DNA from: Escherichia coli
Lineage (GTDB): Bacteria; Pseudomonadota; Gammaproteobacteria; Enterobacterales; Enterobacteriaceae
NCBI RefSeq assembly: GCF_003334385.1
Contig: NZ_QOWN01000044.1
Length of the DNA: 37,124 nucleotides
Reading direction: 5' to 3' (one strand)
The notes under the pieces: generated by a model
The model's input: only the letters and a program-made list of their open reading frames with translations
Database searches by the model: none
Told to the model about the DNA's origin: nothing
Made by a program: the position numbers and the translations under genes
Shown: piece by piece, positions 1 through 37,124 of the stretch
How the letters are laid out: the number at the start of each line of letters is the position of its first letter
Position numbering within the stretch: the stretch's first letter is position 1

Positions 1-41
1 AACGCGAGGCATCGTCTTAACGAGGCACCGAGGCGTCGCAT
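1..41 (-). CDS. Possible 5' end of a gene divergent from fabI (ycjD-like), clipped by the window edge
   Basis: Minus-strand ATG at 39-41 opens a frame (MRRLGASLRRCLA...) that runs off the window start. Position fits the K-12 gene divergent from fabI. Only 13 codons visible, so unverifiable here. Confidence 0.25.
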   Translation of the reverse strand, partial: MRRLGASLRRCLA

Positions 42-119
42 TCTTCAGATGGTTCAACCCTTAAGTTAGCGCTTATGGGAAAAGCGCCCCCCCTGCCGCA
101 GCCTGCTCCGGTCGGACCT

Positions 120-160
120 GGCAACTATAGCTACTCACAGCCAGGTTGATTATAATAACC
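120..160 (+). promoter_or_regulatory. Putative fabI promoter region
   Basis: Perfect TATAAT at 151-156, about 88 nt upstream of the fabI ATG, preceded by TTGATT. No clean -35 hexamer at 17 bp spacing, so the assignment is tentative. Confidence 0.3.
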
Positions 161-243
161 GTTTATCTGTTCGTACTGTTTACTAAAACGACGAATCGCC
201 TGATTTTCAGGCACAACAAGCATCAACAATAAGGATTAAAGCT

Positions 244-1032
244 ATGGGTTTTCTTTCCGGTAAGCGCATTCTGGTAACCGGTGTTGCCAGCAAACTATCC
301 ATCGCCTACGGTATCGCTCAGGCGATGCACCGCGAAGGAGCTGAACTGGCATTCACCTACCAGAACGACAAACTGAAAGGCCGCGTAGAAGAATTTGCCG
401 CTCAATTGGGTTCTGACATCGTTCTGCAGTGCGATGTTGCAGAAGATGCCAGCATCGACACCATGTTCGCTGAACTGGGGAAAGTTTGGCCGAAATTTGA
501 CGGTTTCGTACACTCTATTGGTTTTGCACCTGGCGATCAGCTGGATGGTGACTATGTTAACGCCGTTACCCGTGAAGGCTTCAAAATTGCCCACGACATC
601 AGCTCCTACAGCTTCGTTGCAATGGCAAAAGCTTGCCGCTCCATGCTGAATCCGGGTTCTGCCCTGCTGACCCTTTCCTACCTTGGCGCTGAGCGCGCTA
701 TCCCGAACTACAACGTTATGGGTCTGGCAAAAGCGTCTCTGGAAGCGAACGTGCGCTATATGGCGAACGCGATGGGTCCGGAAGGTGTGCGTGTTAACGC
801 CATCTCTGCTGGTCCGATCCGTACTCTGGCGGCCTCCGGTATCAAAGACTTCCGCAAAATGCTGGCTCATTGCGAAGCCGTTACCCCGATTCGCCGTACC
901 GTTACTATTGAAGATGTGGGTAACTCTGCGGCATTCCTGTGCTCCGATCTCTCTGCCGGTATCTCCGGTGAAGTGGTCCACGTTGACGGCGGTTTCAGCA
1001 TTGCTGCAATGAACGAACTCGAACTGAAATAA
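244..1032 (+). CDS. fabI: Enoyl-[acyl-carrier-protein] reductase (NADH), FabI
   Basis: 262 aa ORF with N-terminal GxxxxxSxA dinucleotide-binding motif ([16 protein letters not shown]), an SDR fold. Full-length match to FabI as I remember it. AGGA upstream of the ATG. Confidence 0.96.
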
Positions 1033-1051
1033 TCGTTCTGTTGGTAAAGAT

Positions 1052-1080
1052 GGGCGGCGTTCTGCCGCCCGTTATCTCTG
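1052..1080 (+). terminator. Putative intrinsic terminator after fabI
   Basis: GC-rich hairpin GGGCGGC-gttct-GCCGCCC (1052-1070) followed by a T-rich run. The U-tract is imperfect. Confidence 0.4.
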
Positions 1081-1175
1081 TTATACCTTTCTGATATTTG
1101 TTATCGCCGATCCGTCTTTCTCCCCTTCCCGCCTTGCGTCAGGATAACGATTTCCTTTACGACCAAGGAGCGCCC

Positions 1176-2303
1176 ATGGAACAACGCCACATCACCGGCA
1201 AAAGCCACTGGTATCATGAAACGCAATCCAGTACTACGGAGTATGACGTTCTGCCTCTGGTCCCGGAAGCCGCAAAGGTCAGCGATCCCTTTCTACTCGA
1301 CGTGATCCTTGAAAAAGAAACGCTGGCCCCCTTCCTTTCATGGCTGGACCCTGCGCGTGTTCTTGCAGTGGATTTGTTCCCTGACCAGCTTACCGTGACC
1401 CGTTCACAGACCTTCACCGCTTATGAACGCTTGTCGACGGCCCTGACGGTTGCTCAGGTTTGCGGCGTCCAGCGGTTATGTAACTACTATTCGGCGCGAC
1501 TTACGCCGCTCCCCGGGCCTGATTCCACCAGGGAAAGTAATCATCGGTTGGCACAAATCACGCAATATGCCCGCCAACTGGCTAGCTCGCCTTCTATTAT
1601 CGACAACCGATCGCGCCAGCATCTGAATGACGTCGGTCTTACTGCCTGGGACTGTGTGATCATTAGCCAAATCATTGGTTTTATTGGCTTTCAGGCGCGG
1701 ACAATTGCGACATTTCAGGCTTATCTCGGGCATCCGGTACGCTGGTTACCCGGGCTGGAGATACAAAACTACGCCGACGCGTCACTGTTTGCTGATGAAT
1801 CATTACGCTGGCGAAGCAGCTATGAGGTGGAAAAACTACCTGAAGAGCACACAAAAAGTTCAACTGCAGAACTTTGCCAACTGGCCGAAATACTCTCTCT
1901 CCACCCTATTTCACTTTCCCTTCTCGAAAAGTTGTTAAACAGCACACGGGGCAATACACAGCCGGATAATCAGCTTGCGGCGTTGTTATGCGCGCGTATA
2001 AATGGCAGTCCTGCTTGTTTTGCCACCTGTATGGATTCATCAAATGAATATAAAAAAATCAGCACCCTTATGCGCAAGGGCGAAAATGAAATTAACCAAT
2101 GGGCTGACCGTCATTCTGTTGAGCGCGCTACCGTTCAGGCGATACAATGGCTGACCCGAGCACCCGATCGCTTTAGCGCCGCCCAGTTCAGCCCTTTACT
2201 CGAACACGAAAAATCATCAACGCAGATTATTAATCTGCTGGTATGGAGCGGGCTGTGTGGCTGGATAAATCGCTTAAAAATCGCGTTGGGTGAGACATAT
2301 TAA
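1176..2303 (+). CDS. yciW: CMD-domain (carboxymuconolactone decarboxylase-like) protein YciW
   Basis: ORF track gives 1098..2303. I place the start at ATG 1176 (MEQRHITGK...), which is preceded by AAGGAG at 1165-1170 and gives 375 aa, consistent with YciW. Synteny between fabI and rnb. Confidence 0.8.
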
Positions 2304-2370
2304 CCTTGCCGCGTCAGACAGATTCGCGTAAAACTGTCAGCCGCTCTAATGGCCACCAAAATAGACAATT

Positions 2371-4305
2371 ATGTTTCAGGACAACCCGCTGCTAGCGCAG
2401 CTTAAACAGCAACTGCATTCCCAGACGCCACGCGCTGAAGGGGTGGTAAAAGCCACAGAAAAAGGCTTTGGCTTCCTGGAAGTCGACGCGCAAAAAAGTT
2501 ATTTCATTCCGCCGCCGCAGATGAAAAAAGTCATGCATGGCGACCGAATTATCGCGGTGATCCACAGTGAAAAAGAACGTGAATCCGCAGAGCCAGAAGA
2601 ACTGGTTGAACCGTTCCTGACTCGTTTCGTGGGTAAGGTTCAGGGCAAAAATGACCGTCTGGCCATCGTTCCTGATCATCCACTCTTAAAAGACGCCATT
2701 CCTTGCCGCGCAGCCCGTGGCCTGAACCACGAGTTTAAAGAAGGCGACTGGGCGGTTGCCGAAATGCGCCGTCATCCGCTGAAAGGCGATCGTTCTTTCT
2801 ATGCAGAACTGACACAATACATCACTTTTGGTGACGATCACTTTGTACCGTGGTGGGTTACCCTTGCACGCCATAATCTGGAAAAAGAAGCACCAGACGG
2901 CGTCGCTACCGAAATGCTCGATGAAGGTCTGGTTCGTGAAGATCTGACCGCGCTGGATTTTGTCACCATCGACAGTGCCAGCACAGAAGATATGGATGAC
3001 GCCCTTTTCGCTAAGGCGTTGCCGGATGACAAACTTCAGCTGATTGTGGCGATTGCCGATCCAACCGCGTGGATTGCTGAAGGCAGCAAGCTGGACAAAG
3101 CCGCGAAAATTCGCGCATTCACCAACTATCTGCCTGGCTTCAACATCCCTATGCTGCCTCGCGAGCTTTCTGACGATCTCTGCTCACTGCGCGCCAATGA
3201 AGTCCGCCCGGTACTGGCATGCCGCATGACGCTCTCCGCTGATGGCACCATTGAAGATAATATCGAATTCTTTGCCGCCACCATCGAATCCAAAGCAAAG
3301 CTGGTGTATGACCAGGTTTCTGACTGGCTGGAAAATACCGGTGACTGGCAGCCTGAAAGTGAAGCAATTGCCGAACAAGTCCGTTTGCTAGCGCAAATTT
3401 GCCAACGCCGCGGCGAGTGGCGTCATAACCACGCACTGGTGTTTAAAGATCGCCCGGATTACCGCTTTATTCTCGGTGAAAAAGGTGAAGTGCTGGATAT
3501 CGTCGCCGAGCCTCGTCGCATTGCCAACCGTATCGTCGAAGAAGCGATGATTGCCGCTAACATTTGTGCGGCCCGCGTACTGCGCGATAAGCTCGGTTTT
3601 GGCATCTATAACGTGCATATGGGCTTTGATCCGGCGAATGCCGACGCGCTGGCAGCGTTGCTGAAAACGCACGGTCTGCATGTCGATGCCGAAGAAGTGC
3701 TCACGCTGGACGGTTTCTGCAAACTGCGTCGTGAACTGGACGCGCAACCAACTGGTTTCCTCGACAGCCGCATTCGTCGCTTCCAGTCATTTGCTGAAAT
3801 TAGCACTGAACCCGGTCCTCACTTTGGCCTCGGTCTGGAAGCATACGCCACCTGGACTTCGCCGATCCGTAAATATGGCGACATGATCAACCACCGTCTG
3901 CTGAAAGCGGTTATCAAAGGCGAAACTGCGACGCGCCCACAGGATGAAATCACTGTCCAAATGGCCGAGCGTCGCCGTCTCAACCGGATGGCAGAACGTG
4001 ATGTTGGTGACTGGTTATACGCACGCTTCCTGAAAGACAAAGCCGGGACCGACACCCGTTTCGCAGCGGAAATTGTCGATATCAGCCGTGGCGGCATGCG
4101 TGTTCGTTTGGTTGATAACGGCGCTATCGCCTTTATTCCGGCACCTTTCTTACACGCTGTGCGCGATGAACTGGTTTGCAGCCAGGAAAACGGCACTGTA
4201 CAAATTAAAGGTGAAACGGTTTACAAAGTGACTGACGTTATTGACGTCACTATTGCCGAAGTCCGCATGGAAACCCGCAGCATTATTGCGCGCCCGGTCG
4301 CGTAA
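2371..4305 (+). CDS. rnb: Exoribonuclease II (RNase II)
   Basis: 644 aa ORF; N-terminal cold-shock-like region, central RNB catalytic domain and C-terminal S1 domain are recognisable. Length matches RNase II. Confidence 0.95.
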
Positions 4306-4315
4306 TCTCCTTTCA

Positions 4316-4349
4316 CGGCCCATTCCTCATGGATGGGCCGTTTATTTCC
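4316..4349 (+). terminator. Intrinsic terminator after rnb
   Basis: Hairpin CGGCCCAT...ATGGGCCG followed by TTTATTTCC, immediately 3' of the rnb stop. Confidence 0.6.
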
Positions 4350-4540
4350 CCGCTCTACCTTCGTTATATCCAGGCAGATTTTTTAACTGACTTTCGTTTG
4401 AAAACTGGCGTTTTTCCAAAACTGGATTACAAATAAATATATAAAAAAAACAATGCGTTTAGCCGCCGTTAATTTCATGTAAGTCATGTTGTTCCTTTTA
4501 TTTAACCGCGGACTCCGCTGTTAACCGGAGGATATGCATC

Positions 4541-6526
4541 ATGAAAACCGTTAGGGAGTCCACAACGTTGTACAACTTTCTCGGATCGCACAATCCATAC
4601 TGGCGGTTGACGGAAAGCAGCGATGTTTTGCGCTTTTCTACCACCGAAACCACAGAACCTGATCGTACATTGCAGTTATCTGCCGAACAGGCTGCTCGCA
4701 TCAGGGAAATGACGGTCATCACCTCCAGCCTGATGATGAGTCTGACCGTCGATGAAAGCGATCTTTCTGTGCATCTGGTAGGACGAAAAATCAATAAACG
4801 GGAATGGGCTGGCAACGCGTCTGCATGGCATGACACACCGGCGGTTGCTCGTGATTTATCACACGGGCTTTCCTTTGCTGAGCAGGTAGTTTCTGAAGCA
4901 CATTCCGCAATAGTGATTCTCGACAGCCGGGGAAATATCCAACGCTTCAATCGGTTATGTGAAGATTACACAGGGTTGAAAGAACACGACGTCATTGGGC
5001 AAAGCGTGTTTAAACTGTTTATGAGCCGTCGTGAAGCTGCGGCATCCAGGCGCAATAACCGTGTATTTTTTCGAAGCGGCAATGCATATGAAGTCGAACT
5101 GTGGATACCAACATGTAAAGGCCAGCGGCTGTTTCTGTTTCGCAATAAATTTGTCCACAGCGGTAGTGGCAAAAACGAGATTTTTTTAATCTGTTCCGGC
5201 ACCGACATTACCGAAGAGCGCCGCGCTCAGGAGCGACTGCGTATTCTGGCAAATACCGACAGTATCACCGGACTGCCGAATCGTAACGCAATGCAGGATT
5301 TAATCGATCACGCTATTAATCATGCAGATAACAATAAAGTTGGGGTTGTGTATCTTGATTTGGATAATTTCAAAAAGGTCAACGACGCCTATGGGCATTT
5401 GTTTGGTGACCAGTTATTACGCGACGTGTCATTGGCTATTTTAAGCTGTCTCGAACATGACCAGGTGTTGGCGCGTCCAGGTGGGGATGAGTTTCTGGTA
5501 CTGGCATCCAACACCTCACAAAGCGCGCTGGAAGCAATGGCATCACGAATTTTGACCCGCTTACGGCTCCCCTTTCGCATTGGTTTAATTGAAGTTTATA
5601 CCAGCTGTTCAGTAGGTATTGCACTCTCTCCCGAACATGGTTCAGACAGCACGGCTATTATTCGTCACGCCGACACAGCAATGTACACAGCGAAGGAAGG
5701 CGGACGAGGACAATTTTGCGTTTTTACCCCAGAAATGAATCAACGGGTATTTGAATATCTCTGGCTGGATACCAACTTGCGTAAAGCACTGGAAAACGAT
5801 CAGTTGGTTATTCACTATCAACCGAAAATCACCTGGCGTGGCGAAGTGCGCAGTCTGGAAGCACTAGTACGTTGGCAGTCACCTGAACGTGGGTTGATTC
5901 CACCGTTGGACTTCATTTCCTACGCCGAAGAGTCAGGGCTAATTGTGCCTTTAGGCCGTTGGGTGATTCTCGATGTCGTACGCCAGGTGGCAAAGTGGCG
6001 GGATAAAGGCATAAACCTGCGAGTGGCGGTAAATATTTCTGCACGTCAGCTCGCCGATCAAACCATTTTCACCGCCCTGAAACAGGTTCTCCAGGAACTC
6101 AATTTTGAATACTGCCCTATAGATGTTGAACTGACAGAGAGTTGTCTGATTGAGAATGATGAACTGGCACTGTCTGTTATTCAACAATTTAGCCAACTAG
6201 GTGCGCAAGTGCATCTGGATGATTTTGGTACCGGCTACTCTTCACTTTCGCAACTGGCGCGCTTTCCGATCGATGCCATCAAACTTGACCAGGTTTTTGT
6301 TCGAGATATTCACAAACAACCTGTCTCGCAGTCACTGGTCCGGGCGATCGTCGCTGTGGCCCAGGCATTGAATCTTCAGGTGATCGCCGAAGGTGTAGAG
6401 AGTGCAAAGGAAGATGCTTTTTTAACCAAGAACGGGATCAATGAGCGGCAAGGATTTTTGTTTGCCAAACCGATGCCCGCCGTCGCCTTCGAACGCTGGT
6501 ATAAACGCTATCTGAAGCGCGCATAA
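4541..6526 (+). CDS. pdeR: Cyclic-di-GMP phosphodiesterase PdeR (GGDEF-EAL protein, formerly YciR/Gmr)
   Basis: 661 aa ORF with PAS-like region, GGDEF motif intact (ARPGGDEFLVLA) and EAL motif intact (SLEALVRW). Confidence 0.93.
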   Translation: MKTVRESTTLYNFLGSHNPYWRLTESSDVLRFSTTETTEPDRTLQLSAEQAARIREMTVITSSLMMSLTVDESDLSVHLVGRKINKREWAGNASAWHDTPAVARDLSHGLSFAEQVVSEAHSAIVILDSRGNIQRFNRLCEDYTGLKEHDVIGQSVFKLFMSRREAAASRRNNRVFFRSGNAYEVELWIPTCKGQRLFLFRNKFVHSGSGKNEIFLICSGTDITEERRAQERLRILANTDSITGLPNRNAMQDLIDHAINHADNNKVGVVYLDLDNFKKVNDAYGHLFGDQLLRDVSLAILSCLEHDQVLARPGGDEFLVLASNTSQSALEAMASRILTRLRLPFRIGLIEVYTSCSVGIALSPEHGSDSTAIIRHADTAMYTAKEGGRGQFCVFTPEMNQRVFEYLWLDTNLRKALENDQLVIHYQPKITWRGEVRSLEALVRWQSPERGLIPPLDFISYAEESGLIVPLGRWVILDVVRQVAKWRDKGINLRVAVNISARQLADQTIFTALKQVLQELNFEYCPIDVELTESCLIENDELALSVIQQFSQLGAQVHLDDFGTGYSSLSQLARFPIDAIKLDQVFVRDIHKQPVSQSLVRAIVAVAQALNLQVIAEGVESAKEDAFLTKNGINERQGFLFAKPMPAVAFERWYKRYLKRA

Positions 6527-6673
6527 GTAGATGAATATATATACTTAGCGCTATATCCCGTCATTATATATCGTATTCCTGGATGATAATTAGCCGTTGC
6601 TGTTAAACACTTCTCTTTTAGCGGCAATTTTTGCATTATTCATTTTCCCCCTTTTGCTATAAGGATGTCCTTG

Positions 6674-6847
6674 ATGTCTGAATTTGATGCCCAGCGCGTT
6701 GCCGAACGTATTGATATTGTGTTAGATATCCTTGTGGCAGGCGATTACCACTCTGCGATCCATAATCTCGAGATACTTAAAGCAGAACTCTTGCGCCAGG
6801 TTGCTGAATCTACGCCAGACATCCCGAAGGCACCGTGGGAGATTTAA
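6674..6847 (+). CDS. yciZ: Small protein YciZ (UPF0509 family)
   Basis: 57 aa from the second in-frame ATG ([26 protein letters not shown]...). AAGGA at 6661-6665 sits about 8 nt upstream of this ATG. The ORF-track start at 6665 is 3 codons further upstream. Confidence 0.75.
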
Positions 6848-6936
6848 CAATCGTGCCTTCAGGTTTTCCTATTTGAGGATGCCCGGCGCGTCAGTATTTT
6901 TTTATTAAGTATTATAACGTTATAAGAATTACAGCG

Positions 6937-7686
6937 ATGAATTCCCGACAACAAACTATTCTACAGATGGTCATTGACCAGGGTCAGGTTAGCGTAACCG
7001 ATCTGGCAAAAGCCACTGGAGTTTCTGAAGTTACCATTCGCCAGGATCTCAACACACTCGAAAAACTGAGTTACCTCCGCCGTGCACATGGCTTTGCTGT
7101 TTCGCTTGATAGTGATGACGTCGAAACCCGTATGATGAGCAACTATACGCTGAAGCGTGAACTCGCCGAGTTTGCCGCGTCGCTGGTTCAACCGGGCGAA
7201 ACCATCTTTATCGAAAATGGCAGCAGCAATGCCCTACTCGCCCGGACTCTGGGCGAGCAGAAGAAAAATGTCACTATCATCACGGTCAGCAGCTACATCG
7301 CGCATTTGCTGAAAGACGCGCCTTGTGAAGTTATTTTGCTCGGTGGCGTGTATCAGAAAAAAAGCGAAAGTATGGTTGGCCCTTTGACACGCCAGTGCAT
7401 CCAACAGGTGCATTTCAGCAAAGCATTTATTGGTATTGATGGCTGGCAACCTGAAACTGGATTTACCGGTCGCGATATGATGCGTACCGATGTGGTCAAT
7501 GCCGTGCTGGAAAAAGAGTGCGAAGCGATAGTCCTGACTGACAGCTCGAAATTTGGTGCTGTACATTCATACTCCATCGGTCCCGTTGAGCGATTCAATC
7601 GCGTGATTACCGATTCGAAAATACGCGCCAGCGATCTGATGCATCTTGAGCACAGTAAACTCACCGTTCACGTCGTTGACATTTAA
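6937..7686 (+). CDS. yciT: DeoR-family transcriptional regulator YciT
   Basis: 249 aa; N-terminal HTH ([25 protein letters not shown]) and C-terminal DeoR sugar-binding-like domain. Confidence 0.9.
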
Positions 7687-7702
7687 CCATTTCCCTTCTC
7701 TA

Positions 7703-7732
7703 CGGATGATTTGCAGTTTGGCAAATCATCCG
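7703..7732 (+). terminator. Perfect 12-bp stem-loop downstream of yciT (no U-tract)
   Basis: CGGATGATTTGC-agtttg-GCAAATCATCCG at 7703-7732, 17 nt after the yciT stop. Lacks a T-run, so it may be a Rho-dependent or RNA-stabilising structure rather than an intrinsic terminator. Confidence 0.4.
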
Positions 7733-7954
7733 CTCTAAGATGATTCCTGGTTGATAATTAAGACTATTTACCTGTTATTAACACTCTCAAGATATAAAAT
7801 TATTATCAGCGATATAACAGGAAGTCATTATCACCTGCGTGATATAACCCTGCGCGCGAGCAGATTTCACGGAATAATTTCACCAGGCTTATTCTTAGCT
7901 ATTATAGTTATAGAGAGCTTACTTCCGTGAATCATAAATTCAGGAGAGAGTATT

Positions 7955-8173
7955 ATGTTTGTAACGAGCAAAAAAATGACCGCGGCTGTTCTGGCAATTA
8001 CTTTGGCAATGTCTCTGAGTGCCTGTTCTAACTGGTCTAAACGGGACCGCAACACCGCAATCGGCGCGGGTGCAGGGGCATTAGGCGGTGCAGTACTGAC
8101 CGATGGCAGTACGTTGGGTACATTAGGTGGTGCAGCTGTCGGTGGTGTTATTGGTCACCAGGTCGGTAAATAA
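7955..8173 (+). CDS. osmB: Osmotically inducible lipoprotein OsmB
   Basis: 72 aa; signal peptide with lipobox LSAC followed by a Gly/Ala-rich mature region. GGAGAG upstream of the ATG. Confidence 0.93.
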   Translation: MFVTSKKMTAAVLAITLAMSLSACSNWSKRDRNTAIGAGAGALGGAVLTDGSTLGTLGGAAVGGVIGHQVGK

Positions 8174-8270
8174 TCGTAAATAAATGTCGATTATCGACTC
8201 GCAATTATAATACGCTTGATTCTGTTCAGTACGAAATAACTGAATAATACGCACAGTAAAATATTCGAAA

Positions 8271-8296
8271 GCCACGGATATATCCGTGGCTTTTTA
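8271..8296. terminator. Bidirectional intrinsic terminator between convergent osmB and yciH
   Basis: GCCACGGATA / TATCCGTGGC perfect palindrome followed by TTTTT on the plus strand and a T-rich run on the minus strand. Confidence 0.7.
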
Positions 8297-8298
8297 TG

Positions 8299-8628
8299 TT
8301 AACCGCCTGCGAGTTTTACCTTCATCCCTTTCGCTTCAAGTAGTGATTTTAATAAATCACGCTTATCGCCCTGGATTTCAATAACTCCATCTTTAACTGC
8401 TCCGCCGCAGCCGCATTTTTTCTTCAGTTCCGCTGCAAGTTTTGTCAGTTCGGCATCATCGAGATCGACACCGGTAATCAGGCAAACGCCCTTACCTTTA
8501 CGTCCACTGGTCTGACGCTGAATACGCACCACACCGTCGCCTTTAGGGCGTACAGGGGCCGCTTTGGGCTCATCAATACGTCCGGTTTCCGTTGAGTAGA
8601 CCAGACGGCTGTTGGAATCACTCATCAT
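8299..8628 (-). CDS. yciH: SUI1/eIF1-family translation factor YciH
   Basis: 109 aa from the first of two tandem ATGs ([17 protein letters not shown]...). Overlaps the pyrF stop (ATGATGA); the second ATG would give 108 aa. Confidence 0.9.
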
Positions 8629-9362
8629 GCACTCCGCTGTAAAGAGGCGTTGATCGCTTTCAGCGTCTGCGCTGGATCTACCGATTGCGTTACCGGGCGA
8701 CCAATCACCATATAATCAACACCAGCCGACAACGCCTGTTCTGGCGTCATAATGCGGCGCTGGTCACCAGCTTCACTCCCCTGCGGACGAATGCCCGGCG
8801 TAACCAGTTTGAACTCCTGACCGAATACCTGTTTAAAGCGCACAGCTTCCTGAGCAGAACACACCACACCATCAAGGCCACATTTTTGCGTCAGTGCCGC
8901 CAGACGTTCTGCATAATCTGCAGGTGACAGTGTCATGCCAAGATCGACCAGGTCGCTGGCTTCCATGCTGGTCAACACTGTCACAGCAATCAAAAGCGGT
9001 GCATCTTTGCCAAACGGAACCAGTGCCTCACGCGCTGCGGTCATCATACGCGCCCCACCAGAGGCATGAACATTCACCATCCACACGCCTAAGTCAGCTG
9101 CAGCAGCGACAGCGTGCGCTGCAGTGTTGGGGATATCGTGGAATTTCAGGTCAAGAAAGATATCAAAACCACGCTGTTGAAGTTCGCGCACAAACTGTGG
9201 CCCAAACAATGTAAACATCTCTTTGCCGACCTTCAGACGACAATCGCGTGGGTCGATCTTGTCGACAAAGGCCAGCGCGTCATCACGATTATGATAATCA
9301 AGGGCAACAACCACAGGAGAATTCGTAACAGCGCGGGAAGAAGATGAAGCAGTTAACGTCAT
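8625..9362 (-). CDS. pyrF: Orotidine-5'-phosphate decarboxylase
   Basis: ORF track gives 8625..9422. I place the start at the ATG at 9362 ([22 protein letters not shown]...), giving 245 aa. Conserved DLKFHDIP active-site region present. Confidence 0.93.
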
Positions 9363-9555
9363 GACCAGACCTTCTTGATGATGGGCACCGGAAGTGGCGC
9401 GAAACAGGTAAACGGCGAGCATTCTACCCGTGGAAATAAAAAATTAACAGTTGCGATTTCTCCCCTGGCAGGCTTTTTCTGCGCCGTCGTTGCCGGAGCA
9501 CAATGGAACATTAATAATTAGTATGTTGTAACTAAAGTCGGATTTTTTTTAAAAA

Positions 9556-10725
9556 TTACAGGCCATCAAGACCGCGAATCGGTTTAATGGTTGACCAGGC
9601 CCGACAAGACGGACAATGCCAGTAGAGGGTGTATGCGGTAAAACCACATTTCTGGCAACGATAACGAGGCTTACTACGTACCTTCTCGCCAACCATGTCA
9701 CGCAGCACCATCAGGCTCTCTTTTGCACGCCCTTCTTCCGCTTCATTTAAGTGGTAATCCATTAACTTATGGAACACACGCATGGTCGGATGACGCTGAA
9801 GCTGGCGCGTAATATAGACCTGTGCGGCCTCACTACCGTCGCGCGCTTCGATGATATCAGCAAGCATCAATTCAGCATCGGCACCGGTGTTCTCTTCCAC
9901 CGCACGCTGCAGGAATTCTGCCCATTCGGCAGTTTTACCCAACTGCTGATAGCAGGTTTGCAACATTTCCAGCGTTTCGCTGACCAGTTCTCTGTCCTGG
10001 GATATCACGCGTTGCAGACTTTCGACGGCTTTGGCGTATTCTCCTTTCGCCATAAACACGCGTCCCATCATTATGGATACGCGGGCGCTGTTTTTATCTG
10101 CCGCCGCCCCTTTTTTTAGCAAGGTCATGGCACGATCGAGATCGTCGCTGGCCATATGCTGCAGGGCTAACTCACAGTAGAAATGGGCAATTTCGACGCG
10201 CTGTTTATCTTTACCCAGCTTCACCAGGCGTTCGGCAACATCAATTGCTTTCTGCCACTCACTGGTAGCCTGGTAGATTTGTAGCAACTGTTGCAGCGCG
10301 CCAATGCGGAAGTCAGTTTCATCGGTCAGCTGATTGAACATGTCTTCCGCGCGGTCATATAACCCGGCGGCCATGTAATCACGCCCCAGTTGTTGAATCG
10401 CCAACAGACGCTGTTCATAGGTCAGCGAGGCGCTTTCCATTAGGGTCTGATGGATGCGAATAGCGCGATCAACTTCGCCACGCGAACGGAACAGGTTTCC
10501 GAGCGTAAGGTGGGCTTCAACGGTGCCTGTATCCTCTTTAAGCATATCGAGAAACAGGTCTACCGCTTTATCCTGTTGATTACTAAGCAGGAAGTTAACC
10601 CCCGCTACGTAATCACGCGACAAGCGGTTGGCTTCATCTTGCTTGTTTTGTTGCGCACTTCTGCGGCCCATATACCAGCCATAGGCAGCGGCTACAGGCA
10701 AAAGCAGAAACAACAACTCCAGCAT
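9556..10725 (-). CDS. lapB: Lipopolysaccharide assembly protein B (TPR repeats plus C-terminal rubredoxin-like domain), LapB/YciM
   Basis: 389 aa; N-terminal transmembrane helix, TPR repeats, and C-terminal CxxC...CxxC zinc-binding motif (CQKCGF...CPSC). Confidence 0.93.
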   Translation of the reverse strand: MLELLFLLLPVAAAYGWYMGRRSAQQNKQDEANRLSRDYVAGVNFLLSNQQDKAVDLFLDMLKEDTGTVEAHLTLGNLFRSRGEVDRAIRIHQTLMESASLTYEQRLLAIQQLGRDYMAAGLYDRAEDMFNQLTDETDFRIGALQQLLQIYQATSEWQKAIDVAERLVKLGKDKQRVEIAHFYCELALQHMASDDLDRAMTLLKKGAAADKNSARVSIMMGRVFMAKGEYAKAVESLQRVISQDRELVSETLEMLQTCYQQLGKTAEWAEFLQRAVEENTGADAELMLADIIEARDGSEAAQVYITRQLQRHPTMRVFHKLMDYHLNEAEEGRAKESLMVLRDMVGEKVRSKPRYRCQKCGFTAYTLYWHCPSCRAWSTIKPIRGLDGL

Positions 10726-10731
10726 AGAAAG

Positions 10732-11040
10732 TTATTCCTTCGCCGCTGACGAGTGCGGCACTACAGCCACGTCAGTCGCGGGTGAAAGCTGGTTTTCCAG
10801 TCGCTTTATTTTACGTTCAGCGCGCGCCAGGGAAACACGAACTCGCAGCCAGAACAGGCCACAAATCAACCAACCGATAGCAAACCCCGCAGCAAACAAT
10901 ACCGCCAGCAATGTGGAAATACGGTACTCCCCTTGCGCTAACAGATAATTAAACGTCACCTGTTGATCGTTCTGCGCACCCAACGTGACCGAAATCACGA
11001 AGATCGCTAACACCAGTAAGAAAATGAGTAAATATTTCAC
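10732..11040 (-). CDS. lapA: Lipopolysaccharide assembly protein A, LapA/YciS
   Basis: 102 aa membrane protein encoded immediately upstream of lapB on the same strand (6-nt gap), consistent with an operon. Confidence 0.9.
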   Translation of the reverse strand: MKYLLIFLLVLAIFVISVTLGAQNDQQVTFNYLLAQGEYRISTLLAVLFAAGFAIGWLICGLFWLRVRVSLARAERKIKRLENQLSPATDVAVVPHSSAAKE

Positions 11041-11188
11041 ATTACTTCCCGTTATGTGGTTAGAGCGAATAAATTATGGTCAACTTACCGCAATAGCCCT
11101 TTAAAGTACCATTTTCGCGCCGTCTGCGAAATGGCATCCACACGCATTGTTGATGATTTAAGGGCTAAATTCGGAAAATCAACCAGCG

Positions 11189-11953
11189 TTAACTTTCTTG
11201 TTCTCGTTGCGCTATTTCGCGATTTTCTTCCGCAGGTGGTGTTAATGGCCCACAAATTCGTTGCGCAAGCCACGTTGCCACCGCCACCAGCGCCCACGAA
11301 ATCAACGTAGCTACTACCAGATCGCGTGGCCAATGCATCCCGAGCAGCAGGCGGCTTCCCATGACTCCCGTTGCCCAGACCAGCAAGATAGCAATGGTTA
11401 ACGTTCGCCGACGCGGCCACAGCAAACCAACGGCCAGCAGTGCCCAACTGGCAGCAAACATCGTGTGACCGGAAGGAAAGGCAAACCCCGTCTCTTTCTG
11501 CCAGTGTGAACGCAAATATTGTGGGATATTTTTCTCTTCAGCCAACTGTTCTTTCACTAGATTTCCGCGTTCTGCTCGCTTTAAAGTGTAGAACTCATCA
11601 ACCGGAATATGATGTGTTTTTTCCAGCCAGATAACAAAAGGTCGTGGTTCCTGGACTTTGTCTTTGATCCAGGATTTAACGCCTTGTCCCACAAGGATTG
11701 CGGCCGCCAGAATGGCAAATAATACAAAGGCAGCCTTAATGCGAAAACGCAGACACCAGAGAAACCAGCCGAATAAAATCAAATGTGTAATGACGCCCCA
11801 GGGCTGGGTGACAGTTTCAGTAACCCAAAAAGCCGCTTTTAGTAGCCAACTTTGTTCTCCAGGTTGCCAACGCCAGCCAGAAATCCATACGGCTACTGGC
11901 ATGACAAGCAATAGTGCAGCTCCCACTGCGATACGTCTGGCAATCGAACGCAT
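11189..11953 (-). CDS. pgpB: Phosphatidylglycerophosphatase B (PAP2 family)
   Basis: 254 aa polytopic membrane protein with PAP2 motifs (KxxxxxxRP, PSGH, SRxxxxxHxxxD). Confidence 0.93.
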   Translation of the reverse strand: MRSIARRIAVGAALLLVMPVAVWISGWRWQPGEQSWLLKAAFWVTETVTQPWGVITHLILFGWFLWCLRFRIKAAFVLFAILAAAILVGQGVKSWIKDKVQEPRPFVIWLEKTHHIPVDEFYTLKRAERGNLVKEQLAEEKNIPQYLRSHWQKETGFAFPSGHTMFAASWALLAVGLLWPRRRTLTIAILLVWATGVMGSRLLLGMHWPRDLVVATLISWALVAVATWLAQRICGPLTPPAEENREIAQREQES

Positions 11954-12122
11954 GGCCTCTCCTTTTTGATAAGTCCCACAATCATAACTGAAAACGCCAG
12001 TTCCAGGAAAAATTGACAGATTTGTGCCATTCCGTGAACGATCGACGCGTCGTGATTAGGTGAACCCCTTCTCGTTATGGCAAAATAAGCCAATACAGAA
12101 CCAGCATTATCTGGAGAATTTC

Positions 12123-12713
12123 ATGCAGCTTAAACGTGTGGCAGAAGCCAAACTGCCAACCCCATGGGGCGATTTCCTGATGGTGGGATTTGAAGAACTG
12201 GCAACCGGACACGATCATGTCGCGCTAGTCTATGGCGATATTTCCGGGCATACCCCGGTACTTGCGCGCGTCCATTCCGAATGTCTGACCGGTGACGCCC
12301 TGTTCAGCTTGCGCTGCGATTGTGGCTTCCAGCTCGAAGCGGCATTGACGCAAATTGCCGAGGAAGGCCGTGGTATTTTGCTGTATCACCGTCAGGAAGG
12401 TCGTAACATTGGTCTGCTGAATAAAATCCGCGCTTACGCACTGCAGGATCAAGGTTACGATACCGTAGAGGCTAACCACCAGTTAGGCTTCGCCGCTGAT
12501 GAGCGCGACTTCACTCTTTGCGCTGATATGTTCAAACTCCTTGGCGTCAATGAAGTCCGCTTGTTAACCAATAACCCGAAAAAAGTCGAAATTCTGACCG
12601 AAGCAGGGATTAATATTGTTGAACGCGTACCATTGATTGTAGGTCGTAACCCCAATAACGAACATTATCTCGATACCAAAGCCGAGAAAATGGGCCATTT
12701 GCTGAACAAATAA
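12123..12713 (+). CDS. ribA: GTP cyclohydrolase II
   Basis: ORF track gives 12060..12713. I place the start at ATG 12123 ([13 protein letters not shown]...), giving 196 aa. Zinc-binding CxxC...C cluster (HSECLTGD...LRCDCG) present. Confidence 0.93.
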
Positions 12714-12734
12714 CCCTCTTGCATTGTGTAATTC

Positions 12735-12770
12735 ATTTGCTTGCCGGAAGCAAAATAACCGGCAAGCAAA
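12735..12770. terminator. Bidirectional terminator hairpin between convergent ribA and acnA
   Basis: 12-bp inverted repeat TTTGCTTGCCGG-loop-CCGGCAAGCAAA between the two stop codons. Flanking T-runs are weak. Confidence 0.5.
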
Positions 12771-12776
12771 TAGTTG

Positions 12777-15452
12777 TTACTTCAACATATTACGAATGAC
12801 ATAATGCAAAATGCCGTCGTTCTGGTAGTAGGTCAACTCCGTCGCGGTGTCGATACGACAACGGCAGGGTACGACTTCCTGGCTACCATCCGCGCGCGTA
12901 AGCGTCACCGGAACCGTCGCGCCGGGTTGTAGGTTTTGCAGATCGCCAATATCAATCTTCTCTTCCCCGGTTAGCCCTAACGTTTTACGCGTTACGCCTT
13001 GCGGAAATTCCAGCGGCAGGATGCCCATGCCAATTAAATTCGAACGGTGAATTCGTTCAAACGATTCGGCAATCACCACACGAATACCAAGCAGACGCGG
13101 ACCTTTTGCCGCCCAGTCACGACTGGAGCCTGATCCATACTCTTTCCCGGCAATCACCGCCAGCGGCGTTTGCTCCTGCTTATAGCGCATCGCAGCATCA
13201 TAAATAGAGACTACGTCGCTGTCAGGTAAATGCCGCGTCATCCCCCCTTCAACGCCAGGCACCATTTCATTACGGATGCGAATATTGGCGAAGGTGCCGC
13301 GCATCATCACTTCATGGTTACCACGCCGCGAACCGTAGGAGTTAAAGTCTTTTCGCTCAACACCCCGACCTTGTAGATATCGACCCGCTGGGCTGTCGGG
13401 CTTAATACTGCCCGCCGGAGAGATATGGTCAGTGGTGACTGAATCCCCCAGCATTGCGAGGATCCGCGCACCGTGAATATCTTCCACTGGTGCTGGTGTT
13501 GCCTGCATTTCATCAAAGAAAGGCGATAAGCGAATATAGGTTGAGTCCTCCTGCCAACCGTAGGTATCGGATCGTGTGACGTTAATTCCCTTCCACTCTG
13601 CTGTGCCTTCAAAAACTTCTGCGTACTCTTTGCGGAACATTTCTGTGGAGACTTGTTCTACCGCACGGGCAATTTCTTGTGCCGATGGCCAGATATCTTT
13701 CAGATAAACCGGATCGCCTTTGCGATCATGGCCGATAGGCTCAGAAGCCAGGTTGATATTCATATTTCCCGCCAGCGCATAGGCAACCACCAGCGGCGGC
13801 GAGGCCAGCCAGTTAGTTTTAACCAGCGGATGGATACGGCCTTCAAAGTTACGGTTGCCGGACAGCACCGCACCGACGGTTAAATCGCCTTTTTTGATTG
13901 CCGTTTCGATAGGATCGGGCAGCGGCCCAGAGTTACCAATACAGGTGGTACAACCGTATCCCACAAGGTTAAACCCCAGTTCGTCGAGATACGGTGTCAG
14001 TTTCGCTTTTGCCAGATAATCAGAAACGACTTTCGAACCCGGTGCCAGCGACGCTTTGACCCATGGTTGCCGCTTGAGGCCCAGAGTTACGGCTTTTTTC
14101 GCCAGCAAGCCTGCGGCCATCAGCACACTTGGGTTAGAGGTGTTGGTGCACGAGGTTATCGCAGCAATGACCACAGCGCCATCAGGTAACTGATACTGAT
14201 GTCCGTTCATAACATAATCGACCGGCTGGCGATCTTTATGCGTGGCATTCACTTCCAGTTCGTTACTGGCGGCAAATGCTTTTGGTACATCGGGCAGTGC
14301 AACGCGATCCTGTGGGCGTTTAGGCCCTGCCAGGCTCGCTTCAACGTCATTCATATCCAGTTCTAACGTACTGGTAAAAATTGGTTCATCGCCCGGGTTA
14401 CGCCACATGCCCTGCGCTTTGGCATATTTTTCGACCAACTCGACCTGATCTTCGCTGCGCCCGCTTAAACGCATGTAATCGAGGGTTACAGCATCGATTG
14501 GGAAGAAGCCACAGGTGGCACCATATTCTGGCGACATATTGGCAATGGTGGCGCGATCCGCCAACGGTAGTGAATCCAGACCATCACCATAAAATTCGAC
14601 GAATTTCCCCACCACGCCATGTTTGCGCAGCATTTGGGTAACAGTGAGAACCAGGTCTGTGGCGGTAATACCTTCACGTAATTTTCCGGTAAGTTTGAAG
14701 CCCACTACATCCGGGATAAGCATGGAAACCGGCTGGCCTAACATTGCGGCTTCTGCTTCGATCCCACCAACGCCCCACCCCAGCACGCCAAGGCCGTTGA
14801 TCATGGTGGTGTGCGAGTCAGTACCAACGAGTGTATCCGGATAAGCAATCCATTCACCGTCCTGCAATTCACTCCACACTGCTTTGCCGAGATATTCGAG
14901 GTTAACCTGATGGCAAATGCCTGTGCCTGGCGGCACGACGCTAAACCGACTGAACGCTTGCTTTCCCCATTTCAGGAACACATAACGTTCGTGGTTGCGC
15001 TCCATTTCCAGGCGTACGTTTTCTTCAAATGCCTCATCATCACCAAAACGATCGACGGTCACCGAGTGGTCAATGACCAGGTCGACCGGTGAGAGCGGGT
15101 TAACCTTTGCAGTATCGCCGCCGAGGCGTTTAACCGCTTCGCGCATTGCCGCCAGATCAACAACGGCAGGTACGCCGGTAAAGTCCTGCATCAGCACCCT
15201 TGCCGGGCGGTAGGCAATTTCACGGTCAGCATGGGCATTTTTCAGCCATCCTGCCAGCGCGTGGATATCCTCTTCGGTAACCGAGTTACCATCCTGCCAG
15301 CGCAGCAGGTTTTCGAGCAAAACTTTGAGTGACTTGGGTAGACGGGTGATATCGCCCAGTGATTTAGCAGCAAGCGGCAGGCTGTAGTAGTGGTAAGTTT
15401 TATCTTTGGCCTGCAACGTGTCCTTACTGGCTTCTCGTAGGGTTGACGACAT
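12777..15452 (-). CDS. acnA: Aconitate hydratase A
   Basis: 891 aa; aconitase family with the conserved Fe-S cluster cysteine ligands. Length and sequence match AcnA as I remember it. Confidence 0.96.
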
Positions 15453-15615
15453 AGCTCCTCCTTAATGACAGGGTTGCGAAGCCCTGATTCTCTTCAGGGT
15501 GAATATTAAAGATAACACAAACATCGCGTAACGATTTGATAACAACCCAAATTGATAAAAGAGGAGAAACCTTGTGGCAAAGCAAATGACAACCCCGCCG
15601 CAGCGGGGTCAAGGA

Positions 15616-15696
15616 TCAGTGAGTAATGATCCAGAGGAGTTCGGCCCAGAAGAGCATCGACAGAGAAAACGCGCCCATCCAGGACCAATATTTCAT
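15616..15696 (-). CDS. Candidate small hydrophobic protein upstream of acnA (26 aa, MKYWSWMGAFSLSMLFWAELLWIITH)
   Basis: ATG-initiated 26-codon ORF on the acnA strand in the acnA leader region. Predicted single transmembrane helix. Below the 60-aa track cutoff; may be a real small protein or a chance ORF. Confidence 0.3.
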   Translation of the reverse strand: MKYWSWMGAFSLSMLFWAELLWIITH

Positions 15697-15824
15697 ATTT
15701 GTGTTGATCATAGGCTACACCCTTAACGGTTATTATTTTGTGTTGAGATAACTCAAGCTGTTATTGCTGCGGTGTATTAAAAGCCCTTTAATTCATTAAA
15801 AATGGGTAATAAGAATGATGATAA

Positions 15825-15992
15825 TTATTGTTTCGGCTGATCATCTTCAGCAAACAGTTCTATAAAGGCTTGCTGCTGCGATGTTAGTTGCCAGTCGTCT
15901 GGAATAACGACGGAACATTCCCGTTTCGTTTCTGTTTCATTGTCACTATGCTGGCATAATGGTGACGACTCCAGTTGCTCCTGACCGACCAT
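15825..15992 (-). CDS. yciX: Small protein YciX (55 aa)
   Basis: ATG at 15992 gives MVGQEQLESSPLCQHSDNETETKRECSVVIPDDWQ..., 55 aa. The start overlaps the stop of the upstream small ORF (TAACTATG arrangement). The ORF-track start at 16013 is a TTG 7 codons upstream. Confidence 0.6.
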   Translation of the reverse strand: MVGQEQLESSPLCQHSDNETETKRECSVVIPDDWQLTSQQQAFIELFAEDDQPKQ

Positions 15993-15994
15993 AG

Positions 15995-16135
15995 TTATCC
16001 CCACACTTTCCAAATCAGCAGTGCGACAACCACCCAGAAAAGTGCAGAACCAAGAAAAACCGCCAGCCAGGCTTTACGTTTTAATTCAGGATCGCGGCGG
16101 GGTTCCTGATTTCCAGAAGGCATTGCTAACCTCAT
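15995..16135 (-). CDS. ymiA: Small membrane protein YmiA (46 aa)
   Basis: ATG-initiated 46-aa ORF (MRLAMPSGNQEPRRDPELKRKAWLAVFLGSALFWVVVALLIWKVWG) with one predicted transmembrane helix. Its stop lies 2 nt upstream of the yciX ATG, suggesting translational coupling. Confidence 0.55.
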   Translation of the reverse strand: MRLAMPSGNQEPRRDPELKRKAWLAVFLGSALFWVVVALLIWKVWG

Positions 16136-16408
16136 ATAATCGCCATCACTTATCAGCAAGACGTTGAACGATTGGTGTAATTAATCATACGATGAGACAA
16201 ATCCTAAAGAAACTTTAGTCAAAAATCCAGCGAATTTACGAATCGTCTCCAGTGAATAATTCAATCTTTTGACCTGAAATAGATATTTGAAAACTGGAGT
16301 TTGCGAGGCGGGTAATTAGACACTACTTTACAGGTAATTTACCCTATAAATATGAGGGATAAAAATATTGTGCACGGTATAGAAATAAGTAACAAAAGAG
16401 AATATATT

Positions 16409-16436
16409 CCGGCACCTTCGCTACATAAAAGGTGCC
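16409..16436 (-). terminator. Putative terminator hairpin downstream of cysB
   Basis: CGGCACCTT-loop-AAGGTGCCG inverted repeat, 18 nt past the cysB stop. The T-run on the minus strand is modest. Confidence 0.4.
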
Positions 16437-16453
16437 GAAAATAACGCAAGAAA

Positions 16454-17452
<999 letters not shown>

Positions 17453-17574
17453 TCAGAACATCGTTTTTTCGTCACACCTGGCGGGTGACTAATACGATTT
17501 AATAATAAAAAAGGTGCTAACTATAACCACTATATCATTTATAGCCTTAGTGTATAGGTGTGAAGAAAAAATAA

Positions 17575-17608
17575 TATGCAATAAAAAAGGGCCGCTTTCG
17601 CGACCCTT
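17575..17608 (-). terminator. Intrinsic terminator after topA
   Basis: Minus strand reads AAGGGTCGCGAAAGCGGCCCTT followed by TTTTTTATT, 30 nt after the topA stop. Confidence 0.6.
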
Positions 17609-17637
17609 TGTTTATAAAAACCTGACAGAATTAAAGG

Positions 17638-20235
17638 TTATTTTTTTCCTTCAACCCATTTGCCATCAACATAAAATGCTGACCAGCCAGTCGCCTTTCC
17701 GTCTTTTTCCGAAGAGACATATTGCTGTTTGGTTTTACGGCTAAAGCGAACCATGGTCTTATTACCTTCCGGATCCTGCTGTGGCGCATCGGCCAGATAA
17801 CGCAGTTTTTCCGGCAGACGGTCGCGGAAGCGATAAAGCTCTTCCACCAGTGGCGCACGCGTTTCACGCGATTTCGGGAAAGTGTTGGCAGCCAGGAACA
17901 CACCGGCAGCACCGTCACGCAGCACGAAATAAGCATCTGATTTTTCGCACGGCAGCTCAGGTAATGGCACCGGATCTTCTTTCGGTGGTGCCACTTCGCC
18001 GTTACGTAAAATCTTACGTGTGTTTTTACACTCTTCGTTGGTGCAGGCCATGTATTTACCGAAACGCCCCATTTTCAGGTGCATTTCAGAGCCACATTTT
18101 TCACACTCAACGATCGGGCCGTCATAACCTTTAATGCGGAATTCGCCCTCTTCGATCTCGTAACCGTCGCAGGTTGGGTTATTACCACAGACATGCAACT
18201 TACGTTTCGGATCGATGAGATAGCTGTCCATCGCCGTGCCGCATTTCGGGCAACGACGTTTTGCGCGCAGCGCGTTGGTTTCAGCATCTTCGCCTTCCAG
18301 CACGTTCAGCACTTCGTTTTCCGGCACCAGGTTAATGGTGGTTTTGCAACGCTCTTTCGGCGGCAGCGCATAGCCAGAACAGCCAAGGAATACCCCGGTG
18401 CTCGCTGTGCGAATCCCCATTTTGCGACCACAAGTCGGGCAGTCAATGCTGGTCAGAACCATCTGGTTCGGGCGCATACCACCCTCTTCCGGATCTTTTT
18501 CAGCTTTATCTAACTGCTGGGTGAAATCCGAGAAGAAGTGATCCAGTACAGCTTTCCACTCTGCTTCGTGATTTGCCACCTGGTCGAGGCTGTTTTCCAT
18601 CTGCGCGGTAAAGTCGTAGTTCATTAACTCGCGGAAATTTTCTTCAAGGCGATCGGTGACGATTTCGCCCATTTTTTCCGCATAGAAACGACGATTTTCT
18701 ACTCGCACGTAGCCACGATCCTGAATGGTCGAAATGATCGACGCATAGGTAGACGGACGACCGATACCGCGTTTTTCCAGCTCTTTAACCAGCGATGCTT
18801 CACTGAAACGGGCTGGCGGCTTGGTAAAGTGCTGGGCTGGTGTAAGTTCAACGAGCGTCAGAGCATCGCCTTTATTAACTGCTGGTAAGATGCGATCTTC
18901 ATCGCCTTTACGCAACGCAGGCATCACTTTTGTCCAGCCATCAAAACGCAAAATACGACCGCGTGCTTTCAGGCGGAAATCGCCCGCACCAACGGTCAGC
19001 GTCGTGGAGTCATATTTCGCTGGGGTCATCTGGCAGGCAACGAACTGACGCCAGATTAACTGGTACAGTTTCTGCGCATCTGCTTCCATATCCTTCAGCG
19101 ATTCCGCCATCACATTGACGTCAGAAGGACGAATCGCTTCGTGCGCTTCCTGTGAGTTTTCTTTGCTGGCGTACTGATTCGGACTTTCCGGCAGATATTT
19201 CTTACCAAAATTATCGCTGATATAACCGCGAACCATATTTACCGCGTCCTGACTCAGGTTAGTGGAGTCGGTACGCATGTAAGTGATATAGCCTGCTTCA
19301 TACAAACGCTGCGCCATCATCATGGTTTTTTTCACGCCAAATCCAAGACGGGTGCTGGCAGCTTGTTGCAGCGTAGAGGTAATAAAAGGAGCGCCAGGTT
19401 TACTGGTTGTCGGTTTGTCTTCACGTTCCAGCACGCTGTAGCGCGCTTTTTCCAGCAGACTTACCGCAGCCTGAGTTTGTTCTTTGTTGACCGGACGGAA
19501 CGGTTTGTCGTTCTGATGAGTCACCTGTAACGCCAACGCTTCACCAGATGGCGTGGTCGTGCTGGCATCGACTTCCCAGAACTCTTCCGGCACGAACGCT
19601 TTAATTTCACGCTCACGCTCGACCACCAGGCGAACCGCCACCGACTGCACACGACCGGCAGACAGACCACGAGCGATCTTTTTCCATAGCAGCGGCGAAA
19701 CCATATACCCCACCACGCGGTCCATAAAGCGACGCGCCTGCTGGGCATTAACACGATCAATATTCAGCTCACCCGGTTTGTTAAATGCCTGGCGGATCGC
19801 GTTTTTAGTAATTTCGTTAAACACCACTCGGCTATAGCGCGCATCATCACCCCCAATCACTTCCCGCAGGTGCCATGCAATGGCTTCCCCTTCGCGGTCA
19901 AGGTCGGTTGCGAGATAGATGTGGTCGGCTTTTTCAGCCAGTTGTTTCAGTTCAGAGACGACCTTCTCTTTACCAGGCAACACTTCATAGTGCGCCTCCC
20001 AATTGTGCCACGGGTCAACCCCCATACGGTTGACGAGAGCGCCACGTTCATCCTTTTTAGGCTTTTTAGCCGTCTTGGTGGAGGTAGAGTCGGCACTCTT
20101 TTTGGCAGCTGAGCCACTGGTCGGCAAATCGCGGATGTGACCGACGCTGGATTTCACCACGTAGTCACTACCCAGATACTTGTTGATCGTTTTGGCTTTT
20201 GCCGGGGACTCAACGATGACAAGAGCTTTACCCAT
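17638..20235 (-). CDS. topA: DNA topoisomerase I
   Basis: ORF track gives 17638..20277. I place the start at the ATG at 20235 ([22 protein letters not shown]...), giving 865 aa. Toprim domain, active-site region and C-terminal zinc-ribbon Cys motifs present. Confidence 0.96.
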
Positions 20236-20614
20236 ATTCACCTTACCTAATTTGATTCTTCCAGGAATGCGTCGCACGTTGATAAACCTTCCACTGGCAA
20301 CGAGTTACCGATATGGACTCGCTCTCTGCGGATATCAACCCCTTGTCGTGACTCTGTTCACGAAAATTCAGGTGACTGAGTTAACAGGTCTTGGCCTACA
20401 GGCGCTATAGCACGACGGAATTTTGGTCGAATGTCAAGCAAATCTATTGCCAGATTGACGAAAGCGTCACACTGTACCTGATAAAATCCGATACGCAACT
20501 TTATTAGCATGCAAAATCCAAAGTTGCCAGTAAGGCGCTCTTGCCACCAGCGTGGTATATTTGTCTGCAAGCCATGCCTGGCGTAGACTAATGTCCTTGT
20601 TTAAGGAGTAAATA

Positions 20615-20866
20615 ATGAACAAAGAGACACAACCCATCGACCGCGAAACGCTGTTGAAAGAGGCCAACAAAATCATTCGTGAGCATGAGGATACGCTCGC
20701 AGGGATTGAAGCCACCGGCGTCACGCAGCGTAATGGCGTGCTGGTATTTACCGGCGACTACTTTTTAGATGAACAAGGATTGCCAACAGCCAAAAGCACC
20801 GCGGTGTTTAATATGTTCAAACACCTGGCCCATGTGCTTTCAGAAAAATATCATCTGGTTGATTAA
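20615..20866 (+). CDS. yciN: DUF2498-family protein YciN
   Basis: 83 aa ORF with AAGGAG upstream of the ATG; divergent from topA, as in K-12. Confidence 0.85.
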
Positions 20867-20870
20867 AGCA

Positions 20871-20902
20871 AAACGCGAGGTCTTAGCCTCGCGTTTGTCT
20901 TT
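20871..20902. terminator. Terminator hairpin between convergent yciN and sohB
   Basis: AACGCGAGG-tcttag-CCTCGCGTT followed by TGTCTTTT, immediately after the yciN stop. Confidence 0.6.
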
Positions 20903-21951
20903 TACATCAATGGCTTTTGACCCCGCTGCCACCAGCGTAGCAACAATCGATCGGCGCTCTCTGCCGCGCTGCCGGTGAATCGGTCAATGAGTCGTTTACG
21001 CTGCATATAGCGTACATTGACCACTTCACGGCCTTCCATCAGGCTAAGAATAACTTCATCACTGGTGTTGATTTCATCAACCAGGCCTTTCTCTACCGCC
21101 TGTTGTCCGTACCAGTGTTCACCCGTTGCCACCTGTTCAATATCCAGAGAAGGACGCATACGCTTCACAAAATCTTTAAACAACTGATGCGTTTCGTTCA
21201 ACTCTTCGCGGAATTTCTCCCGCCCTTCTTCGGTATTTTCACCCAGCAACGTCAGCGTGCGCTTATACTGCCCGGCAGTGTGCAGTTCGATATCAATATC
21301 TTTGCTTTTCAGGAAGCGGTTAAAGTTGGGCATTTGCGCCACCACGCCAATGGAACCCACAATAGCAAACGGTGCGGAAACAATTTTGTCCGCCACACAG
21401 GCCATCATGTAACCGCCGCTGGCAGCGACTTTGTCTACCGTAACAGTTAAAGGAATGTTTTTATCGCGCAGACGCTGCAGTTGCGAAGCCGCCAGCCCGT
21501 AACCATGCACCATGCCACCAGGGCTTTCCAGACGGAGCACAACCTGATCCTGCGGTTTGAATGCTGCGAGTACAGCCGTTATCTCTTCACGTAGCGAGTT
21601 CACTTCATGGGCGTCCATGCTGCCTTTAAAATCCAGCACCCAGACGCGGGGTTTACTGTCAGTTGCCACCTCGCCCAGTTTGGCTTTCGCTTTTGCTGCT
21701 TTCGCTTCTTGCTTATGCTTTTTCTTCTGCGCTTTGTGCCACTGTTTTTGCTGATGTGAGTCCATCAGCGCCGCGGCCAGTTCTTCTTTCATCTCCTTAT
21801 ACTGTTCGCTGAGATTGTTGACCCGTAACTCGCCACGCTGGCGTTTATTACGTTGAGCAACATTGACAATAATGGCGGCAATCGCCGCAATCGCTAGCAC
21901 AACGGTAACGATTTTCGCCAAAAACAAACCATATTCAGACAACAATTCCAC
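20902..21951 (-). CDS. sohB: S49-family peptidase SohB
   Basis: 349 aa; N-terminal transmembrane helix and ClpP/SppA-type serine peptidase fold. Confidence 0.93.
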   Translation of the reverse strand: MELLSEYGLFLAKIVTVVLAIAAIAAIIVNVAQRNKRQRGELRVNNLSEQYKEMKEELAAALMDSHQQKQWHKAQKKKHKQEAKAAKAKAKLGEVATDSKPRVWVLDFKGSMDAHEVNSLREEITAVLAAFKPQDQVVLRLESPGGMVHGYGLAASQLQRLRDKNIPLTVTVDKVAASGGYMMACVADKIVSAPFAIVGSIGVVAQMPNFNRFLKSKDIDIELHTAGQYKRTLTLLGENTEEGREKFREELNETHQLFKDFVKRMRPSLDIEQVATGEHWYGQQAVEKGLVDEINTSDEVILSLMEGREVVNVRYMQRKRLIDRFTGSAAESADRLLLRWWQRGQKPLM

Positions 21952-22170
21952 GAGTCCCCACCTTGGTTAAACAACGCTTTGGCTCACAGTTTACAACAGG
22001 CATGTTAAGCCGTCTCGCAGAGATGTTATTGCAGCGAAAGTATGACAAAGTATCCATTTTGCGGTGTTATCGCCCCAGGCTGATTGAAATGCCCTTCTGT
22101 TTCAGGCATAAAGCCCCAAAGTCATAAAGTACACTGGCAGCGCGACAGACAACGTCGTTGAGGAGTAGCC

Positions 22171-22929
22171 ATGCATTACCAGCCAAAACAAGATTTACTC
22201 AATGATCGCATTATCCTGGTGACGGGAGCCAGCGATGGTATTGGTCGTGAAGCCGCGATGACGTATGCACGCTATGGTGCGACAGTGATTCTGTTGGGCC
22301 GTAATGAAGAAAAATTACGTCAGGTAGCCAGCCACATAAACGAAGAAACTGGGCGTCAGCCACAGTGGTTTATTCTCGATTTGCTGACCTGCACGTCCGA
22401 AAATTGCCAACAACTGGCACAGCGCATTGCCGTTAATTATCCGCGTCTGGATGGTGTTTTGCATAATGCCGGATTGCTCGGCGATGTTTGCCCAATGAGC
22501 GAACAAAATCCGCAGGTCTGGCAGGACGTCATGCAGGTCAACGTTAATGCCACCTTTATGCTCACCCAGGCACTGCTTCCTTTATTACTCAAATCGGACG
22601 CCGGTTCACTGGTCTTTACTTCATCAAGCGTTGGACGTCAGGGACGAGCCAACTGGGGTGCATATGCAGCGTCGAAATTTGCCACCGAAGGGATGATGCA
22701 GGTACTGGCCGATGAATATCAGCAGCGCCTGCGTGTCAACTGCATTAACCCAGGCGGTACGCGCACCGCAATGCGTGCCAGCGCCTTCCCGACCGAAGAT
22801 CCACAGAAACTTAAAACACCCGCTGATATCATGCCGCTCTACCTCTGGCTGATGGGCGATGACAGCCGCCGTAAAACCGGCATGACCTTTGACGCCCAAC
22901 CGGGCCGTAAACCAGGAATTTCCCAATGA
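22171..22929 (+). CDS. yciK: Short-chain dehydrogenase/reductase YciK
   Basis: 252 aa; TGASDGIG Rossmann motif and the Y...K catalytic pair (YAASK). AGGAG upstream of the ATG. Confidence 0.92.
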   Translation: MHYQPKQDLLNDRIILVTGASDGIGREAAMTYARYGATVILLGRNEEKLRQVASHINEETGRQPQWFILDLLTCTSENCQQLAQRIAVNYPRLDGVLHNAGLLGDVCPMSEQNPQVWQDVMQVNVNATFMLTQALLPLLLKSDAGSLVFTSSSVGRQGRANWGAYAASKFATEGMMQVLADEYQQRLRVNCINPGGTRTAMRASAFPTEDPQKLKTPADIMPLYLWLMGDDSRRKTGMTFDAQPGRKPGISQ

Positions 22930-23516
22930 GTGATGAACGCTACCAACAGCGTCAGCAGCGAGTGAAAGAAAAAGTAGATGCTCGTGTGGCCCAGGCCCAG
23001 GATGAACGCGGTATTATCATCGTCTTTACCGGCAATGGAAAAGGCAAAACCACCGCGGCATTTGGTACGGCAACACGCGCAGTTGGTCACGGAAAAAAAG
23101 TAGGCGTCGTGCAGTTTATTAAAGGCACCTGGCCTAATGGCGAACGCAATCTGCTGGAGCCACATGGCGTTGAGTTTCAGGTGATGGCAACGGGCTTTAC
23201 CTGGGATACACAAAACCGCGAGTCTGATACCGCCGCCTGCCGCGAAGTCTGGCAACATGCAAAGCGGATGCTTGCTGATTCCTCACTGGATATGGTTTTG
23301 CTTGATGAACTGACGTATATGGTGGCGTATGACTATTTGCCACTGGAAGAAGTGGTGCAGGCGTTAAATGAACGTCCACATCAACAGACGGTGATTATCA
23401 CGGGTCGTGGTTGTCATCGGGATATTCTTGAACTGGCAGATACGGTAAGTGAATTACGCCCCGTCAAACATGCGTTTGATGCCGGTGTAAAAGCGCAGAT
23501 AGGGATCGATTATTAA
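22926..23516 (+). CDS. btuR: Cob(I)yrinic acid a,c-diamide adenosyltransferase (BtuR/CobO)
   Basis: 196 aa; P-loop-like GNGKGKTTAAFG. The start overlaps the yciK stop (ATGA), as expected for the yciK-btuR operon. Confidence 0.93.
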   Translation: MSDERYQQRQQRVKEKVDARVAQAQDERGIIIVFTGNGKGKTTAAFGTATRAVGHGKKVGVVQFIKGTWPNGERNLLEPHGVEFQVMATGFTWDTQNRESDTAACREVWQHAKRMLADSSLDMVLLDELTYMVAYDYLPLEEVVQALNERPHQQTVIITGRGCHRDILELADTVSELRPVKHAFDAGVKAQIGIDY

Positions 23517-23525
23517 TCTGTAAAA

Positions 23526-23548
23526 ATGCCGGATATGACGTCCGGCAT
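23526..23548 (-). terminator. Terminator hairpin between convergent btuR and rluB
   Basis: ATGCCGGA-loop-TCCGGCAT. On the minus strand it is followed by TTTTTA, so it is best placed as the rluB terminator. Confidence 0.5.
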
Positions 23549-23555
23549 ACTTTGA

Positions 23556-24431
23556 TTAACCGTTATTATTACGTCCGCCAGAACGACGACCGCCGCTCAC
23601 CTGACTGTGACGTTTCACCGCACGACGAATCTGATTCGCCTTCATGCGACGACGGTCTTTTTCTACAGCGACTTTAGAGCTGGTTTCTGGCGGTAGCTCC
23701 ACCAGTTCGCGCAGATAGTTAGTCTGGGCGAGGTCCAGCTCCGTCCAGCCACCGCGTGGCAGACCTTTTGGCAGTGGGATATCACCGTAACGAACACGGA
23801 TCAGGCGGCTCACCTGCACACCAACCGCTTCCCACAGACGACGAACTTCACGGTTACGGCCTTCGGTCAGAGTCACGTTGTACCACTGGTTGATCCCTTC
23901 GCCGCCGCTGAACTTGATGGTTTTAAAAGCTGCCGGACCATCTTCCAACTGCACGCCACGACTCAAATCACGCAGTTTCGCGTCGTCAACCTGACCAAAT
24001 ACACGCACGGCATATTCACGTTCAACTTCACGGCTTGGGTGCATTAAACGGTTTGCCAGTTCACCATCGGTGGTGAACAGCAGCAGACCACAGGTATTAA
24101 CGTCCAAGCGACCCACGGCAATCCAGCGTGCGCCACGCAGTTTTGGCAGACGGTCAAACACCGTTGGACGTCCTTCCGGATCGTTACGGGTACACAACTC
24201 ACCTTCCGGTTTGTAATAGGCCAGAACGCGACAAATTTGTTCAGCGGACTCACGTACCGAAATCAGGTGACCATCGATACGGATTTTCAATCCAGGGGTA
24301 ACTTCAACACGATCGCCGAGTTTAGCAATTTTGCCATCAACACTCACACGACCGGCTTCAATAATAGATTCGATTTCACGGCGAGAACCGTGGCCGGCAC
24401 GCGCCAGCACTTTCTGTAGCTTTTCGCTCAT
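23556..24431 (-). CDS. rluB: 23S rRNA pseudouridine(2605) synthase RluB
   Basis: 291 aa; N-terminal S4 RNA-binding domain, RsuA/RluB-type catalytic domain, and an Arg/Gly-rich C-terminal tail. Confidence 0.93.
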
Positions 24432-24641
24432 AGAGCTTCCTTTTGGTGTCGCCTTCCCAGGCGTCTGATATGCTTTTGTGCAACAGTGAGTCAGAACTTA
24501 CATCTGACTCACTGATAGTAAAGTCTGTTTGAACTCTTCAGGCCTTAAGTAAACGACTCGACGTTTATCGGCCTGGCTTTGAGGCGCAACATACTACACT
24601 ATCTTTATGGTTAAAGCTTGTTTCGATTAACATCAGCTTAA

Positions 24642-26537
24642 TTACCAGCCACCACCGCCTCCGCCACCCGCGCCGCCGCCAGCACCACCACCGGAATAAC
24701 TTCGCCCCAACAAACTGGTATTGGCCCCGCAACTTAGGTGCGTCTGTAATGAGAATAAAACGCCGTTACGGGCAATCTCTGGAGCGCGAATCGCCGAAGA
24801 AAGCGAAGGGGCAATGCGTAACGCCCATTCCCTCCCCAAATTTGCCGATATAGCCCAACCTAGCAACGCGTAATCCAGTTTCCGTGTTTCCCCTTTCCGC
24901 CGACGTCCACTGTGTGTTGCTGCCTCTTTACGCGCAAGATAGTTAACGATAGCTTCACCGTGGGCATAACGTTGCTGTCCAGTTTGGGTAAACTTTGGCA
25001 GAAAAATATACCCCATGCCAGTGAGATAACCGGTCAGGCAAACAGCGGTAAAATAACCCGCTGGCATATACCAGTAAAAGAATACATCTCCGACATTGAT
25101 GTAGAGAGAATAGAAGGCCACGCCTGAACAAATCAGTGGTAAAAACAAAGTGATGATTACACGATTAACGCAAGGCTTGTCATCATCGCGGGCAAACAAA
25201 AGCTCAAGGGAACAAAATAAAAAAGGAATAATCCAGCAGATCATAATAAACATATCGCCCACCAGACTCATTCCTGCCCAGCCTACAGGACTCAAGTTAC
25301 CGTAAAGAATGACCGCCAATATTGCCAGTCCACCCCATTGCAAAAAAGTATCAGACCGGTAAAACGAAGACTTTTTACGCGGCAGATAAAATTTCTGCAT
25401 CCGTAAAAATGCCCTGCGTAAGACTCTGTTGCGTCTCCCCGTAAGAACGACCTTATCGCCTTTACGAAATAACGCTTCCAGTAATAACTGCTCTGCGGGC
25501 AGTAATACCGCATTATTTCTGGTCGCGCCTTCATTAACACGAATCAGGATTTGCTGGTTCTTGTCAGACTGATCTTCCAGATGAATTTTTCCTTTCACAA
25601 TCAGATTTACGATATCGGCACAAAAACCTTTATCGTCGTAAACTAGCTTCGCATCGAGACGTAACATGCCGGGCGTGTAATCTGGCGGAATGACATCGGT
25701 TTCAATCACATCTACCGGCGTAAATTGCGGCCTGCGCTTCCAGAGATATAACCATCCACAAACCAGGAACAGACACGGAAACCAAATTAACAACGATGAC
25801 GTGGAGGGTAAAAGAAGATGGCTGAAAATATTCGTCGTTTGCGGAGCCGAGGCATTGCTAAGTAAAGCGTGAGGCCAGCGGTAGAGGACCGTGAAATCTT
25901 CACGATAAAACGGATCGCGGGATTCAATTCTTCCGTCCTCAAGGATGCGGCCATTACGATATGTGTCGCCCTCTTCTCCGGTAAAGAGATCGATTTCGCT
26001 AAATGGATTACCCGCAATATTAGAGAACTGGAGAGAAAAACGGGTCTTATAAATTTCAAACGGCCAGTGGTTACCGGTCACGTTCCAGATTAGCAGATCA
26101 GAATCCCCCTCACGCAGGAAAGCATTTTTAACCTGATAATGAATTTGATAATGATAGTCGCCTTGAGGCAAGAAACGTTGTTTATCGCCCACGACAATAC
26201 TCATTAACCCGATATGCCAGTCAAGATGCCAGGGTTCAGGAATACCATCACGGGTGACGCCAACAATATGATAGTTCAGCAGTGCAGCGTCCCCATCAGG
26301 CTGCATCCATAGTCGTGGTAAATCACGATAAAAGCCGTGCTTAATCTGCTGATTTCGCGCCTGAAAATGAATATTTTCTTTGATGTCGAGCACCCCATCT
26401 GGTTGCAGAGTGGCTTCAACATCAAAGAGCGAGATCCCTTCTTCATAAGAAGGGATCTCCGTGTTTTCTGCATAACTTAGAGATGATACAAACAGCCCTG
26501 CTATCAACAGCAAAATGCAGCGAAACTTCCCTGCCAT
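24642..26537 (-). CDS. yciQ: DUF2207-family membrane protein YciQ
   Basis: 631 aa; N-terminal signal/transmembrane segment, several central transmembrane helices, and a Gly-rich C-terminal tail. Confidence 0.88.
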   Translation of the reverse strand: MAGKFRCILLLIAGLFVSSLSYAENTEIPSYEEGISLFDVEATLQPDGVLDIKENIHFQARNQQIKHGFYRDLPRLWMQPDGDAALLNYHIVGVTRDGIPEPWHLDWHIGLMSIVVGDKQRFLPQGDYHYQIHYQVKNAFLREGDSDLLIWNVTGNHWPFEIYKTRFSLQFSNIAGNPFSEIDLFTGEEGDTYRNGRILEDGRIESRDPFYREDFTVLYRWPHALLSNASAPQTTNIFSHLLLPSTSSLLIWFPCLFLVCGWLYLWKRRPQFTPVDVIETDVIPPDYTPGMLRLDAKLVYDDKGFCADIVNLIVKGKIHLEDQSDKNQQILIRVNEGATRNNAVLLPAEQLLLEALFRKGDKVVLTGRRNRVLRRAFLRMQKFYLPRKKSSFYRSDTFLQWGGLAILAVILYGNLSPVGWAGMSLVGDMFIMICWIIPFLFCSLELLFARDDDKPCVNRVIITLFLPLICSGVAFYSLYINVGDVFFYWYMPAGYFTAVCLTGYLTGMGYIFLPKFTQTGQQRYAHGEAIVNYLARKEAATHSGRRRKGETRKLDYALLGWAISANLGREWALRIAPSLSSAIRAPEIARNGVLFSLQTHLSCGANTSLLGRSYSGGGAGGGAGGGGGGGW

Positions 26538-26564
26538 AGTCTTCCATCCGTGGAACGCAATTTG

Positions 26565-27185
26565 TTATAAGAAAGGCTTCACATCACCTACGCCTTCACG
26601 CACCACGACCGGCGTATCATCGGTAAGATCAATAACCGTTGTCGGTTTCTGCCCGAGATAGCCGCCGTGAATAATCAAATCTACCTGTTTTTCCAGACGA
26701 TCTTTAATTTCTTCCGGGTCCGATTCGGTAAATTCGCTGCCTGGCAGCATTAGCGAAGTGGAAAGCATCGGTTCGCCCAATGCTTCAAGTAACGCCTGAG
26801 CGATAGGGTTAGAAGGCACACGCATACCGATGGTTTTGCGTTTTTCCTGCAACAGACGGCGTGGCACTTCCTTCGTCCCCTTCAGGATGAAGGTATAGTT
26901 GCCCGGCGTGTTGTTTTTCATTAAACGAAACGCAACGTTATCAACAAATGAATAGGTCGAGAGTTCAGAAAGATCGCGACACATCAGGGTAAAGTTGTGA
27001 CCGTCCGGCAGCTGGCGAATACGACAAATACGCTCCATCGCGTTTTTATCTTCAATTTTACAGCCGAGCGCATAGCCGGAATCAGTTGGATAAACAATCA
27101 CCCCGCCTTTACGCACGATCTCCACCGCCTGGTTGATCAGACGTTGCTGTGGGTTATCAGGATGAATATAAAAAAACTGGCTCAT
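26565..27185 (-). CDS. yciO: Sua5/YrdC-family protein YciO
   Basis: ORF track gives 26565..27221. I place the start at the ATG at 27185 (MSQFFYIHPDNPQQ...), giving 206 aa. The start overlaps the trpH stop. Confidence 0.9.
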   Translation of the reverse strand: MSQFFYIHPDNPQQRLINQAVEIVRKGGVIVYPTDSGYALGCKIEDKNAMERICRIRQLPDGHNFTLMCRDLSELSTYSFVDNVAFRLMKNNTPGNYTFILKGTKEVPRRLLQEKRKTIGMRVPSNPIAQALLEALGEPMLSTSLMLPGSEFTESDPEEIKDRLEKQVDLIIHGGYLGQKPTTVIDLTDDTPVVVREGVGDVKPFL

Positions 27186-28063
27186 AATTCCCTCTCTGTG
27201 GTGTTCTGCGGCTGTTCCCATAGCTGCCAGACGCCTTCAACGCCTGCGGGCAGCCAGAGTTTACGACCCAGTTCGATCCACGGGCATGGCTGATGAAAAT
27301 CAGATCCTTGTGATGCCCATAAATGATGCTGACGCGCAAGGGCCGCCAGCTGGGTACGTTCATTGGGCGATTGCTGGCACTGCGCGACTTCCATCGCGTC
27401 ACCGTGGTGTTCGGCAAAATGCGCAACCAATCTTTTCAGCCATTTAGCACTAAGATTGTACCGCCCAGGATGAGCTAGCACCGCCTTACCGCCAGAATGA
27501 TGAATGACATCAATAGCTTGTTCTATTGTACACCACTGTGGCGGAACGTATCCGGTTTTCCCGCGCGCCAGATACTTTTTAAAGACATCCGCCATTGAAC
27601 TGGCTTTGCCGCACTCAACAAGGAAACGCGCAAAATGACCGCGCGTCACTGCGCCGCCCTGCGCCAGTCGTTGTGCGCCTTCCAGCGCCCCAGGTATTTG
27701 CGCTTTTTCAAGTCTTTCGGCAATCAGCTGCGCCCGCTGATTGCGCCGTTCTGTCTGCTGCGCGAGGAACTCACACATTAGCGGATGAGTAATATCAATA
27801 TTCAGCCCGACAATATGAATTTCATGATTTTCCCAGACCGTGGAAATTTCCACGCCGGGAATAAGATTCAACGCCAGTCCCGAACGTGAAATTTCCTCTC
27901 TTGCTGGCGCGATTGCAGCTGTGGTGTCATGGTCGGTGATCGCCAGGGTGCCGACGCGCATCTCGACTGCACGGTGCACCAATGCTTCTGGCGTCAGGCA
28001 GCCATCGGAAGCTGTGGTATGGCTGTGCAGGTCGTAAATCACTGCATAATTCGTGTCGCTCAA
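27182..28063 (-). CDS. trpH: PHP-domain 5'-3' exoribonuclease (RNase AM) TrpH/YciV
   Basis: 293 aa; PHP phosphoesterase motifs (DLHSHTTASDG...HP). Divergent from the trp operon. Confidence 0.92.
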   Translation of the reverse strand: MSDTNYAVIYDLHSHTTASDGCLTPEALVHRAVEMRVGTLAITDHDTTAAIAPAREEISRSGLALNLIPGVEISTVWENHEIHIVGLNIDITHPLMCEFLAQQTERRNQRAQLIAERLEKAQIPGALEGAQRLAQGGAVTRGHFARFLVECGKASSMADVFKKYLARGKTGYVPPQWCTIEQAIDVIHHSGGKAVLAHPGRYNLSAKWLKRLVAHFAEHHGDAMEVAQCQQSPNERTQLAALARQHHLWASQGSDFHQPCPWIELGRKLWLPAGVEGVWQLWEQPQNTTEREL

Positions 28064-28138
28064 GGCGCACTCCCGTTCTGGATAATGTTTTTTGCGCCGA
28101 CATCATAACGGTTCTGGCAAATATTCTGAAATGAGCTG

Positions 28139-28176
28139 TTGACAATTAATCATCAAACTAGTTAACTAGTACGCAA
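28139..28176 (+). promoter_or_regulatory. trp promoter with overlapping TrpR operator
   Basis: -35 TTGACA at 28139-28144, 17-bp spacer, -10 TTAACT at 28162-28167, start near A28175. Operator palindrome ACTAGTTAACTAGT spans the -10. Matches the classical trp promoter except for one base (see findings). Confidence 0.92.
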
Positions 28177-28200
28177 GTTCACGTAAAAAGGGTATCGACA

Positions 28201-28245
28201 ATGAAAGCAATTTTCGTACTGAAAGGTTGGTGGCGCACTTCCTGA
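28201..28245 (+). CDS. trpL: trp operon leader peptide
   Basis: 14-codon [17 protein letters not shown] with tandem Trp codons at 28228-28233; classical attenuation leader. Confidence 0.95.
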
Positions 28246-28287
28246 AACGGGCAGTGTATTCACCATGCGTAAAGCAATCAGATACCC

Positions 28288-28315
28288 AGCCCGCCTAATG
28301 AGCGGGCTTTTTTTT
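28288..28315 (+). terminator. trp attenuator (3:4 terminator hairpin plus U-tract)
   Basis: AGCCCGCC-taat-GAGCGGGCT followed by TTTTTTTT, upstream of trpE. Confidence 0.93.
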
Positions 28316-28336
28316 GAACAAAATTAGAGAATAACA

Positions 28337-29899
28337 ATGCAAACACAAAAACCGACTCTCGAACTGCTAACCTGCGAAGGCGCTTATCGCGACAATCCCA
28401 CCGCGCTTTTTCACCAGTTGTGTGGGGATCGTCCGGCAACGCTGCTGCTGGAATCCGCAGATATCGACAGCAAAGATGATTTAAAAAGCCTGCTGCTGGT
28501 AGACAGTGCGCTGCGCATTACAGCTTTAGGTGACACTGTCACAATCCAGGCACTTTCCGGCAACGGCGAAGCCCTGCTGGCACTACTGGATAACGCCCTG
28601 CCTGCGGGTGTGGAAAGTGAACAATCACCAAACTGCCGTGTGCTGCGCTTCCCCCCTGTCAGTCCACTGCTGGATGAAGACGCCCGCTTATGCTCCCTTT
28701 CGGTTTTTGACGCTTTCCGTTTATTGCAGAATCTGTTGAATGTACCGAAGGAAGAACGAGAAGCCATGTTCTTCGGCGGCCTGTTCTCTTATGACCTTGT
28801 GGCGGGATTTGAAGATTTACCGCAACTGTCAGCGGAAAATAACTGCCCTGATTTCTGTTTTTATCTCGCTGAAACGCTGATGGTGATTGACCATCAGAAA
28901 AAAAGCACCCGTATTCAGGCCAGCCTGTTTGCTCCGAATGAAGAAGAAAAACAACGTCTCACTGCTCGCCTGAACGAACTACGTCAGCAACTGACCGAAG
29001 CCGCGCCGCCGCTGCCAGTGGTTTCCGTGCCGCATATGCGTTGTGAATGTAATCAGAGCGATGAAGAGTTCGGTGGCGTAGTGCGTTTGTTGCAAAAAGC
29101 GATTCGCGCTGGAGAAATTTTCCAGGTGGTGCCATCTCGCCGTTTCTCTCTGCCCTGCCCGTCACCGCTGGCGGCCTATTACGTGCTGAAAAAGAGTAAT
29201 CCCAGCCCGTACATGTTTTTTATGCAGGATAATGATTTCACCCTATTTGGCGCGTCGCCGGAAAGCTCGCTCAAGTATGATGCCACCAGCCGCCAGATTG
29301 AGATCTACCCGATTGCCGGAACACGCCCACGCGGTCGTCGCGCCGATGGTTCACTGGACAGAGATCTCGACAGCCGTATTGAACTGGAAATGCGTACCGA
29401 TCATAAAGAGCTGTCTGAACATCTGATGCTGGTTGATCTCGCCCGTAATGATCTGGCACGCATTTGCACCCCCGGCAGCCGCTACGTCGCCGATCTCACC
29501 AAAGTTGACCGTTATTCCTATGTGATGCACCTCGTCTCTCGCGTAGTCGGCGAACTGCGTCACGATCTTGACGCCCTGCACGCTTATCGCGCCTGTATGA
29601 ATATGGGGACGTTAAGCGGTGCGCCGAAAGTACGCGCTATGCAGTTAATTGCCGAGGCGGAAGGTCGTCGCCGCGGCAGCTACGGCGGCGCGGTAGGTTA
29701 TTTCACCGCGCATGGCGATCTCGACACCTGCATTGTGATCCGCTCGGCGCTGGTGGAAAACGGTATCGCCACCGTGCAAGCGGGTGCTGGTGTAGTCCTT
29801 GATTCTGTTCCGCAGTCGGAAGCCGACGAAACCCGTAACAAAGCCCGCGCTGTACTGCGCGCTATTGCCACCGCGCATCATGCACAGGAGACTTTCTGA
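28337..29899 (+). CDS. trpE: Anthranilate synthase component I
   Basis: 520 aa; chorismate-binding enzyme fold. Stop overlaps the trpD start (TGATG). Confidence 0.97.
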
Positions 29900-31494
29900 T
29901 GGCTGACATTCTGCTGCTCGATAATATCGACTCTTTTACGTACAACCTGGCAGATCAGTTGCGCAGCAATGGGCATAACGTGGTGATTTACCGCAACCAT
30001 ATTCCGGCGCAAACCTTAATTGAACGCCTGGCGACCATGAGCAATCCGGTGCTGATGCTTTCTCCTGGCCCCGGTGTGCCGAGCGAAGCCGGTTGTATGC
30101 CGGAACTCCTCACCCGCTTGCGTGGCAAGCTGCCCATTATTGGCATTTGCCTCGGACATCAGGCGATTGTCGAAGCTTACGGGGGCTATGTCGGTCAGGC
30201 GGGCGAAATTCTCCACGGTAAAGCCTCCAGCATTGAACATGACGGTCAGGCGATGTTTGCCGGATTAACAAACCCGCTGCCGGTGGCGCGTTATCACTCG
30301 CTGGTTGGCAGTAACATTCCGGCCGGTTTAACCATCAACGCCCATTTTAATGGCATGGTGATGGCAGTACGTCACGATGCGGATCGCGTTTGTGGATTCC
30401 AGTTCCATCCGGAATCCATTCTCACCACCCAGGGCGCTCGCCTGCTGGAACAAACGCTGGCCTGGGCGCAGCAGAAACTAGAGCCAGCCAACACGCTGCA
30501 ACCGATTCTGGAAAAACTGTATCAGGCGCAGACGCTTAGCCAACAAGAAAGCCACCAGCTGTTTTCAGCGGTGGTGCGTGGCGAGCTGAAGCCGGAACAA
30601 CTGGCGGCGGCGCTGGTGAGCATGAAAATTCGCGGTGAGCACCCGAACGAGATCGCCGGGGCAGCAACCGCGCTACTGGAAAACGCAGCGCCGTTCCCGC
30701 GCCCGGATTATCTGTTTGCTGATATCGTCGGTACTGGCGGTGACGGCAGCAACAGTATCAATATTTCTACCGCCAGTGCGTTTGTCGCCGCGGCCTGTGG
30801 GCTGAAAGTGGCGAAACACGGCAACCGTAGCGTCTCCAGTAAATCTGGTTCGTCCGATCTGCTGGCGGCGTTCGGTATTAATCTTGATATGAACGCCGAT
30901 AAATCGCGCCAGGCGCTGGATGAGTTAGGTGTATGTTTCCTCTTTGCGCCGAAGTATCACACCGGATTCCGCCACGCGATGCCGGTTCGCCAGCAACTGA
31001 AAACCCGCACCCTGTTCAATGTGCTGGGGCCATTGATTAACCCGGCGCATCCGCCGCTGGCGTTAATTGGTGTTTATAGTCCGGAACTGGTGCTGCCGAT
31101 TGCCGAAACCTTGCGCGTGCTGGGGTATCAACGCGCGGCGGTGGTGCACAGCGGCGGGATGGATGAAGTTTCATTACACGCGCCGACAATCGTTGCCGAA
31201 CTGCATGACGGCGAAATTAAAAGCTATCAGCTCACCGCAGAAGACTTTGGCCTGACACCCTACCACCAGGAGCAACTGGCAGGCGGAACACCGGAAGAAA
31301 ACCGTGACATTTTAACACGTTTGTTACAAGGTAAAGGCGACGCCGCCCATGAAGCAGCCGTCGCTGCGAACGTCGCCATGTTAATGCGCCTGCATGGCCA
31401 TGAAGATCTGCAAGCCAATGCGCAAACCGTTCTTGAGGTACTGCGCAGTGGTTCCGCTTACGACAGAGTCACCGCACTGGCGGCACGAGGGTAA
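29899..31494 (+). CDS. trpD: Bifunctional anthranilate synthase component II (glutamine amidotransferase) / anthranilate phosphoribosyltransferase
   Basis: 531 aa; N-terminal class-I GATase (catalytic GICLGHQ, Cys-His) fused to the phosphoribosyltransferase domain. Confidence 0.97.
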
Positions 31495-32856
31495 ATGATG
31501 CAAACCGTTTTAGCGAAAATCGTCGCAGACAAGGCGATTTGGGTAGAAGCCCGCAAACAGCAGCAACCGCTGGCCAGTTTTCAGAATGAGGTTCAGCCGA
31601 GCACGCGACATTTTTATGATGCGCTACAGGGTGCGCGCACGGCGTTTATTCTGGAGTGCAAGAAAGCGTCGCCGTCAAAAGGCGTGATCCGTGATGATTT
31701 CGATCCAGCACGCATTGCCGCCATTTATAAACATTACGCTTCGGCAATTTCGGTGCTGACTGATGAGAAATATTTTCAGGGGAGCTTTAATTTCCTCCCC
31801 ATCGTCAGCCAAATCGCCCCGCAGCCGATTTTATGTAAAGACTTCATTATCGACCCTTACCAGATCTATCTGGCGCGCTATTACCAGGCCGATGCCTGCT
31901 TATTAATGCTTTCAGTACTGGATGACGACCAATATCGCCAGCTTGCCGCCGTCGCTCACAGTCTGGAGATGGGGGTGCTGACCGAAGTCAGTAATGAAGA
32001 GGAACAGGAGCGCGCCATTGCATTGGGAGCAAAGGTCGTTGGCATCAACAACCGCGATCTGCGTGATTTGTCGATTGATCTCAACCGTACCCGCGAGCTT
32101 GCGCCGAAACTGGGGCACAACGTGACGGTAATCAGCGAATCCGGCATCAATACTTACGCTCAGGTGCGCGAGTTAAGCCACTTCGCTAACGGTTTTCTGA
32201 TTGGTTCGGCGTTGATGGCCCATGACGATTTGCACGCCGCCGTGCGCCGGGTGTTGCTGGGTGAGAATAAAGTATGTGGCCTGACGCGTGGGCAAGATGC
32301 TAAAGCAGCTTATGACGCGGGCGCGATTTACGGTGGGTTGATTTTTGTTGCGACATCACCGCGTTGCGTCAACGTTGAACAGGCGCAGGAAGTGATGGCT
32401 GCGGCACCGTTGCAGTATGTTGGCGTGTTCCGCAATCACGATATTGCCGATGTGGTGGACAAAGCTAAGGTGTTATCGCTGGCGGCAGTGCAACTGCATG
32501 GTAATGAAGAACAGCTGTATATCGATACGCTGCGTGAAGCTCTGCCAGCACATGTTGCCATCTGGAAAGCATTAAGCGTCGGTGAAACCCTGCCCGCCCG
32601 CGAGTTTCAGCACGTTGATAAATATGTTTTAGACAACGGCCAGGGTGGAAGCGGGCAACGTTTTGACTGGTCACTATTAAATGGTCAATCGCTTGGCAAC
32701 GTTCTGCTGGCGGGGGGCTTAGGCGCAGATAACTGCGTGGAAGCGGCACAAACCGGCTGCGCCGGACTTGATTTTAATTCTGCTGTAGAGTCGCAACCGG
32801 GCATCAAAGACGCACGTCTTTTGGCCTCGGTTTTCCAGACGCTGCGCGCATATTAA
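31495..32856 (+). CDS. trpC: Bifunctional indole-3-glycerol-phosphate synthase / phosphoribosylanthranilate isomerase
   Basis: 453 aa from the first of two tandem ATGs directly after the trpD stop (TAAATGATG); two TIM-barrel domains. Confidence 0.96.
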
Positions 32857-32867
32857 GGAAAGGAACA

Positions 32868-34061
32868 ATGACAACATTACTTAACCCCTATTTTGGTGAG
32901 TTTGGCGGCATGTACGTGCCACAAATCCTGATGCCTGCTCTGCGCCAGCTGGAAGAAGCTTTTGTCAGTGCGCAAAAAGATCCTGAATTTCAGGCTCAGT
33001 TCAACGACCTGCTGAAAAACTATGCCGGGCGTCCAACCGCGCTGACCAAATGCCAGAACATTACAGCCGGGACGAACACCACGCTGTATCTCAAGCGTGA
33101 AGATTTGCTGCACGGCGGCGCGCATAAAACTAACCAGGTGCTGGGGCAGGCGTTGCTGGCGAAGCGGATGGGTAAAACCGAAATCATCGCCGAAACCGGT
33201 GCCGGTCAGCATGGCGTGGCGTCGGCCCTTGCCAGCGCCCTGCTCGGCCTGAAATGCCGTATTTATATGGGTGCCAAAGACGTTGAACGCCAGTCGCCTA
33301 ACGTTTTTCGTATGCGCTTAATGGGTGCGGAAGTGATCCCGGTGCATAGCGGTTCCGCGACGCTGAAAGATGCCTGTAACGAGGCGCTGCGCGACTGGTC
33401 CGGTAGTTACGAAACCGCGCACTATATGCTGGGCACCGCAGCTGGCCCGCATCCTTATCCGACCATTGTGCGTGAGTTTCAGCGGATGATTGGCGAAGAA
33501 ACCAAAGCGCAGATTCTGGAAAGAGAAGGTCGCCTGCCGGATGCCGTTATCGCCTGTGTTGGCGGCGGTTCGAATGCCATCGGCATGTTTGCTGATTTCA
33601 TCAATGAAACCAACGTCGGCCTGATTGGTGTGGAGCCAGGTGGTCACGGTATCGAAACTGGCGAGCACGGCGCACCGCTAAAACATGGTCGCGTGGGTAT
33701 CTATTTCGGTATGAAAGCGCCGATGATGCAAACCGAAGACGGGCAGATTGAAGAATCTTACTCCATCTCCGCCGGACTGGATTTCCCGTCTGTCGGCCCA
33801 CAACACGCGTATCTTAACAGCACTGGACGCGCTGATTACGTGTCTATTACCGATGATGAAGCCCTTGAAGCCTTCAAAACGCTGTGCCTGCACGAAGGGA
33901 TCATCCCGGCGCTGGAATCCTCCCACGCCCTGGCCCATGCGTTGAAAATGATGCGCGAAAACCCGGATAAAGAGCAGCTACTGGTGGTTAACCTTTCCGG
34001 TCGCGGCGATAAAGACATCTTCACCGTTCACGATATTTTGAAAGCACGAGGGGAAATCTGA
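32868..34061 (+). CDS. trpB: Tryptophan synthase beta chain
   Basis: 397 aa; PLP-binding Lys in [18 protein letters not shown] upstream of the ATG. Confidence 0.97.
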
Positions 34062-34867
34062 TGGAACGCTACGAATCTCTGTTTGCCCAGTTGAAGGAGC
34101 GCAAAGAAGGCGCATTCGTTCCTTTCGTCACGCTCGGTGATCCGGGCATTGAGCAGTCATTGAAAATTATCGATACGCTAATTGAAGCCGGTGCTGACGC
34201 GCTGGAGTTAGGTATCCCCTTCTCCGACCCACTGGCGGATGGCCCGACGATTCAAAACGCCACTCTGCGCGCCTTTGCGGCAGGTGTGACTCCGGCACAA
34301 TGTTTTGAAATGCTGGCACTGATTCGCCAGAAACACCCGACCATTCCCATTGGCCTGTTGATGTATGCCAATCTGGTGTTTAACAAAGGCATTGATGAGT
34401 TTTATGCCCAGTGCGAAAAAGTCGGCGTCGATTCGGTGCTGGTTGCCGATGTGCCAGTTGAAGAGTCCGCGCCCTTCCGCCAGGCCGCGTTGCGTCATAA
34501 TGTCGCACCTATCTTCATCTGCCCGCCAAATGCCGATGACGACCTGCTGCGCCAGATAGCCTCTTACGGTCGTGGTTACACCTATTTGCTGTCACGAGCA
34601 GGCGTGACCGGCGCAGAAAACCGCGCCGCGTTACCCCTCAATCATCTGGTTGCGAAGCTGAAAGAGTACAACGCTGCACCTCCATTGCAGGGATTTGGTA
34701 TTTCCGCCCCGGATCAGGTAAAAGCAGCGATTGATGCAGGAGCTGCGGGCGCGATTTCTGGTTCGGCCATTGTTAAAATCATCGAGCAACATATTAATGA
34801 GCCAGAGAAAATGCTGGCGGCACTGAAAGTTTTTGTACAACCGATGAAAGCGGCGACGCGCAGTTAA
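34061..34867 (+). CDS. trpA: Tryptophan synthase alpha chain
   Basis: 268 aa; start overlaps the trpB stop (TGATG); TIM-barrel alpha subunit. Confidence 0.97.
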
Positions 34868-34872
34868 TCCCA

Positions 34873-34900
34873 CAGCCGCCAGTTCCGCTGGCGGCATTTT
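34873..34900 (+). terminator. trp operon terminator (trp t)
   Basis: AGCCGCCAG-ttccg-CTGGCGGC followed by ATTTT, 6 nt after the trpA stop. Confidence 0.85.
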
Positions 34901-35247
34901 AACTTTCTTTAATGAAGCCGGAAAAATCCTAAATTCATTTAATATTTATCTTTTTACCGTTTCGCTTACCCCGGTCGAACGTCAACTTACGTCATTTTTC
35001 CGCCCAACAGTAATATAATCAAACAAATTAATCCCGCAACATAACACCAGTAAAATCAATAATTTTCTCTAAGTCACTTATTCCTCAGGTAATTGTTAAT
35101 ATATCCAGAATGTTCCTCAAAATATATTTTCCCTCTATCTTCTCGTTGCGCTTAATTTGACTAATTCTCATTAGCGACTAATTTTAATGAGTGTCGACAC
35201 ACAACACTCATATTAATGAAACAATGCAACGCAACGGGAGAAATAAC

Positions 35248-35427
35248 ATGGCCGAACATCGTGGTGGTTCAGGAAATTTCGCCGAAGACCGTGAGAAGGC
35301 ATCCGACGCAGGCCGTAAAGGCGGTCAGCATAGCGGCGGTAATTTTAAAAATGATCCGCAACGCGCATCTGAAGCGGGTAAAAAAGGCGGTCAACAAAGC
35401 GGTGGTAATAAATCAGGCAAATCCTGA
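35248..35427 (+). CDS. yciG: KGG-repeat general stress protein YciG
   Basis: 59 aa from the ATG at 35248 (MAEHRGGSGNFAEDREKASDAGRKGGQHSGGNF...), Gly/Lys-rich with an internal repeat. The track ORF 35191..35427 starts 19 codons upstream. Confidence 0.85.
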   Translation: MAEHRGGSGNFAEDREKASDAGRKGGQHSGGNFKNDPQRASEAGKKGGQQSGGNKSGKS

Positions 35428-35512
35428 TTCACCGTTAATTATTAATATCAGCTGATAAAGATAATTGCATCTGCGGGCCGTATGGCTCGCAGTGATTTCA
35501 CTGGAGAAAAAT

Positions 35513-36013
35513 ATGAATATGAAGACCATTGAAGATGTATTTATTCACCTGCTTTCAGATACCTACAGCGCAGAAAAACAATTAACCCGGGCACTGGCAA
35601 AACTCGCAAGAGCAACATCAAATGAAAAATTAAGTCAGGCTTTTCATGCGCACCTCGAGGAAACTCATGGACAGATTGAACGTATTGATCAAGTTGTGGA
35701 GTCCGAATCGAACCTGAAAATTAAGCGCATGAAATGTGTGGCAATGGAAGGTCTTATTGAAGAAGCTAATGAGGTCATCGAAAGTACCGAGAAAAACGAA
35801 GTGCGTGATGCCGCACTGATTGCCGCAGCACAGAAAGTCGAGCATTATGAGATTGCCAGTTACGGGACATTAGCGACGCTGGCTGAACAATTAGGTTACC
35901 GTAAAGCAGCGAAGCTTCTGAAAGAAACCCTGGAAGAAGAAAAGGCCACCGACATCAAACTGACTGATCTGGCCATTAATAACGTAAATAAGAAAGCCGA
36001 AAATAAAGCCTGA
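35513..36013 (+). CDS. yciF: Ferritin-like DUF892 protein YciF
   Basis: 166 aa from the ATG at 35513 (MNMKTIEDVFIHLLSDTYSAEKQ...), preceded by GGAGAA. The track ORF starts 16 codons upstream. Confidence 0.9.
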   Translation: MNMKTIEDVFIHLLSDTYSAEKQLTRALAKLARATSNEKLSQAFHAHLEETHGQIERIDQVVESESNLKIKRMKCVAMEGLIEEANEVIESTEKNEVRDAALIAAAQKVEHYEIASYGTLATLAEQLGYRKAAKLLKETLEEEKATDIKLTDLAINNVNKKAENKA

Positions 36014-36058
36014 AATATGAATTTTAACTTTTAGTCATTTTATAAAGAGGACATTTTC

Positions 36059-36565
36059 ATGAATCGTATTGAACATTATCATGACTGGTTACGTGACGCC
36101 CACGCAATGGAAAAGCAAGCCGAATCTATGCTTGAATCCATGGCCAGCCGTATAGATAATTATCCTGAACTACGCGCTCGTATTGAACAACATCTTAGTG
36201 AAACCAAAAACCAGATTGTTCAACTGGAAACTATTCTTGATCGTAATGACATTTCACGTTCAGTCATTAAAGATTCCATGAGTAAAATGGCTGCGCTTGG
36301 GCAGTCAATCGGTGGTATATTCCCTTCTGATGAAATAGTCAAAGGCTCTATTAGCGGATATGTCTTCGAGCAATTTGAAATCGCCTGTTACACCTCACTA
36401 TTAGCAGCAGCAAAAAATGCCGGTGATACAGCTTCAATTCCAACCATCGAAGCGATTTTAAATGAGGAAAAGCAAATGGCCGACTGGCTGATTCAGAATA
36501 TTCCGCAAACAACTGAGAAATTTTTAATTCGCTCTGAAACTGATGGCGTAGAAGCGAAGAAATAA
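36059..36565 (+). CDS. yciE: Ferritin-like DUF892 protein YciE
   Basis: 168 aa; paralogous in fold to YciF. AAGAGGA upstream of the ATG. Confidence 0.9.
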   Translation: MNRIEHYHDWLRDAHAMEKQAESMLESMASRIDNYPELRARIEQHLSETKNQIVQLETILDRNDISRSVIKDSMSKMAALGQSIGGIFPSDEIVKGSISGYVFEQFEIACYTSLLAAAKNAGDTASIPTIEAILNEEKQMADWLIQNIPQTTEKFLIRSETDGVEAKK

Positions 36566-36589
36566 TACCCTTTATACCATGTCCTTATT

Positions 36590-36618
36590 GACCCCGTATA
36601 TTACGGGGTCGTTTTTGT
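36590..36618. terminator. Bidirectional terminator between yciE and the ompW remnant
   Basis: GACCCCGTA-tat-TACGGGGTC followed by GTTTTTGTG, between the two convergent stop codons. Confidence 0.7.
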
Positions 36619-36624
36619 GCGGAA

Positions 36625-36741
36625 TTAAAAACGATATCCTGCTGAGAACATAAACACCCACGGATCGAGGCGTACGCTATCGTGTTGCTGTGCACCGCCC
36701 AGCTTATAATTGGCGGTGGTATCGATATCCATGTACCACAC
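36625..36741 (-). pseudogene. ompW: 3'-terminal fragment of outer membrane protein W gene (last ~38 codons only)
   Basis: Minus-strand frame encodes ...VWYMDIDTTANYKLGGAQQHDSVRLDPWVFMFSAGYRF-stop, matching the OmpW C-terminus as I remember it. Upstream of codon V the frame diverges (HIFYNLP instead of DWLVNMS), hits a TAA within 12 codons, and the DNA becomes AT-rich and non-coding. Confidence 0.6.
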
Positions 36742-36838
36742 TGGTAGATTATAAAAAATGTGATAAACAGCTATTTATAAAAGGAAAAACAAACTTTTAT
36801 GGTGATTTTTCATACCGTTTTTCTGTGTTTTTAACTGA

Positions 36839-37066
36839 TTGATTTTGTTAAAGTCTTTTTTTGTTTTGCAGAGGCTTATCCCCCCTTATAGTCATTCCAT
36901 AACTAACGGATATGACCATGTGGACGTGATTGTCAGAACCACCAGCAATGATGGACTCACCATTTTAAGAGTTGTAAATAAAGAATCCGCGCACGAATTT
37001 GTACAGGAAACGCTGCAGGAAGCCTGGGAAACCGCTGAACTGCTTTATCCAATAACGCGATCATAA
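36839..37066 (+). CDS. Hypothetical ORF in the non-ompW DNA beyond the truncation point
   Basis: 75-codon open frame with no in-frame ATG; candidate starts are TTG 36839 or GTG 36920, neither with a good Shine-Dalgarno. Product (...VDVIVRTTSNDGLTILRVVNKESAHEFVQETLQEAWETAELLYPITRS) is not one I recognise. May be non-coding. Confidence 0.2.
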   Translation: MILLKSFFVLQRLIPPYSHSITNGYDHVDVIVRTTSNDGLTILRVVNKESAHEFVQETLQEAWETAELLYPITRS

Positions 37067-37124
37067 TCACGGCAATAACATATTTTTTATGACATTATCC
37101 GTCATGTATGACATAACAACTATC

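Follow-up and report, generated by a model that had tools for sequence, protein, structure and literature searches.

An intact, reference-type pdeR gene in Escherichia coli encodes a protein identical to the K-12 trigger phosphodiesterase PdeR

The window (the whole stretch of E. coli DNA analysed here, 37,124 nucleotides) corresponds over its full 37 kb, at 99.978% identity, to the part of the E. coli SCU-104 chromosome that runs from fabI to the trp operon and yciE. Comparison of its open reading frames (ORFs) with annotations gives the gene order rnb-pdeR-yciZ-yciT-osmB, as in both K-12 and SCU-104, with rnb (RNase II, positions 2371-4305) upstream of pdeR and the genes of YciZ, YciT and OsmB downstream. 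In the ORF listing of the window, pdeR (yciR, gmr) is a single ORF on the plus strand that begins with ATG and comprises 661 codons and a stop, and a GGAGG ribosome-binding site lies about 10 nt 5' of the start codon. The features of the gene and its flanks are the following:

4315-4341, plus strand: terminator-like hairpin found by the terminator scan, with an 11-bp stem, 7 G-C pairs and a T-rich tail
4383-4487, minus strand: ymiB, small ORF between rnb and pdeR, placed by transfer of its annotated K-12 coordinates
4541-6526, plus strand: pdeR (yciR, gmr) coding sequence, from K-12 identity, NF007474 and RefSeq annotation
4541-4825, plus strand: N-terminal FI-like domain, aa 1-95, from homology to the RpfF-interaction (FI) domain of RpfR
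4883-5212, plus strand: PAS domain, aa 115-224, from homology to the BDSF-binding PAS of RpfR
5099-5101, plus strand: codon 187, CTG (Leu), at the site of the BDSF-contacting Arg187, from the ungapped alignment with 6dgg
5249-5710, plus strand: GGDEF domain, aa 237-390, Pfam PF00990, E=3.9e-46
5774-6472, plus strand: EAL domain, aa 412-644, Pfam PF00563, E=2.1e-67
6508-6636, minus strand: ymiD, small ORF of 42 aa, from the RefSeq annotation under the match and from translation

The hairpin, which sits just 3' of the rnb stop codon (4305) and upstream of pdeR, is the sole clear signal of the promoter and terminator scan; the promoter scan itself returned 3 matches against 3.9 expected from shuffled sequence. 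The ymiB reading frame has a counterpart in SCU-104, the same 105-nt ORF, annotated there as "hypothetical protein".

The identity of the gene was addressed at several levels. In a direct alignment with the corresponding region of K-12 MG1655 (b1285), 661 of 661 residues are identical, and full-length comparison revealed no frameshift, premature stop or substitution relative to K-12 PdeR. Both genes measure 1986 nt and differ at two nucleotides, each of them synonymous: gene position 393 (window 4933), an A that is G in K-12, and gene position 624 (window 5164), a T that is C in K-12. The protein also matches the NCBIfam equivalog NF007474 (PRK10060, cyclic di-GMP phosphodiesterase) with 1338.5 bits, well over the curated cut-off of 782, through aa 1-660 aligned to profile positions 1-660 of 663, while the second-best equivalog, DibA, reaches 416 bits and stays below its cut-off of 980. 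The gene is annotated as pdeR in all matching RefSeq genomes. More broadly, of 5426 complete E. coli genomes, 5423 gave a megablast match to the gene, at 95-100% nucleotide identity and nearly always as one chromosomal copy bearing the annotation pdeR. The sequence holds nothing counter to this identification, and it is practically certain that positions 4541-6526 are the chromosomal E. coli pdeR gene and that its product, identical to that of K-12, acts as a trigger phosphodiesterase. A preliminary description of this DNA had already recognized the gene as pdeR and had proposed an alignment with the K-12 protein as a check; this alignment shows zero substitutions, the catalytic residues of the EAL domain included. 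The same description rated the locus as being of routine interest, a fair assessment; the allele is the reference one, and the gene belongs to the E. coli core and is already known and well characterised.

PdeR is built from four domains, namely an FI-like N-terminal domain followed by PAS, GGDEF and EAL domains. No Pfam family covers the N-terminal domain (aa 1-95), and the PAS domain is matched by PAS_9 over aa 123-225 (E=1.5e-8). For the two catalytic domains, the Pfam E-values listed above place the GGDEF and EAL motifs far beyond chance matches. Solved homologues and the identity with K-12 were used in place of structure prediction or fold search. The identity of the gene, its domain layout, its intact motifs, its context and its near-universal presence in E. 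coli were established in this analysis. The Hengge laboratory, the intact motif notwithstanding, denotes this layout PAS-GGDEF(deg)-EAL (PMC5635695).

Both signature motifs reported within 4541-6526 by the preliminary description are indeed there. The GGDEF motif occupies residues 314-318 (nt 5480-5494), inside the segment ARPGGDEFLVLA, which begins at residue 311, and the domain has a canonical A-site. Residues R248, D273, K278, N281, D290, R312, K385 and R389 are present and the DxD-FKxxND positions are occupied; R248, DxD-FKxxND, R312, K385 and R389 presumably correspond to the GTP-binding positions of PleD. An RxxD inhibitory I-site, located five residues upstream of GGDEF, is typical of diguanylate cyclases but not obligatory. 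In PdeR the RxxD site is absent, the nine residues before GGDEF being EHDQVLARP, and PMC3715855 likewise describes the protein as being without an I-site. Pro313, the residue just before GGDEF, was considered as a possible peculiarity of E. coli at an otherwise conserved position and rejected: the position varies, being H, L or F in 106 orthologue clusters and S in E. marmotae, and is uninformative.

The properties of this domain were studied in K-12, where YciR binds GTP through the GGDEF domain in a manner that depends on the GGDEF motif and on R248; Lindenberg et al. mutated the latter and thereby abolished GTP binding (PMC3715855). When purified YciR was incubated with GTP, c-di-GMP was undetectable and traces of pGpG appeared occasionally, with very fresh preparations, which the authors interpreted as very weak cyclase activity hidden behind the phosphodiesterase (PMC3715855). 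Because of this absence of detectable c-di-GMP and the merely occasional pGpG, PdeR is not filed here as a functional cyclase. A review from the same laboratory further pointed out that cellular GTP greatly exceeds the Km of diguanylate cyclases, which makes such enzymes unlikely GTP sensors (PMC5052742, 2016). The suggestion of the preliminary description that the domain is GTP-sensing rather than cyclase-active thus comes close and is slightly overstated: GTP binding and no more than trace cyclase activity agree with PMC3715855, whereas sensing goes beyond the published data.

The EAL motif lies at residues 440-442 (nt 5858-5866), within SLEALVRW, which starts at residue 438, and extends to EALVR at residues 440-444 (nt 5858-5872). 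Further motifs of the domain are N498, ELTE (530-533), the loop 6 sequence DDFGTGYSS (560-568, nt 6218-6244), K581-L-D583, EGVE with the catalytic base (617-620, nt 6389-6400) and Q637. The list of EAL signature residues is established from RocR and TBD1265, and in PdeR the set is complete, with EAL(xR), Asn, ExxE, DDFGTGYSS, KxD, EGVE and QG. This motif content is what would be expected of a catalytically competent phosphodiesterase. In YciR, the consensus catalytic motifs according to Cimdins et al. include E530LTE, K581 and E617GVE (PMC5635171), and hydrolysis of c-di-GMP by K-12 YciR has been measured and requires the EAL motif (PMC3715855).

Among solved structures, the best match across both catalytic domains is MorA of P. 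aeruginosa (PA4601, PDB 4rnh), a GGDEF-EAL enzyme with phosphodiesterase activity, aligned over aa 236-654 with E=2.2e-102. PdeR and MorA 4rnh have in common GGDEF, EALxR, ELTES, DDFGTGYSS, KxD, EGVE and QG, and they carry the same residue at every EAL signature position. The Asp pair of DDFGTGYSS, aligned with D560-D561 of PdeR, is replaced by Asn-Asn in the mutant structure 4rnf of MorA. The two proteins differ in their N-terminal sensor modules, and the PDB lists MorA as a motility regulator. Direct inhibitory binding to a macromolecular target, relieved when c-di-GMP is bound and degraded, is a trait of the trigger phosphodiesterases PdeR and PdeL, exerted on DgcM and MlrA in the case of K-12 PdeR (PMC3715855; PMC5052742), whereas trigger-type protein partners of MorA were not found in the sources consulted.

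Because the protein is identical to that of K-12, the published biochemistry of PdeR holds directly for the present allele; its enzymatic activities, its GTP binding and its trigger mechanism are carried over from the literature on the K-12 protein. A trigger phosphodiesterase model has been put forward for PdeR (PMC5052742). YciR acts on the cyclase YdaM (DgcM) as a stoichiometric inhibitor, also in its AAL mutant form, and antagonises MlrA (PMC3715855), and PdeR is one of the five interaction hubs of the GGDEF/EAL network of E. coli (PMC5635695). On this basis, the EAL domain encoded in the window binds c-di-GMP and hydrolyses it to pGpG/GMP, and the GGDEF domain, with its intact A-site and without an I-site, binds GTP and produces at most traces of c-di-GMP. 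In the model, DgcM and MlrA are kept inactive by PdeR at low c-di-GMP. Once DgcE raises the level of c-di-GMP, PdeR is taken up with its binding and breakdown, DgcM and MlrA are released, and csgD and curli transcription is turned on (PMC5052742). Partners such as dgcM and mlrA lie outside the window, and the strain background could lack them.

The effect of yciR on the rdar biofilm varies by strain (PMC5635171). The claim of an influence of strain variants on curli and biofilm regulation is borne out by the same study, in which the substitutions C192R, T37I, A361S and T371A as well as nonsense alleles with their truncations, from commensal and uropathogenic E. coli, alter rdar biofilm regulation, while strain Fec10 has the K-12 form of YciR, which is fully functional (PMC5635171). 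The allele of the window is the K-12/Fec10 allele, with C192, unlike the substituted or prematurely stopped YciR alleles. Of 5421 records, 2232 contain an exact match to a 35-nt probe covering codons 182-192, and six divergent E. coli alleles were drawn from the probe classes with 1 and 2 mismatches. All six carry C192R, encoded by CGT or CGC, and T37I, A361S, T371A and other substitutions are also present among them. A disrupted gene was seen in the O157:H7 strain PV15-279, where IS1203 interrupts pdeR and the frame is lost after residue 457. The analysis confirms for the present strain an intact component of the curli and biofilm switch, in the reference form of a core E. coli gene, which has little wider import; this is in contrast with strains in which truncated, IS-disrupted or substituted pdeR alleles change rdar biofilm behaviour.

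The N-terminal part of PdeR relates it to another system. RpfR, the receptor of BDSF (cis-2-dodecenoic acid) in Burkholderia cenocepacia and Cronobacter turicensis, has the same FI-PAS-GGDEF-EAL layout, although the known partners are DgcM and MlrA for E. coli PdeR and RpfF for RpfR. With phmmer, aa 4-95 of PdeR align without gaps and in the same numbering to residues 4-95 of PDB 6dga, the FI domain of Cronobacter RpfR (E=2.5e-19), with 39 of 92 residues identical (about 42%). Likewise, aa 115-224 align ungapped and in the same numbering to PDB 6dgg, the BDSF-binding PAS domain (E=1.9e-51), at an identity of 79% (87/110). The orthology of PdeR and RpfR and the lack of RpfF in E. coli are already in the literature: E. 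coli is counted among the species with RpfR (PMC6361424) and PdeR is called an RpfR orthologue (PMC7474642).

The residues of RpfR that contact BDSF are S169, N172, Y183, R187 and N202 in Cronobacter numbering, and Arg187 forms a hydrogen bond with the BDSF carboxylate (PMC6361424). In B. cenocepacia, the rpfR mutations S168A, N171A, R186A and N201A changed biofilm fitness, R186A (the equivalent of R187) in the manner expected for reduced BDSF sensing (PMC6361424). PdeR keeps four of these five residues, S169, N172, Y183 and N202, and has Leu187 in the place of the arginine, within YEVELW compared with YEVERW in 6dgg. Leu187 is shared by the six divergent alleles of E. coli, with codon CTG or CTA, and by every protein cluster of at least 98% identity that covers the site. 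For the wider comparison, a first homologue search with the N-terminal 240 aa yielded truncated or frameshifted calls of at most 414 aa, which were used for residue 187 alone, and a second search with full-length PdeR served for full-length comparison. Relatives that are 93-94% identical to PdeR have Arg187, and E. marmotae has Ile187. E. fergusonii combines Arg187 with Trp183, Salmonella-like sequences combine Arg187 with Tyr172, and Citrobacter sequences have all five contact residues, save for Leu187 in three clusters. Even among homologues as distant as 41% identity, some of them named Paraburkholderia, Achromobacter and Janthinobacterium, Arg187 is nearly universal. In the literature consulted, no discussion of the change from Arg187 to Leu in E. 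coli was found.

The genomic context of the receptor gene was compared over a synteny sample of eight loci. In enterobacteria that bear rpfF, rpfR occupies the same chromosomal slot 3' of rnb as pdeR does in E. coli. Two enterobacterial contigs (L005 and L014), the pdeR orthologues of which are 78-80% identical, harbor between the receptor gene and yciZ a convergent gene of 289 aa belonging to the crotonase family (ECH_1, RpfF family). In place of rpfF, the window has a spacer of 138 nt from the pdeR stop to yciZ, and the slot is likewise without rpfF in E. marmotae, E. fergusonii, C. freundii and two contigs, one Escherichia-like (94% identical) and one Salmonella-like. No rpfF or remnant of it was detected in the window, where tblastn of an enterobacterial RpfF gave a best E-value of 0.04 at an unrelated place. 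Compared domain by domain with the rpfF-carrying enterobacteria, E. coli PdeR is 47% identical in the FI domain, 80-81% in PAS, 75-76% in GGDEF and 90-93% in EAL. A one-to-one correspondence between Leu187 and the loss of rpfF was rejected, given that C. freundii, E. fergusonii and rpfF-less relatives of 93-94% identity keep Arg187. A looser statement holds, namely that the contact residues vary within the rpfF-less clade, and this pattern, in what is a small sample, is consistent with selection on the sensor module having been relaxed or redirected once rpfF was lost.

These observations lead us to advance, tentatively and as a reading that we place on the doubtful side, that PdeR is an "orphaned" RpfR. 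According to this scenario, rpfF would have been lost from an rnb-rpfR-rpfF-yciZ arrangement and the pocket would then have lost the carboxylate-clamping Arg187, so that the PAS domain may be without BDSF sensing or may sense another ligand, and the fast-diverging FI domain may have been freed for the trigger function with DgcM and MlrA. A competing reading is that PdeR is still a receptor of RpfR type, in which a cis-2 fatty acid (DSF/BDSF), foreign or endogenous, binds the PAS domain, stimulates the EAL domain and constitutes an extra trigger input. Clear homology links the N-terminal and PAS domains to the solved FI and PAS structures of RpfR, four of the five contact residues are kept, E. 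coli is counted among the RpfR species (PMC6361424) and PdeR is called an RpfR orthologue (PMC7474642), all of which speaks for a receptor. However, the synthase gene rpfF, present in the syntenic slot of other enterobacteria, is missing there and from the whole window, every E. coli allele examined has Leu instead of the carboxylate-binding Arg187, and no BDSF response of E. coli PdeR was found in the literature; we therefore regard a retained fatty acid receptor as unlikely. Should the replacement of Arg187 by Leu disable or retune fatty-acid sensing, it would help to explain why the input of the PdeR PAS domain has stayed elusive, and L187R would be a simple mutational handle on fatty-acid sensing by PdeR.

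Two other roles have to be weighed against that of a trigger phosphodiesterase. PdeR could be truly bifunctional, its GGDEF domain making relevant amounts of c-di-GMP in some condition, for instance when a PAS signal shuts off the EAL domain, as might be suggested by the canonical A-site with its occupied positions, the GTP binding and the pGpG traces formed from GTP. This is very improbable in view of the purified protein, which gave no detectable c-di-GMP from GTP, of the high curli production that follows deletion of the gene, as for a phosphodiesterase or inhibitor (PMC5052742), and of the label GGDEF(deg) assigned to the domain by the Hengge laboratory. The older gene name gmr implies a main role in modulating the stability of RNase II, the product of the adjacent rnb gene, and orthologues are indeed named "RNase II stability modulator", "modulator of Rnase II stability" or "Gmr" in databases. 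The adjacency of rnb and pdeR is kept at every locus examined, in E. coli, in Citrobacter and in rpfF-carrying enterobacteria, but conserved adjacency alone does not demonstrate a functional link, and the strong terminator-like hairpin stands between the two genes. Moreover, the literature consulted offers no mechanism by which PdeR would act on RNase II, whereas the role in curli and CsgD control is backed by genetics and biochemistry (PMC3715855; PMC5052742), which makes RNase II modulation quite improbable as the main function. The trigger phosphodiesterase remains the reading that we retain for this gene.

The small ORF ymiD, which K-12 shares together with ymiB, lies convergent with pdeR and overlaps its last 19 nt. 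It was considered as a possible relic of rpfF and rejected, as tblastn of the RpfF of L005 (289 aa) against positions 6451-6700 and the whole window gave matches at chance level. In the DNA comparison at ymiD, homology is limited to the 3' end of pdeR and the region upstream of yciZ. The Pfam family of YmiD, PF23497, also matches an ORF at the same position in E. marmotae.

In other enterobacteria, represented by the contigs L005 and L014, which carry 78-80% identical pdeR orthologues, a convergent rpfF gene (the BDSF synthase gene) separates the pdeR orthologue from yciZ, whereas E. coli presents only a short spacer at this place. No remnant of rpfF was detectable in the E. coli pdeR-yciZ spacer (window 6527-6664).

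Window 6527-6664: pdeR-yciZ spacer, 138 nt
L005 7989-8858 and L014 6989-7858: rpfF, crotonase family, 289 aa, convergent, between the pdeR orthologue and yciZ
Window 5099-5101: pdeR codon 187, Leu at the position of R187 of RpfR
Window 5114-5116: pdeR codon 192, TGT, encoding Cys192 in the window and in K-12

In RpfR, the BDSF receptor orthologous to PdeR, R187 acts as a clamp on the carboxylate of BDSF. Leu187 was found in all E. coli PdeR alleles examined, by comparison with the loci L004, L005, L012, L014 and L016-L018, and outside E. coli this position is occupied by Arg in nearly all homologues. Other residues at the BDSF contact positions were observed in sister lineages devoid of rpfF, namely I187 in E. 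marmotae, W183 in E. fergusonii and Y172 in a Salmonella-like locus. Regarding codon 192, Arg192 is present in all six divergent E. coli alleles fetched as well as in most orthologues, and Cys192 thus looks like the derived state. A 35-mer with the TGT codon was matched exactly in 2232 of 5421 records, and C192R was among the substitutions studied previously (PMC5635171).

The pdeR gene of one O157:H7 genome, PV15-279, is annotated as a pseudogene and lacks most of the EAL domain.

L006 (E. coli O157:H7 PV15-279) 959-2329 and 2372 onward: pdeR split by IS1203 (IS3-family)
L011 (EPEC1, a derivative of EPEC O127:H6) 198-656: IS200C between rnb and pdeR
Window 4315-4341, plus strand: strong terminator-like hairpin, 11-bp stem and T-rich tail, directly after rnb
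Window 4383-4487, minus strand: ymiB, inside the rnb-pdeR spacer
Window 6508-6636, minus strand: ymiD, 42 aa, overlapping the final 19 nt of pdeR

The hairpin suggests that pdeR is transcribed largely independently, i.e., on its own. The annotated small ORFs ymiD and ymiB lie on either side of pdeR, both on the opposite strand, and the Pfam family PF23497 also matches ymiD in E. marmotae.

The far end of the window (36560-37124) is a prophage junction in ompW, with 99.5% identity to the terminal stretch of phage P-EibA (ECOR-9) and, across 312 nt, about 90% identity to "PPompW" prophages, whose annotation labels the matching region a duplication due to insertion. In the SCU-104 chromosome, the sole ompW piece annotated here is a 126-nt fragment, followed by a gene encoding a YadA-C-terminal-domain (Eib-like) protein and by an S6-family autotransporter peptidase.

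Window about 36625-36750: ompW fragment
Window 15582-15784, minus strand: enterobacterial sRNA STnc180, Rfam match (198 bits, E=2e-41)
Window 28222-28315, plus strand: Trp operon leader/attenuator, Rfam RF00513 (93 bits)

The STnc180 match, upstream of acnA, falls at the same place as ymiC, which is annotated as a gene for a small membrane protein. The Trp leader precedes trpEDCBA, as expected.

Follow-up and report, generated by a model that had tools for sequence, protein, structure and literature searches.

The intergenic region between yciT and osmB of Escherichia coli contains a perfect palindrome, which raises the question of whether this element is recognized as DNA, in the manner of an operator next to the osmB promoters, or acts as RNA at the end of the yciT message. 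We analyzed this region within a 37,124-nt stretch of an E. coli genome (hereinafter, the window) that is colinear with the minus strand of MG1655, with the NC_000913.3 coordinate equal to 1351283 minus the window coordinate. The yciT gene (deoT; b1284 in MG1655), which encodes a DeoR-family regulator, occupies positions 6937-7686 on the + strand according to the list of open reading frames and the E. coli annotation. The downstream gene, osmB, occupies positions 7955-8173 on the same strand, again according to both the open reading frame list and the annotation of E. coli genomes and MG1655. The spacer between the yciT stop codon, which ends at 7686, and the osmB ATG at 7955 has matches with 95-100% identity in 5423 of the 5426 complete E. 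coli genomes.

A strong, U-poor stem-loop downstream of yciT

The two arms of the inverted repeat, 7703-7714 (CGGATGATTTGC) and 7721-7732 (GCAAATCATCCG), are complementary at all 12 of the 12 positions and are separated by a 6-nt loop. The hairpin starts 16 nt past the yciT stop codon and ends 222 nt before the osmB ATG, in agreement with the first-pass annotation of this DNA, where a perfect 12-bp inverted repeat was placed just after yciT and about 220 bp upstream of osmB. The same annotation described a strong stem-loop without a U-tract, and this description holds as well: the predicted folding energy of the + strand RNA is -19.2 kcal/mol (z-score of -5.45, with none of the 200 shuffled sequences folding as well), and the tail that follows the stem, CUCUAAGA, contains 2 U in 8 nt. 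No A-tract precedes the stem (the upstream sequence is CCAUUUCCCUUCUCUA), and 5 of the 12 pairs in the stem are G-C. A consensus terminator scan that called the osmB/yciH terminator at 8268-8293 did not call the hairpin at 7703-7732, and a scan of the region 6400-8700 against Rfam, with E-values up to 10, yielded no match at the hairpin or in the osmB leader.

In dinucleotide shuffles of the window, perfect inverted repeats of at least 12 bp with loops of 3-10 nt number 0.01 on average, and 1% of the shuffled sequences contain any; the window itself contains three such sites, 7703-7732, 24484-24514 and 26431-26459. Perfect inverted repeats of 10-13 bp are found, apart from the yciT hairpin, at 8268-8293, 20871-20896, 24484-24514 and 26431-26459, the first of which is the bidirectional osmB/yciH terminator, with T-runs on both sides.

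The remainder of the intergenic region is AT-rich, as stated previously, with 35% G+C in 7733-7954 vs 49% in yciT. The 16-nt segment between the stop codon and the hairpin (7687-7702, + strand), which varies in sequence between genera, is C/U-rich and contains 7 C and no G. This segment lies inside a local maximum of C over G, with a mild bias (C/G of 1.85) in the 78-nt interval 7625-7702 and weak values, about 1.05-1.56, downstream of the hairpin; it could be a candidate Rho loading (rut-like) segment.

The mapped 3' end of the yciT transcript

The dominant 3' end of yciT was mapped by Term-seq (Adams et al. 2021; PMC7815308, Supplementary file 1) to NC_000913.3 position 1343547 on the minus strand and assigned to the class 'primary'; this end corresponds to window position 7736 on the + strand, that is, the fourth nucleotide past the stem in the yciT sense strand. 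The mean read counts at this end are 107065 in LB at OD 0.4 and 37489 in M63 at OD 0.4, and the end is absent from the curated list for LB at OD 2.0 (PMC7815308). Mapping of transcript ends had been put forward in the first-pass annotation as the way to check the hairpin, and the outcome of this check is positive, with a published dominant end next to the stem under two growth conditions. Because the dominant yciT 3' end is located 4 nt past the stem, the hairpin marks the boundary of the yciT transcript just upstream of the osmB control region. There is no yciT entry in the supplements of the TERMITe paper.

An orphan, bicyclomycin-sensitive region of Rho termination has been reported at 1343365 on the minus strand (Adams et al. 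2021; PMC7815308, Supplementary file 2). Its peak, at window position 7918 on the + strand (Rho score of 3.63, p = 9.7e-9), is about 180 nt downstream of the yciT 3' end, inside the osmB promoter region. The reads upstream and downstream of the peak are 101/25 without bicyclomycin and 259/233 with bicyclomycin (PMC7815308). However, the Rho score was computed in 800-nt windows around 7918, a point that falls on the downstream osmB promoter; these windows take in osmB together with its own promoters, so that the signal is ambiguous with respect to yciT, and the increase in the presence of bicyclomycin could reflect induction of the osmB promoters instead of read-through from yciT. A search of the literature on osmB or rcsA with bicyclomycin yielded nothing usable.

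Alternatively, an endonuclease, RNase E for instance, might cut a yciT-osmB co-transcript and leave the end at 7736 after limited trimming. The sequence past the stem is AU-rich and single-stranded, and read-through into osmB goes up with bicyclomycin, both in line with such a cut. However, the site, CU|AA, is unlike the preference of RNase E, which is for R at -2 and U at +2, and the stem is too short for RNase III; we consider this origin of the yciT 3' end very unlikely.

Conservation of the hairpin among Enterobacteriaceae

For comparison, we employed 80 Enterobacteriaceae yciT loci, each taken from the genome of a different species. A stable hairpin, with an energy of about -9 to -22 kcal/mol, is present 5-19 nt past the yciT stop codon in almost all of the 80 loci; at least 5 T in the 8 nt that follow the hairpin are found in 6 of these loci, the other 74 being without a U-tract. 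Homologous hairpins are confined to Escherichia, Citrobacter and Salmonella, in which the 10-bp core, GATGATTTG/CAAATCATC, is invariant and the loop and flanks differ. In Enterobacter, Kosakonia, Leclercia, Kluyvera, Atlantibacter and others, this position is occupied by GC-rich hairpins of unrelated sequence. Given that nearly all 80 loci have a hairpin and that the sequences are unrelated between groups of genera, it is a hairpin at this position, mostly devoid of a U-tract, that is conserved, rather than a sequence. The locus is a clear example of a terminal hairpin that has long been kept in place while its sequence and the U-tract come and go.

Within the Escherichia/Citrobacter/Salmonella clade, 91% of the cells of the stem alignment are paired. 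One pair takes the form A-U in 9 sequences and the form G-C in 8, and 17 cells are G·U wobbles that result from one-sided changes; the 11-bp core of the aligned stem (columns 22-32) includes a single A·C cell, and pairing is absent from 17 of the 44 cells of the two outermost pairs (columns 20/51 and 21/50). When counted symmetrically with respect to strand, the 79 distinct sequences yielded 30 G·T vs 13 A·C, these counts being not phylogenetically independent. The G·U bias of the one-sided changes, as read from the aligned sequences, favors selection on RNA of the yciT sense. The two strands do not differ in folding energy: in a fair comparison, the best hairpin energies per strand are -14.78 and -14.80 kcal/mol. 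An initial comparison that singled out the + strand was biased, in that the hairpin had been chosen on that strand, and was rejected. Because the folding energies are equal on both strands, the strand assignment rests on the Term-seq end and the wobble counts.

In the four variant E. coli genomes that were sampled, the differences from the window are confined to the loop or the loop-closing pair. In the O157:H7-type strain SRCC 1675, G7721A disrupts the C-G pair that closes the loop, so that the stem is shortened to 11 bp and the loop enlarged to 8 nt; a second O157:H7 match shows the same identity as SRCC 1675. In the three other variant genomes sampled, only loop positions 7715 and 7720 are changed. 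Locus L002 (JAEWQO010000093.1), a 3.6-kb contig that bears the label 'MAG: Actinomycetes bacterium', codes for the same YciT protein as the window and matches the window over 70 nt past the stop codon, the hairpin included, as well as in the 268-nt length of the spacer; this contig is almost certainly E. coli contamination in a metagenome bin.

The U-tracts in some of the relatives bear on the main rival reading of the hairpin, namely, that it is a weak, non-canonical intrinsic terminator, where polymerase would pause and be released in part at CUCU without a proper U-tract, maybe with Rho as a back-up, and the Term-seq end would reflect true termination. Like a canonical intrinsic terminator, the yciT locus has a strong hairpin soon after the stop codon and an RNA end a few nucleotides past the stem, exactly at the expected point of release, and some of the orthologous sites in other genera come with genuine U-tracts in place, for example, ACGCCCG..CGGGCGTTTTTT in Leclercia and GCCCGC..GCGGGC followed by TTTTTC in Enterobacter sp. 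Cy-643 (locus L069). These U-tracts suggest that two modes of termination interchange at this site, as proposed by Dar and Sorek (PMC6061677). However, a G+C-rich stem directly followed by a run of U, the hallmark of the canonical terminators, is not what is found in yciT, where the stem is A/U-rich, with the G-C pairs in the minority, the 8 nt past it include only 2 U, and the consensus scan makes no call. In addition, the 74 relatives without a U-tract and the reported Rho-sensitive region downstream do not fit this reading, which we consider possible but rather unlikely.

Recognition of the palindrome as DNA or RNA

It had been suggested in the first-pass annotation that the repeat might be an operator-like palindrome. 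Under this hypothesis, the palindrome would be bound as DNA by a dimeric factor, YciT or another, that controls osmB or autoregulates yciT. Similarly to the operators of the DeoR family, a perfect dyad is located beside a regulated promoter, here next to the osmB control region, and the neighboring gene codes for a regulator of the DeoR type. Furthermore, the invariance of the 10-bp core in Escherichia, Citrobacter and Salmonella, against a varying loop and flanks, and the 3.6-fold increase of osmB expression (log2 of 1.83, padj of 0.011) in a published yciT deletion strain are what an operator could produce; this increase could also be due to polar read-through or an indirect effect.

However, unlike the DeoR-family operators, the palindrome shows neither occupancy by YciT nor likeness to a YciT-bound site. 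None of the 49 YciT sites detected by ChIP-exo (Gao et al. 2021; PMC8464067) is in the yciT-osmB spacer, and the nearest one is upstream of pdeR, at NC_000913.2 1344894-1344924, which is 4383-4413 in the window (PMC8464067). This site contains a dyad, TTTCGTTTGAAA, the sequence of which is unlike the palindrome. With a ChIP-exo site upstream of pdeR and none in the spacer, YciT thus binds near the neighboring pdeR gene and not at the palindrome at its own 3' end. Moreover, in other genera, the hairpin is kept with an unrelated sequence, the one-sided changes show a strand-specific bias to G·U, which would be expected of RNA but not of DNA recognition, and an RNA 3' end maps at the palindrome. 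Of the two properties of a transcription factor operator, occupancy (examined for YciT) and conservation of the sequence in preference to that of the pairing, neither was observed; the pattern of substitutions and the turnover of the sequence both indicate RNA. The operator hypothesis appears extremely unlikely and was abandoned: most likely, the palindrome functions in the RNA of the yciT sense strand and is not a protein-binding operator.

As RNA, the stem-loop could, in principle, be recognized by its sequence by a protein such as ProQ, or it could terminate a stable fragment that derives from the 3' portion of yciT and has a function of its own. In line with this possibility, the stem sequence is invariant in the three genera despite saturated divergence of the flanks, and the number of Term-seq reads is rather high considering that yciT is a regulator gene of low abundance (107065, compared to 70689 for ribA and 223252 for fabI; PMC7815308). 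Small RNAs of the Hfq type that derive from 3' untranslated regions have a conserved seed and a U-tailed terminator; at the yciT hairpin, there is no conserved single-stranded seed, with both the spacer and the loop varying, and no U-tail for Hfq. Together with the lack of an Rfam match and the unrelated hairpins in the more distant genera, these features make such a role improbable. It is distinctly improbable that the hairpin, as a site for a ProQ-like chaperone or as the end of a yciT 3' fragment beside the RcsB box of osmB, couples yciT transcription to the activity of the osmB promoter.

Two other candidates were considered and rejected. The heptamer GATGATT of the hairpin arms is also present in the RcsB box of osmB, but the arms, inspected by eye, do not fit the RcsB consensus. 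The hairpin also shares with REP/BIME elements the character of an intergenic palindrome that is able to block 3' exonucleases at the end of an mRNA. However, these elements form a family of many dispersed copies, unlike the yciT palindrome, which is single-copy: an 81-nt query matched a median of 1 place per genome in the 5423 E. coli genomes, and the arm motif has no second copy in the window.

A Rho-dependent, exonuclease-trimmed 3' end as the most likely explanation

The hypothesis that Rho-dependent transcripts carry terminal protective stem-loops was reportedly advanced by Peters et al. in 2012. In the study of Dar and Sorek (2018; PMC6061677), nearly all Rho-dependent transcripts of E. 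coli were found to end just past stable stem-loops that resemble terminators but have neither a U-tract nor an upstream A-tract. These ends are made by PNPase and RNase II, which trim a longer primary transcript down to the stem, and the Rho-dependent genes are, on average, weakly expressed (PMC6061677).

The yciT hairpin conforms to this class in every criterion of sequence. As in the protective stem-loops of Rho-dependent transcripts, a stable stem-loop is located immediately upstream of a sharp Term-seq 3' end, the content of U after the stem is low, and no A-tract precedes the stem; the upstream gene is weakly expressed. The bias of C over G, which is mild, and the bicyclomycin-sensitive region downstream, which is ambiguous given that the published signal overlaps the osmB promoters, are further points of possible likeness. 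The assignment of 7703-7732 (+ strand) as the 3'-terminal stem-loop of the yciT mRNA draws on the fold, the shuffles, the Term-seq end, the positional conservation and the compensatory and wobble changes. Taking this evidence together, we conclude, with moderate confidence, that this is a U-poor terminal stem-loop, most likely of the Rho-dependent, exonuclease-trimmed type.

Under this scenario, RNA polymerase leaving yciT would transcribe the hairpin and, without a U-tract, would mostly run on into the AT-rich spacer between yciT and osmB. Rho would load on the untranslated, C-rich and G-poor RNA around and after the stop codon, and the transcript would be released within the next ~200 nt. 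PNPase and RNase II would then trim the unstructured tail until blocked by the 12-bp stem, and the message would thereby acquire a stable and sharply defined 3' end, located 4 nt past the stem. The hairpin would accordingly both set and protect the 3' end of yciT. We infer that Rho acts on yciT transcripts specifically, that trimming takes place and that the hairpin has a protective effect on the yciT mRNA.

The feature is real and functional but ordinary: its kind has already been catalogued, and both the 3' end and the Rho region are already present in public catalogues. Beyond annotation, its importance is small: it accounts for the end point of the yciT message in a genome that has been studied very thoroughly.

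The osmB control region next to the hairpin

The RcsB box of the upstream osmB promoter (TAAGATGATTCCTG, 7736-7749) matches 8 of the 9 specified positions of the consensus TN(G/A)GAN4TC(T/C)NA (PMC7913699) and is homologous to a Salmonella box. The latter, TAAGACTTTTCTGA, located at -215 from the osmB ATG in Salmonella, binds phosphorylated RcsB in EMSA (PMC7913699), and, by sequence, 7736-7749 is the E. coli counterpart of this box. The first base of the box, 7736, coincides with the mapped yciT 3' end. Because the box begins 3 nt past the stem, the mature 3' end of yciT is the first base of the osmB control region. When yciT deletions or osmB promoter fusions are constructed, the hairpin should be kept or removed deliberately, since its end abuts the RcsB box.

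Both the RcsB box and a second block, AATTAAGACTATTTACCTGT (7757-7776), are conserved across genera. The block lies 21 nt beyond the start of the box, consists of near-invariant columns in alignment A2, is conserved even better than the box itself and overlaps the predicted -35 element of the upstream osmB promoter; it contains a perfect left half-site for RcsB and a poor right half. We infer that this block belongs to the upstream osmB promoter. The predicted -10 element of this Rcs-dependent promoter, TAAAAT (7795-7800, + strand), is conserved in alignment A2. In Salmonella, the osmB transcription start site is 73 nt past the start of the RcsB box (PMC7913699), and alignment with the Salmonella sequence would place the upstream start in E. 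coli at about 7808-7809. A downstream promoter of the sigma-S type has the -10 element TATAGT (7903-7908, + strand), identified by a promoter scan and by conservation in alignments A2 and A3; other genera have CTATACT at this site. The two-promoter arrangement of osmB is attributed to Boulanger 2005, as cited elsewhere in the literature, and the positions given here for the two promoters in E. coli should be regarded as predicted.

This organization bears on a further claim of the first-pass annotation, that the hairpin might insulate the osmB promoters from yciT read-through. The claim is borne out insofar as the hairpin is located at the boundary of the yciT transcript; insulation by the hairpin itself is doubtful, given the absence of a U-tract and the location of the Rho region ~180 nt further on, inside the osmB promoter region. 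For the same reasons, it is probable that polymerases continue beyond the hairpin and that the RNA is then shortened to it by trimming. Should Rho act downstream, the polymerases coming from yciT would cross both osmB promoters before release, and hence the hairpin alone would not be an insulator.

A covarying helix in the osmB leader

The comparison of osmB leaders also brought out a long-range 9-bp RNA helix formed by 7866-7874 (UUCACGGAA) and 7923-7931 (UUCCGUGAA), which brackets the downstream sigma-S promoter. In a comparison of 75 distinct Enterobacteriaceae sequences, paired cells make up 95% of this helix; one of its pairs occurs as C-G in 63 sequences, as U-A in 9 and as U-G in 3, without a single mismatch. 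Double changes account for 12 cells vs 2.0 ± 1.3 in shuffles, none of the 500 shuffles reaching 12, and 36 one-sided changes produce G·U wobbles when read in the osmB sense. The core of the helix was predicted independently by RNAalifold, and the Rfam scan of 6400-8700 (E-values up to 10) matched no family to it.

In the long leader of osmB, the helix is present in both the minimum free energy and the centroid folds, and UUCC (7923-7926) is taken up by the upstream arm. In the short leader, which starts from the downstream promoter, the predicted partner of UUCC is the Shine-Dalgarno GGAG (7943-7946), and that of UGAAU is AUUCA; the bases involved in this predicted 7923-7946 pairing are too conserved to show covariation. 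In these models, access of the ribosome to the osmB message, and hence translation, may depend on which promoter is used.

Repeated motifs in the AT-rich spacer

Repeated GATATAA motifs had been noted in the first-pass annotation at 7783-7840. Three exact copies indeed exist on the + strand, at 7791-7797, 7811-7817 and 7841-7847; the third copy, however, lies beyond 7840, and the copies do not represent a conserved repeated motif. Three occurrences of GATATAA were seen in none of the 2000 local shuffles, but three copies of any 7-mer were seen in 4.6% of the local shuffles, so that the repeat is weakly above chance and largely coincidental. The first copy overlaps the conserved TAAAAT, and the third is confined to Escherichia, with partial retention in Salmonella. 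The middle copy alone is invariant across genera, inside the conserved block TAGCGATATAACAGGAAGT of alignment A2. The block TAGCGATATAACAGGAAGTnACTATCACCTGCGTGAT, at 7806-7845, is nearly invariant across genera. Within this block, a 6-bp dyad, TATCAC (7829-7834)/GTGATA (7839-7844), forms a hairpin in the predicted long leader of osmB.

Follow-up and report, generated by a model that had tools for sequence, protein, structure and literature searches.

The window analyzed here, a stretch of 37,124 nucleotides, is a segment of the Escherichia coli chromosome that runs from fabI through ompW. Bases 77-36743 of the window were 99.97% identical to K-12, with 12 SNPs across 36.7 kb and none at the six gene junctions studied here, and the K-12 sequence was unchanged within 40 nt around each of them; the window represents another E. 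coli strain. A sequence-only reading had listed pyrF/yciH, yciK/btuR, rnm (trpH)/yciO, trpE/trpD, trpD/trpC, and trpB/trpA as six cases of overlapping stop and start codons. All six motifs were present in the sequence and five of the pairs do overlap, but trpD and trpC only abut, with a gap of 0. These five were all the co-directional overlaps among the 25 co-directional adjacent gene pairs of the window, so that the list of overlaps was complete. The gene ends at the six junctions agreed exactly with RefSeq annotation, both for K-12 MG1655 and for a strain of 99.98% identity. This comparison placed every downstream start at the codon that had been named, and none elsewhere, and the sequence-only reading was right that such junctions are expected for these operons. 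The geometry of each pair was then compared across 60-77 Enterobacteriaceae species, and that of pyrF/yciH in seven other genera.

The pyrF stop and the yciH start form the motif ATGATGA on the minus strand (8622..8628). The sequence-only reading had placed it at 8623-8628; the motif is there, but the 7-mer needs 8628..8622, one base more, and the six bases given (CATCAT on the plus strand) cover ATGATG only. The pyrF TGA occupies 8627..8625 and the annotated yciH ATG 8625..8623, and the two genes (245 aa for pyrF and 108 aa for yciH in RefSeq) thus have one base in common, a 1-nt overlap (-1) of the form TGATG. An alternative in-frame yciH ATG at 8628..8626 would make a 4-nt overlap. The Shine-Dalgarno (SD) sequence of yciH, CGGAGT (8631..8636, minus strand), lies within the pyrF coding sequence with a 16S 3'-end duplex of -6.1 kcal/mol, and its spacing is 5 nt to the second ATG and 2 nt to the first. 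PDB entry 1D1R, which begins MSDSNS, gives further evidence on the yciH start. The -1 overlap was kept in six of the seven other genera, five of which lack the first ATG, and it was lost in Pluralibacter. It has been reported that CRISPRi against pyrF reduces YciH protein, which is consistent with a common transcript (PMC7818426).

Two junctions showed a 4-nt overlap of the form ATGA. At yciK/btuR, on the plus strand (22926..22929), the btuR (cobO) start ATG at 22926-22928 overlaps the yciK stop TGA at 22927-22929, and this -4 geometry was invariant in 60/60 Enterobacteriaceae species. The SD of btuR, CAGGAA (22913..22918, plus strand), is a weak one inside yciK (-4.3 kcal/mol, 7 nt upstream of the ATG). 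At rnm/yciO, on the minus strand, 27182..27185 reads TCAT on the plus strand and hence ATGA on the minus strand, as had been stated, with the yciO start ATG at 27185..27183 and the rnm stop TGA at 27184..27182. Spacing at this junction was -4 in 63 of 77 species and +1 to +15 in the other 14. The SD of yciO, CAGAGAGGG (27190..27198, minus strand), lies inside rnm with a duplex energy of -7.0 kcal/mol, and its core GAGAGGG was kept in most species examined. YciO itself is an uncharacterised RNA-binding protein.

The trp operon contributes two 1-nt overlaps, both TGATG on the plus strand, and their gene products form heteromeric enzymes, namely anthranilate synthase (TrpE/TrpD) and tryptophan synthase (TrpB/TrpA). 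The trpE stop TGA (29897-29899) and the trpD start ATG (29899-29901) make up 29897..29901, and the -1 spacing was found in 67/67 species, with TGA as the stop in 50 and TAA in 17. The trpD SD, CAGGAGA (29885..29891, plus strand; -7.4 kcal/mol, 7 nt upstream of the ATG), lies inside trpE, and its AGGAG is conserved across species. At 34059..34063, the trpB stop TGA (34059-34061) meets the trpA start ATG (34061-34063); the -1 spacing was present in 64 of 65 gene models and the T[GA]ATG motif in all 65 (TGA 53, TAA 12). The single exception, with a gap of 64, was discarded as a gene-model artefact, since TGATG is still there at the junction of that locus, which probably has a frameshift or an assembly error downstream. 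The trpA SD, CGAGGGGA (34047..34054, plus strand), is located inside trpB (-8.0 kcal/mol, 6 nt upstream of the ATG) and is nearly invariant across species. These coordinates, like those of ATGA at 22926-22929 and TAAATG at 31492-31497, read exactly as the sequence-only reading gave them.

The remaining junction, trpD/trpC, has no overlap (31492..31500, plus strand). The trpD stop TAA (31492-31494) is followed by the annotated trpC ATG at 31495-31497 (gap 0) and by a second ATG at 31498-31500 (gap +3). The trpC SD, CGAGGG (31486..31491, plus strand; -6.4 kcal/mol), lies at the 3' end of trpD, with spacings of 3 nt to the first ATG and 6 nt to the second. The junction reads TAA-NNN-ATG, with NNN a non-start codon, in 48 of 67 species and TAA-ATG-ATG in the other 19, and the 452-residue PDB chain 1PII begins MQTVLAK, that is, at the second Met of trpC. 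The comparative data, the SD spacing, and 1PII thus indicate that the real trpC start is likely the second ATG (31498). Because the conserved trpC start corresponds to this E. coli codon, the trpD-trpC spacing is likely +3, and annotation from the first ATG (453 aa) probably makes trpC longer than it is by one codon. The trpD/trpC motif, which had been offered as support for the choice of the first ATG, therefore does not support it.

We considered whether this applies more widely, i.e., whether annotation has some of the downstream starts wrong, so that genes seem to overlap or abut only through the picking of the first ATG. Such an explanation is rather probable in that trpC appears to be a case of it, with a first ATG that is missing in most species and close to the SD, and in E. 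coli, in-frame ATGs further upstream are available for yciH and yciO as well. Against its extension to the five overlaps, the annotated starts of yciO, btuR, trpD, and trpA were at the homologous position (offset 0) in all 60-77 species examined, and so was the annotated yciH start in every species examined, yciH being annotated already at its conserved second ATG. For yciO, a longer form of 218 aa that would begin upstream, at ATG 27221, was rejected: in 48/79 species a stop closes the frame 3-6 codons upstream, and this longer start is thus not conserved.

The motifs had also been put forward as support for the choice of start codons. All six named starts do agree with the annotation, but the motif alone is too frequent to carry that argument, as an ATG stands at -4, -1, or 0 of 585 among the 2938 stop trinucleotides (20%) that the window contains in all frames taken together. 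We had expected enrichment at real stop codons, and none was seen against this background (P = 0.80 for at least 6 of 38 real stops), so the argument was abandoned and weight was moved to ORF length, spacing distribution, and conservation. Each of the six starts opens an annotated conserved gene with an ORF of 108-531 codons, and the probability of six motifs each opening at least 100 codons was 0.018. Five of the 25 pairs lie at exactly -4 or -1, for which P = 7e-5 under a null of uniform spacing from -10 to +100. Tight junctions make up 8/25 pairs in the window vs 24% in the E. coli genome, a matching density. The overlap motif by itself thus has no statistical weight for a start codon; ORF, SD spacing, and conservation carry that weight.

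The pairs pyrF/yciH, yciK/btuR, rnm/yciO, trpE/trpD, and trpB/trpA all belong to the -4/-1 stop/start class, and trpD/trpC does not. Their geometry was retained across related genomes, in line with maintenance by selection, and exchange of TGA and TAA stops in the -1 pairs left it unchanged. Each of the downstream genes is preceded by an SD of its own; those of the overlaps are intragenic, 4-7 nt upstream of the start, with predicted duplex energies with the 16S 3' end of -4.3 to -8.0 kcal/mol. No terminator-like hairpin was found between overlap partners, which leave no space for an intergenic terminator because the genes overlap; such hairpins were present only directly 3' of yciH (8268..8293, minus strand), btuR (23526..23548, plus strand), and trpA (34875..34895, plus strand), at the ends of the pyrF-yciH unit, the yciK-btuR unit, and the trp operon, respectively. 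Local RNA folding of fragments -99..+30 of yciH, btuR, yciO, trpD, trpC, and trpA, a weak test that covers local pairing only, gave no sign of sequestration of the ribosome-binding site (RBS), with accessibility of the -15..+3 regions at z -0.37 to +1.85 vs shuffles.

We therefore propose, with a probability of about 0.88, that the six junctions lie inside the pyrF-yciH, yciK-btuR, rnm-yciO(-yciQ), and trpLEDCBA operons and comprise five termination-reinitiation overlaps and one tight non-overlapping junction, trpD-trpC. At the five overlaps, the upstream UGA and the downstream AUG have either 1 nt (UGAUG) or 4 nt (AUGA) in common, and the SD 4-7 nt before the AUG lies within the upstream coding sequence. 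Given this overlap and the intragenic SD, a ribosome ending the upstream gene would already be placed at the downstream start and could reinitiate there, and the output of the downstream gene would be tied by reinitiation to that of the upstream gene.

The sequence-only reading had taken the motifs to indicate translational coupling. For trpE-trpD and trpB-trpA, this is established by published experiments; for the other three overlaps, we infer it from geometry. As recounted in PMC12548453, coupling was first demonstrated at trpE-trpD, with its -1 spacing, by Oppenheim and Yanofsky (1980), and at trpB-trpA it is known from Das and Yanofsky (1984, 1989); the latter pair is also cited as coupled, through its reference 8, by Huber et al. 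2019 (PMC6728339). The former account also states that blocking trpE translation has an effect on trpD more than 10 times that on genes further downstream (PMC12548453). The two pairs in the window are this same locus, with the same UGAUG overlaps, upstream SDs, and heteromeric enzyme products, and nothing differs. Coupling is strongly distance-dependent, heteromeric complexes are enriched among pairs spaced -8..+10, and of the tight gene pairs in E. coli, about 30% code for proteins that are partners in a complex (PMC10666635). Any coupling at trpD-trpC would be of the short-spacer kind, as at galT-galK (+3 nt; Schumperli et al. 1982, as cited in PMC12548453), which it resembles if the second ATG is used (UAA AUG AUG), with the upstream gene carrying the SD at its end. 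Our literature search found no direct test of trpD-trpC coupling and no direct experiments on coupling at pyrF-yciH, yciK-btuR, or rnm-yciO.

For these three non-trp pairs, it is possible, though we consider it unlikely, that the overlaps reflect compact packing without coupling, in which each gene would be initiated de novo from its own SD and the geometry would come from neutral drift of stops and starts. The presence of an SD before each downstream gene, together with predicted RBS regions as open as shuffled sequence, makes independent initiation possible, and the rnm/yciO geometry differs in a minority of species. No heteromeric complex is known for PyrF and YciH, YciK and BtuR, or RNase AM and YciO, which is also in line with packing alone. 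On the other hand, the -4 spacing of yciK/btuR and the -1 spacing of pyrF/yciH, the latter through TGA/TAA exchange, were retained as described, unlike the free, non-overlapping trpC/trpB spacer, which varies from 9 to 18 nt across species. Among native E. coli 4-nt overlaps, four of the five tested are coupled and bioBF is not (Huber et al. 2019, PMC6728339). With the coupled pairs hyfHI, astDB, and ydbH-ynbE as well as menDH (Huber et al. 2019, 2023), yciK-btuR and rnm-yciO share the ATGA and the intragenic SD, and they differ from them in the weak btuR SD and in coupling that is deduced from geometry. The absence of a known complex sets these two apart from the four pairs as well. The genes bioB and bioF belong to a biosynthetic operon and are joined by ATGA without being coupled; their case demonstrates that an overlap alone does not ensure coupling, and it calls for caution with the three non-trp pairs. 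Still less probable is unmasking, in which the downstream RBS would be locked in a fold of the mRNA that includes upstream coding sequence and opened only by ribosomes translating the upstream gene, without reinitiation by the same ribosome: it is documented at atpHA and rplJL (PMC6728339), but the weak local folding test found the start regions no less accessible than shuffles, and Das and Yanofsky (1989), as cited in PMC12548453, regained coupling by restoring the stop-start overlap.

The conserved overlap of rnm and yciO and their co-localisation in many species (PMC12506659) allow a speculative suggestion, which we hold to be improbable, that the doses of RNase AM and YciO need to be matched and that the two might act jointly, possibly as a complex, in rRNA 5' maturation. 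Overall, the six junctions are ordinary cistron boundaries of annotated E. coli operons and were already known, and the trp operon pairs are what textbooks use to illustrate translational coupling. The value of these results is that of quality control, in that gene boundaries read from the sequence match reference annotation, and the junctions mark the window as unremarkable E. coli chromosome.

Window positions 77-36743 were 99.98% identical to strain Z1323HEC0011 and 99.97% identical (12 SNPs) to K-12 MG1655, relative to which the orientation is reversed. The gene content runs from fabI to ompW, and 5,404 of the 5,426 complete E. coli genomes matched a 24.9-kb query with a coverage of 80% or more. 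We carried the RefSeq annotation over to window coordinates, where all coding sequences translated without internal stops. All six strings that the sequence-only reading had listed as overlapping stops and starts were found, the K-12 MG1655 annotation gives the same boundaries at all six junctions, and no difference from K-12 lies within 40 nt of any of them. Five are true overlaps: pyrF/yciH (TGA 8627..8625, ATG 8625..8623, minus strand; gap -1), yciK/btuR (ATGA 22926-22929; -4), rnm/yciO (rnm being trpH; 27185..27182, minus strand; -4), trpE/trpD (29897-29901; -1) and trpB/trpA (34059-34063; -1), while trpD and trpC merely abut (TAA 31492-31494, ATG 31495-31497; gap 0). The pyrF/yciH motif ATGATGA is present but spans 8628..8622 on the minus strand rather than 8623-8628, a range one base short and reported without a strand. 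Among the 25 co-directional gene pairs of the window there were no further overlaps; the next tightest, all absent from the original list, were ymiA/yciX (+2, 15993-15994), lapA/lapB (+6) and trpC/trpB (+11). The 3' ends of pdeR (plus strand) and the small gene ymiD (minus strand) overlap convergently by 19 nt (6508-6526). The annotated rnm start is TTG (28061-28063, minus strand), preceded by the Shine-Dalgarno (SD) sequence CGGGAGT.

We then compared the junctions with chance expectation. An ATG lies at -4, -1 or 0 of 20% of the 2,938 stop trinucleotides in any frame of the window, and because of this background the six motifs among 38 real stops are unremarkable, the bare motif showing no enrichment (P = 0.80). 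What is non-random is the reading frames opened, the spacing and the cross-species geometry. Every one of the six starts opens an ORF of 108-531 codons corresponding to a conserved annotated gene, and 5/25 pairs have a spacing of exactly -4 or -1 (P = 7e-5 if spacings were uniform from -10 to +100). Of the 38 annotated stop codons in the window, 32 lie outside the junctions. No ATG, GTG or TTG is found at -4, -1 or 0 of any of these, and the base before all four non-junction TGA stops (ymiC, trpL, yciG, yciF) is C. C is the sole base before TGA that makes no overlapping start. These contexts, a small sample from one window, may be a hint that spurious reinitiation sites are avoided. The density of tight junctions is not unusual for E. 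coli: 8/25 pairs fall within -8 to +6, compared with 707/2,987 (24%) genome-wide (Huber et al. 2023, PMC10666635; binomial P = 0.22).

To assess conservation, YciO was searched in species-representative genomes, yielding 80 Enterobacteriaceae loci with 10-kb flanks on which gene models were built from tblastn. The results showed -1 geometry for trpE/trpD in 67/67 species (50 with stop TGA, 17 with TAA) and for trpB/trpA in 64/65 (TGA 53, TAA 12); TGATG is retained in the single exception, which appears to have a frameshift further downstream. yciK/btuR was at -4 in 60/60 species and rnm/yciO in 63/77, the stop of the other 14 lying 1-15 nt upstream of the start. The yciO ATG was at the homologous position in 77/77 species, with the SD core GAGAGGG in most. 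An alternative yciO start at 27221 (218 aa) was rejected as unconserved, since in 48/79 species the yciO frame is closed 3-6 codons before the ATG. The trpC/trpB spacer never overlaps and varies from 9 to 18 nt between species. For pyrF/yciH, YciH homologues from seven other genera revealed a 1-nt overlap in six, as TAATG in five and, in Buttiauxella, as ATGATG like that of E. coli; in Pluralibacter the two genes are 9 nt apart. ATGATGA holds two in-frame ATGs, and the first is missing from the five TAATG genera, indicating that the conserved yciH start is the second ATG of E. coli, matching both the annotation and PDB 1D1R, whose first residues are MSDSNS.

Several other features were observed. 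Where K-12 and the closest strain have G at 28155, the window has A, changing CATCGAACTAG to CATCAAACTAG in the trp promoter, within the spacer that separates the -35 hexamer from the -10 hexamer; the variant is rare (exact 71-mer in ~5/5,409 genomes). This spacer overlaps the trp operator, with 28155 as the outer G of its left half-site, and the change might weaken TrpR repression. A perfect 13-bp inverted repeat, GAGATCCCTTCTT CAT AAGAAGGGATCTC (26431-26459), lies inside yciQ, in the 5' part of its coding sequence, and was detected on both strands by the terminator scan. RefSeq names YciO of Z1323HEC0011 (positions 26566-27186 of the annotated locus, window 26565-27185) 'L-threonylcarbamoyladenylate synthase', probably an automatic over-annotation; a TsaC function in vivo has been argued against (PMC12506659).

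Both window ends carry mobile DNA. Positions 1-80 are identical to the last 80 nt (right end) of the IS186 copy annotated in K-12 (IS186A), a multi-copy element (median 3, up to 22 copies per genome, plasmids too) that in this strain lies ~165 bp upstream of fabI in place of the usual upstream sequence; K-12 and Z1323HEC0011 carry a G-rich repeat at this site. ompW (minus strand) is broken at 36743/36744 by AT-rich foreign DNA (36744-37124) that shares 99.2% identity with the end of the E. coli ECOR-9 prophage P-EibA. This junction was found in only 60/5,426 complete genomes, and ompW (yciD) appears to harbour an integrated lambdoid prophage.

The sequence-only reading had taken the junctions as signs of translational coupling. 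The SD of every downstream gene lies 4-7 nt ahead of its start codon, within the coding sequence of the upstream partner. A hairpin scan of the window found no terminator-like hairpins between partner genes; it placed them after yciH, btuR and trpA and at the trp attenuator (28288-28308). TrpE/TrpD and TrpB/TrpA are heteromeric complexes. Subunits of such complexes are 4.5-fold enriched among tight pairs, and coupling falls steeply with spacer length (PMC10666635). As cited in a 2025 review (PMC12548453), coupling was first demonstrated at trpE-trpD with its -1 spacing (Oppenheim & Yanofsky 1980), and trpB-trpA coupling requires both the SD and the stop-start overlap (Das & Yanofsky 1984, 1989; also PMC6728339). 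Of five native E. coli overlaps of 4 nt, four showed coupling and bioBF did not (PMC6728339). Since the published evidence consists of polarity for pyrF-yciH (PMC7818426) and co-localisation for rnm-yciO (PMC12506659), we infer coupling at these pairs, as at yciK-btuR. No downstream ribosome-binding site was hidden in predicted local structure, and this exposure leaves room for independent initiation at the downstream starts. Unmasking of structure is disfavoured by the same prediction, which favours reinitiation, whereby the terminating ribosome would restart at the downstream start.

The junctions had also been offered as support for start-codon choices, which trpD/trpC does not provide. RefSeq begins trpC at the first of two ATGs (31495-31500), giving 453 aa. 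TAA-ATG-ATG, as in E. coli, occurs in only 19/67 species; the other 48 have TAA-NNN-ATG, NNN being a non-start codon (ATA, GAA, AAA, AGA and others). A gap of 3 nt separates the SD CGAGGG from the first ATG, and one of 6 nt from the second. In PDB 1PII the E. coli enzyme is a 452-residue chain that begins MQTVLAK, at the second Met. Methionine aminopeptidase leaves Met in place before Met or Gln, so this mature N-terminus is consistent with translation starting at the second ATG. The cross-species comparison, the SD spacing and the 1PII chain indicate that the true trpC start is most likely 31498. trpD/trpC would then resemble the +3 junction galT-galK (spacing from PMC12548453). The stop/start observation is correct but routine, its features being already known, and a trpC start at 31498 leaves the operon picture unchanged.

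Follow-up and report, generated by a model that had tools for sequence, protein, structure and literature searches.

The ymiA-yciX-ymiC small-protein genes between cysB and acnA of Escherichia coli: start codons, the STnc180 segment and a terminator-deletion allele

Introduction

MgrB, MgtS and PmrR are PhoQ/PhoP-induced small membrane proteins, and YmiA and YmiC of Escherichia coli, two single-helix proteins of at most 50 aa that came out of the same low-Mg2+ screen, resemble them in this respect (PMC11429745), although no sequence similarity connects YmiA or YmiC with any of the three and, in contrast to them, neither a partner protein nor a phenotype is known for YmiC, and for YmiA only a lag upon overexpression. 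Induction of YmiA and of YmiC by low Mg2+ depends on PhoQ, and their genes have been described as part of an operon, ymiA-yciX-ymiC (PMC11429745). The sequence and coordinates of these genes in E. coli K-12 MG1655 are the same, without any difference, as those in the stretch of E. coli DNA analyzed here, which comprises 37,124 nt of contig NZ_QOWN01000044.1 and is referred to as “the window” throughout.

Adjacent small ORFs within one operon whose stop and start codons overlap or nearly touch, as in ymiA-yciX, are also found in mgtS-mgtT and yriA-yriB (PMC11429745), an arrangement that, by analogy, would imply coupled translation, with the difference that ymiA and yciX do not overlap and are 2 nt apart. 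On the side of acnA, the closest described system is mdtU-mdtJI, which shares with ymiC-acnA the layout of a small ORF that precedes a larger gene of the same strand and a mapped 3′ end within 200 nt downstream (PMC7815308). For mdtU-mdtJI, premature termination dependent on the upstream ORF (uORF) has been shown, whereas ymiC-acnA is a candidate in which an acnA promoter lies between the two genes and in which, unlike in the comparison case, the product of the small ORF is a conserved membrane protein. Lastly, the Rfam model RF02079 (STnc180) is filed as a non-coding sRNA, whereas the segment that it matches at this locus includes a 31-aa gene, conserved and translated, together with its terminator; the window matches the whole model, and the internal helices of the model find no covariation support in the loci compared here.

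The central facts about this locus are already known: the genes are annotated, YmiA and YmiC have been detected and localised, and their PhoQ-dependent induction by low Mg2+ has been published. The present analysis therefore carries little weight as a discovery, and its added value lies in corrections and side observations on the start codons, STnc180 and a terminator allele.

Results

Identity of the locus and evidence that the frames are genes

A segment of 3,001 nt around the locus showed 0 mismatches (100% identity) against E. coli K-12 MG1655, and the K-12 annotation could be mapped exactly onto the window, where it places the following genes:

16135..15995, minus strand: ymiA (b4522), 46 aa
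15992..15825, minus strand: yciX (b4523), 55 aa
15711..15616, minus strand: ymiC (b4741), 31 aa

The original prediction had listed frames of 46, 55 and 26 aa at this place, and reading them directly on the minus strand showed all of its coordinates to be correct, just as the K-12 annotation bears out the names ymiA and yciX that it had given to the first two. The cassette was matched in 5,422 of 5,426 complete E. coli genomes, with ymiA, yciX and ymiC all annotated in the rows sampled.

Comparisons between species were made on the cysB-acnA region of 14 Enterobacteriaceae, a sparse species sample with neither Klebsiella nor Salmonella in the initial collection, which was then extended by Salmonella, E. 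fergusonii, C. koseri and Franconibacter via contigs encoding homologues. The mere presence of such ORFs is at the level of chance, as the counts of ATG-initiated ORFs in the cysB-acnA spacer of 1 kb, with minimum lengths set at 26, 31, 46 or 55 aa, were equalled or exceeded in 17-53% of shuffles; it is because of conservation, purifying selection and published protein detection that ymiA, yciX and ymiC are regarded here as real genes. The conservation across Enterobacteriaceae that had been proposed as a check was indeed found, with the frames kept across genera under purifying selection and the control frames giving values of about 1 or more.

YmiA and the position of its start codon

The ymiA frame extends from the ATG at 16135 to the TAA at 15997..15995 (46 aa, MRLAMPSG...VWG), and its product (pI 10.9) contains one strongly hydrophobic 19-mer (residues 24-42, Kyte-Doolittle 2.54), in agreement with the single transmembrane helix predicted for this frame earlier. 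This helix is C-terminal and preceded by a basic segment, a KRKAW...FW...WG motif is kept in 14 species, and the pN/pS across 14 species is 0.255. YmiA belongs to the NCBIfam family NF000536, scoring 96.8 bits (cut-off 30) over residues 5-46 only, and its homologues carry Pfam PF22868. The protein has been detected by PRM targeted mass spectrometry (PMC12529367), while a YmiA-GFP fusion was found to be membrane-localised and a lag was the only phenotype of overexpression (PMC11429745). The product would be a single-pass inner-membrane protein whose basic N-terminus is cytoplasmic.

The family match beginning at residue 5 coincides with a second in-frame start:

16121..16133, minus strand: alternative ymiA start Met5, consisting of ATG 16123..16121 and the Shine-Dalgarno (SD) sequence GAGG 16133..16130, the only ymiA start found in all species examined

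The Met5 ATG and an AGG 7 nt upstream of it are invariant in 14/14 species, compared with 9/14 for the annotated Met1 ATG, and the predicted anti-SD duplex is also stronger for Met5 (-6.3 kcal/mol) than for Met1 (-4.6 kcal/mol). In E. coli itself, the annotated start is supported by a TetRP (tetracycline ribosome profiling) start site and by the peptide LAMPSGNQEPR (PMC4909307). A further in-frame ATG (MISD...), 33 nt upstream of Met5, is present in 12/14 species and replaced by CTG in E. coli. The start of ymiA thus varies between genera, which accounts for public annotations giving 42, 46, 53 or 54 aa, and it is ambiguous between Met1 and Met5. The N-terminus of the protein was likewise seen to differ between genera.

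The ymiA/yciX junction and YciX

Directly after ymiA follows yciX, and the two meet as shown below:

15990..16003, minus strand: ymiA/yciX junction TGGGGA-TAA-CT-ATG, read directly, with the SD GGGGA (16002..15998) lying within the last ymiA codons

The spacer between the ymiA stop and the yciX start is CT (15994-15993), i.e., exactly 2 nt, and of the 11 species bearing yciX, 10 have a spacer of 1-3 nt and Mangrovibacter one of 8 nt. The SD-like GGGG serving yciX is, in the yciX-bearing species, always provided by the terminal Trp-Gly codons of ymiA, with an anti-SD duplex of -5.5 kcal/mol for yciX. A stop and a start within a few nt of each other, together with an SD inside the upstream ORF, is the geometry of termination-reinitiation, so that the 2-nt gap and the coupled translation put forward for this pair in the original prediction both appear well supported, as far as sequence can speak for coupling; that translation of yciX mechanistically depends on that of ymiA is a step we infer. 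Set against such coupling are the SD that yciX has of its own, which makes independent initiation possible, and the 8-nt spacer of Mangrovibacter.

The yciX frame itself (ATG 15992 to the stop at 15827..15825, 55 aa) is 100% identical to that of K-12, and its product, with a pI of 4.05 and 12 D+E versus 3 K+R, is an acidic soluble protein, which fits the earlier designation of the frame (K-12 b4523) as an acidic ORF. Conservation is concentrated in the C-terminal motif IPxxWxLTxQQQAFIxxFxEDDxKKQ, with a pN/pS of 0.33 over the last 26 codons versus 0.75 over the first 15, the N-terminal half being variable and drifting almost freely. The orthologues identified by synteny have ORFs of 49-59 aa with the C-terminal motif in common, and AlphaFold2 predicts a disordered N-terminus and a single confident helix at residues 38-51. 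No relatives of YciX were found in Pfam, NCBIfam or the PDB, neither NCBIfam nor Pfam holds a family HMM for it, and a word-indexed protein search returned matches only in Escherichia and Shigella, those of other genera having been found by synteny alone. A study in Salmonella has assigned a “yciX” to the Cpx regulon.

YmiC starts 15 nt upstream of the frame predicted earlier

The third frame of the original prediction (ATG 15696 to TGA 15618..15616) proved to be real and hydrophobic, whereas its length of 26 aa did not hold, as it is the downstream portion, in the same frame, of a longer ORF of 31 aa, the annotated ymiC, that begins 15 nt upstream at 15711 and is preceded by an SD:

15718..15722, minus strand: ymiC Shine-Dalgarno sequence GGGUG, 6 nt upstream of the ATG at 15711, its GGT being invariant in the alignment

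The anti-SD duplex amounts to -5.9 kcal/mol for Met1 (15711) versus +0.6 kcal/mol, i.e., no SD, for Met6 (15696), and Met1 is conserved in 11/11 species, whereas the position of Met6 is occupied by Met in 3/11. As only Met1 possesses an SD and is conserved, 15711 is taken as the true start of ymiC.

YmiC is assigned to the NCBIfam family NF041484 (66.3 bits, cut-off 42) and to the Pfam family PF23694, and 10 YmiC clusters were retrieved in a search of representative proteins; the trait of this family, about 30-33 aa with a KYWSW...LFW...W core, is reflected in the conservation of the core in 11 species. For the core, the pN/pS is 0.247, compared with 0.94 and 1.77 when these nucleotides are read in the two alternative frames. 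SPA tagging has detected the 31-aa YmiC at 1335572-1335667, which matches the ymiC coordinates (VanOrsdel 2018, PMC6001520), and the suggestion that the third ORF might encode a small membrane protein is corroborated by the membrane localisation of a YmiC-GFP fusion; neither deletion nor overexpression of ymiC gave a phenotype (PMC11429745). Promoter activity directly upstream of ymiC was negligible (Vellappan et al., PMC11429745), and a second study places ymiC on the yciX 3′ UTR and finds that it lacks a separate promoter.

The region upstream of ymiA

Phylogenetic footprinting over 10 species outlined three conserved non-coding blocks upstream of ymiA:

16191..16289, minus strand: conserved non-coding blocks TTTAGGATTTGTCTCATC (16191-16208), CTGGATTTTT (16221-16230) and CAAATATCTATTTCAGGTCAAAAGATTGAATTAT (16256-16289)

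This stretch is presumed to be the promoter/regulatory region of the operon, and the region upstream of ymiA has been reported to drive PhoQ-dependent reporter activity at low Mg2+ (Vellappan et al., PMC11429745). Within 15300-16600, a scan for sigma-70 consensus promoters gave no hit for the gene strand. Likewise, no canonical PhoP box was found using KGTTTA-N5-KGTTTA with up to 3 mismatches, the hits near ymiA all having 3 mismatches; in these hits, the conserved part corresponds to the spacer and not to the half-sites, and the scan (130 hits in the window versus ~85 expected) is uninformative. Given that there is no canonical PhoP box, the dependence on PhoQ may be indirect.

The STnc180 segment and a conserved box ahead of ymiC

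The covariance model of STnc180 covers ymiC together with its surroundings, and the spacer between yciX and ymiC contains a conserved box:

15582..15784, minus strand: match to Rfam RF02079 (STnc180, “enterobacterial sRNA”), spanning the ymiC 5′ leader, coding sequence and terminator
15762..15776, minus strand: conserved non-coding box TACACCGCAGCAATA in the yciX-ymiC spacer, its TACAC being invariant in 10/10 sequences

The match is full length (model positions 1-208) and, at 198 bits, far exceeds the gathering score of 50; of the ymiC-bearing related loci scanned, 9/10 gave a match, compared with none of the loci lacking ymiC. The alignment displays 3-nt periodicity with third-position wobble across the core. 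As a whole, the segment folds somewhat better than its shuffles (z = -2.2), and RNAalifold on ten STnc180 regions yielded neither a consensus structure (-1.06 kcal/mol) nor compensatory pairs, a result that is a fair test for helices in the coding sequence and a weak negative for the terminator and the 5′ hairpin, since MAFFT probably misaligns variable hairpins. Northern signals for STnc180 ranged from 500 to 2000 nt, and the authors concluded that they represented processed mRNA (Sittka 2008, PMC2515195). A non-coding sRNA in which conservation lies in the structure and not in the codons was thus not what was found here, in view of the codon periodicity, the pN/pS of 0.247 and the lack of a consensus structure in these regions. 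Considering the co-occurrence with ymiC, the wobble, the missing consensus structure, the long Northern bands and the absence of a promoter, STnc180 is best understood as the 3′ portion of the operon mRNA that carries ymiC.

The ACACC of TACACCGCAGCAATA is complementary to the GGUGU of the ymiC SD, and a helix between the two would close off a variable internal hairpin at 15743-15757. Minimum-free-energy folding gave this pairing, with high probability, in 6/11 species, the E. fergusonii score being invalid because it was taken from a second TACAC copy instead of the conserved box; the folds of Salmonella, Ent. Bisph1, Ent. BIGb0383 and Ent. Ag1 did not contain it, the helix being broken in the first three of these. 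Both arms are invariant and show no covariation, and the predicted SD-sequestering ACACC:GGUGU helix is only a lead.

The ymiC terminator and its 14-nt deletion allele

The ymiA-yciX-ymiC unit has its 3′ end at a terminator directly behind the ymiC stop, and this terminator is affected by a deletion:

15590..15611, minus strand: intrinsic-terminator hairpin GACCCCGCUGCGGCGGGGUU (terminator scan), 5 nt past the ymiC stop and followed by an interrupted U-tract
15587..15600, minus strand: 14-nt segment CGGCGGGGTTGTCA, deleted in a common E. coli allele (alignment with strain FDAARGOS_1302)

The hairpin is GC-rich with a folding energy of -18 kcal/mol (z = -2.7), and a hairpin was also present 3′ of the ymiC stop in the 9 other loci inspected for one, most genera having strong terminators with good U-tracts and a stop-to-hairpin distance that ranges between genera from 5 to ~40 nt. 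E. albertii has kept the terminator with a compensatory C:G to U:A change.

In the deletion allele, loss of CGGCGGGGTTGTCA removes the 3′ arm of the terminator, and the corresponding junction was found in 1,143 of 5,426 complete E. coli genomes (21%). No hairpin is left in this allele, which folds at only -1.2 kcal/mol.

Position of ymiC relative to the acnA transcripts

The p2 start of acnA has been mapped at -50 (PMC2760140). This corresponds to approximately position 15502 of the window, downstream of both ymiC and its terminator, so ymiC is not in the main acnA leader, and the placement of the third ORF in the acnA upstream leader by the original prediction does not stand as far as this main leader is concerned. 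A distal, sigma-S-dependent start, P1, was reportedly described by Cunningham et al. in 1997 some 407 nt upstream of acnA, a position that would presumably fall inside yciX. As for the idea of ymiC as a regulatory uORF, Adams et al. (2021) have already listed ymiC-acnA among their candidate uORF pairs, with the mapped 3′ end at 1335835, inside the acnA start region, which is not the ymiC terminator and is not Rho-dependent (PMC7815308). No conserved geometry of uORF stop and terminator was found among the loci compared, as the distance between them varies and RNAalifold gave no conserved alternative pairing.

Distribution of the cassette

The cassette occurs in Escherichia, Salmonella, Citrobacter, Enterobacter and their relatives, and is absent in Rahnella, Serratia, Acerihabitans and Providencia, where the gap between cysB and acnA is about 140-310 nt, for which reason it looks like an Enterobacteriaceae-specific insertion. 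Within this range, Salmonella and Superficieibacter have no yciX, two Citrobacter species and Mangrovibacter have no ymiC, and E. albertii has lost ymiA, yciX and ymiC altogether while keeping the upstream GGATTTGTCTCATC box and the terminator; species without ymiC retain the acnA-proximal promoter region. As yciX or ymiC can be missing, the three genes are separable and do not constitute an obligate unit.

Discussion

The three ORFs are very probably the known K-12 genes ymiA, yciX and ymiC, forming one small-protein operon between cysB and acnA in Enterobacteriaceae. Transcription of this operon would originate upstream of ymiA upon PhoQ-dependent induction at low Mg2+, as published reporter and RNA-seq data suggest, and would end at the terminator 5 nt past the ymiC stop. 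Ribosomes finishing at the ymiA stop may resume initiation 2 nt further on, at the ATG of yciX, making use of the GGGGA in the last ymiA codons; the synthesis of YciX would thereby be tied to that of YmiA at a constant ratio, and YciX probably acts together with YmiA. YmiC, in turn, is a 31-aa membrane protein whose translation is independent of this and uses an SD of its own, 113 nt downstream of yciX, the gene being carried on the ~200-nt 3′ segment listed by Rfam as the sRNA STnc180.

That these short ORFs are chance open frames within an intergenic spacer could be argued from their numbers, as ORFs of such lengths are not in excess over shuffled sequence in a spacer of 1 kb; this reading is, however, already refuted by conservation and detection, i.e., by selection across genera that acts on these frames and is absent in the control frames, by matches to curated family models and by the experimental detection of YmiA and YmiC proteins, and retains next to no probability. 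It is also very improbable that 15582-15784 constitutes a genuine Hfq-binding regulatory sRNA, possibly a dual-function one, to which the ymiC frame would be secondary. The full-length 198-bit Rfam match, the recovery of STnc180 cDNAs in a Salmonella Hfq co-immunoprecipitation study (PMC2515195), the invariant non-coding TACAC box with a structured 5′ domain and the folding z of -2.2 would all fit such an sRNA, yet Sittka et al. observed only bands of 500-2000 nt that they called processed mRNA (PMC2515195), neither promoter activity nor a transcription start lies directly upstream, the core exhibits clear codon periodicity and a low pN/pS, RNAalifold revealed no conserved structure or compensatory pairs, and the family tracks the ymiC ORF (9/10 ymiC-bearing loci scanned versus 0 among those without it). 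What Rfam files as the “sRNA” STnc180 is in essence the 3′ segment of an mRNA that codes for YmiC.

A regulatory uORF role for ymiC, being an already published candidate, is not new, and the case for it is comparatively weak. In its strict form, it would hold that ymiC is mainly a regulatory uORF, a ribosome at the UGA 5 nt before the stem blocking the hairpin so that transcripts from the ymiA promoter or P1 read into acnA, which, if true, would make the expression of aconitase A responsive to translation of ymiC. Speaking for it are the location of ymiC on the same strand as acnA, with its stop codon 163 nt upstream of the acnA ATG, the 5 nt separating stop codon and stem in both E. coli and Salmonella with a predicted lower stem that includes the UGA, the interrupted U-tract in E. 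coli, the 21% of E. coli genomes without the 3′ arm of the hairpin, which implies that read-through is tolerated, and the listing of the pair by Adams et al. (PMC7815308). These points are, however, opposed by a peptide that is under purifying selection (pN/pS 0.247) and membrane-localised, which points to a functional product, by the spread of stop-to-hairpin distances from 5 to ~40 nt among genera whose terminators are mostly strong and have good U-tracts, and by the mapped p2 start (-50) downstream of the terminator. The distal P1 start that is said to lie ~407 nt upstream also counts in its favour. On the other side, ymiC, located on the yciX 3′ UTR, lacks a promoter of its own, Citrobacter, Mangrovibacter and E. 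albertii loci without ymiC still keep a conserved acnA-proximal region, the 3′ end at 1335835 is not at the ymiC terminator and not Rho-dependent (PMC7815308), and deletion or overexpression of ymiC had no phenotype (PMC11429745). Overall, a mainly regulatory ymiC seems quite unlikely, and a membrane protein encoded as the last gene of the operon is the reading preferred here.

Conclusions

Read-through into acnA is plausible in the 14-nt-deletion allele, which, in this respect, is a natural, ready-made test case both for such read-through and for the published ymiC-acnA idea. A broader proposal may be formulated around it, in which the ymiC terminator is leaky and evolvable: acnA would receive transcription driven by PhoQ/PhoP or from P1, as modulated by ribosomes that finish ymiC 5 nt ahead of the stem, and the 14-nt deletion would fuse the operon to acnA at the level of transcription. 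While this proposal is rather unlikely to be right, if it were true, the deletion lineages, i.e., about 21% of E. coli genomes, would have a Mg2+-responsive aconitase A.

STnc180 and the leader and terminator of ymiC

15582-15784, minus strand: match to the Rfam family STnc180 (RF02079; 198 bits), inside which lie the whole ymiC coding sequence and its terminator
15743-15776, minus strand: region with the invariant non-coding box TACAC(C)ACAGCAATA, approximately 50 nt 5' of the ymiC ATG
15587-15600, minus strand (971-990 in locus L087): 14-nt deletion in the ymiC terminator

Codon-like conservation is seen across the segment matched by STnc180, a family filed as "sRNA" in Rfam, which looks like a coding mRNA segment that has been catalogued as a non-coding RNA. 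Within its leader portion, folding predictions for 6 of 11 species pair the ACACC of the invariant box with GGUGU in the ymiC Shine-Dalgarno (SD) sequence (15717-15722, minus strand), enclosing a variable internal hairpin, and such pairing may serve to mask the ymiC SD or, alternatively, the box may mark an RNA processing site; as both arms are invariant, covariation is uninformative on the ACACC:GGUGU pairing.

At the other end of the segment, 1,143 of the 5,426 complete E. coli genomes (~21%) carry the 14-nt deletion, by which the terminator loses its 3' arm; the resulting allele is without the hairpin and has a folding energy of -1.2 kcal/mol, versus -18 kcal/mol for the intact terminator. 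A 63-aa YmiC variant (protein P0060) was also encountered on the background of this deletion allele; its stop codon is gone, and its reading frame extends past the lost stop through the acnA promoter region.

The ymiA start and its upstream region

16121-16159, minus strand: ymiA N-terminal region, start codons compared between species
16191-16289, minus strand: strong phylogenetic footprints 5' of ymiA, from a comparison of 10 species

Judging by the start codons of 14 species (loci L002-L010, L078 and L082-L085), the ymiA N-terminus is evolutionarily unstable: the annotated E. coli Met1 is an ATG in 9 of them, an in-frame ATG (MISD...) located 33 nt 5' of Met5 is present in 12 and is a CTG in E. 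coli, and the sole invariant start is Met5 with its AGG SD. In public records YmiA is annotated at lengths between 42 and 54 aa.

Further upstream, TTAGGATT is unchanged in all 10 species and is accompanied by the footprints CTGG(A/C)TTTT and CAAWTATTTATTTCNGGTCAAAAGATTGAAT, none of which matches the canonical PhoP box or a sigma-70 promoter; "yciX" has been counted in the Cpx regulon by a Salmonella paper. An IS1 insertion lies within the stretch covered by the cysB-ymiA-acnA query match in at least 12 complete E. coli genomes, and in the one locus inspected (E. coli YPE10, L086 1388-2085) it occupies the cysB-ymiA intergenic region, with the operon downstream.

The acnA-proximal hairpin

15469-15486, both strands: palindromic hairpin CAGGGCTTCGCAACCCTG, a short way 5' of the acnA SD

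This hairpin is kept in E. fergusonii, Salmonella and E. albertii, and is immediately followed by an RNA 3' end reported at K-12 position 1335835 (window 15448), 4 nt inside acnA (Adams et al. 2021, PMC7815308).

Modularity and loss of the cassette

E. albertii NBRC 107761 (L003 3730-4015) is devoid of ymiA, yciX and ymiC, its cysB-acnA spacer being ~260 nt, and retains a GGATTTGTCTCATC box resembling the one 5' of ymiA. It has also preserved the terminator hairpin, in which a compensatory change replaces C:G by U:A and whose U-tract is better. Elsewhere, yciX is absent from Salmonella (L082 1662-1848) and Superficieibacter (L009), and ymiC from two Citrobacter species (L002, L005) and Mangrovibacter (L078), the last of which nevertheless retains the TACACACAGCAATA box; ymiA and the acnA-proximal promoter region are retained in all five. 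The ymiA/yciX/ymiC cassette is modular.

Follow-up and report, generated by a model that had tools for sequence, protein, structure and literature searches.

The stretch of DNA analysed here, hereafter the window, is 37,124 nucleotides long and comes from Escherichia coli (contig NZ_QOWN01000044.1 of assembly GCF_003334385.1). It carries yciQ and, downstream of it on the same minus strand, rluB, with a spacer of 210 nt between them. The genes and the features assigned to the spacer are the following.

23556–24431, minus strand: rluB, the gene for the 23S rRNA pseudouridine-2605 synthase, downstream of the hairpin.
24448–24465, minus strand: putative attachment-site (att) core, GACGCCUGGGAAGGCGAC, at −34 to −17 from the rluB ATG.
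24466–24474, plus strand: putative extended −10 relic, TGATATGCT, facing the lost integrase gene, away from rluB.
24466–24483, minus strand: tail between hairpin and att core, UUGCACAAAAGCAUAUCA; intact islands have the U-tract tail UUUUUGAAAGUAUACCA instead.
24477–24479, minus strand: an ACA triplet in this tail, at −48 to −46 from the rluB ATG, which fits the reported MazF cleavage at 49 nt.
24484–24514, minus strand: the palindrome, read in rluB-sense RNA as CAGUGAGUCAGA-UGUAAGU-UCUGACUCACUG, at −83 to −53 from the rluB ATG.
24515–24641, plus strand: decayed 5' end of a tyrosine integrase gene, read away from rluB and matching about the first 35 codons of intact island integrases.
24536–24570, minus strand: second, imperfect hairpin, GGCC...GGCC, with an inner AAACG/CGUUU stem.
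24583–24596, minus strand: candidate rluB promoter, TAGTAT plus GTTGCGCC, a −10-like hexamer and a GC-rich segment about 160 nt upstream of the ATG.
24642–26537, minus strand: yciQ, encoding a DUF2207 protein of 631 amino acids, directly after yciO and in place of ancestral spacer sequence of 67 nt.

A sister Escherichia lineage (L004) lacks the second hairpin, and B2-type E. coli have an indel in it. The yciQ gene varies in length among annotated E. coli alleles. Three tandem 15-nt units (GCCACCACCGCCTCC and variants, 24648–24692) encode the glycine-rich carboxy-terminal tail of YciQ, GGGAGGGAGGGGGGGW. Further into the coding region, at 26431–26459, lies a 13-bp perfect palindrome with a loop of 3 nt, GAGATCCCTTCTT-CAT-AAGAAGGGATCTC, which encodes EIPSYEEGIS; it is also found in an E. 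coli yciQ allele of 94% identity and is missing from the Klebsiella homologue. Further perfect inverted repeats of the window are located at 7703–7732 (12 bp), 8268–8293 (11 bp) and 20871–20896 (10 bp). The last two are flanked by A-tracts and T-tracts, resembling bidirectional terminators, and 20871–20896 matches the sequence given for a Term-seq 3' end at 1330384.

The palindrome of the spacer consists of twelve perfect pairs around a loop of 7 nt, with the arms CAGTGAGTCAGA at 24484–24495 and TCTGACTCACTG at 24503–24514 (plus-strand numbering). A previous sequence-only reading had placed a perfect inverted repeat of 10 bp downstream of yciQ, in the leader of rluB. The repeat does exist at this position, starting 127 nt past the yciQ stop codon on the minus strand, but its length is 12 bp rather than 10. 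In 100 dinucleotide-preserving shuffles of the window, perfect inverted repeats of at least 12 bp with loops of 3–10 nt never occurred, and those of at least 10 bp occurred at a mean of 0.17 per shuffle. The palindrome is far beyond chance. Its stem is very stable compared with shuffles (z = −5.6), the folding energy is nearly equal on the two strands (−20.1 versus −19.7 kcal/mol), and both the minimum free energy and the centroid fold of the spacer contain the hairpin. Taken over its full length, the spacer also folds unusually well (z = −4.6).

A perfect 12-bp stem of around −20 kcal/mol provides the G+C-containing stem-loop feature of an intrinsic terminator. No U-tract is found beside it on either strand; only two U residues follow the stem, the tail being UUGCACAAAAGC, and a terminator scan of 24300–24800 revealed no terminator-like site. 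Rfam covariance models gave no relevant match at E-values up to 10, neither for the window region nor for an intact island end, and no annotated feature, Rfam family or RNA 3' end is tied to the palindrome. A repeated element (REP, ERIC or MITE) is ruled out by its single-copy state, with a median of one place per E. coli genome.

Our query matched 4918 of 5426 complete E. coli genomes, in 3975 of them across the spacer. About a fifth of E. coli genomes are without yciQ and the palindrome: in around 940 of the 4918, only the rluB-proximal part matched (the last 86 nt before rluB and into the gene), and MB7671, the only one of these that was opened, has no yciQ but has yciO, a 100-nt spacer and rluB. 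Between yciO and rluB, none of 78 loci of other Enterobacterales species contained a yciQ homologue, and the palindrome was missing there as well. The closest yciQ outside E. coli, from the Klebsiella huaxiensis group, is only about 55% identical and likewise follows directly after yciO; the order there is yciO, yciQ, other insertions, an integrase relic with hairpin and U-tract, and rluB. In the yciQ-rluB gap of this Klebsiella locus (L091, 8120–8200), what we take to be an ERIC/IRU-like repeat lies beside an 87-amino acid reverse-strand reading frame and the integrase relic. Across species, the distance from yciO to the att core ranges from 51 nt to more than 3 kb and the intervening genes differ, as expected for an insertion hotspot. 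By this distribution, the yciO-rluB junction is a hotspot of predicted site-specific integration across Enterobacterales, and the palindrome is accessory DNA, not an ancestral element of rluB. The yciQ gene itself is accessory DNA left by an integrative element.

When genomes with and without yciQ are compared, homology resumes exactly at 24448–24465. This segment contains a small hairpin, with a 5-bp stem and a GNRA loop (CGCCU-GGGA-AGGCG, 24450–24463), that is nearly invariant across about 80 Enterobacterales loci, from Escherichia to Yersinia, Serratia, Erwinia and Pantoea. Its consensus is GACGCCTG(T/G)GAAGGCG, also GACGCCTG(T/G)GAAGGCGAC, which in RNA form reads GACGCCUG(U/G)GAAGGCGAC, and it contains the short inverted repeats GACGCC and GGCGAC. 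No Rfam family matched it. Mimicry of 23S rRNA helix 93, the substrate of RluB, was considered and retained as no more than a weak idea: a GUGA loop on a GC-rich stem is common to both, and 8 of 21 positions match without gaps.

In three E. coli genomes (H15, A17 and Z1323CEC0012), direct repeats of this core, 16–19 bp long, flank islands, which identifies the conserved leader hairpin as the attachment-site core. The islands of H15 (8.4 kb) and A17 (9 kb) lie between yciO and rluB with the integrase gene adjoining rluB; GACGCCTGTGAAGGCG is found at each flank, and the ancestral spacer is intact on the yciO side. In Z1323CEC0012, which has yciQ and a window-type spacer, a 13-kb island is located directly after the GACGCCTGGGAAGGCGAC of this relic, between it and rluB, and ends with an integrase gene, a second hairpin and a second copy of the 18 bp, followed by rluB. 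There, the new island directly follows the old relic, so that old and new hairpins stand in tandem. The same type of junction occurs in Kosakonia sacchari with a truncated integrase, and the empty site is represented by MB7671 and by many loci with a native spacer of about 100 nt. In several loci, the recombinase gene encodes 555 amino acids, reads away from rluB and has its ATG 68 nt from the core; the family belongs to Pfam Phage_integrase (PF00589) and to the PHROGs integrase family phrog_1. The window itself retains only the rluB-side junction, and no attP junction was found in viral contigs. Taken together, these junctions show a family of predicted tyrosine-integrase islands inserting site-specifically into the GNRA hairpin of the rluB leader. 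The palindrome was rejected as the recombination core, since it is the GNRA hairpin, at a distance of about 18 nt, that holds the direct repeats and the crossover.

The cargo of the E. coli islands (L089, 7580–16700; L088, 13390–21745; L090, 3298–16445) is varied. Encoded there are a RelA/SpoT-domain protein that matches PDC-S33, a candidate defence family, as well as a DUF4238 protein, YagK/YfjJ and a serine recombinase; L090 carries a helicase and a phage baseplate-like protein. In other genera, cargo at the rluB site comprises Hcp, an alpha/beta hydrolase or an MlrA-like regulator. The motif TGTGTGACAGCTT is present in both arms of L088 (13475–13487 and 21608–21620), the right-arm copy being inside the first integrase codons; these copies are candidate sites for arm-type binding of the integrase. 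The left arm of L089 contains AATCAATGAGTTA, an IHF-like site that agrees with what we take to be the IHF consensus.

The plus strand of the window from 24446 to 24660 was aligned with four island ends in the orientation of the integrase. Shared blocks are the core, the tail (GTCTGATATGCTTTT), both hairpin arms (ACTCACTGAT) and ACATACTACAC. The latter, at 24589–24599, is the best-kept block of the integrase gene, where intact integrases encode the second half of ...RGRTYYT..., and weaker similarity to the island integrase continues up to about codon 35. A tblastn comparison of the window relic with the integrase gave no significant protein match, the relic being too decayed at the protein level. 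Amino-terminal integrase stubs beside the core are also found in eight other lineages. As aligned, the whole 210-nt yciQ-rluB spacer is homologous to the integrase-proximal end of the putative islands, and the palindrome lies about 18 nt inside the integrase-side arm, away from the core. Its origin as a fossil of an island arm is well supported.

Most of some 25 island and relic lineages have a hairpin homologous to the palindrome that ends about 18 nt 5' of the core and, in the islands, lies between the core and the integrase start codon. The U-tract TTTTTGAAAGTATACCA mostly comes after the stem; one of these hairpins (L037) passes a terminator consensus scan. A similar hairpin, equally far from the core, is present in native yciO-rluB spacers. 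When the ten basal pairs of 20 stems were aligned by hand, 89.5% of cells were paired versus 80.4% in shuffles, and changes on both sides occur in seven of the ten pairs, a result equalled in none of 500 shuffles and not approached by any slid register. Since this alignment was fitted by hand to the stems and its sequences are related, its statistics lean towards structure, and the covariation figures are supportive rather than decisive. On the rluB-sense strand, G-U pairs are frequent in the stems. For 24 of the 25 hairpins, the folding energy is lower for rluB-sense than for antisense RNA; the difference averages 5.6 kcal/mol, of which base composition accounts for 2.3. Compensated pairing, the strand bias of the G-U pairs and a loop varying between 4 and 22 nt agree well with an RNA hairpin that is read towards rluB, and poorly with a protein site of fixed spacing or with integrase mRNA.

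The stem of the window differs from those of the island ends, having 12 perfect pairs, a loop of 7 nt and about −20 kcal/mol versus around 10 imperfect pairs and roughly −10 kcal/mol, and it is followed by TTGCACAAAAGC in place of the island U-tract. By these comparisons, the palindrome descends from a terminator-like RNA hairpin whose U-tract has since been lost. In the sister lineage L004, the flanks are otherwise near-identical to the window, and the arms are CAGTGGGGCAGG and TCTGCCCCACTG; relative to the window arms, two pairs have changed with full compensation and one is G-U. Common E. coli variants comprise a change in the loop and a C-to-T change that turns the third pair from G-C into G-U on the sense strand; this last allele is found in B2-type E. 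coli, in NC101 and TUM11352, and in 19 of 66 metagenome copies. One metagenome contig of low coverage has an A-C mismatch at the loop-closing pair. Among the 66 metagenome copies, three of the 31 hairpin nucleotides vary versus one of 29 flanking nucleotides, variation within E. coli being too low to show constraint.

The sequence-only reading had offered an RNA element or a DNA site for a dimeric regulator as possibilities, and had proposed the conservation of stem pairing as a check. Pairing is indeed held by compensatory changes among island ends and relics, and these, like the G-U changes, are workable only on the rluB-sense strand, which favours the RNA-level reading. The regulator proposal found no support: the range of loop lengths leaves no fixed spacing of half-sites, and half-site sequence has altered between E. 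coli and L004 with pairing kept.

In published Term-seq tables, the only rluB 3' end is at 1327761(+); none is given for 1326769–1326810, where the K-12 hairpin occupies 1326769–1326799 (NC_000913.3), and none anywhere between the two genes. Entries with Rho (bicyclomycin) sensitivity near the locus fall within yciQ and antisense to rluB, and none of them coincides with the hairpin (PMC7815308). The hairpin is therefore not an effective terminator in K-12. Together with the missing U-tract, this bears out the earlier view that the repeat is not a typical intrinsic terminator, and it makes it probable that yciQ and rluB are co-transcribed, at least partly. Table 1 of a study on the MazF regulon lists polysome-associated rluB mRNA cleaved at an ACA 49 nt from the start (PMC5001579). 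The only ACA near this distance is the one in the tail, about 5 nt 3' of the stem, so rluB mRNA reaches at least the foot of the hairpin, to within 4 nt of the stem. We infer that the hairpin itself is within rluB RNA, the MazF data showing only mRNA beyond −49.

Upstream of the hairpin, a TAnnnT motif followed by (G/A)(T/C)GCGSCC recurs in about 20 ends of islands or relics as well as in 23 native yciO-rluB spacers. It is also present in relics with no detectable integrase, and L004 keeps TAnnnT, as TATGAT, where the window has TAGTAT. In native spacers, the form is TATACTACGCGGCC (for example L001, 2951–2964), while the island-end form, TAGTATGTGCGCCC, is antisense of the integrase codons for RTYYT. 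A reading of GTGTAGTATG as simply a conserved promoter was set aside, as it is antisense of integrase codons, and then partly reinstated because the motif persists in integrase-less relics and native spacers. TAGTAT-GTTGCGCC is a candidate rluB promoter with a GC-rich discriminator, which would place the hairpin in a 5' untranslated region of about 155 nt; a simple sigma-70 scan called no promoter on the rluB strand of the spacer, 24583–24596 included. On the other strand, the counterpart of TGATATGCT in island ends is TGGTATACT, and the extended −10 (TGn plus TAnnnT) is kept in most of them, in the window and in L004. This element is probably the integrase promoter, and an antisense transcript from TGATATGCT could still be made in E. 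coli.

The explanation we lean towards, with modest confidence, is that an old integrative island decayed in place and that the palindrome, the stem-loop of its integrase-proximal arm, is now a non-terminating RNA hairpin. In live islands, rightward transcripts would undergo intrinsic termination or attenuation at the hairpin and its U-tract, shortly ahead of the att core; these transcripts would arise from an outward promoter-like motif overlapping the first integrase codons. In the window, integrase and U-tract would have been lost and the stem would remain, transcribed in the rluB leader or in yciQ-rluB intercistronic RNA and no longer terminating. The stable hairpin of about −20 kcal/mol would persist with a present effect that is modest at most, or none; it might hinder exonucleases, or serve as a domain boundary that sets yciQ apart from the rluB leader.

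A more elaborate proposal, which we think rather unlikely, is that the islands install a two-way control module upstream of rluB, with an outward promoter antisense in the integrase codons whose RNA either terminates or reads through. The promoter would be TAGTAT with its GC-rich segment, and RNA ending at the hairpin and U-tract would be a cis-antisense RNA of about 110 nt over the integrase start codon. Read-through would restore expression of rluB, cut off from its own promoter by the insertion. The window hairpin would then be what remains of the switch, locked in read-through once the integrase was gone, and the invariant GNRA hairpin would be a regulatory element in the leader of rluB that has not been described before.

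The palindrome may also be leftover island DNA with no present function, its perfection and compensated pairs arising from templated (quasi-palindrome) replication mutation, a reading that is tentative and clearly less likely than a decayed arm that still forms an RNA hairpin. Compensatory changes in a DNA palindrome can come from template switching, with no need for selection on RNA, and imperfect palindromes of E. coli are known to mutate by this route, which counts for a neutral fossil. So do its location in accessory DNA missing from about a fifth of E. coli and from other genera, intraspecific variation with no clear excess of constraint, and the lack of any associated 3' end, Rfam family or annotated feature. 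Against it, the stem grew from about 10 imperfect to 12 perfect pairs while the neighbouring integrase sequence decayed heavily, G-U substitutions stay uncorrected in a major lineage and always favour one strand, and hairpins are kept in several independent relics that have lost the integrase. The strand bias also bears on the idea that the TGATATGCT promoter fires and the hairpin is the 5'-terminal structure of an antisense RNA, running from about 24482 into the 3' end of yciQ. The retained extended −10 and the nearly equal energies of the perfect palindrome on both strands speak for such an RNA; we nevertheless judge it improbable, given that the antisense fold is systematically weaker in homologues, that it loses 4.3 kcal/mol against the sense fold in the B2 allele, that the data consulted (Term-seq tables) contain no antisense start or 3' end at the site, and that the promoter is known only from its sequence.

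A perfect 12-7-12 dyad is operator-shaped, and the arms of the islands resemble WATCAANNNNTTR: TATCAGTGAGTTA and AAACAACGAGTTA are each one position off what we take to be the IHF consensus, and the other island arm has a similar single motif, AATCAATGAGTTA. The palindrome could thus be the operator of a dimeric host regulator, or a leftover site of an island protein or IHF. Yet the spacing of the arms varies from 4 to 22 nt among homologues, the window arms moved off the IHF-like motif (TTA to TCA) while gaining pairing, three arm positions changed in L004 with the partner arm compensating, and no gene for a cognate regulator is adjacent, all of which makes a protein-binding site very unlikely. 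We give the smallest chance to a terminator or attenuator still working between yciQ and rluB, either with the help of a factor or with no need of a U-tract. The homologues have the appearance of intrinsic terminators and the stem is very stable, but only two U residues follow it, no Term-seq 3' end lies between the two genes, the Rho-sensitive entries are not at the hairpin, and MazF-processed rluB mRNA from downstream of the stem is found on polysomes.

Read as the remains of an island arm, an unannotated and very stable palindrome in a much-studied region of K-12 finds an explanation as a molecular fossil and not as an ancestral regulatory site. The by-products of the analysis outrank the palindrome in interest: the hotspot, the attB hairpin in the leader, the fossil spacer in K-12 and a possible promoter inside integrase codons. 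Two elements of the rluB leader are seemingly uncatalogued, namely the invariant GNRA attachment hairpin and the conserved −10-like motif with its GC-rich segment, and the cargo of the hotspot includes candidate phage-defence genes. If the island end supplies a replacement promoter and an attenuator, an element that severs a gene would compensate for its own damage, in parallel to tRNA-targeting islands, which rebuild the tRNA 3' end.

Among known systems, the island ends are most readily compared with att arms of the lambda or P4 type. In both, a tyrosine recombinase gene adjoins the core, direct repeats of the target (here 16–19 bp) flank the element, the core has short inverted repeats, the arms contain IHF-like motifs and a repeated motif (here GTGTGACAG), and decay leaves an integrase stub. 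The target is different: instead of a tRNA or tmRNA gene, the predicted islands use a hairpin, small and conserved, within the 5' leader of a protein gene. The palindrome also differs from an att core in being a hairpin about 18 nt inside the arm. In the library searched, literature on yciQ and rluB, the rluB leader and islands at rluB contained no description of the element or the hotspot. A relic of an att arm is a known kind of object, but its target, the small hairpin in the rluB leader, was not found described there.

As stem-loops followed by UUUUU on the rluB-sense strand upstream of a coding region, the homologues resemble intrinsic terminators and leader attenuators, whereas the copy in the window has neither U-tract nor mapped 3' end, and no antiterminator structure was identified. 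A stable stem-loop with no U-tract between co-oriented genes is also reminiscent of REP and BIME elements, by analogy with which it could plausibly form a barrier to 3' exonucleases. It differs from them in being single-copy in each genome, in having no Rfam match and in having a different, traceable origin, and we presume that it bears no resemblance to REP sequences. The sib element of phage lambda, which is located 3' of int and acts via RNase III on the int transcript, offers a further comparison. The window-type hairpin, unlike sib, is 5' of int, is best formed antisense to int and is terminator-like. By analogy with sib retroregulation, it is a hairpin near att on RNA that would overlap the integrase region, so that the state of integration could alter which transcripts carry it.

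Follow-up and report, generated by a model that had tools for sequence, protein, structure and literature searches.

A rare single-base allele at an outer guanine of the TrpR operator, scattered over several Escherichia coli lineages

The trp promoter/operator in the stretch of Escherichia coli DNA analysed here (37,124 nt of contig NZ_QOWN01000044.1, below called the window) carries A in place of the K-12 G at position 28155. Among complete E. coli genomes we found the same transition at the tips of several unrelated lineages, recurring without spread. The reading that we favour on balance is that of a real but ordinary polymorphism, in which A would be a near-neutral or mildly deleterious weakening of the operator that is kept rare by purifying selection. 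The system itself is already known, being the textbook trp operator in a version with one changed base.

The variant lies where the TrpR operator overlaps the sigma-70 trp promoter, the canonical promoter of trpLEDCBA in E. coli. On the plus strand, a -35 hexamer TTGACA (28139–28144) is followed, after a 17-nt spacer, by a -10 hexamer TTAACT (28162–28167), both recognised from the sequence. Lying over the -10 is a near-palindromic operator at 28154–28173, to which no strand is assigned; its two halves, CaAACTAGTT and AACTAGTACG, meet at a dyad between 28163 and 28164, and its limits were drawn from the sequence, from per-position conservation and from the GNACT half-site (PMC9413887). Both CTAG cores, 8 bp apart at 28158–28161 and 28166–28169, are intact, and AACTAGTTAACTAGTA is found at 28156–28171. 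Transcription presumably starts at 28175 on the plus strand, the first A of AAGTTCACG, a placement that we take from established knowledge of the K-12 trp leader and that puts the trpL ATG at +27. On this numbering the variant base (plus strand, by alignment with K-12 MG1655) is at -20, which corresponds to operator position -9.

The remainder of the locus is as expected for the trp operon. The trpL leader peptide (28201–28245, plus strand; mapped to the window from the annotation of relatives and by alignment) is the same as in K-12, and its tandem Trp codons are followed by the attenuator: the Trp leader/attenuator RNA (Rfam RF00513; 28222–28315, plus strand) scores 93.1 bits, above its gathering score of 41, and the terminator hairpin occupies 28288–28308 on the same strand, with a T run behind it. 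The operon’s first structural gene, trpE (28337–29899, plus strand), and the next one, trpD (29899–31494, plus strand), lie in the window downstream of the promoter, and the full trp operon is annotated in near-identical relatives; the repressor gene trpR is located outside the window. On the other side, upstream and divergent, is rnm (trpH/yciV; 27182–28063, minus strand). The minus strand also has a promoter-like site at 28130–28102, clear of the variant base.

When the window was aligned directly with K-12 MG1655, the sole difference within 28080–28339, a segment of 260 bp that covers promoter, operator, leader and attenuator, was at 28155, where K-12 has G and the window A. The variant string ATCATCAAACTAG occurs once in the window, at 28149–28161, and the K-12 form ATCATCGAACTAG is absent from it. 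Apart from turning the GAACT half-site into AAACT, the G-to-A change turns the TaqI site TCGA (K-12 equivalent of 28153–28156, -22 to -19) into TCAA; this is the site reportedly used by de Boer et al. in 1983 in building the tac promoter. The initial annotation had already given this variant string and had assigned K-12 a G within a TaqI site, and MG1655 indeed has G and TCGA at -22 to -19. Its coordinate for the change, 28157, is two bases off, that base being A in both strains. It had further placed the change towards the outside of the left (promoter-distal) operator half-site, inside the -35/-10 spacer, with the CTAG cores unchanged, and the sequence and the K-12 alignment agree on each of these points.

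The leftmost GNACT half-site, GAACT in K-12, begins with position 28155. The published consensus for a TrpR half-site is GNACT, and the repressor residues that contact DNA include Arg69 (PMC9413887, citing Jaseja 2002; Youderian and Arvidson 1994). In the window the left half-site (28155–28159) reads AAACT and not GAACT, while the right one, GTACT on the bottom strand (28168–28172), is intact. One of the two outer guanines, at -9 and +9, is thus lost, which makes the window’s operator a variant allele and not a different element. In the co-crystal of Otwinowski et al. from 1988, Arg69 is said to hydrogen-bond this operator guanine, and substitutions at operator position 9 are said to have had little in vivo effect on repression in the 1987 work of Bass et al., in which the position reportedly proved not critical.

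When GTDB species representatives were scanned with the pattern TTGACA-N11-AACTAGTTAACTAGTA, in which the -35 hexamer is invariant by design, we obtained 63 sites in 62 species, 57 of them just upstream of trpE and four with too little downstream DNA to tell. In these Enterobacterales operators the base equivalent to 28155 is G at 59 of 63 sites and A at the other four (Budvicia, Leminorella and one MAG twice); when only the 57 sites just upstream of trpE are considered, the -20 equivalent is G in 55. The neighbouring base, -21, is C in 41, T in 20 and A in 2 of the 63 operators, and most other spacer bases vary freely, while the symmetric partner +9 (28172) is C in every one of the 63. The outer location given in the initial annotation stands, but the base is not an arbitrary flanking one, being the G of the GNACT consensus, G in nearly all of the operators scanned and close to invariant in E. 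coli. At the same time, the spacer base -24 (28151) is C in 58 of the 63 operators and yet T in roughly 280 E. coli genomes (UTI89 and similar), which shows that cross-species conservation alone is no proof of TrpR contact. The scan returned no representative of E. coli, E. fergusonii or the main Salmonella enterica, though the K-12 sequence fits the pattern; either core variants are present in these representatives or the scan missed sites.

Within E. coli, allele frequencies were obtained by megablast against complete E. coli genomes with 55-nt queries centred on the base; the exact 28-mer seed always contains the central base, so that only the queried allele matches. Of 5,426 genomes, 14 (0.26%) carry A at 28155 and 5,345 carry G, K-12 included, and the allele-specific query blocks found neither C nor T in any of the 5,426. 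About 67 genomes stayed untyped, four because they lack the region and the rest because flanking variants on both sides break every 28-mer. Two apparent G-to-T matches at -20 were really an 8-bp operator duplication that retains the G. The initial annotation had proposed comparison with K-12 and with other E. coli as its check, and had called the difference a regulatory-site polymorphism; with G in K-12 and A present as a rare allele, the polymorphism is genuine. The symmetric +9 position is changed in a single genome of the 5,426 (C-to-T, confirmed), and the ±10 positions are often polymorphic, with the -21 C-to-T in about 300 genomes, HS among them, and a G-to-A at 28173 in about 20.

The carriers fall into several kinds. 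STEC2018-607, Rb-50, PS2Canimalfeces12 and the pair 2022H047/2022H048 have an otherwise K-12-like promoter, and eight O157:H7-type genomes also have the T-to-C at -28 of their lineage. The urine isolate 23AR0998 carries in addition a T-to-C at the first base of the -10 (equivalent to 28162), which turns TTAACT into CTAACT and is likely to be promoter-down; at least one further genome has this -10 change together with G at -20. The sources of the A carriers are mixed (human stool, urine, pig, cattle hide), with no host or source in common.

G is the base at the equivalent position in E. albertii, E. whittamii and Escherichia sp. E1V33, and also in the window’s nearest relatives SCU-104, SW071611 and EC2, which are 7, 15 and 18 substitutions away in 35 kb (EC2 with a 3-nt indel besides). 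Because the other Escherichia species and the nearest relatives all have G, A is the derived allele. Only four positions in the 35 kb (4933, 9724, 28155 and 37077) set the window apart from all three of these relatives, and at each of them the relatives all have G and the window A or T. That the A is private against otherwise near-identical relatives is also what an artefact of sequencing, assembly or laboratory passage would look like, but we regard such an artefact as very improbable: the same allele is found in 14 independently finished genomes, and three other private G:C-to-A:T or T:A SNPs in 35 kb are as expected of a real, slightly diverged strain.

Two observations concern other parts of these genomes. 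In the nearest relatives a truncated ompW precedes genes for an S6-family autotransporter peptidase and a YadA-like adhesin as well as prophage tail genes, and the end of the window (about 36625–37124) probably lies in the same insertion. In STEC2018-607 and its relatives, yciQ (window 24642–26537) is missing between rluB and yciO.

Taken over 2,981 nt, the A carriers and the window make up seven haplotypes that are 24–96 SNPs apart, while the window’s G-allele relatives are just 1–2 SNPs from it over the same 2,981 nt. None of the nearest relatives of STEC2018-607, at a distance of about 3 SNPs per 12 kb, is one of the A carriers, and the O157:H7 genomes 7409 (G) and 4276 (A) differ at 2 of 3,033 positions, one of which is 28155. 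Rb-50 and 2022H047/048 each have a divergent haplotype of their own, with nearest relatives (98.5% and 99.2% identity) that have G. At least three origins of the allele are recent events at the tips, namely in the window, in STEC2018-607 and in an O157:H7 subclade of eight genomes, eight also being the size of the largest A clade. Around the site every haplotype, of either allele, has the same sequence over at least 270 bp, so that short-tract recombination from a rare A donor is indistinguishable from repeated mutation. As to how the change might arise, we found no support for a mutational hotspot, reasoning from the sequence, in which the site is not a Dcm site (CCWGG), and templated correction of a quasi-palindrome is out, since G to A lowers the symmetry in both registers (with the dyad at 28163/28164 and with the dyad within the CTAG at 28158–28161).

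Such recurrence could point to adaptive, repeatedly selected tuning, with A favoured in some niche or culture through higher basal trp expression or changed promoter strength. The 15 carriers, window included, spread over seven haplotype backgrounds with three tip events; the asymmetry against the equivalent transition at the symmetric +9 is 14 to 1; one of only four private SNPs of the window in 35 kb hits 28155; and by a rough estimate fewer than about one neutral G-to-A event per site would be expected at this sample size. We nevertheless consider selected tuning improbable. The allele has never reached appreciable frequency or depth, its carriers come from no shared host or source, and the whole region has repeated variants on mixed backgrounds, such as the C-to-A at 28174 (-1), shared by O111:H8 and O157:H7, so that the recurrence may be a property of the region or a result of short-tract recombination. 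A recurrent distribution that is confined to tips, without spread, fits weak purifying selection on an operator-weakening or nearly neutral allele, as in the explanation that we favour.

The variation of the surrounding promoter was surveyed in the same genomes with 55 variants, namely all transitions apart from the two already known to be common, together with the two possible transversions at -20. Single-base variants other than the -20 A within 28128–28182 were found in 877 of the 5,426 genomes. Their individual frequencies are rough, having been estimated from an evenly spaced sample of 60 rows of the matches; the figure given above for the T at -24 comes from this sample, as do about 160 genomes (O26/O111) for a G-to-A at -37 and about 115 of 5,426, or some 2%, for a T-to-C at -16 (28159), which turns the first CTAG into CCAG and was confirmed in Z0117EC0116. 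The second CTAG becomes CTGG through an A-to-G at -7 (28168) throughout the O145:H28 lineage (RM9872 and at least 27 other genomes); TrpR binding is generally taken to depend critically on this operator position. O121:H19 (RM8352) has an A-to-G at 28171 (-4, operator +8; AGTAC to AGTGC) together with a G-to-C at 28133 (-42). In strain 203740 a T-to-A at 28163 (-12) turns TTAACT into TAAACT, which is nearer to the TATAAT consensus and alters the operator centre; the sampling suggests that the TAAACT allele is present in tens of genomes. The changes at -7, -4, -12 and -1 were likewise confirmed in the genome sequences. Three apparent alleles proved to be separator artefacts: ‘28161 G>A’ in O121, where the fetched sequence has 28133 G>C and 28171 A>G; ‘28135 G>A’, where the real change is 28163 T>A; and ‘28146 T>C’, where it is 28174 C>A.

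Besides these substitutions, Z1323HEC0477 and Br_190_kylling carry an 8-bp duplication of TTAACTAG inside the operator, giving three CTAG units (GAACTAGTTAACTAGTTAACTAGTACG), which would offer TrpR a possible additional half-site and create another -10-like hexamer. In the leader, a Gly9-to-Ala change in trpL (GGT to GCT, 28226, WP_001386774.1), directly before the two regulatory Trp codons, is seen in HS, O145 and O121. The trp promoter/operator is far from invariant in nature, and in number an allele of 14 genomes is unremarkable; the -20 A stands out by turning up on many scattered backgrounds and by hitting a conserved position. One could see in it a case of parallel selected tuning of the trp operator, along with the other contact-base changes, the core CTAG changes and the half-site duplication. 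We give this wider proposal little credence; were it true, each operator change would set a lineage-specific set point for tryptophan biosynthesis.

The -20 A may also be effectively neutral, with no measurable effect on repression or promoter strength, its rarity simply reflecting the youth of every occurrence. In favour of this are the undamaged CTAG cores and promoter hexamers and the natural A in some Enterobacterales; the 877 genomes with other single-base variants include changes in the operator core, and operator position 9 is, as noted above, reportedly non-critical in vivo. A crude promoter scan gave the same result for G and A, though the scanner demands an A at position 2 of the -10, which TTAACT lacks, and so is blind to the trp promoter. 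Full neutrality is less easily squared with a base that stays G in 59 of 63 operators while the adjoining -21 varies freely, with the lack of C or T there in 5,426 genomes and of change at +9 in all but one of them, and with seven backgrounds on which the largest clade is nonetheless of eight genomes. We hold it to be a possible reading, though a doubtful one.

The operator-weakening explanation, which we prefer, would work as follows. Loss of the guanine at -9 would remove one contact between TrpR and a base in the promoter-distal half-site, that is, in the GNACT of one TrpR monomer. Occupancy of the left site by the holorepressor would then be modestly lowered, and the operon would be slightly leakier when tryptophan is plentiful. 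Promoter strength and attenuation should be unaffected: hexamers and spacing, both CTAG cores, leader peptide and attenuator are all as in K-12. A small effect of the A allele on TrpR repression, as the initial annotation had supposed, would be plausible. Against operator weakening stand the natural occurrence of A in Budvicia, Leminorella and one MAG, the reportedly slight in vivo effect of substitutions at operator position 9, and the conservation of -24, which shows that -20 is not alone in being conserved across species. Moreover, apparently harsher operator changes are commoner (CCAG in about 115 genomes, CTGG throughout O145:H28), which suggests that selection on the operator may be weak.

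Compared with E. coli K-12 trpP/trpO, which is controlled by TrpR repression and trpL attenuation, the window has the same hexamers, spacer length, CTAG cores, leader, attenuator and trpEDCBA, and differs by the G to A at -20, with its AAACT half-site and its lost TaqI site. The classical operator-constitutive (Oc) mutations of the trp operon, reportedly described by Bennett and Yanofsky in 1978, are said to cluster in the central symmetric region and to be strongly constitutive. Like them, the window’s change is a single substitution in the promoter-overlapping TrpR operator, but it lies at the outer edge, where a weak effect would be expected, and we would not class it as Oc. A second precedent comes from Shigella dysenteriae 16, in which Miozzari and Yanofsky in 1978 are said to have found a natural promoter-down allele that makes the trp promoter about ten-fold weaker. 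That allele is likewise a natural point variant in a trp promoter/operator of the E. coli group, whereas in the window the hexamers and their spacing are unchanged. Further parallels are the other single-base alleles of the same operator described above, namely -21 C>T (HS), -16 CCAG, -7 CTGG (O145:H28), -4 A>G (O121) and -12 TAAACT; these are mostly clade-wide and far commoner, while the -20 A is rarer and scattered at the tips of several lineages. Our literature search, which had little reach into the classic papers, found no paper describing the -20 A allele.

By itself, the -20 A allele leaves the understanding of the trp system unchanged. As a natural allele at a contact base, it is a handy test case for the share that the outer guanine (position 9, contacted by Arg69) has in repression in vivo. 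The rough catalogue of natural E. coli trp promoter/operator alleles, some of them at supposedly critical core positions, may outweigh the allele itself in usefulness, and it matters wherever the K-12 regulatory sequence is assumed to be the norm for the species or the trp promoter is used to drive expression systems.

Follow-up and report, generated by a model that had tools for sequence, protein, structure and literature searches.

The window analysed here, a stretch of 37,124 nucleotides from Escherichia coli, covers the chromosomal segment that runs from fabI to trpEDCBA-yciGFE. Positions 32369–36743 are base-for-base identical (100%) to K-12 MG1655. The interval under study, 34901–35427, is most of the trpA–yciG intergenic region plus yciG, and no difference from K-12 was found within it. 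DNA, protein and gene order are the same as those of K-12 YciG (b1259) and the RpoS-, H-NS- and McbR/YncC-regulated yciGFE operon; the window departs from K-12 downstream, where its ompW is broken at 36744 by P-EibA-like prophage DNA. The gene order is trpA-yciG-yciF-yciE, with ompW convergent, and the initial annotation had placed both yciG and its upstream region of about 340 bp (34901–35247) correctly. The genes and structures of the operon are the following.

trpA, + strand: stop codon ends at 34867; yciG has the same orientation, 380 bp downstream
35248–35427, + strand: yciG coding sequence, 59 aa, ATG at 35248, stop codon ending at 35427
35471–35492, + strand: G+C-rich hairpin in the yciG–yciF intergenic region, CTGCGGGCC-GTAT-GGCTCGCAG
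35513–36013, + strand: yciF, second gene of the operon, 166 aa, YciE/YciF ferritin-like family (RefSeq annotation of the identical K-12 DNA)
36059–36565, + strand: yciE, third gene of the operon, 168-aa ferritin-like protein (open reading frame list and RefSeq annotation)
36589–36611, + strand: intrinsic terminator at the end of yciGFE, common with the convergent ompW (terminator scan; 10-bp stem, then TTTTTGTG)

An NCBIfam search returned no family for YciG, YciF or YciE. For the comparisons below, 80 loci encoding YciF relatives were fetched, of which 21 are enterobacterial loci with yciG directly upstream. Across the whole window, Rfam models at their gathering thresholds found only two RNAs: a strong match (198 bits) to the enterobacterial sRNA STnc180 at 15582–15784 (− strand), adjoining acnA, and the expected Trp operon leader at 28222–28315 (+ strand), upstream of trpE.

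The repeated unit of YciG

YciG had been described as a KGG-type stress protein with two copies of a roughly 16-residue unit. The two strings are present, starting at residues 18 and 40 and sharing 12 of 16 residues, but the true period is 22 aa (NFAEDREKASDAGRKGGQHSGG / NFKNDPQRASEAGKKGGQQSGG), with 14 of the 22 positions identical. The two units were delimited by Pfam, by the self-match of the protein and by the repeat in the DNA.

Residues 10–31, nt 35275–35340, + strand: KGG repeat 1
Residues 32–53, nt 35341–35406, + strand: KGG repeat 2

The Pfam KGG model (PF10685) matches YciG twice, at residues 10–30 (E = 4.9e-9) and 32–52 (E = 3.5e-8), with both matches spanning model positions 1–22. 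RefSeq names the protein "con-10 family general stress protein", and the assignment to the KGG type was thus borne out.

The apparent repeat could be a chance outcome of a low-complexity, Gly/Lys/Ser-rich composition, with no real duplicated unit behind it. YciG does have a biased composition, its 59 residues including 14 Gly, 7 Lys and 7 Ser, and Tandem Repeats Finder reported no DNA-level array for yciG. However, YciG matches itself at an offset of 22 with 16 identities, a number reached at one offset by only 2 of 20,000 composition-preserving shuffles, and the two independent Pfam matches each have E < 1e-7. The DNA is repeated as well: the 45 nt at 35299–35343 and at 35365–35409 are 78% identical, at a spacing of exactly 66 nt. 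Conservation of the repeat, on which the initial annotation had let its reading depend, extended across genera, both units being kept in 21/21 enterobacterial yciG orthologues adjoining yciF. Given the shuffle test and the Pfam matches, the chance explanation is effectively refuted. YciG belongs to the KGG/con-10 "general stress protein" family and is built of two 22-residue repeats with partial repeat tails.

Approximately 2000 database proteins match YciG, and every one among the matches listed carries PF10685. The composition of the protein is hydrophilin-like, that is, high in glycine (23.7%) and strongly hydrophilic (GRAVY −1.67); a PDB sequence search found no solved homologue. Intrinsic disorder of YciG has been reported, and published work describes YciG, YmdF and STM14_1829 as KGG-repeat, intrinsically disordered hydrophilins; the roles ascribed to YciG are those of a disordered hydrophilin aiding tolerance of acid, heat and bile, and motility. 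A 2026 preprint reports a two-hybrid interaction of YciG with the c-di-GMP phosphodiesterase YhjH in S. Paratyphi A. The KGG paralogues YmdF and STM14_1829/SEN1538 resemble YciG in being small, disordered, glycine-rich and RpoS-induced, with tandem KGG units; unlike yciG, they are stand-alone genes elsewhere on the chromosome. More distant from YciG are the con-10-family stress proteins, linked through RefSeq naming, and the LEA-like hydrophilins, likened to it in a comment in one paper. The tail of YciG in E. coli (...QQSGGNKSGKS; residues 51–59, 35398–35424) is unlike the tail ...QNSHGGGRKSDNS and its variants, which are common to all the other genera examined.

The trp termination zone upstream of yciG

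Two terminators of the trp operon lie between trpA and yciG, and the second of them contains a core of unusual composition.

34875–34895, + strand: trp t, intrinsic terminator of the trp operon (terminator scan)
34974–35238, + strand: trp t', Rho-dependent terminator of the trp operon, bounded as a laboratory cassette by published primers
34982–35094, + strand: core of trp t', poor in G and rich in C, where Rho probably loads (rut; from composition)

The first terminator begins 7 nt past the trpA stop at 34867 and has a 9-bp stem with 7 G–C pairs, a 3-nt loop and then ATTTTAACTT. Tandem terminators after trpA are said to have been described by Wu, Christie and Platt in 1981, and on the strength of these we take the hairpin at 34875–34895 to be trp t. 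A permissive Rfam scan of 34600–37124 also placed sroD over this hairpin, at 21.9 bits (E = 0.3), below the gathering score of 50; we rejected this match as chance.

The second terminator was located by identity with experimentally defined DNA. A 2024 paper (PMC11647493, Table S1) gives a primer pair named "trp t'"; each primer has a single match in the window, the forward one at 34974–34990 (+ strand) and the reverse one at 35218–35238 (− strand). In the literature trp t' is an intergenic, untranslated, Rho-dependent terminator with an experimental Rut peak; its Rho dependence is taken from there. The window carries the same DNA as this model terminator of the E. coli trp operon, and the sequence corresponds to its description as C-rich, G-poor and untranslated. 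On both strands of the 37 kb, 78-nt windows with five or fewer G residues were found only at 34982–35094. The centroid RNA fold leaves most of this core unpaired, and the open reading frame list contains no sense-strand frame of at least 30 aa in it and no + strand intergenic frame ending before yciG. The predicted transcript is thus untranslated, C-rich, G-poor and weakly structured, and we consider 34982–35094 the likely rut site, with an extent that we infer from composition.

The upstream region as a whole (34901–35247; 347 bp, A117 C78 G38 T114) has a GC content of 0.334, compared with 0.545 for trpEDCBA, 0.41–0.43 for yciF/yciE and 0.50 for the whole window, and only 0.04% of the 347-bp windows of the 37 kb have a GC content as low. 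Its description as very AT-rich is therefore accurate. The A/T tracts that had been pointed out are also present, eight of them with four or more bases, but they are no more frequent than the composition predicts (5.5 ± 2.1 in shuffled sequences, of which 17% reach 8). The initial annotation was silent on a second bias, a 2:1 excess of C over G (78:38) on the + strand, where the C/G ratio peaks at 4.5 at 35008–35085. Besides the yciG upstream region and the prophage end, the only stretch of the window with GC ≤0.36 over 347 bp is at 16103–16548, just upstream of a 324-aa open reading frame at 16454–17428 (− strand).

Low GC upstream of yciG is kept in 21 orthologous loci (0.31–0.43, versus 0.48–0.565 for the locus). 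Because most of these loci do not adjoin trpA, AT-richness is an attribute of the yciG module. Only E. coli has the excess of C over G, the C:G ratio in the other 21 loci being 0.8–1.5, and this excess is tied to trp t': the upstream composition is G-poor and C-rich because the region is the trp operon termination zone, made up of trp t and the Rho-dependent trp t'.

The AT-rich composition might then be due solely to the trp Rho-dependent terminator and its need for unstructured, G-poor RNA, and be unrelated to H-NS or to a yciG promoter. The extent of the trp t' cassette, the G depletion at trp t' that is unique in the window and the restriction of the 2:1 skew to E. coli all speak for such an origin. 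Against it, a GC content of 0.31–0.43 is retained in 19 loci that lack trpA upstream of yciG, and H-NS repression of yciG is documented in the literature, which leaves this explanation with little probability. Most likely, the terminator function and the H-NS/promoter function both share this DNA.

The yciG promoter and its regulation

The promoter and leader of yciG occupy the end of the intergenic region.

35157–35191, + strand: sigma-S-type promoter of yciG (phylogenetic footprint and Salmonella homology)
35191–35247, + strand: putative 5' UTR of yciG, 57 nt (read from sequence)

The promoter consists of a −35 element TTGACT (35157–35162), a 16-bp spacer, a C at −13 (35178) and a −10 element TAATTT (35179–35184), followed by TAA. 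In an alignment of 14 genera, the upstream DNA contained just two invariant blocks, TTTGA(C) and CTA..TT. An arrangement of TTGAC(T/G), a 16-bp spacer with C as its last base, TA(A/G)nnT and then T/A-rich bases recurred in 18/21 loci, all 18 of which have the C before the −10 element, and the blocks were kept although the upstream neighbours differ between loci. The sequence C-TAATTT-TAA (35178–35187) thus combines the −13 C, the T/A-rich downstream bases and the conservation looked for in a sigma-S −10 region. The Salmonella yciG promoter from global start-site maps (−39 to +1, TCAATTTGACTAATCGGTTTAACCAACTAATTTTAATAGG) aligns base for base with the promoter in the window, and by this homology transcription in E. 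coli would start at about G35191. A generic sigma-70 consensus scan detected no promoter in the trpA–yciG intergenic region, as expected because the −10 element TAATTT is weak, and so lends the footprinted promoter no independent support.

These results showed that the reading of the AT-rich region as a promoter was incomplete rather than wrong. Only the last ~90 bp upstream of yciG are promoter and 5' UTR; the remainder is the trp termination zone. The conserved sigma-S promoter of ~35 bp sits within the 3' part of the trp t' cassette, together with most of the UTR. Whereas trp t' is usually handled as an isolated terminator, in the window its 3' third coincides with the yciG promoter and 5' UTR. 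A literature search did not link yciG to Rho-dependent termination, the terms co-occurring only in unrelated passages of a single paper, and the overlap of trp t' with the yciG promoter seems not to have been discussed previously in the searchable literature.

The 5' UTR carries the palindrome GTGTCGACAC at 35191–35200 and a GGGAG ribosome-binding site at 35236–35240, 7 nt before the ATG. Because the N-terminus MAEHRGGSGNF is conserved across genera, the ATG at 35248 was taken as the start codon. A GTG start at 35191, giving a 78-aa open reading frame, was rejected, since the conserved N-terminus starts at MAEHRGG; the position of the ribosome-binding site and the probable transcription start at 35191 itself also rule it out. 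Possible hairpin arms are found in the UTR at 35189–35194 (GAGTGT) and 35204–35209 (ACACTC), but shuffled versions of the E. coli sequence fold just as well (z = 0.07), and a 5' UTR hairpin is not claimed for the window. Other genera have a stronger hairpin, with compensatory changes in 6/7 predicted pairs and z down to −4. In most of them it lies ~15–45 nt downstream of the −10 element (GGATACG...CGTATC, CGACAC...GTGTCG), varying in sequence with the pairing kept, and in its place E. coli and Salmonella have the palindrome in common. A direct repeat, GACTAATTCTCATTAG / GACTAATTTTAATGAG at 35159–35174 and 35176–35191 (81% identical, 17-nt spacing), overlies both hexamers of the promoter, −35 and −10, and could be fortuitous or serve a regulator as a binding site.

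The initial annotation had read yciGFE as an osmotic/RpoS stress operon bound by H-NS, and published data support this reading, which is not new. In E. coli EDL933, yciGFE was RpoS-dependent 205-, 405- and 38-fold, with RpoS and H-NS given as regulators; this 38- to 405-fold dependence agrees with an RpoS stress operon. In Salmonella, RNA-seq gave a log2 fold change of −8.6 for yciG in an rpoS mutant, and RpoS dependence was found by qRT-PCR in S. Enteritidis. The link to H-NS is upheld by derepression in two backgrounds: yciG was up at least 20-fold in a Salmonella hns deletion, and yciE and yciF were up 8-fold and 15-fold, respectively, in E. coli with an engineered H-NS variant. McbR/YncC binds and activates the yciG promoter and may counteract H-NS there. 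In a 2026 preprint, yciGFE is listed as repressed by H-NS and is a candidate for membership in a regulatory programme induced by salt. Secondary citations and data from related strains suggest that H-NS, McbR and Rho act on this exact DNA.

The high-affinity motif of H-NS, TCGATAAATT, was not enriched, with 36 matches (≤2 mismatches) in the window versus 40 expected, and the trpA–yciG intergenic region contained no exact match and two weak sites with two mismatches each (35056, 35098). A high-affinity nucleation motif is not obligatory for H-NS binding. The region has the general character of an H-NS locus, being an accessory segment with DNA more AT-rich than its host (GC 0.334 versus 0.50 for the window).

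Since yciG is oriented like trpA and lies only 380 bp downstream of it, its expression might come mainly from read-through of the trp operon, with its own promoter of minor importance. Two terminators separate the genes, however, and the conserved sigma-S-type promoter accompanies yciG in genera without trpA upstream. In addition, Salmonella RNA-seq gave normalised counts for wild type and rpoS mutant of 12 and 8 for trpA and of 7567 and 20 for yciG. Expression of yciG by read-through is thus extremely improbable, and transcription from the sigma-S-type promoter remains the preferred reading.

Further downstream, the yciG–yciF hairpin was found in 18/18 orthologous intergenic regions examined, and RNAalifold gave it 10 pairs, 4 with compensatory changes; in E. 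coli no clear T-run follows it. Normalised RNA-seq counts in Salmonella were 41,351 for yciG (183 nt) and 4,372 for yciF (504 nt), that is, ~25-fold more reads per nt for yciG. Because the hairpin is conserved and yciG reads exceed yciF reads to this extent in Salmonella, a short yciG transcript is suggested, and the hairpin may yield it by terminating transcription in part or by stabilising the 3' end of the mRNA.

Distribution of the segment and interpretation of the locus

The full trpA-yciGFE-ompW stretch was present in 4716/5426 complete E. coli genomes, and ~700 matched trpA alone; in ~13% of the complete genomes, trp t, trp t' and yciGFE are all missing. In an ST131 genome (L084 5565–5800, compared with window positions 34868–36791), homology ends at the trpA stop, a different hairpin comes next and an ompW allele of 69% identity follows 50 bp later. 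This suggests that the presence or absence of yciGFE is an old segmental polymorphism and no simple deletion. Among the 21 orthologous loci, trpA is upstream of yciG only in the two from Salmonella, as it is in E. coli; other neighbours are found in Klebsiella, Enterobacter, Citrobacter, Lelliottia, Leclercia, Kosakonia, Phytobacter and others. The trp t'-yciGFE segment is a dispensable, mobile, low-GC module.

The Salmonella locus, yciGFE-katN, is the closest counterpart. As in E. coli, it follows trpA, has the same −35 element, spacer, −13 C and −10 element, encodes two KGG units, and is RpoS-dependent and H-NS-silenced. It differs in the presence of katN, which the E. coli locus lacks (paper title; annotation), in the C-terminal tail of YciG, in the DNA upstream of the −35 element, which aligns poorly, and in the absence of a strong C-over-G skew (62:51 and 67:50, versus 78:38 in E. 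coli).

Our interpretation of the locus is as follows. As the first gene of yciGFE, yciG would be transcribed with the operon from the compact sigma-S-type promoter, starting near G35191. H-NS on the surrounding AT-rich DNA would silence this promoter, and McbR/YncC and RpoS would switch it on in stationary phase or under osmotic or acid stress. The ~290 bp upstream of the promoter are not part of it but the end zone of trp transcription: the trp t hairpin comes first, and the trp t' cassette then extends over the yciG promoter and the greater part of its 5' UTR. The two terminators may insulate the promoter from trp read-through. We have high confidence in this explanation as a whole, that is, a KGG protein expressed from a sigma-S/H-NS/McbR promoter with the trp t and trp t' zone upstream.

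The yciG gene, its repeat family and its regulation by RpoS, H-NS and McbR are already known and published. What is added here is the anatomy of the intergenic region: the two terminators trp t and trp t', the G-poor core of the latter, and the embedded sigma-S promoter. Most of what had been called a promoter region is the model terminator trp t', whose 3' end overlaps the conserved promoter. Conversely, the 34974–35238 cassette used as a "pure" Rho terminator also holds a stationary-phase promoter facing the reporter gene, which could lift the background of trp t' reporters in stationary phase or in hns strains. For genome annotation there is little consequence.

A tighter connection between the two functions can be imagined, in which H-NS filaments slow RNA polymerase coming from trpA and so aid Rho at t', while the terminators shield the weak yciG promoter against occlusion from the strongly transcribed trp operon. 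We regard this coupling as unlikely. If it were true, the relief of H-NS silencing by McbR and RpoS in stationary phase would also alter trp read-through into yciGFE, and genomes without the segment (~13%; ST131 being the one examined) would end trp transcription at a single hairpin common with ompW. The locus offers a simple natural system for asking whether H-NS and Rho act together at the end of a core operon, and lineages without the trp t'-yciGFE segment could act as natural controls.

Several strains carry rearrangements in or next to the segment. IS1 is inserted in the AT-rich trpA–yciG intergenic region of at least two strains, and yciGFE has been removed by an IS1-flanked deletion in a third (insertion and deletion loci: H1, NZ_CP154406.1; L003, 3710–4407; L002, 4076–4773). 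In one strain yciG alone is absent. In the window, the interrupted ompW is left as a remnant at 36625–36743 (− strand), and identity with K-12 stops at 36744. The DNA beyond, 36744–37124, has a GC content of 0.35 and matches phage P-EibA of E. coli ECOR-9 at 99.2% identity. The junction of ompW with P-EibA-like DNA is common to only 60/5426 genomes; in one strain, JNEC-KY203, the inserted DNA continues to an S6-family autotransporter peptidase and a YadA-like (Eib-type) protein.

Follow-up and report, generated by a model that had tools for sequence, protein, structure and literature searches.

The right-hand edge of this Escherichia coli contig raises the question of what has happened to ompW, of which only the last codons remain next to yciE, and of what kind of DNA has taken up the position where the rest of the gene should be. 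The window analyzed here (the whole stretch of 37,124 nucleotides) ends a few hundred bases past this break. An interpretation made from the letters alone, hereafter the sequence-only reading, had proposed either an insertion of a prophage or other mobile element within ompW, with an intact copy of the gene possibly rebuilt at the far junction, or else a deletion or replacement of the 5' part of the gene. Our analysis leads us to conclude, with a probability of roughly 90%, that positions 36623-37124 are the attR of a lambda-like ompW-integrating phage in its P-EibA variant, and that integration of the lambda-Int type rebuilt ompW. This family of phages was named “PPompW” by Nakamura et al. 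(2021; PMC8112680). The features on which the argument rests are collected in Table 1.

Table 1. Features at the ompW junction and in the adjoining host flank, given as positions in the window.
Feature	Position	Strand	Basis or remark
yciE, convergent with ompW	36059-36565	+	Open reading frame; annotated yciE in relatives; context identical to K-12
G+C-rich terminator-like hairpin between convergent yciE and ompW	36589-36611		10 pairs, then a T-run (scan)
Displaced native ompW 3' end	36625-36743	-	Codon 174 (bases 2-3) to codon 212 and stop
28-bp core CAGTGTGGTACATGGATATCGATACCAC (ompW sense)	36716-36743	-	Identical at both junctions and in K-12 attB
Phage attachment-site arm (P arm of attR)	36744-36872		Composition; conservation among ompW prophages
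Candidate IHF site AATCAATCAGTTA, perfect match to consensus WATCAANNNNTTR	36832-36844	-	In the most conserved arm block
75-codon ORF with DinI-like remnant, N-terminus missing	36839-37066	+	Pfam, PGAP
Candidate arm-type integrase-binding site CTCTGCAAAAC	36863-36873	-	Repeat analysis of reconstructed attP
Eib/Eaa-type (P-EibA) specific right-end sequence	36873-37124		AF151091, 99.2%; cut by the window end

The position of the break can be given to the base. An alignment of the kind that the sequence-only reading had recommended, against ompW-yciE of K-12 MG1655, places the end of K-12 homology at 36743/36744, inside ompW codon 174, which is split between its first and second bases (36743 corresponds to nucleotide 521 of the 639 in ompW); identity to the K-12 gene is 100% up to 36743 and then stops. 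The earlier placement of the break at about 36741/36742 was right in that OmpW identity is lost there and slightly off as to the exact point, since nucleotide identity to K-12 reaches two bases further. That the gene is cut short with only its last codons left is borne out, with the native last 39 codons and the stop remaining, and the ORF at 36625-36741 on the minus strand translates to VWYMDIDTTANYKLGGAQQHDSVRLDPWVFMFSAGYRF*, which is identical to the C-terminus of K-12 OmpW. Reading in frame upstream of the valine at 36741 gives 11 unrelated codons (P L N Y F I H Y V A I) followed by TAA, so the stop that had been noted within 12 codons of the break is indeed found 12 codons upstream of that valine. 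Because the fragment has the native K-12 allele, it is the displaced original 3' end of the gene, as had been suggested. Promoterless and without an N-terminus, it is a pseudogene fragment, and PGAP labels the same fragment in related genomes as a pseudogene (“OmpW family, missing N-terminus”). In annotation it is best labeled as the displaced attR copy and should not be taken as proof that the strain is without OmpW.

On the host side of the break, between 77 and 36743, the window differs from K-12 MG1655 by 12 mismatches and no gaps over 36,667 bp (99.967% identity), a collinear backbone that spans the fabI-ycjD intergenic region to ompW. The strain is K-12-like, and ECOR-9 or one of its close relatives is a plausible, though conjectural, source. 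The gene yciE is host flank and lies outside the element, and the hairpin between yciE and ompW is also found in K-12, which makes it native chromosome. Low G+C content is seen elsewhere in the window too, in the trpA-yciG intergenic region (34900-35200, 32.5% G+C), which matches K-12 exactly and is therefore native and not foreign; JNEC-KY203 has an IS1 insertion in this same intergenic region. We also searched 36000-37124 for RNA genes as integration targets: ARAGORN found nothing, Rfam gave no match at E-values up to 1, and integration targeted to a tRNA or small RNA was rejected, with no tRNA, tmRNA or known RNA gene at the junction. A promoter scan returned fewer sites than its shuffled controls.

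The left end of the window records an event of its own. Positions 1-76 are one end of an IS186/IS421 element of the IS4 family, and since K-12 homology begins at base 77 within the fabI-ycjD intergenic region, the strain has an IS insertion there that is absent from K-12. This event is unrelated to the ompW junction. The 76-bp IS end is multi-copy in 2144 genomes, with a median of 3 copies per genome, and has a gene for the IS421 transposase next to it. Repeated mobile DNA is therefore found at either end of the window (the IS end on the left and the DinI-like prophage segment at 36909-37124 on the right), and the window probably corresponds to one complete short-read contig whose assembly stopped at repeats. 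Sequences related to the DinI-like stretch at 36909-37096 recur in other prophages by megablast, and this repeated prophage DNA is probably why the contig breaks where it does.

Past the breakpoint the composition of the DNA changes at once. The 129 bp that form the P arm have 24% G+C against a window mean of 50% (standard deviation 6.3%) and are the lowest-G+C stretch of that length in the whole window, in keeping with the strong AT-richness that had been pointed out; the companion remark that no long ORF follows holds with the exception of the 75-codon ORF in Table 1. That ORF matches Pfam PF06183 (DinI) with an E-value of 1.4e-4, residues 20-66 aligning to positions 15-59 of the 63 in the model, and its NCBIfam DinI score is 15.4 bits against a cut-off of 111, with sigma-factor matches likewise sub-threshold. 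PGAP calls the same sequence in strain 2013C-3033 a pseudogene (“DinI-like, missing N-terminus”). On these three grounds, the partial Pfam match, the score below the NCBIfam cut-off and the pseudogene call in a relative, a full-length DinI protein was rejected, and the ORF is probably a non-functional remnant.

The AT-rich stretch is shared by ompW-integrating prophages with quite different cargo. In a blastn search (in “distant” mode), matches extending over 80% or more of window 36660-36920 were found in 1285 genomes, with about 80-86% conservation; megablast alone, which returned 86 genomes, would understate the spread of the arm, and the arm looked rare until blastn was used. A seven-way alignment that includes O157:H7, O145:H28, ETEC and commensal lysogens is conserved as far as GTTTTGCAG at about 36871 and unrelated beyond it, a loss of similarity that matches the different cargo genes of those prophages. 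An IS or transposon insertion in ompW was also considered and rejected, as there is no IS match at the breakpoint and the only matches to the adjoining DNA are a phage record and the ends of prophages. In the four inspected genomes with the exact Eib-type right end, the junction has no transposase beside it; IS remnants do occur in other ompW lysogens, further inside the prophage cargo.

The identity of the particular phage comes from the remainder of the foreign DNA. The search of 36742-37124 (383 bp) against prophage data that the sequence-only reading had advised was run with megablast against a phage collection and returned two records only, P-EibA of E. coli ECOR-9 (AF151091) at 99.2% and a partial match to P-EibC. 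The original work on the P-EibA prophage is reportedly that of Sandt and Hill, from 2000. The insertion first proposed for ompW is upheld, and the 381 bp of foreign DNA come from the right end of P-EibA, a lambdoid prophage. From yciE across the ompW fragment and the att arm to the DinI-like remnant, window 36138-37124 and AF151091 are colinear, with no gaps and 3 mismatches over 987 bp, and because the record runs on colinearly into the host, the published P-EibA sits at exactly this junction. Its gene order is J - lom - orf-401 - orf-191A - eibA - orf-156A - orf-60A - eaaA - (junction).

The same right end is present in a modest number of sequenced genomes. At least 80% of window 36000-37124 is covered in 62 of 5426 complete E. 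coli genomes, and the exact Eib-type right end is found in only 39-62 of the 5426; an exact copy of the last 1125 bp is absent from the genome collection, the best match having 1 mismatch. Four of the 62 junction-sharing genomes were inspected downstream (SCU-104, JNEC-KY203, S19-651 and 2013C-3033), and past the junction all have genes for an S6-family peptidase (an EaaA-like SPATE), a small hypothetical protein, a YadA-like protein (Eib), a DUF4376 protein and tail fibres. Very probably the strain carries just past its contig end a prophage encoding Eib (an immunoglobulin-binding adhesin of the trimeric autotransporter type, associated with serum resistance) and EaaA (a SPATE). The genes eaaA and eaaC have been described on prophages of ECOR-9, linked to the eib immunoglobulin-binding genes (PMC3153244).

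The window takes in no more than 381 bp of the insert, and the integrase, the structural genes and the second att copy lie outside it. The layout of the element was read from relatives. SCU-104 differs from the window by 4 mismatches in 21,125 bp (99.98% identity), and its insert is a lambda-like prophage of about 53 kb. From the left, the order is yciC - ompW (intact, 212 aa) - int - xis - exo, followed by cI/cro-like genes, replication genes and a Q-like antiterminator; the right part continues with tRNAs - lysis - terminase - capsid - portal - tail - J - tail fibre - Eib - EaaA - ompW fragment - yciE. At the far junction the complete ompW (14349-14987 of the retrieved locus) ends in 121 bp that are a diverged, phage-borne copy, and int and xis follow directly. 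The integrase contains the Pfam domain Arm-DNA-bind_1 (PF09003, 1.3e-21), a central domain and Phage_integrase (4.5e-17), the tyrosine-recombinase catalytic domain. A rebuilt ompW next to a lambda-type integrase is also present in the O157 (Z1723), Ch1 and S1-ESP lysogens. The intact ompW that had been expected at the far junction is therefore there in relatives, as the 212-aa gene of SCU-104 shows; for the window's own genome we infer both it and the whole prophage from near-identical genomes.

A three-way comparison of the K-12 attB, the integrase-side junction of SCU-104 and the window gives a 28-bp core, spanning ompW codons 174-183, that is the same in all three, and the second copy of the core sequence that had been anticipated at the far end of the insert is accordingly found in SCU-104, with 28 identical bases at both junctions. 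Past the core, the integrase-side copy is a diverged ompW 3' end with 27 differences in 121 bp (77.7% identity), and similarity ends two bases past the stop. The attR copy of this 121-bp att comprises 36623-36743 (36623-36624 and the ompW fragment). Its length is the same as that of the attL/R of 121 bp published for the lambda-like prophage P08 at ompW in O145:H28 (PMC8112680).

The realistic uncertainty lies in the contiguity and completeness of the prophage past 37124. The junction might belong to a prophage remnant or be a rearranged one, the rest of the element having been deleted or separated by an inversion between prophages, in which case a contiguous prophage of about 50 kb would be missing and there may be no rebuilt ompW nearby. 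Such cases do seem to arise: in EC2 (NZ_CP058571.1) a distance of 766 kb separates this attR from the ompW-int attL (at approximately 2.241 Mb and 3.007 Mb), and their relative orientation is flipped, which implies a large inversion with one end inside the ompW prophage, and chromosomal inversions at ompW/ydfJ prophage clusters have been reported (PMC8112680). The SCU-104 prophage also has pseudogenes, with frameshifts in the portal and DnaT-like replication genes and a tail-fibre gene split in two, which may mean that this copy is defective or that the assembly has indel errors. Against this, all four of the genomes inspected downstream have the same contiguous Eaa-Eib-tail-fibre module, and SCU-104 has the complete layout from int to attR. 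The element past 37124 may be rearranged in the window's genome, and we consider a remnant or a rearranged junction distinctly improbable as the overall explanation.

The second alternative, which the sequence-only reading had itself raised, is that unrelated AT-rich DNA has taken the place of the first 520 bp of ompW, leaving the strain without a functional copy of the gene. The one observation in its favor is that this 5' part is not visible in the window. A replacement of this kind would have to coincide to the base with a phage att core and bring in a conserved phage arm, and the relatives examined have an intact ompW at the integrase-side junction, with an ompW-int junction present in 1715 genomes; we regard it as scarcely credible. 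An assembly artefact, a chimeric join of the yciE-ompW region to repeated prophage sequence, would suit a contig with multi-copy mobile DNA at both ends, as is typical of short-read contigs, and is about equally negligible given the identical join in 62 complete genomes and in the Sanger-sequenced AF151091.

With the attR of an ompW-integrating phage as the preferred reading, the sequence motifs around the junction can be considered as parts of a lambda-type attachment site. Within the core, an inverted repeat of the form GTGGTA-N12-TACCAC (36716-36739) can be read from the sequence, and it is plausible that it represents a pair of core-type sites flanking the exchange region; strand exchange would presumably take place within the 28-bp core. 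Reconstruction of attP gave the motif CTCTGCAAAA(C/T), that is CTCTGCAAAAY, as a tandem triplet in the P' arm and as a single copy in the P arm. In the SCU-104 attL the triplet sits just after the rebuilt ompW stop (within 14990-15030 of the retrieved locus), and it is kept in the O157, Ch1 and S1-ESP lysogens, while GTTTTGCAG is invariant in the seven-way alignment; the P-arm candidate CTCTGCAAAAC is the sole match in the 37-kb window, where 0.02 would be expected. We propose that these motifs are Int arm-type sites because their layout resembles that of P'1-P'3 and P1/P2 in lambda. The IHF-like match in the arm is a candidate bending site, in a window where the consensus has 3 matches in 37 kb against 1.5 expected by chance, which is not above chance. 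After the triplet in the SCU-104 attL, and before the stop codon of the integrase gene, there is a perfect hairpin, AAAACTGGTCAT-CAA-ATGACCAGTTTT, which may serve as a shared terminator for the convergent ompW and int.

Taken together, these elements suggest the following course of events. A tyrosine recombinase of the lambda-Int type with an arm-binding domain would join attP to attB inside ompW, with the exchange falling somewhere in the identical core of codons 174-183. The phage would bring with it a diverged version of the final 121 bp of ompW, so that integration would rebuild a full-length ompW next to int (attL), and the native 3' end, now a dead fragment, would be displaced to the tail-fibre and cargo end of the prophage beside yciE (attR). 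The AT-rich 129 bp of the window would be the P arm of the phage, with its candidate arm-type Int site and candidate IHF site.

The rebuilt gene differs from the native one in a way that may be of interest for the cell surface. Rebuilt and native OmpW differ at only seven residues (185, 188 and 190-194); ten more codons of the 121-bp att region differ, all of them synonymously. Over residues 185-194 the native sequence is ANYKLGGAQQHDS, and the phage alleles at the SCU-104, O157, Ch1 and S1-ESP junctions are AKYKSGVTTVKDS and ASYKFNGTPVKDA. Two solved structures of OmpW, 2F1T and 2MHL, can be aligned with the rebuilt protein along its whole length. In 8-stranded outer-membrane barrels both termini are periplasmic and the turn between beta7 and beta8 is extracellular, and residues 185-194 would by this analogy lie at the surface-exposed tip of the last hairpin (beta7-beta8). 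The OmpW expressed in this strain probably has a phage-encoded variant of the C-terminal loop. OmpW is the receptor for colicin S4 (PMC2649078) and a phage receptor in Serratia (PMC10132071). That the phage-borne 3' end alters this surface receptor as a form of lysogenic conversion is a speculative and, in our estimate, unlikely proposal; if it were true, a converted OmpW allele would be present in about one in four sequenced E. coli genomes.

Occupation of this site is common. With a query centred on the K-12 attB, matches of 90-95% identity come from 1285 of the 5426 complete genomes of E. coli, and examples among the matches listed in this range are 321 nt long and end at the ompW stop, which is the signature of the rebuilt gene. 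The attR-type arm is found in 1285 genomes and the ompW-int junction in 1715, so that between about one quarter and one third of complete E. coli genomes are occupied at this site. The finding is one that is already known, as ompW is a published integration hot spot that many papers on STEC genomes list among the sites used by prophages, and the junction has been in GenBank since 2000 (AF151091). As a discovery it matters little, and its use is in the annotation of the window.

Among the closest known systems are the PPompW prophages of STEC/EPEC, such as P08 of the O145:H28 strain 112648 and the ompW prophage of O157:H7, which have the same integration point in ompW, the 121-bp att and the same integrase family. 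Their P arm is homologous, the first 212 bp or so of the junction query being approximately 84-86% identical, and the displaced ompW fragment adjoins yciE in the same way. The difference lies past the arm, where the O157/O145 prophages carry genes for DUF1076-domain proteins and IS remnants, whereas prophages of the type seen here have the DinI-like remnant and then the eaaA and eib module. With P-EibA the agreement extends to the cargo, as relatives with the junction have eaaA-like and eibA-like genes in the order of AF151091, although the Eib allele varies among them, with YadA-like proteins of different lengths. Since eaaA and eibA lie beyond 37124, this likeness is one seen in AF151091 and the four relatives and not in the window.

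The comparison with lambda is one of organization more than of sequence. Lambda integrates between gal and bio, with a 15-bp core. Shared features are an Int with an arm-binding domain, AT-rich arms, int and xis at one end with tail and cargo genes at the other, and a repeated motif that is present as a triplet beside int and as a single copy in the opposite arm. In contrast to lambda, the target here is inside a coding sequence, for which the phage supplies a 121-bp replacement 3' end, and the sites are unrelated in sequence to the lambda sites. Restoration of the 3' end of the target is a general principle among temperate phages with integration sites in genes or tRNAs, as in P22/thrW, P4/leuX and 933W/wrbA. 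The ompW element behaves like these in that attP duplicates the 3' end of the target, the gene is kept intact and the original end is left at the other junction; it differs from the P22/thrW type in that the restored ompW end is not identical to the native one, with seven OmpW residues changed.

Follow-up and report, generated by a model that had tools for sequence, protein, structure and literature searches.

In the window, that is, the whole stretch of 37,124 nucleotides of Escherichia coli DNA analyzed here, an open reading frame (ORF) of 75 codons lies close to the right end, beyond a junction where the sequence ceases to be that of the chromosome. The locus raises the question of whether this frame is a gene brought in by the inserted DNA, a frame that is open by chance, or what is left of a gene that was once complete.

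The open reading frame and its signals

The ORF in question is as follows.

36839–37066, plus strand: ORF with a TTG start and 75 codons, from the listing of ORFs with their translations

Its translation, MILLKSFFVLQRLIPPYSHSITNGYDHVDVIVRTTSNDGLTILRVVNKESAHEFVQETLQEAWETAELLYPITRS, contains the peptide EFVQETLQEAWETAELLY that was quoted in the original prediction, where the frame was described as having neither an ATG nor a convincing ribosome-binding site. The ORF listing and an inspection of the start sites agree with this description: no in-frame ATG is present within 36839–37066, and no purine-rich Shine-Dalgarno (SD) sequence was found 5′ of TTG 36839, GTG 36920, or GTG 36926. If counted from the in-frame GTG at 36920, the product would be 48 aa long, with eight acidic (D+E) and four basic (K+R) residues. 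A promoter scan gave a single sigma-70-like match (36865–36892, TTTGCA-16-TATAGT), which is weak and lies just 5′ of GTG 36920, with 2.3 such matches expected by chance. The frame is also the longest ORF of the phage DNA in the window (36744–37124) and is directed away from the junction. Its length was rejected as coding evidence: when 36744–37124 was shuffled 5000 times with preservation of dinucleotides, an ORF of at least 75 aa appeared in 6.6% of the shuffles, and one of at least 48 aa in 50%. The coding ancestry of the ORF is therefore deduced from homology, as described below, and not from length. Furthermore, an Rfam search of 36400–37124 returned no match at E-values up to 1, so that there is no support for a structured RNA instead of a protein.

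The window enters a prophage inserted in ompW

The chromosomal side of the junction consists of the following elements.

36589–36611, no strand assigned: bidirectional terminator between the convergent yciE and ompW, a strong GC-rich hairpin with T-runs (terminator scan)
36625–36743, minus strand: 3′ end of ompW, the last 39 codons and the stop codon, identical to K-12 MG1655; the chromosomal copy of the att repeat
36716–36743, no strand assigned: 28-bp identity among native ompW, the window, and a phage- or prophage-borne ompW-like copy beside int in strain 2013C-3181 (three-way alignment)
36744–36905, no strand assigned: prophage end, an AT-rich P arm (one half of attR) unrelated to dinI, beginning where the window diverges from K-12

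The last 2 kb of the window carry yciG, yciF, and yciE on the plus strand (35191–36565), which are E. coli chromosomal genes. Further upstream, two Rfam models are matched at the gathering score, namely the enterobacterial sRNA STnc180 (15582–15784, minus strand, 198 bits) and the trp operon leader (28222–28315, plus strand, 93 bits), which fit an ordinary chromosomal segment of E. coli. The hairpin at 36589–36611 looks like a terminator shared by yciE and ompW, which would restrict read-through of yciGFE transcription into the prophage end. In a three-way alignment, the window follows the ompW/yciE DNA of K-12 MG1655 through 36743 and is unrelated to it from 36744 onward; the foreign segment is therefore real, and is 381 bp long in the window. 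The original prediction that the frame lies in inserted foreign DNA was thus right, the insertion being a prophage in ompW. In PGAP annotation, the equivalent stretch of ompW is labeled “OmpW family, missing N-terminus.”

The prophage is lambda-like, of the P-EibA/PPompW type, and is inserted in the 3′ part of ompW; the window enters it at its tail-fiber/accessory-gene end and contains only its last ~380 bp. Positions 36745–37124 are 99.2% identical to the right end of P-EibA from ECOR-9 (AF151091), and 39 complete E. coli genomes, including many STEC, have the same junction at 98–99.7% identity. The genes that come next in these sister genomes, outside the window, encode an EaaA-type S6 autotransporter and Eib/YadA-like proteins. 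For the lambda-like PPompW prophages, a 121-bp att repeat located in ompW has been described (Nakamura et al., 2021, PMC8112680). When the window is compared with PPompW/P-EibA (PMC8112680; AF151091), its ompW 3′ fragment matches the 121-bp att and nothing notable differs. The junction has what defines an attR: ompW is interrupted in its 3′ part, the ompW 3′ segment adjoins phage DNA, and the DNA beyond is continuous with known prophage sequence and genes. The 28-bp sequence GTGGTATCGATATCCATGTACCACACTG is the only identity shared by native ompW, the window, and the 2013C-3181 copy. To judge from this alignment, it is likely to be the strand-exchange (core) region, where the crossover would have taken place.

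One further frame in this region is an ORF of 50 aa with a GTG start (36690–36842, plus strand), which runs antisense through the ompW fragment and spans the chromosome/prophage junction. This frame is unsupported by homology and presumably open by chance.

The 3′ part of the frame is derived from a dinI-like gene

RecA filaments are bound by DinI, a small protein of the SOS response. Although no family had been recognized for the peptide in the original prediction, profile searches assign it to DinI. The Pfam DinI model (PF06183) matches the 75-aa ORF with an i-E-value of 1.4e-4 and 22.5 bits, residues 20–66 being aligned with model positions 15–59 of 63, and PHROG 189, “RecA filament binding protein DinI,” matches with an E-value of 1.9e-8 at profile positions 100–144 of 151. 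The NCBIfam DinI model gives a weak and partial match (positions 38–75 of 81). All 33 database relatives are DinI or DinI-like proteins, mostly of 81–82 aa. A PDB sequence search with the 75-aa ORF as query found no match up to E=10. The related segment and the features of its 3′ end are the following.

36911–37055, plus strand: dinI-like remnant, equivalent to codons 35–82 and the stop codon of an intact 82-aa gene
around 37038–37040, plus strand: 2-bp deletion, GA[AG]AC to GAAC, which shifts the frame of the last codons (alignments)
37053–37055, plus strand: original TAA of the dinI-like gene, out of frame in the window copy (alignment with P-EibC and 2013C-3181; end of the PGAP pseudogene)
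37064–37066, plus strand: TAA stop codon used by the frameshifted ORF of the window

The remnant thus makes up codons 25–72 of the ORF and corresponds to 60% of a prophage DinI-like gene, counted from its 3′ end. The prophage P-EibC (AF151674), which uses another att site, has an intact but unannotated 82-aa dinI-like gene at the equivalent position (L004, 1751–1999). On its 5′ side, this gene has CTGTACATAACCACAG, in agreement with the pattern of a LexA box, CTGT-N8-ACAG, followed by AGGAGG-N7-ATG, and its product can be aligned with E. coli DinI (PDB 1GHH/7YWA) over residues 1–81 with an E-value of 3.4e-11. The DNA of the window at 36911–37124 is 90% identical to that of P-EibC, and the alignment runs codon for codon. 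In both DNA and protein alignments, homology to the intact genes starts only at ~36904–36911, corresponding to codon 34/35, where the residues read ..KRYDDVDV.. versus ..NGYDHVDV... Intact prophage genes of this kind (P-EibC and the RefSeq “DinI-like family protein” cluster P0015/P0018) are likewise the last gene before att and are convergent with an eaa autotransporter gene. They are complete with a LexA-box-like site, AGGAGG, and ATG, whereas the copy in the window begins abruptly at codon ~34, where a different att arm adjoins it.

A model of the intact paralogue by AF2, of moderate confidence (pLDDT 70), places β1 at residues 2–8, α1 at 19–34, β2 at 38–46, β3 at 49–56, and α2 at 59–80. With this model as a guide, the remnant retains β2, β3, and the acidic C-terminal helix, while β1 and α1 are absent. 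The profile match to DinI is significant, yet the complete β1-α1-β2-β3-α2 domain of ~80 aa is not there. When compared with E. coli DinI itself (1GHH, 7YWA; PF06183), residues 25–~70 align with β2-β3-α2, including the acidic helix with its L-Q-E-x-W-E-x-A pattern, but residues 1–34, the LexA-regulated promoter, the SD sequence, the ATG, and the terminal DDWF have no counterpart. Of the intact paralogues, the remnant has kept neither codons 1–34 with the ATG nor the ribosome-binding site, the LexA box, and the promoter, and no LexA-box-like site (CTGT-N8-ACAG with at most one mismatch) exists between 23669 and 37124. A single-sequence AF2 model of the 75-aa product is poor (pLDDT 54.8, with residues 1–25 below 50) and deserves little weight.

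The 3′ end of the gene has also been altered. The two base pairs at ~37038–37040 are absent from the window and P-EibA and are retained in P-EibC and 2013C-3181. Because of this deletion, the original TAA is out of frame in the window copy, and the conserved ending ...ETADDWFIQ* is changed to ...ETAELLYPITRS (DDWFIQ* to ELLYPITRS*), with termination at 37064–37066. The core of the acidic helix, QETLQEAWETA, is kept, and the A-D-D-W-F motif that ends it is lost. Even in the non-deleted copies of the ompW type, the conserved Trp of DDWF is replaced by Cys. At two of the 25 columns without variation in 17 intact phage paralogues, the remnant has a different residue (D57N and D77E). It has six synonymous and six non-synonymous codon differences from P-EibC, and most of this divergence probably predates the truncation and arose between alleles that were once intact.

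Control of prophage dinI homologues by LexA is established in enterobacteria (PMC3121763), and the Gifsy prophages of Salmonella have LexA-regulated operons of dinI, antirepressor, and irsA (Lemire et al., 2011, PMC3121763). Unlike Gifsy dinI, which is under a LexA box, the window copy has no such site. The gene from which the remnant was derived was probably, in its ancestral state, a LexA-regulated prophage dinI homologue of this kind. No convincing ORF for a Gifsy-style antirepressor or irsA was found between the remnant and the eaaA stop codon.

The 5′ part of the frame is attachment-site DNA

The remaining part of the ORF, upstream of the dinI-like segment, contains the following.

36839–36910, plus strand: first 24 codons of the ORF, att-arm DNA that is not DinI-related and has no homology to the intact genes
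36856–36862, plus strand: homopolymer run of seven T residues, six in a draft-genome lineage (alignment of L005–L007 with the window)
36863–36873, plus strand: candidate arm-type binding site for integrase, GTTTTGCAGAG, inside the N-terminal extension of the ORF

The arm at 36744–36905 is present as one copy in each of 42 complete E. coli genomes, invariably after the ompW fragment, and has no similarity to the region 5′ of intact dinI-like genes. A stop-free run of the size seen in the arm is equalled or exceeded in 61% of shuffles. The N-terminal extension of the ORF is therefore attachment-site arm DNA that is open by chance. The original suggestion of a first cargo gene or a chance frame was therefore partly correct on each side: the 3′ two-thirds of the frame are DNA of a phage accessory gene, of the DinI family, and the 5′ third (36839–36910) is att-arm DNA open by chance, but the gene is not intact, since it has neither a start region nor an undisturbed end, owing to the 2-bp frameshift.

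The 11-mer GTTTTGCAGAG occurs four times in a 12.4-kb locus of 2013C-3181 (L002), where 0.30 copies are expected and none of 200 shuffles reaches four. All four copies are confined to 300 bp between the int stop codon and the dinI remnant, three in tandem beside int (5827–5861 of L002) and one in the P arm (6119–6129, equivalent to 36863–36873 of the window). In lambda, the arm-type integrase sites are distributed in a comparable way, with P′1–P′3 on one side and P1/P2 in the P arm. The repeats are candidates for integrase arm-type sites arranged as in lambda, to which the integrase would bind by analogy.

In 2013C-3181, the att arm is located just past the integrase gene and an ompW-like segment. 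There, the prophage end is preceded by xis and int of another prophage and a divergent ompW-like segment with a 15-bp insertion, and not by yciE. This arrangement (5824–6166 of L002) can be read as an attP-like junction rebuilt in tandem or nested (prophage-in-prophage) elements, for which it is the expected pattern.

Variation and annotation among genomes

The 5′ truncation is common to all 42 complete genomes with the att arm, as far as the matches extend. Frame-disrupting indels in related sequences, which the original prediction had named as evidence against a gene, do occur: the 2-bp indel divides the complete genomes into 22 with the deletion of the window and 17 without it (2 bp longer), a 1-bp indel affects the T-run, and an insertion sequence interrupts the remnant in one strain. 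PGAP annotates nothing in the 22 deleted genomes and a partial DinI-like pseudogene in the 17 others. For example, “DinI-like family protein; incomplete; missing N-terminus” of 2013C-3181 (MJ73_RS06295, NZ_CP027312) begins exactly at the equivalent of 36911. This pseudogene has the same locus, breakpoint, and prophage lineage as the window copy and is 98% identical to it, and its allele differs in retaining the two base pairs and the original stop codon. In strain G1/2, the remnant is split at ~36992 by ISEc12, an IS21-family element with a frameshifted istA (L012, ~2747 onward). G6/7 and G8 have the att arm and, in the search tables, lack a full-length match to the remnant, which suggests that they carry the same IS interruption as G1/2, the one strain among the three whose locus was inspected.

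In a lineage that is abundant among draft genomes, the run at 36856–36862 consists of T6 versus T7, and the upstream frame reads MIDFVKVFF... versus MILLKSFF.... This frame change forces a CTG start on the 73-aa protein annotated there, P0001, for which the index of the assembly collection gives 415 blocks. The record is seen in several hundred draft assemblies as a 73-aa “DinI-like family protein” with an apparent CTG start and an N-terminus made of att-arm sequence (2501–2722 of L005–L007, equivalent to 36835–37055 of the window). P0001 probably represents a pseudogene annotated in error.

From 36911 to the tail, the frame is intact in 39 of 39 full-length copies, a figure without statistical weight because the copies are 98–100% identical. 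The check on frame conservation proposed earlier revealed the disrupting indels. At 98–100% identity, and with most of the differences following alleles of the intact paralogues, the comparison of synonymous with non-synonymous changes has no power for the time after truncation.

Origin of the remnant

Taken together, the ORF at 36839–37066 is very probably the dead remnant of a prophage dinI-like gene, as judged from the homology, the breakpoint, the missing signals, and the lesions seen in the population. It is almost certainly non-functional, and the missing signals suggest that it would not be expressed. Against this reading can be set the annotation of P0001 as a protein, the weak promoter-like match, and the six synonymous and six non-synonymous differences from P-EibC, which are compatible with purifying selection in the past. 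As to its history, an ompW-specific int/att module may have been joined to an eib/eaa accessory region by illegitimate recombination or deletion. The left breakpoint would have fallen inside the terminal dinI-like gene, so that the DNA to the left of codon ~34 was replaced by the P arm of att. A breakpoint closer to the core would remove att-arm DNA needed for integration and excision; this may be why the junction is situated ~160 bp from the core. The β2-β3-α2 part would thereby have been left without signals for transcription and translation; the 24 codons of att arm in front of it happen to be open, which gives a frame of 75 codons. The orphaned 3′ fragment would then have decayed neutrally, as in the 2-bp deletion, the IS insertion, and the shifted upstream frame.

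Alternative explanations

One alternative is that a truncated DinI is still expressed, from GTG 36920 as 48 aa or from TTG 36839 as 75 aa, and docks on RecA free of LexA control. The acidic C-terminal helix, which is largely retained, is the RecA-interacting and DNA-mimicking part of DinI according to Voloshin et al. (2001), as cited in PMC3121763, but with β1 and α1, ~40% of what is already a very small fold is gone. Each of the 39 full-length copies has the frame open, whereas the C-terminal frameshift is polymorphic at about 1:1, the gene fragment is knocked out by the IS in G1/2, and the upstream frame is not conserved. Some records list P0001 and P0005 as proteins, while PGAP in complete genomes either ignores the locus or calls it a pseudogene. 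The promoter-like match 5′ of GTG 36920 has to be set against the lack of SD and ATG and a number of such matches below the chance expectation. On this balance, an expressed truncated DinI is unlikely.

A more specific proposal, that low-level translation from GTG 36920 or an upstream TTG/CTG, supported by read-through or a fortuitous promoter in the att arm, yields an acidic-helix peptide engaging RecA filaments, is quite improbable. If it were true, a regulator induced by SOS would have become, through integration of the prophage, one that modulates RecA and prophage induction constitutively and independently of LexA. This would hold above all for the 73-aa allele without the frameshift, which many STEC draft genomes share.

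It is very improbable that the whole ORF arose by pure chance in AT-rich phage DNA with no coding ancestry. The non-significant length (6.6%), the absence of start signals, and the first 24 codons of non-coding att arm are all in line with such an origin; against it stand the significant DinI profile matches and the codon-for-codon DNA alignment, at 90% identity, with intact genes at the same position in sister prophages. A chance origin can be regarded as refuted by this homology for 36911–37055 and as valid only for 36839–36910.

An intact and novel first cargo gene of the inserted element is scarcely credible: the frame is indeed the first ORF inward from the junction, and in sister genomes it is followed by the virulence-associated eaaA autotransporter gene and eib, but its family is known, it is truncated in comparison with every full-length relative, it is frameshifted at the 3′ end and a pseudogene in RefSeq, and none of the database relatives is a full-length homologue with the same 75-aa architecture in an unrelated context.

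The dead dinI-like remnant, to return to the preferred reading, is an already annotated and ordinary kind of object, namely a 5′-truncated and, in the window, also 3′-frameshifted dinI-like pseudogene situated against the attR arm of an ompW prophage that is already known, and it implies no new biology. In annotation, its proper label is a 5′-truncated, frameshifted dinI-like pseudogene by attR, and not a hypothetical protein or a “DinI-like family protein” CDS. The remnant marks the module boundary at which an ompW-specific int/att cassette is grafted onto the eib/eaa region of STEC-associated prophages. This boundary can usefully serve as a landmark when prophage ends are defined or PPompW-like elements are typed.

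Related sequences in other elements

The 2-bp-deleted tail of the ELLYPITRS type is also seen in rare full-length dinI-like genes (P0003 and P0004; L008, 272–526, and L009, 210–464), all on low-coverage metagenome contigs, and in a draft O81:NM genome, where the surrounding SNPs are P-EibC-like (L010, 2501–2647, equivalent to 37038–37066 of the window). All intact paralogues listed for complete genomes are of the longer, +2 length. The deleted tail is probably not a genuine alternative C-terminus, as no full-length allele of this kind is among these listed paralogues and its full-length occurrences are confined to the metagenome contigs. Full-length genes with this tail more likely come from chimeric assembly or from gene conversion between paralogous prophage copies. 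For the metagenome contigs and the O81 draft together, gene conversion, recurrent deletion, and chimeric assembly are possible sources.

In P-EibC, a segment located ~250 bp from the intact dinI-like gene (L004, 1393–1503) has the translation MIYIGLPQWSHPKWV..., which looks YecE-like. The yecE gene is a known integration site of Stx phages, and a YecE-like fragment at this place would fit integration of P-EibC at yecE.
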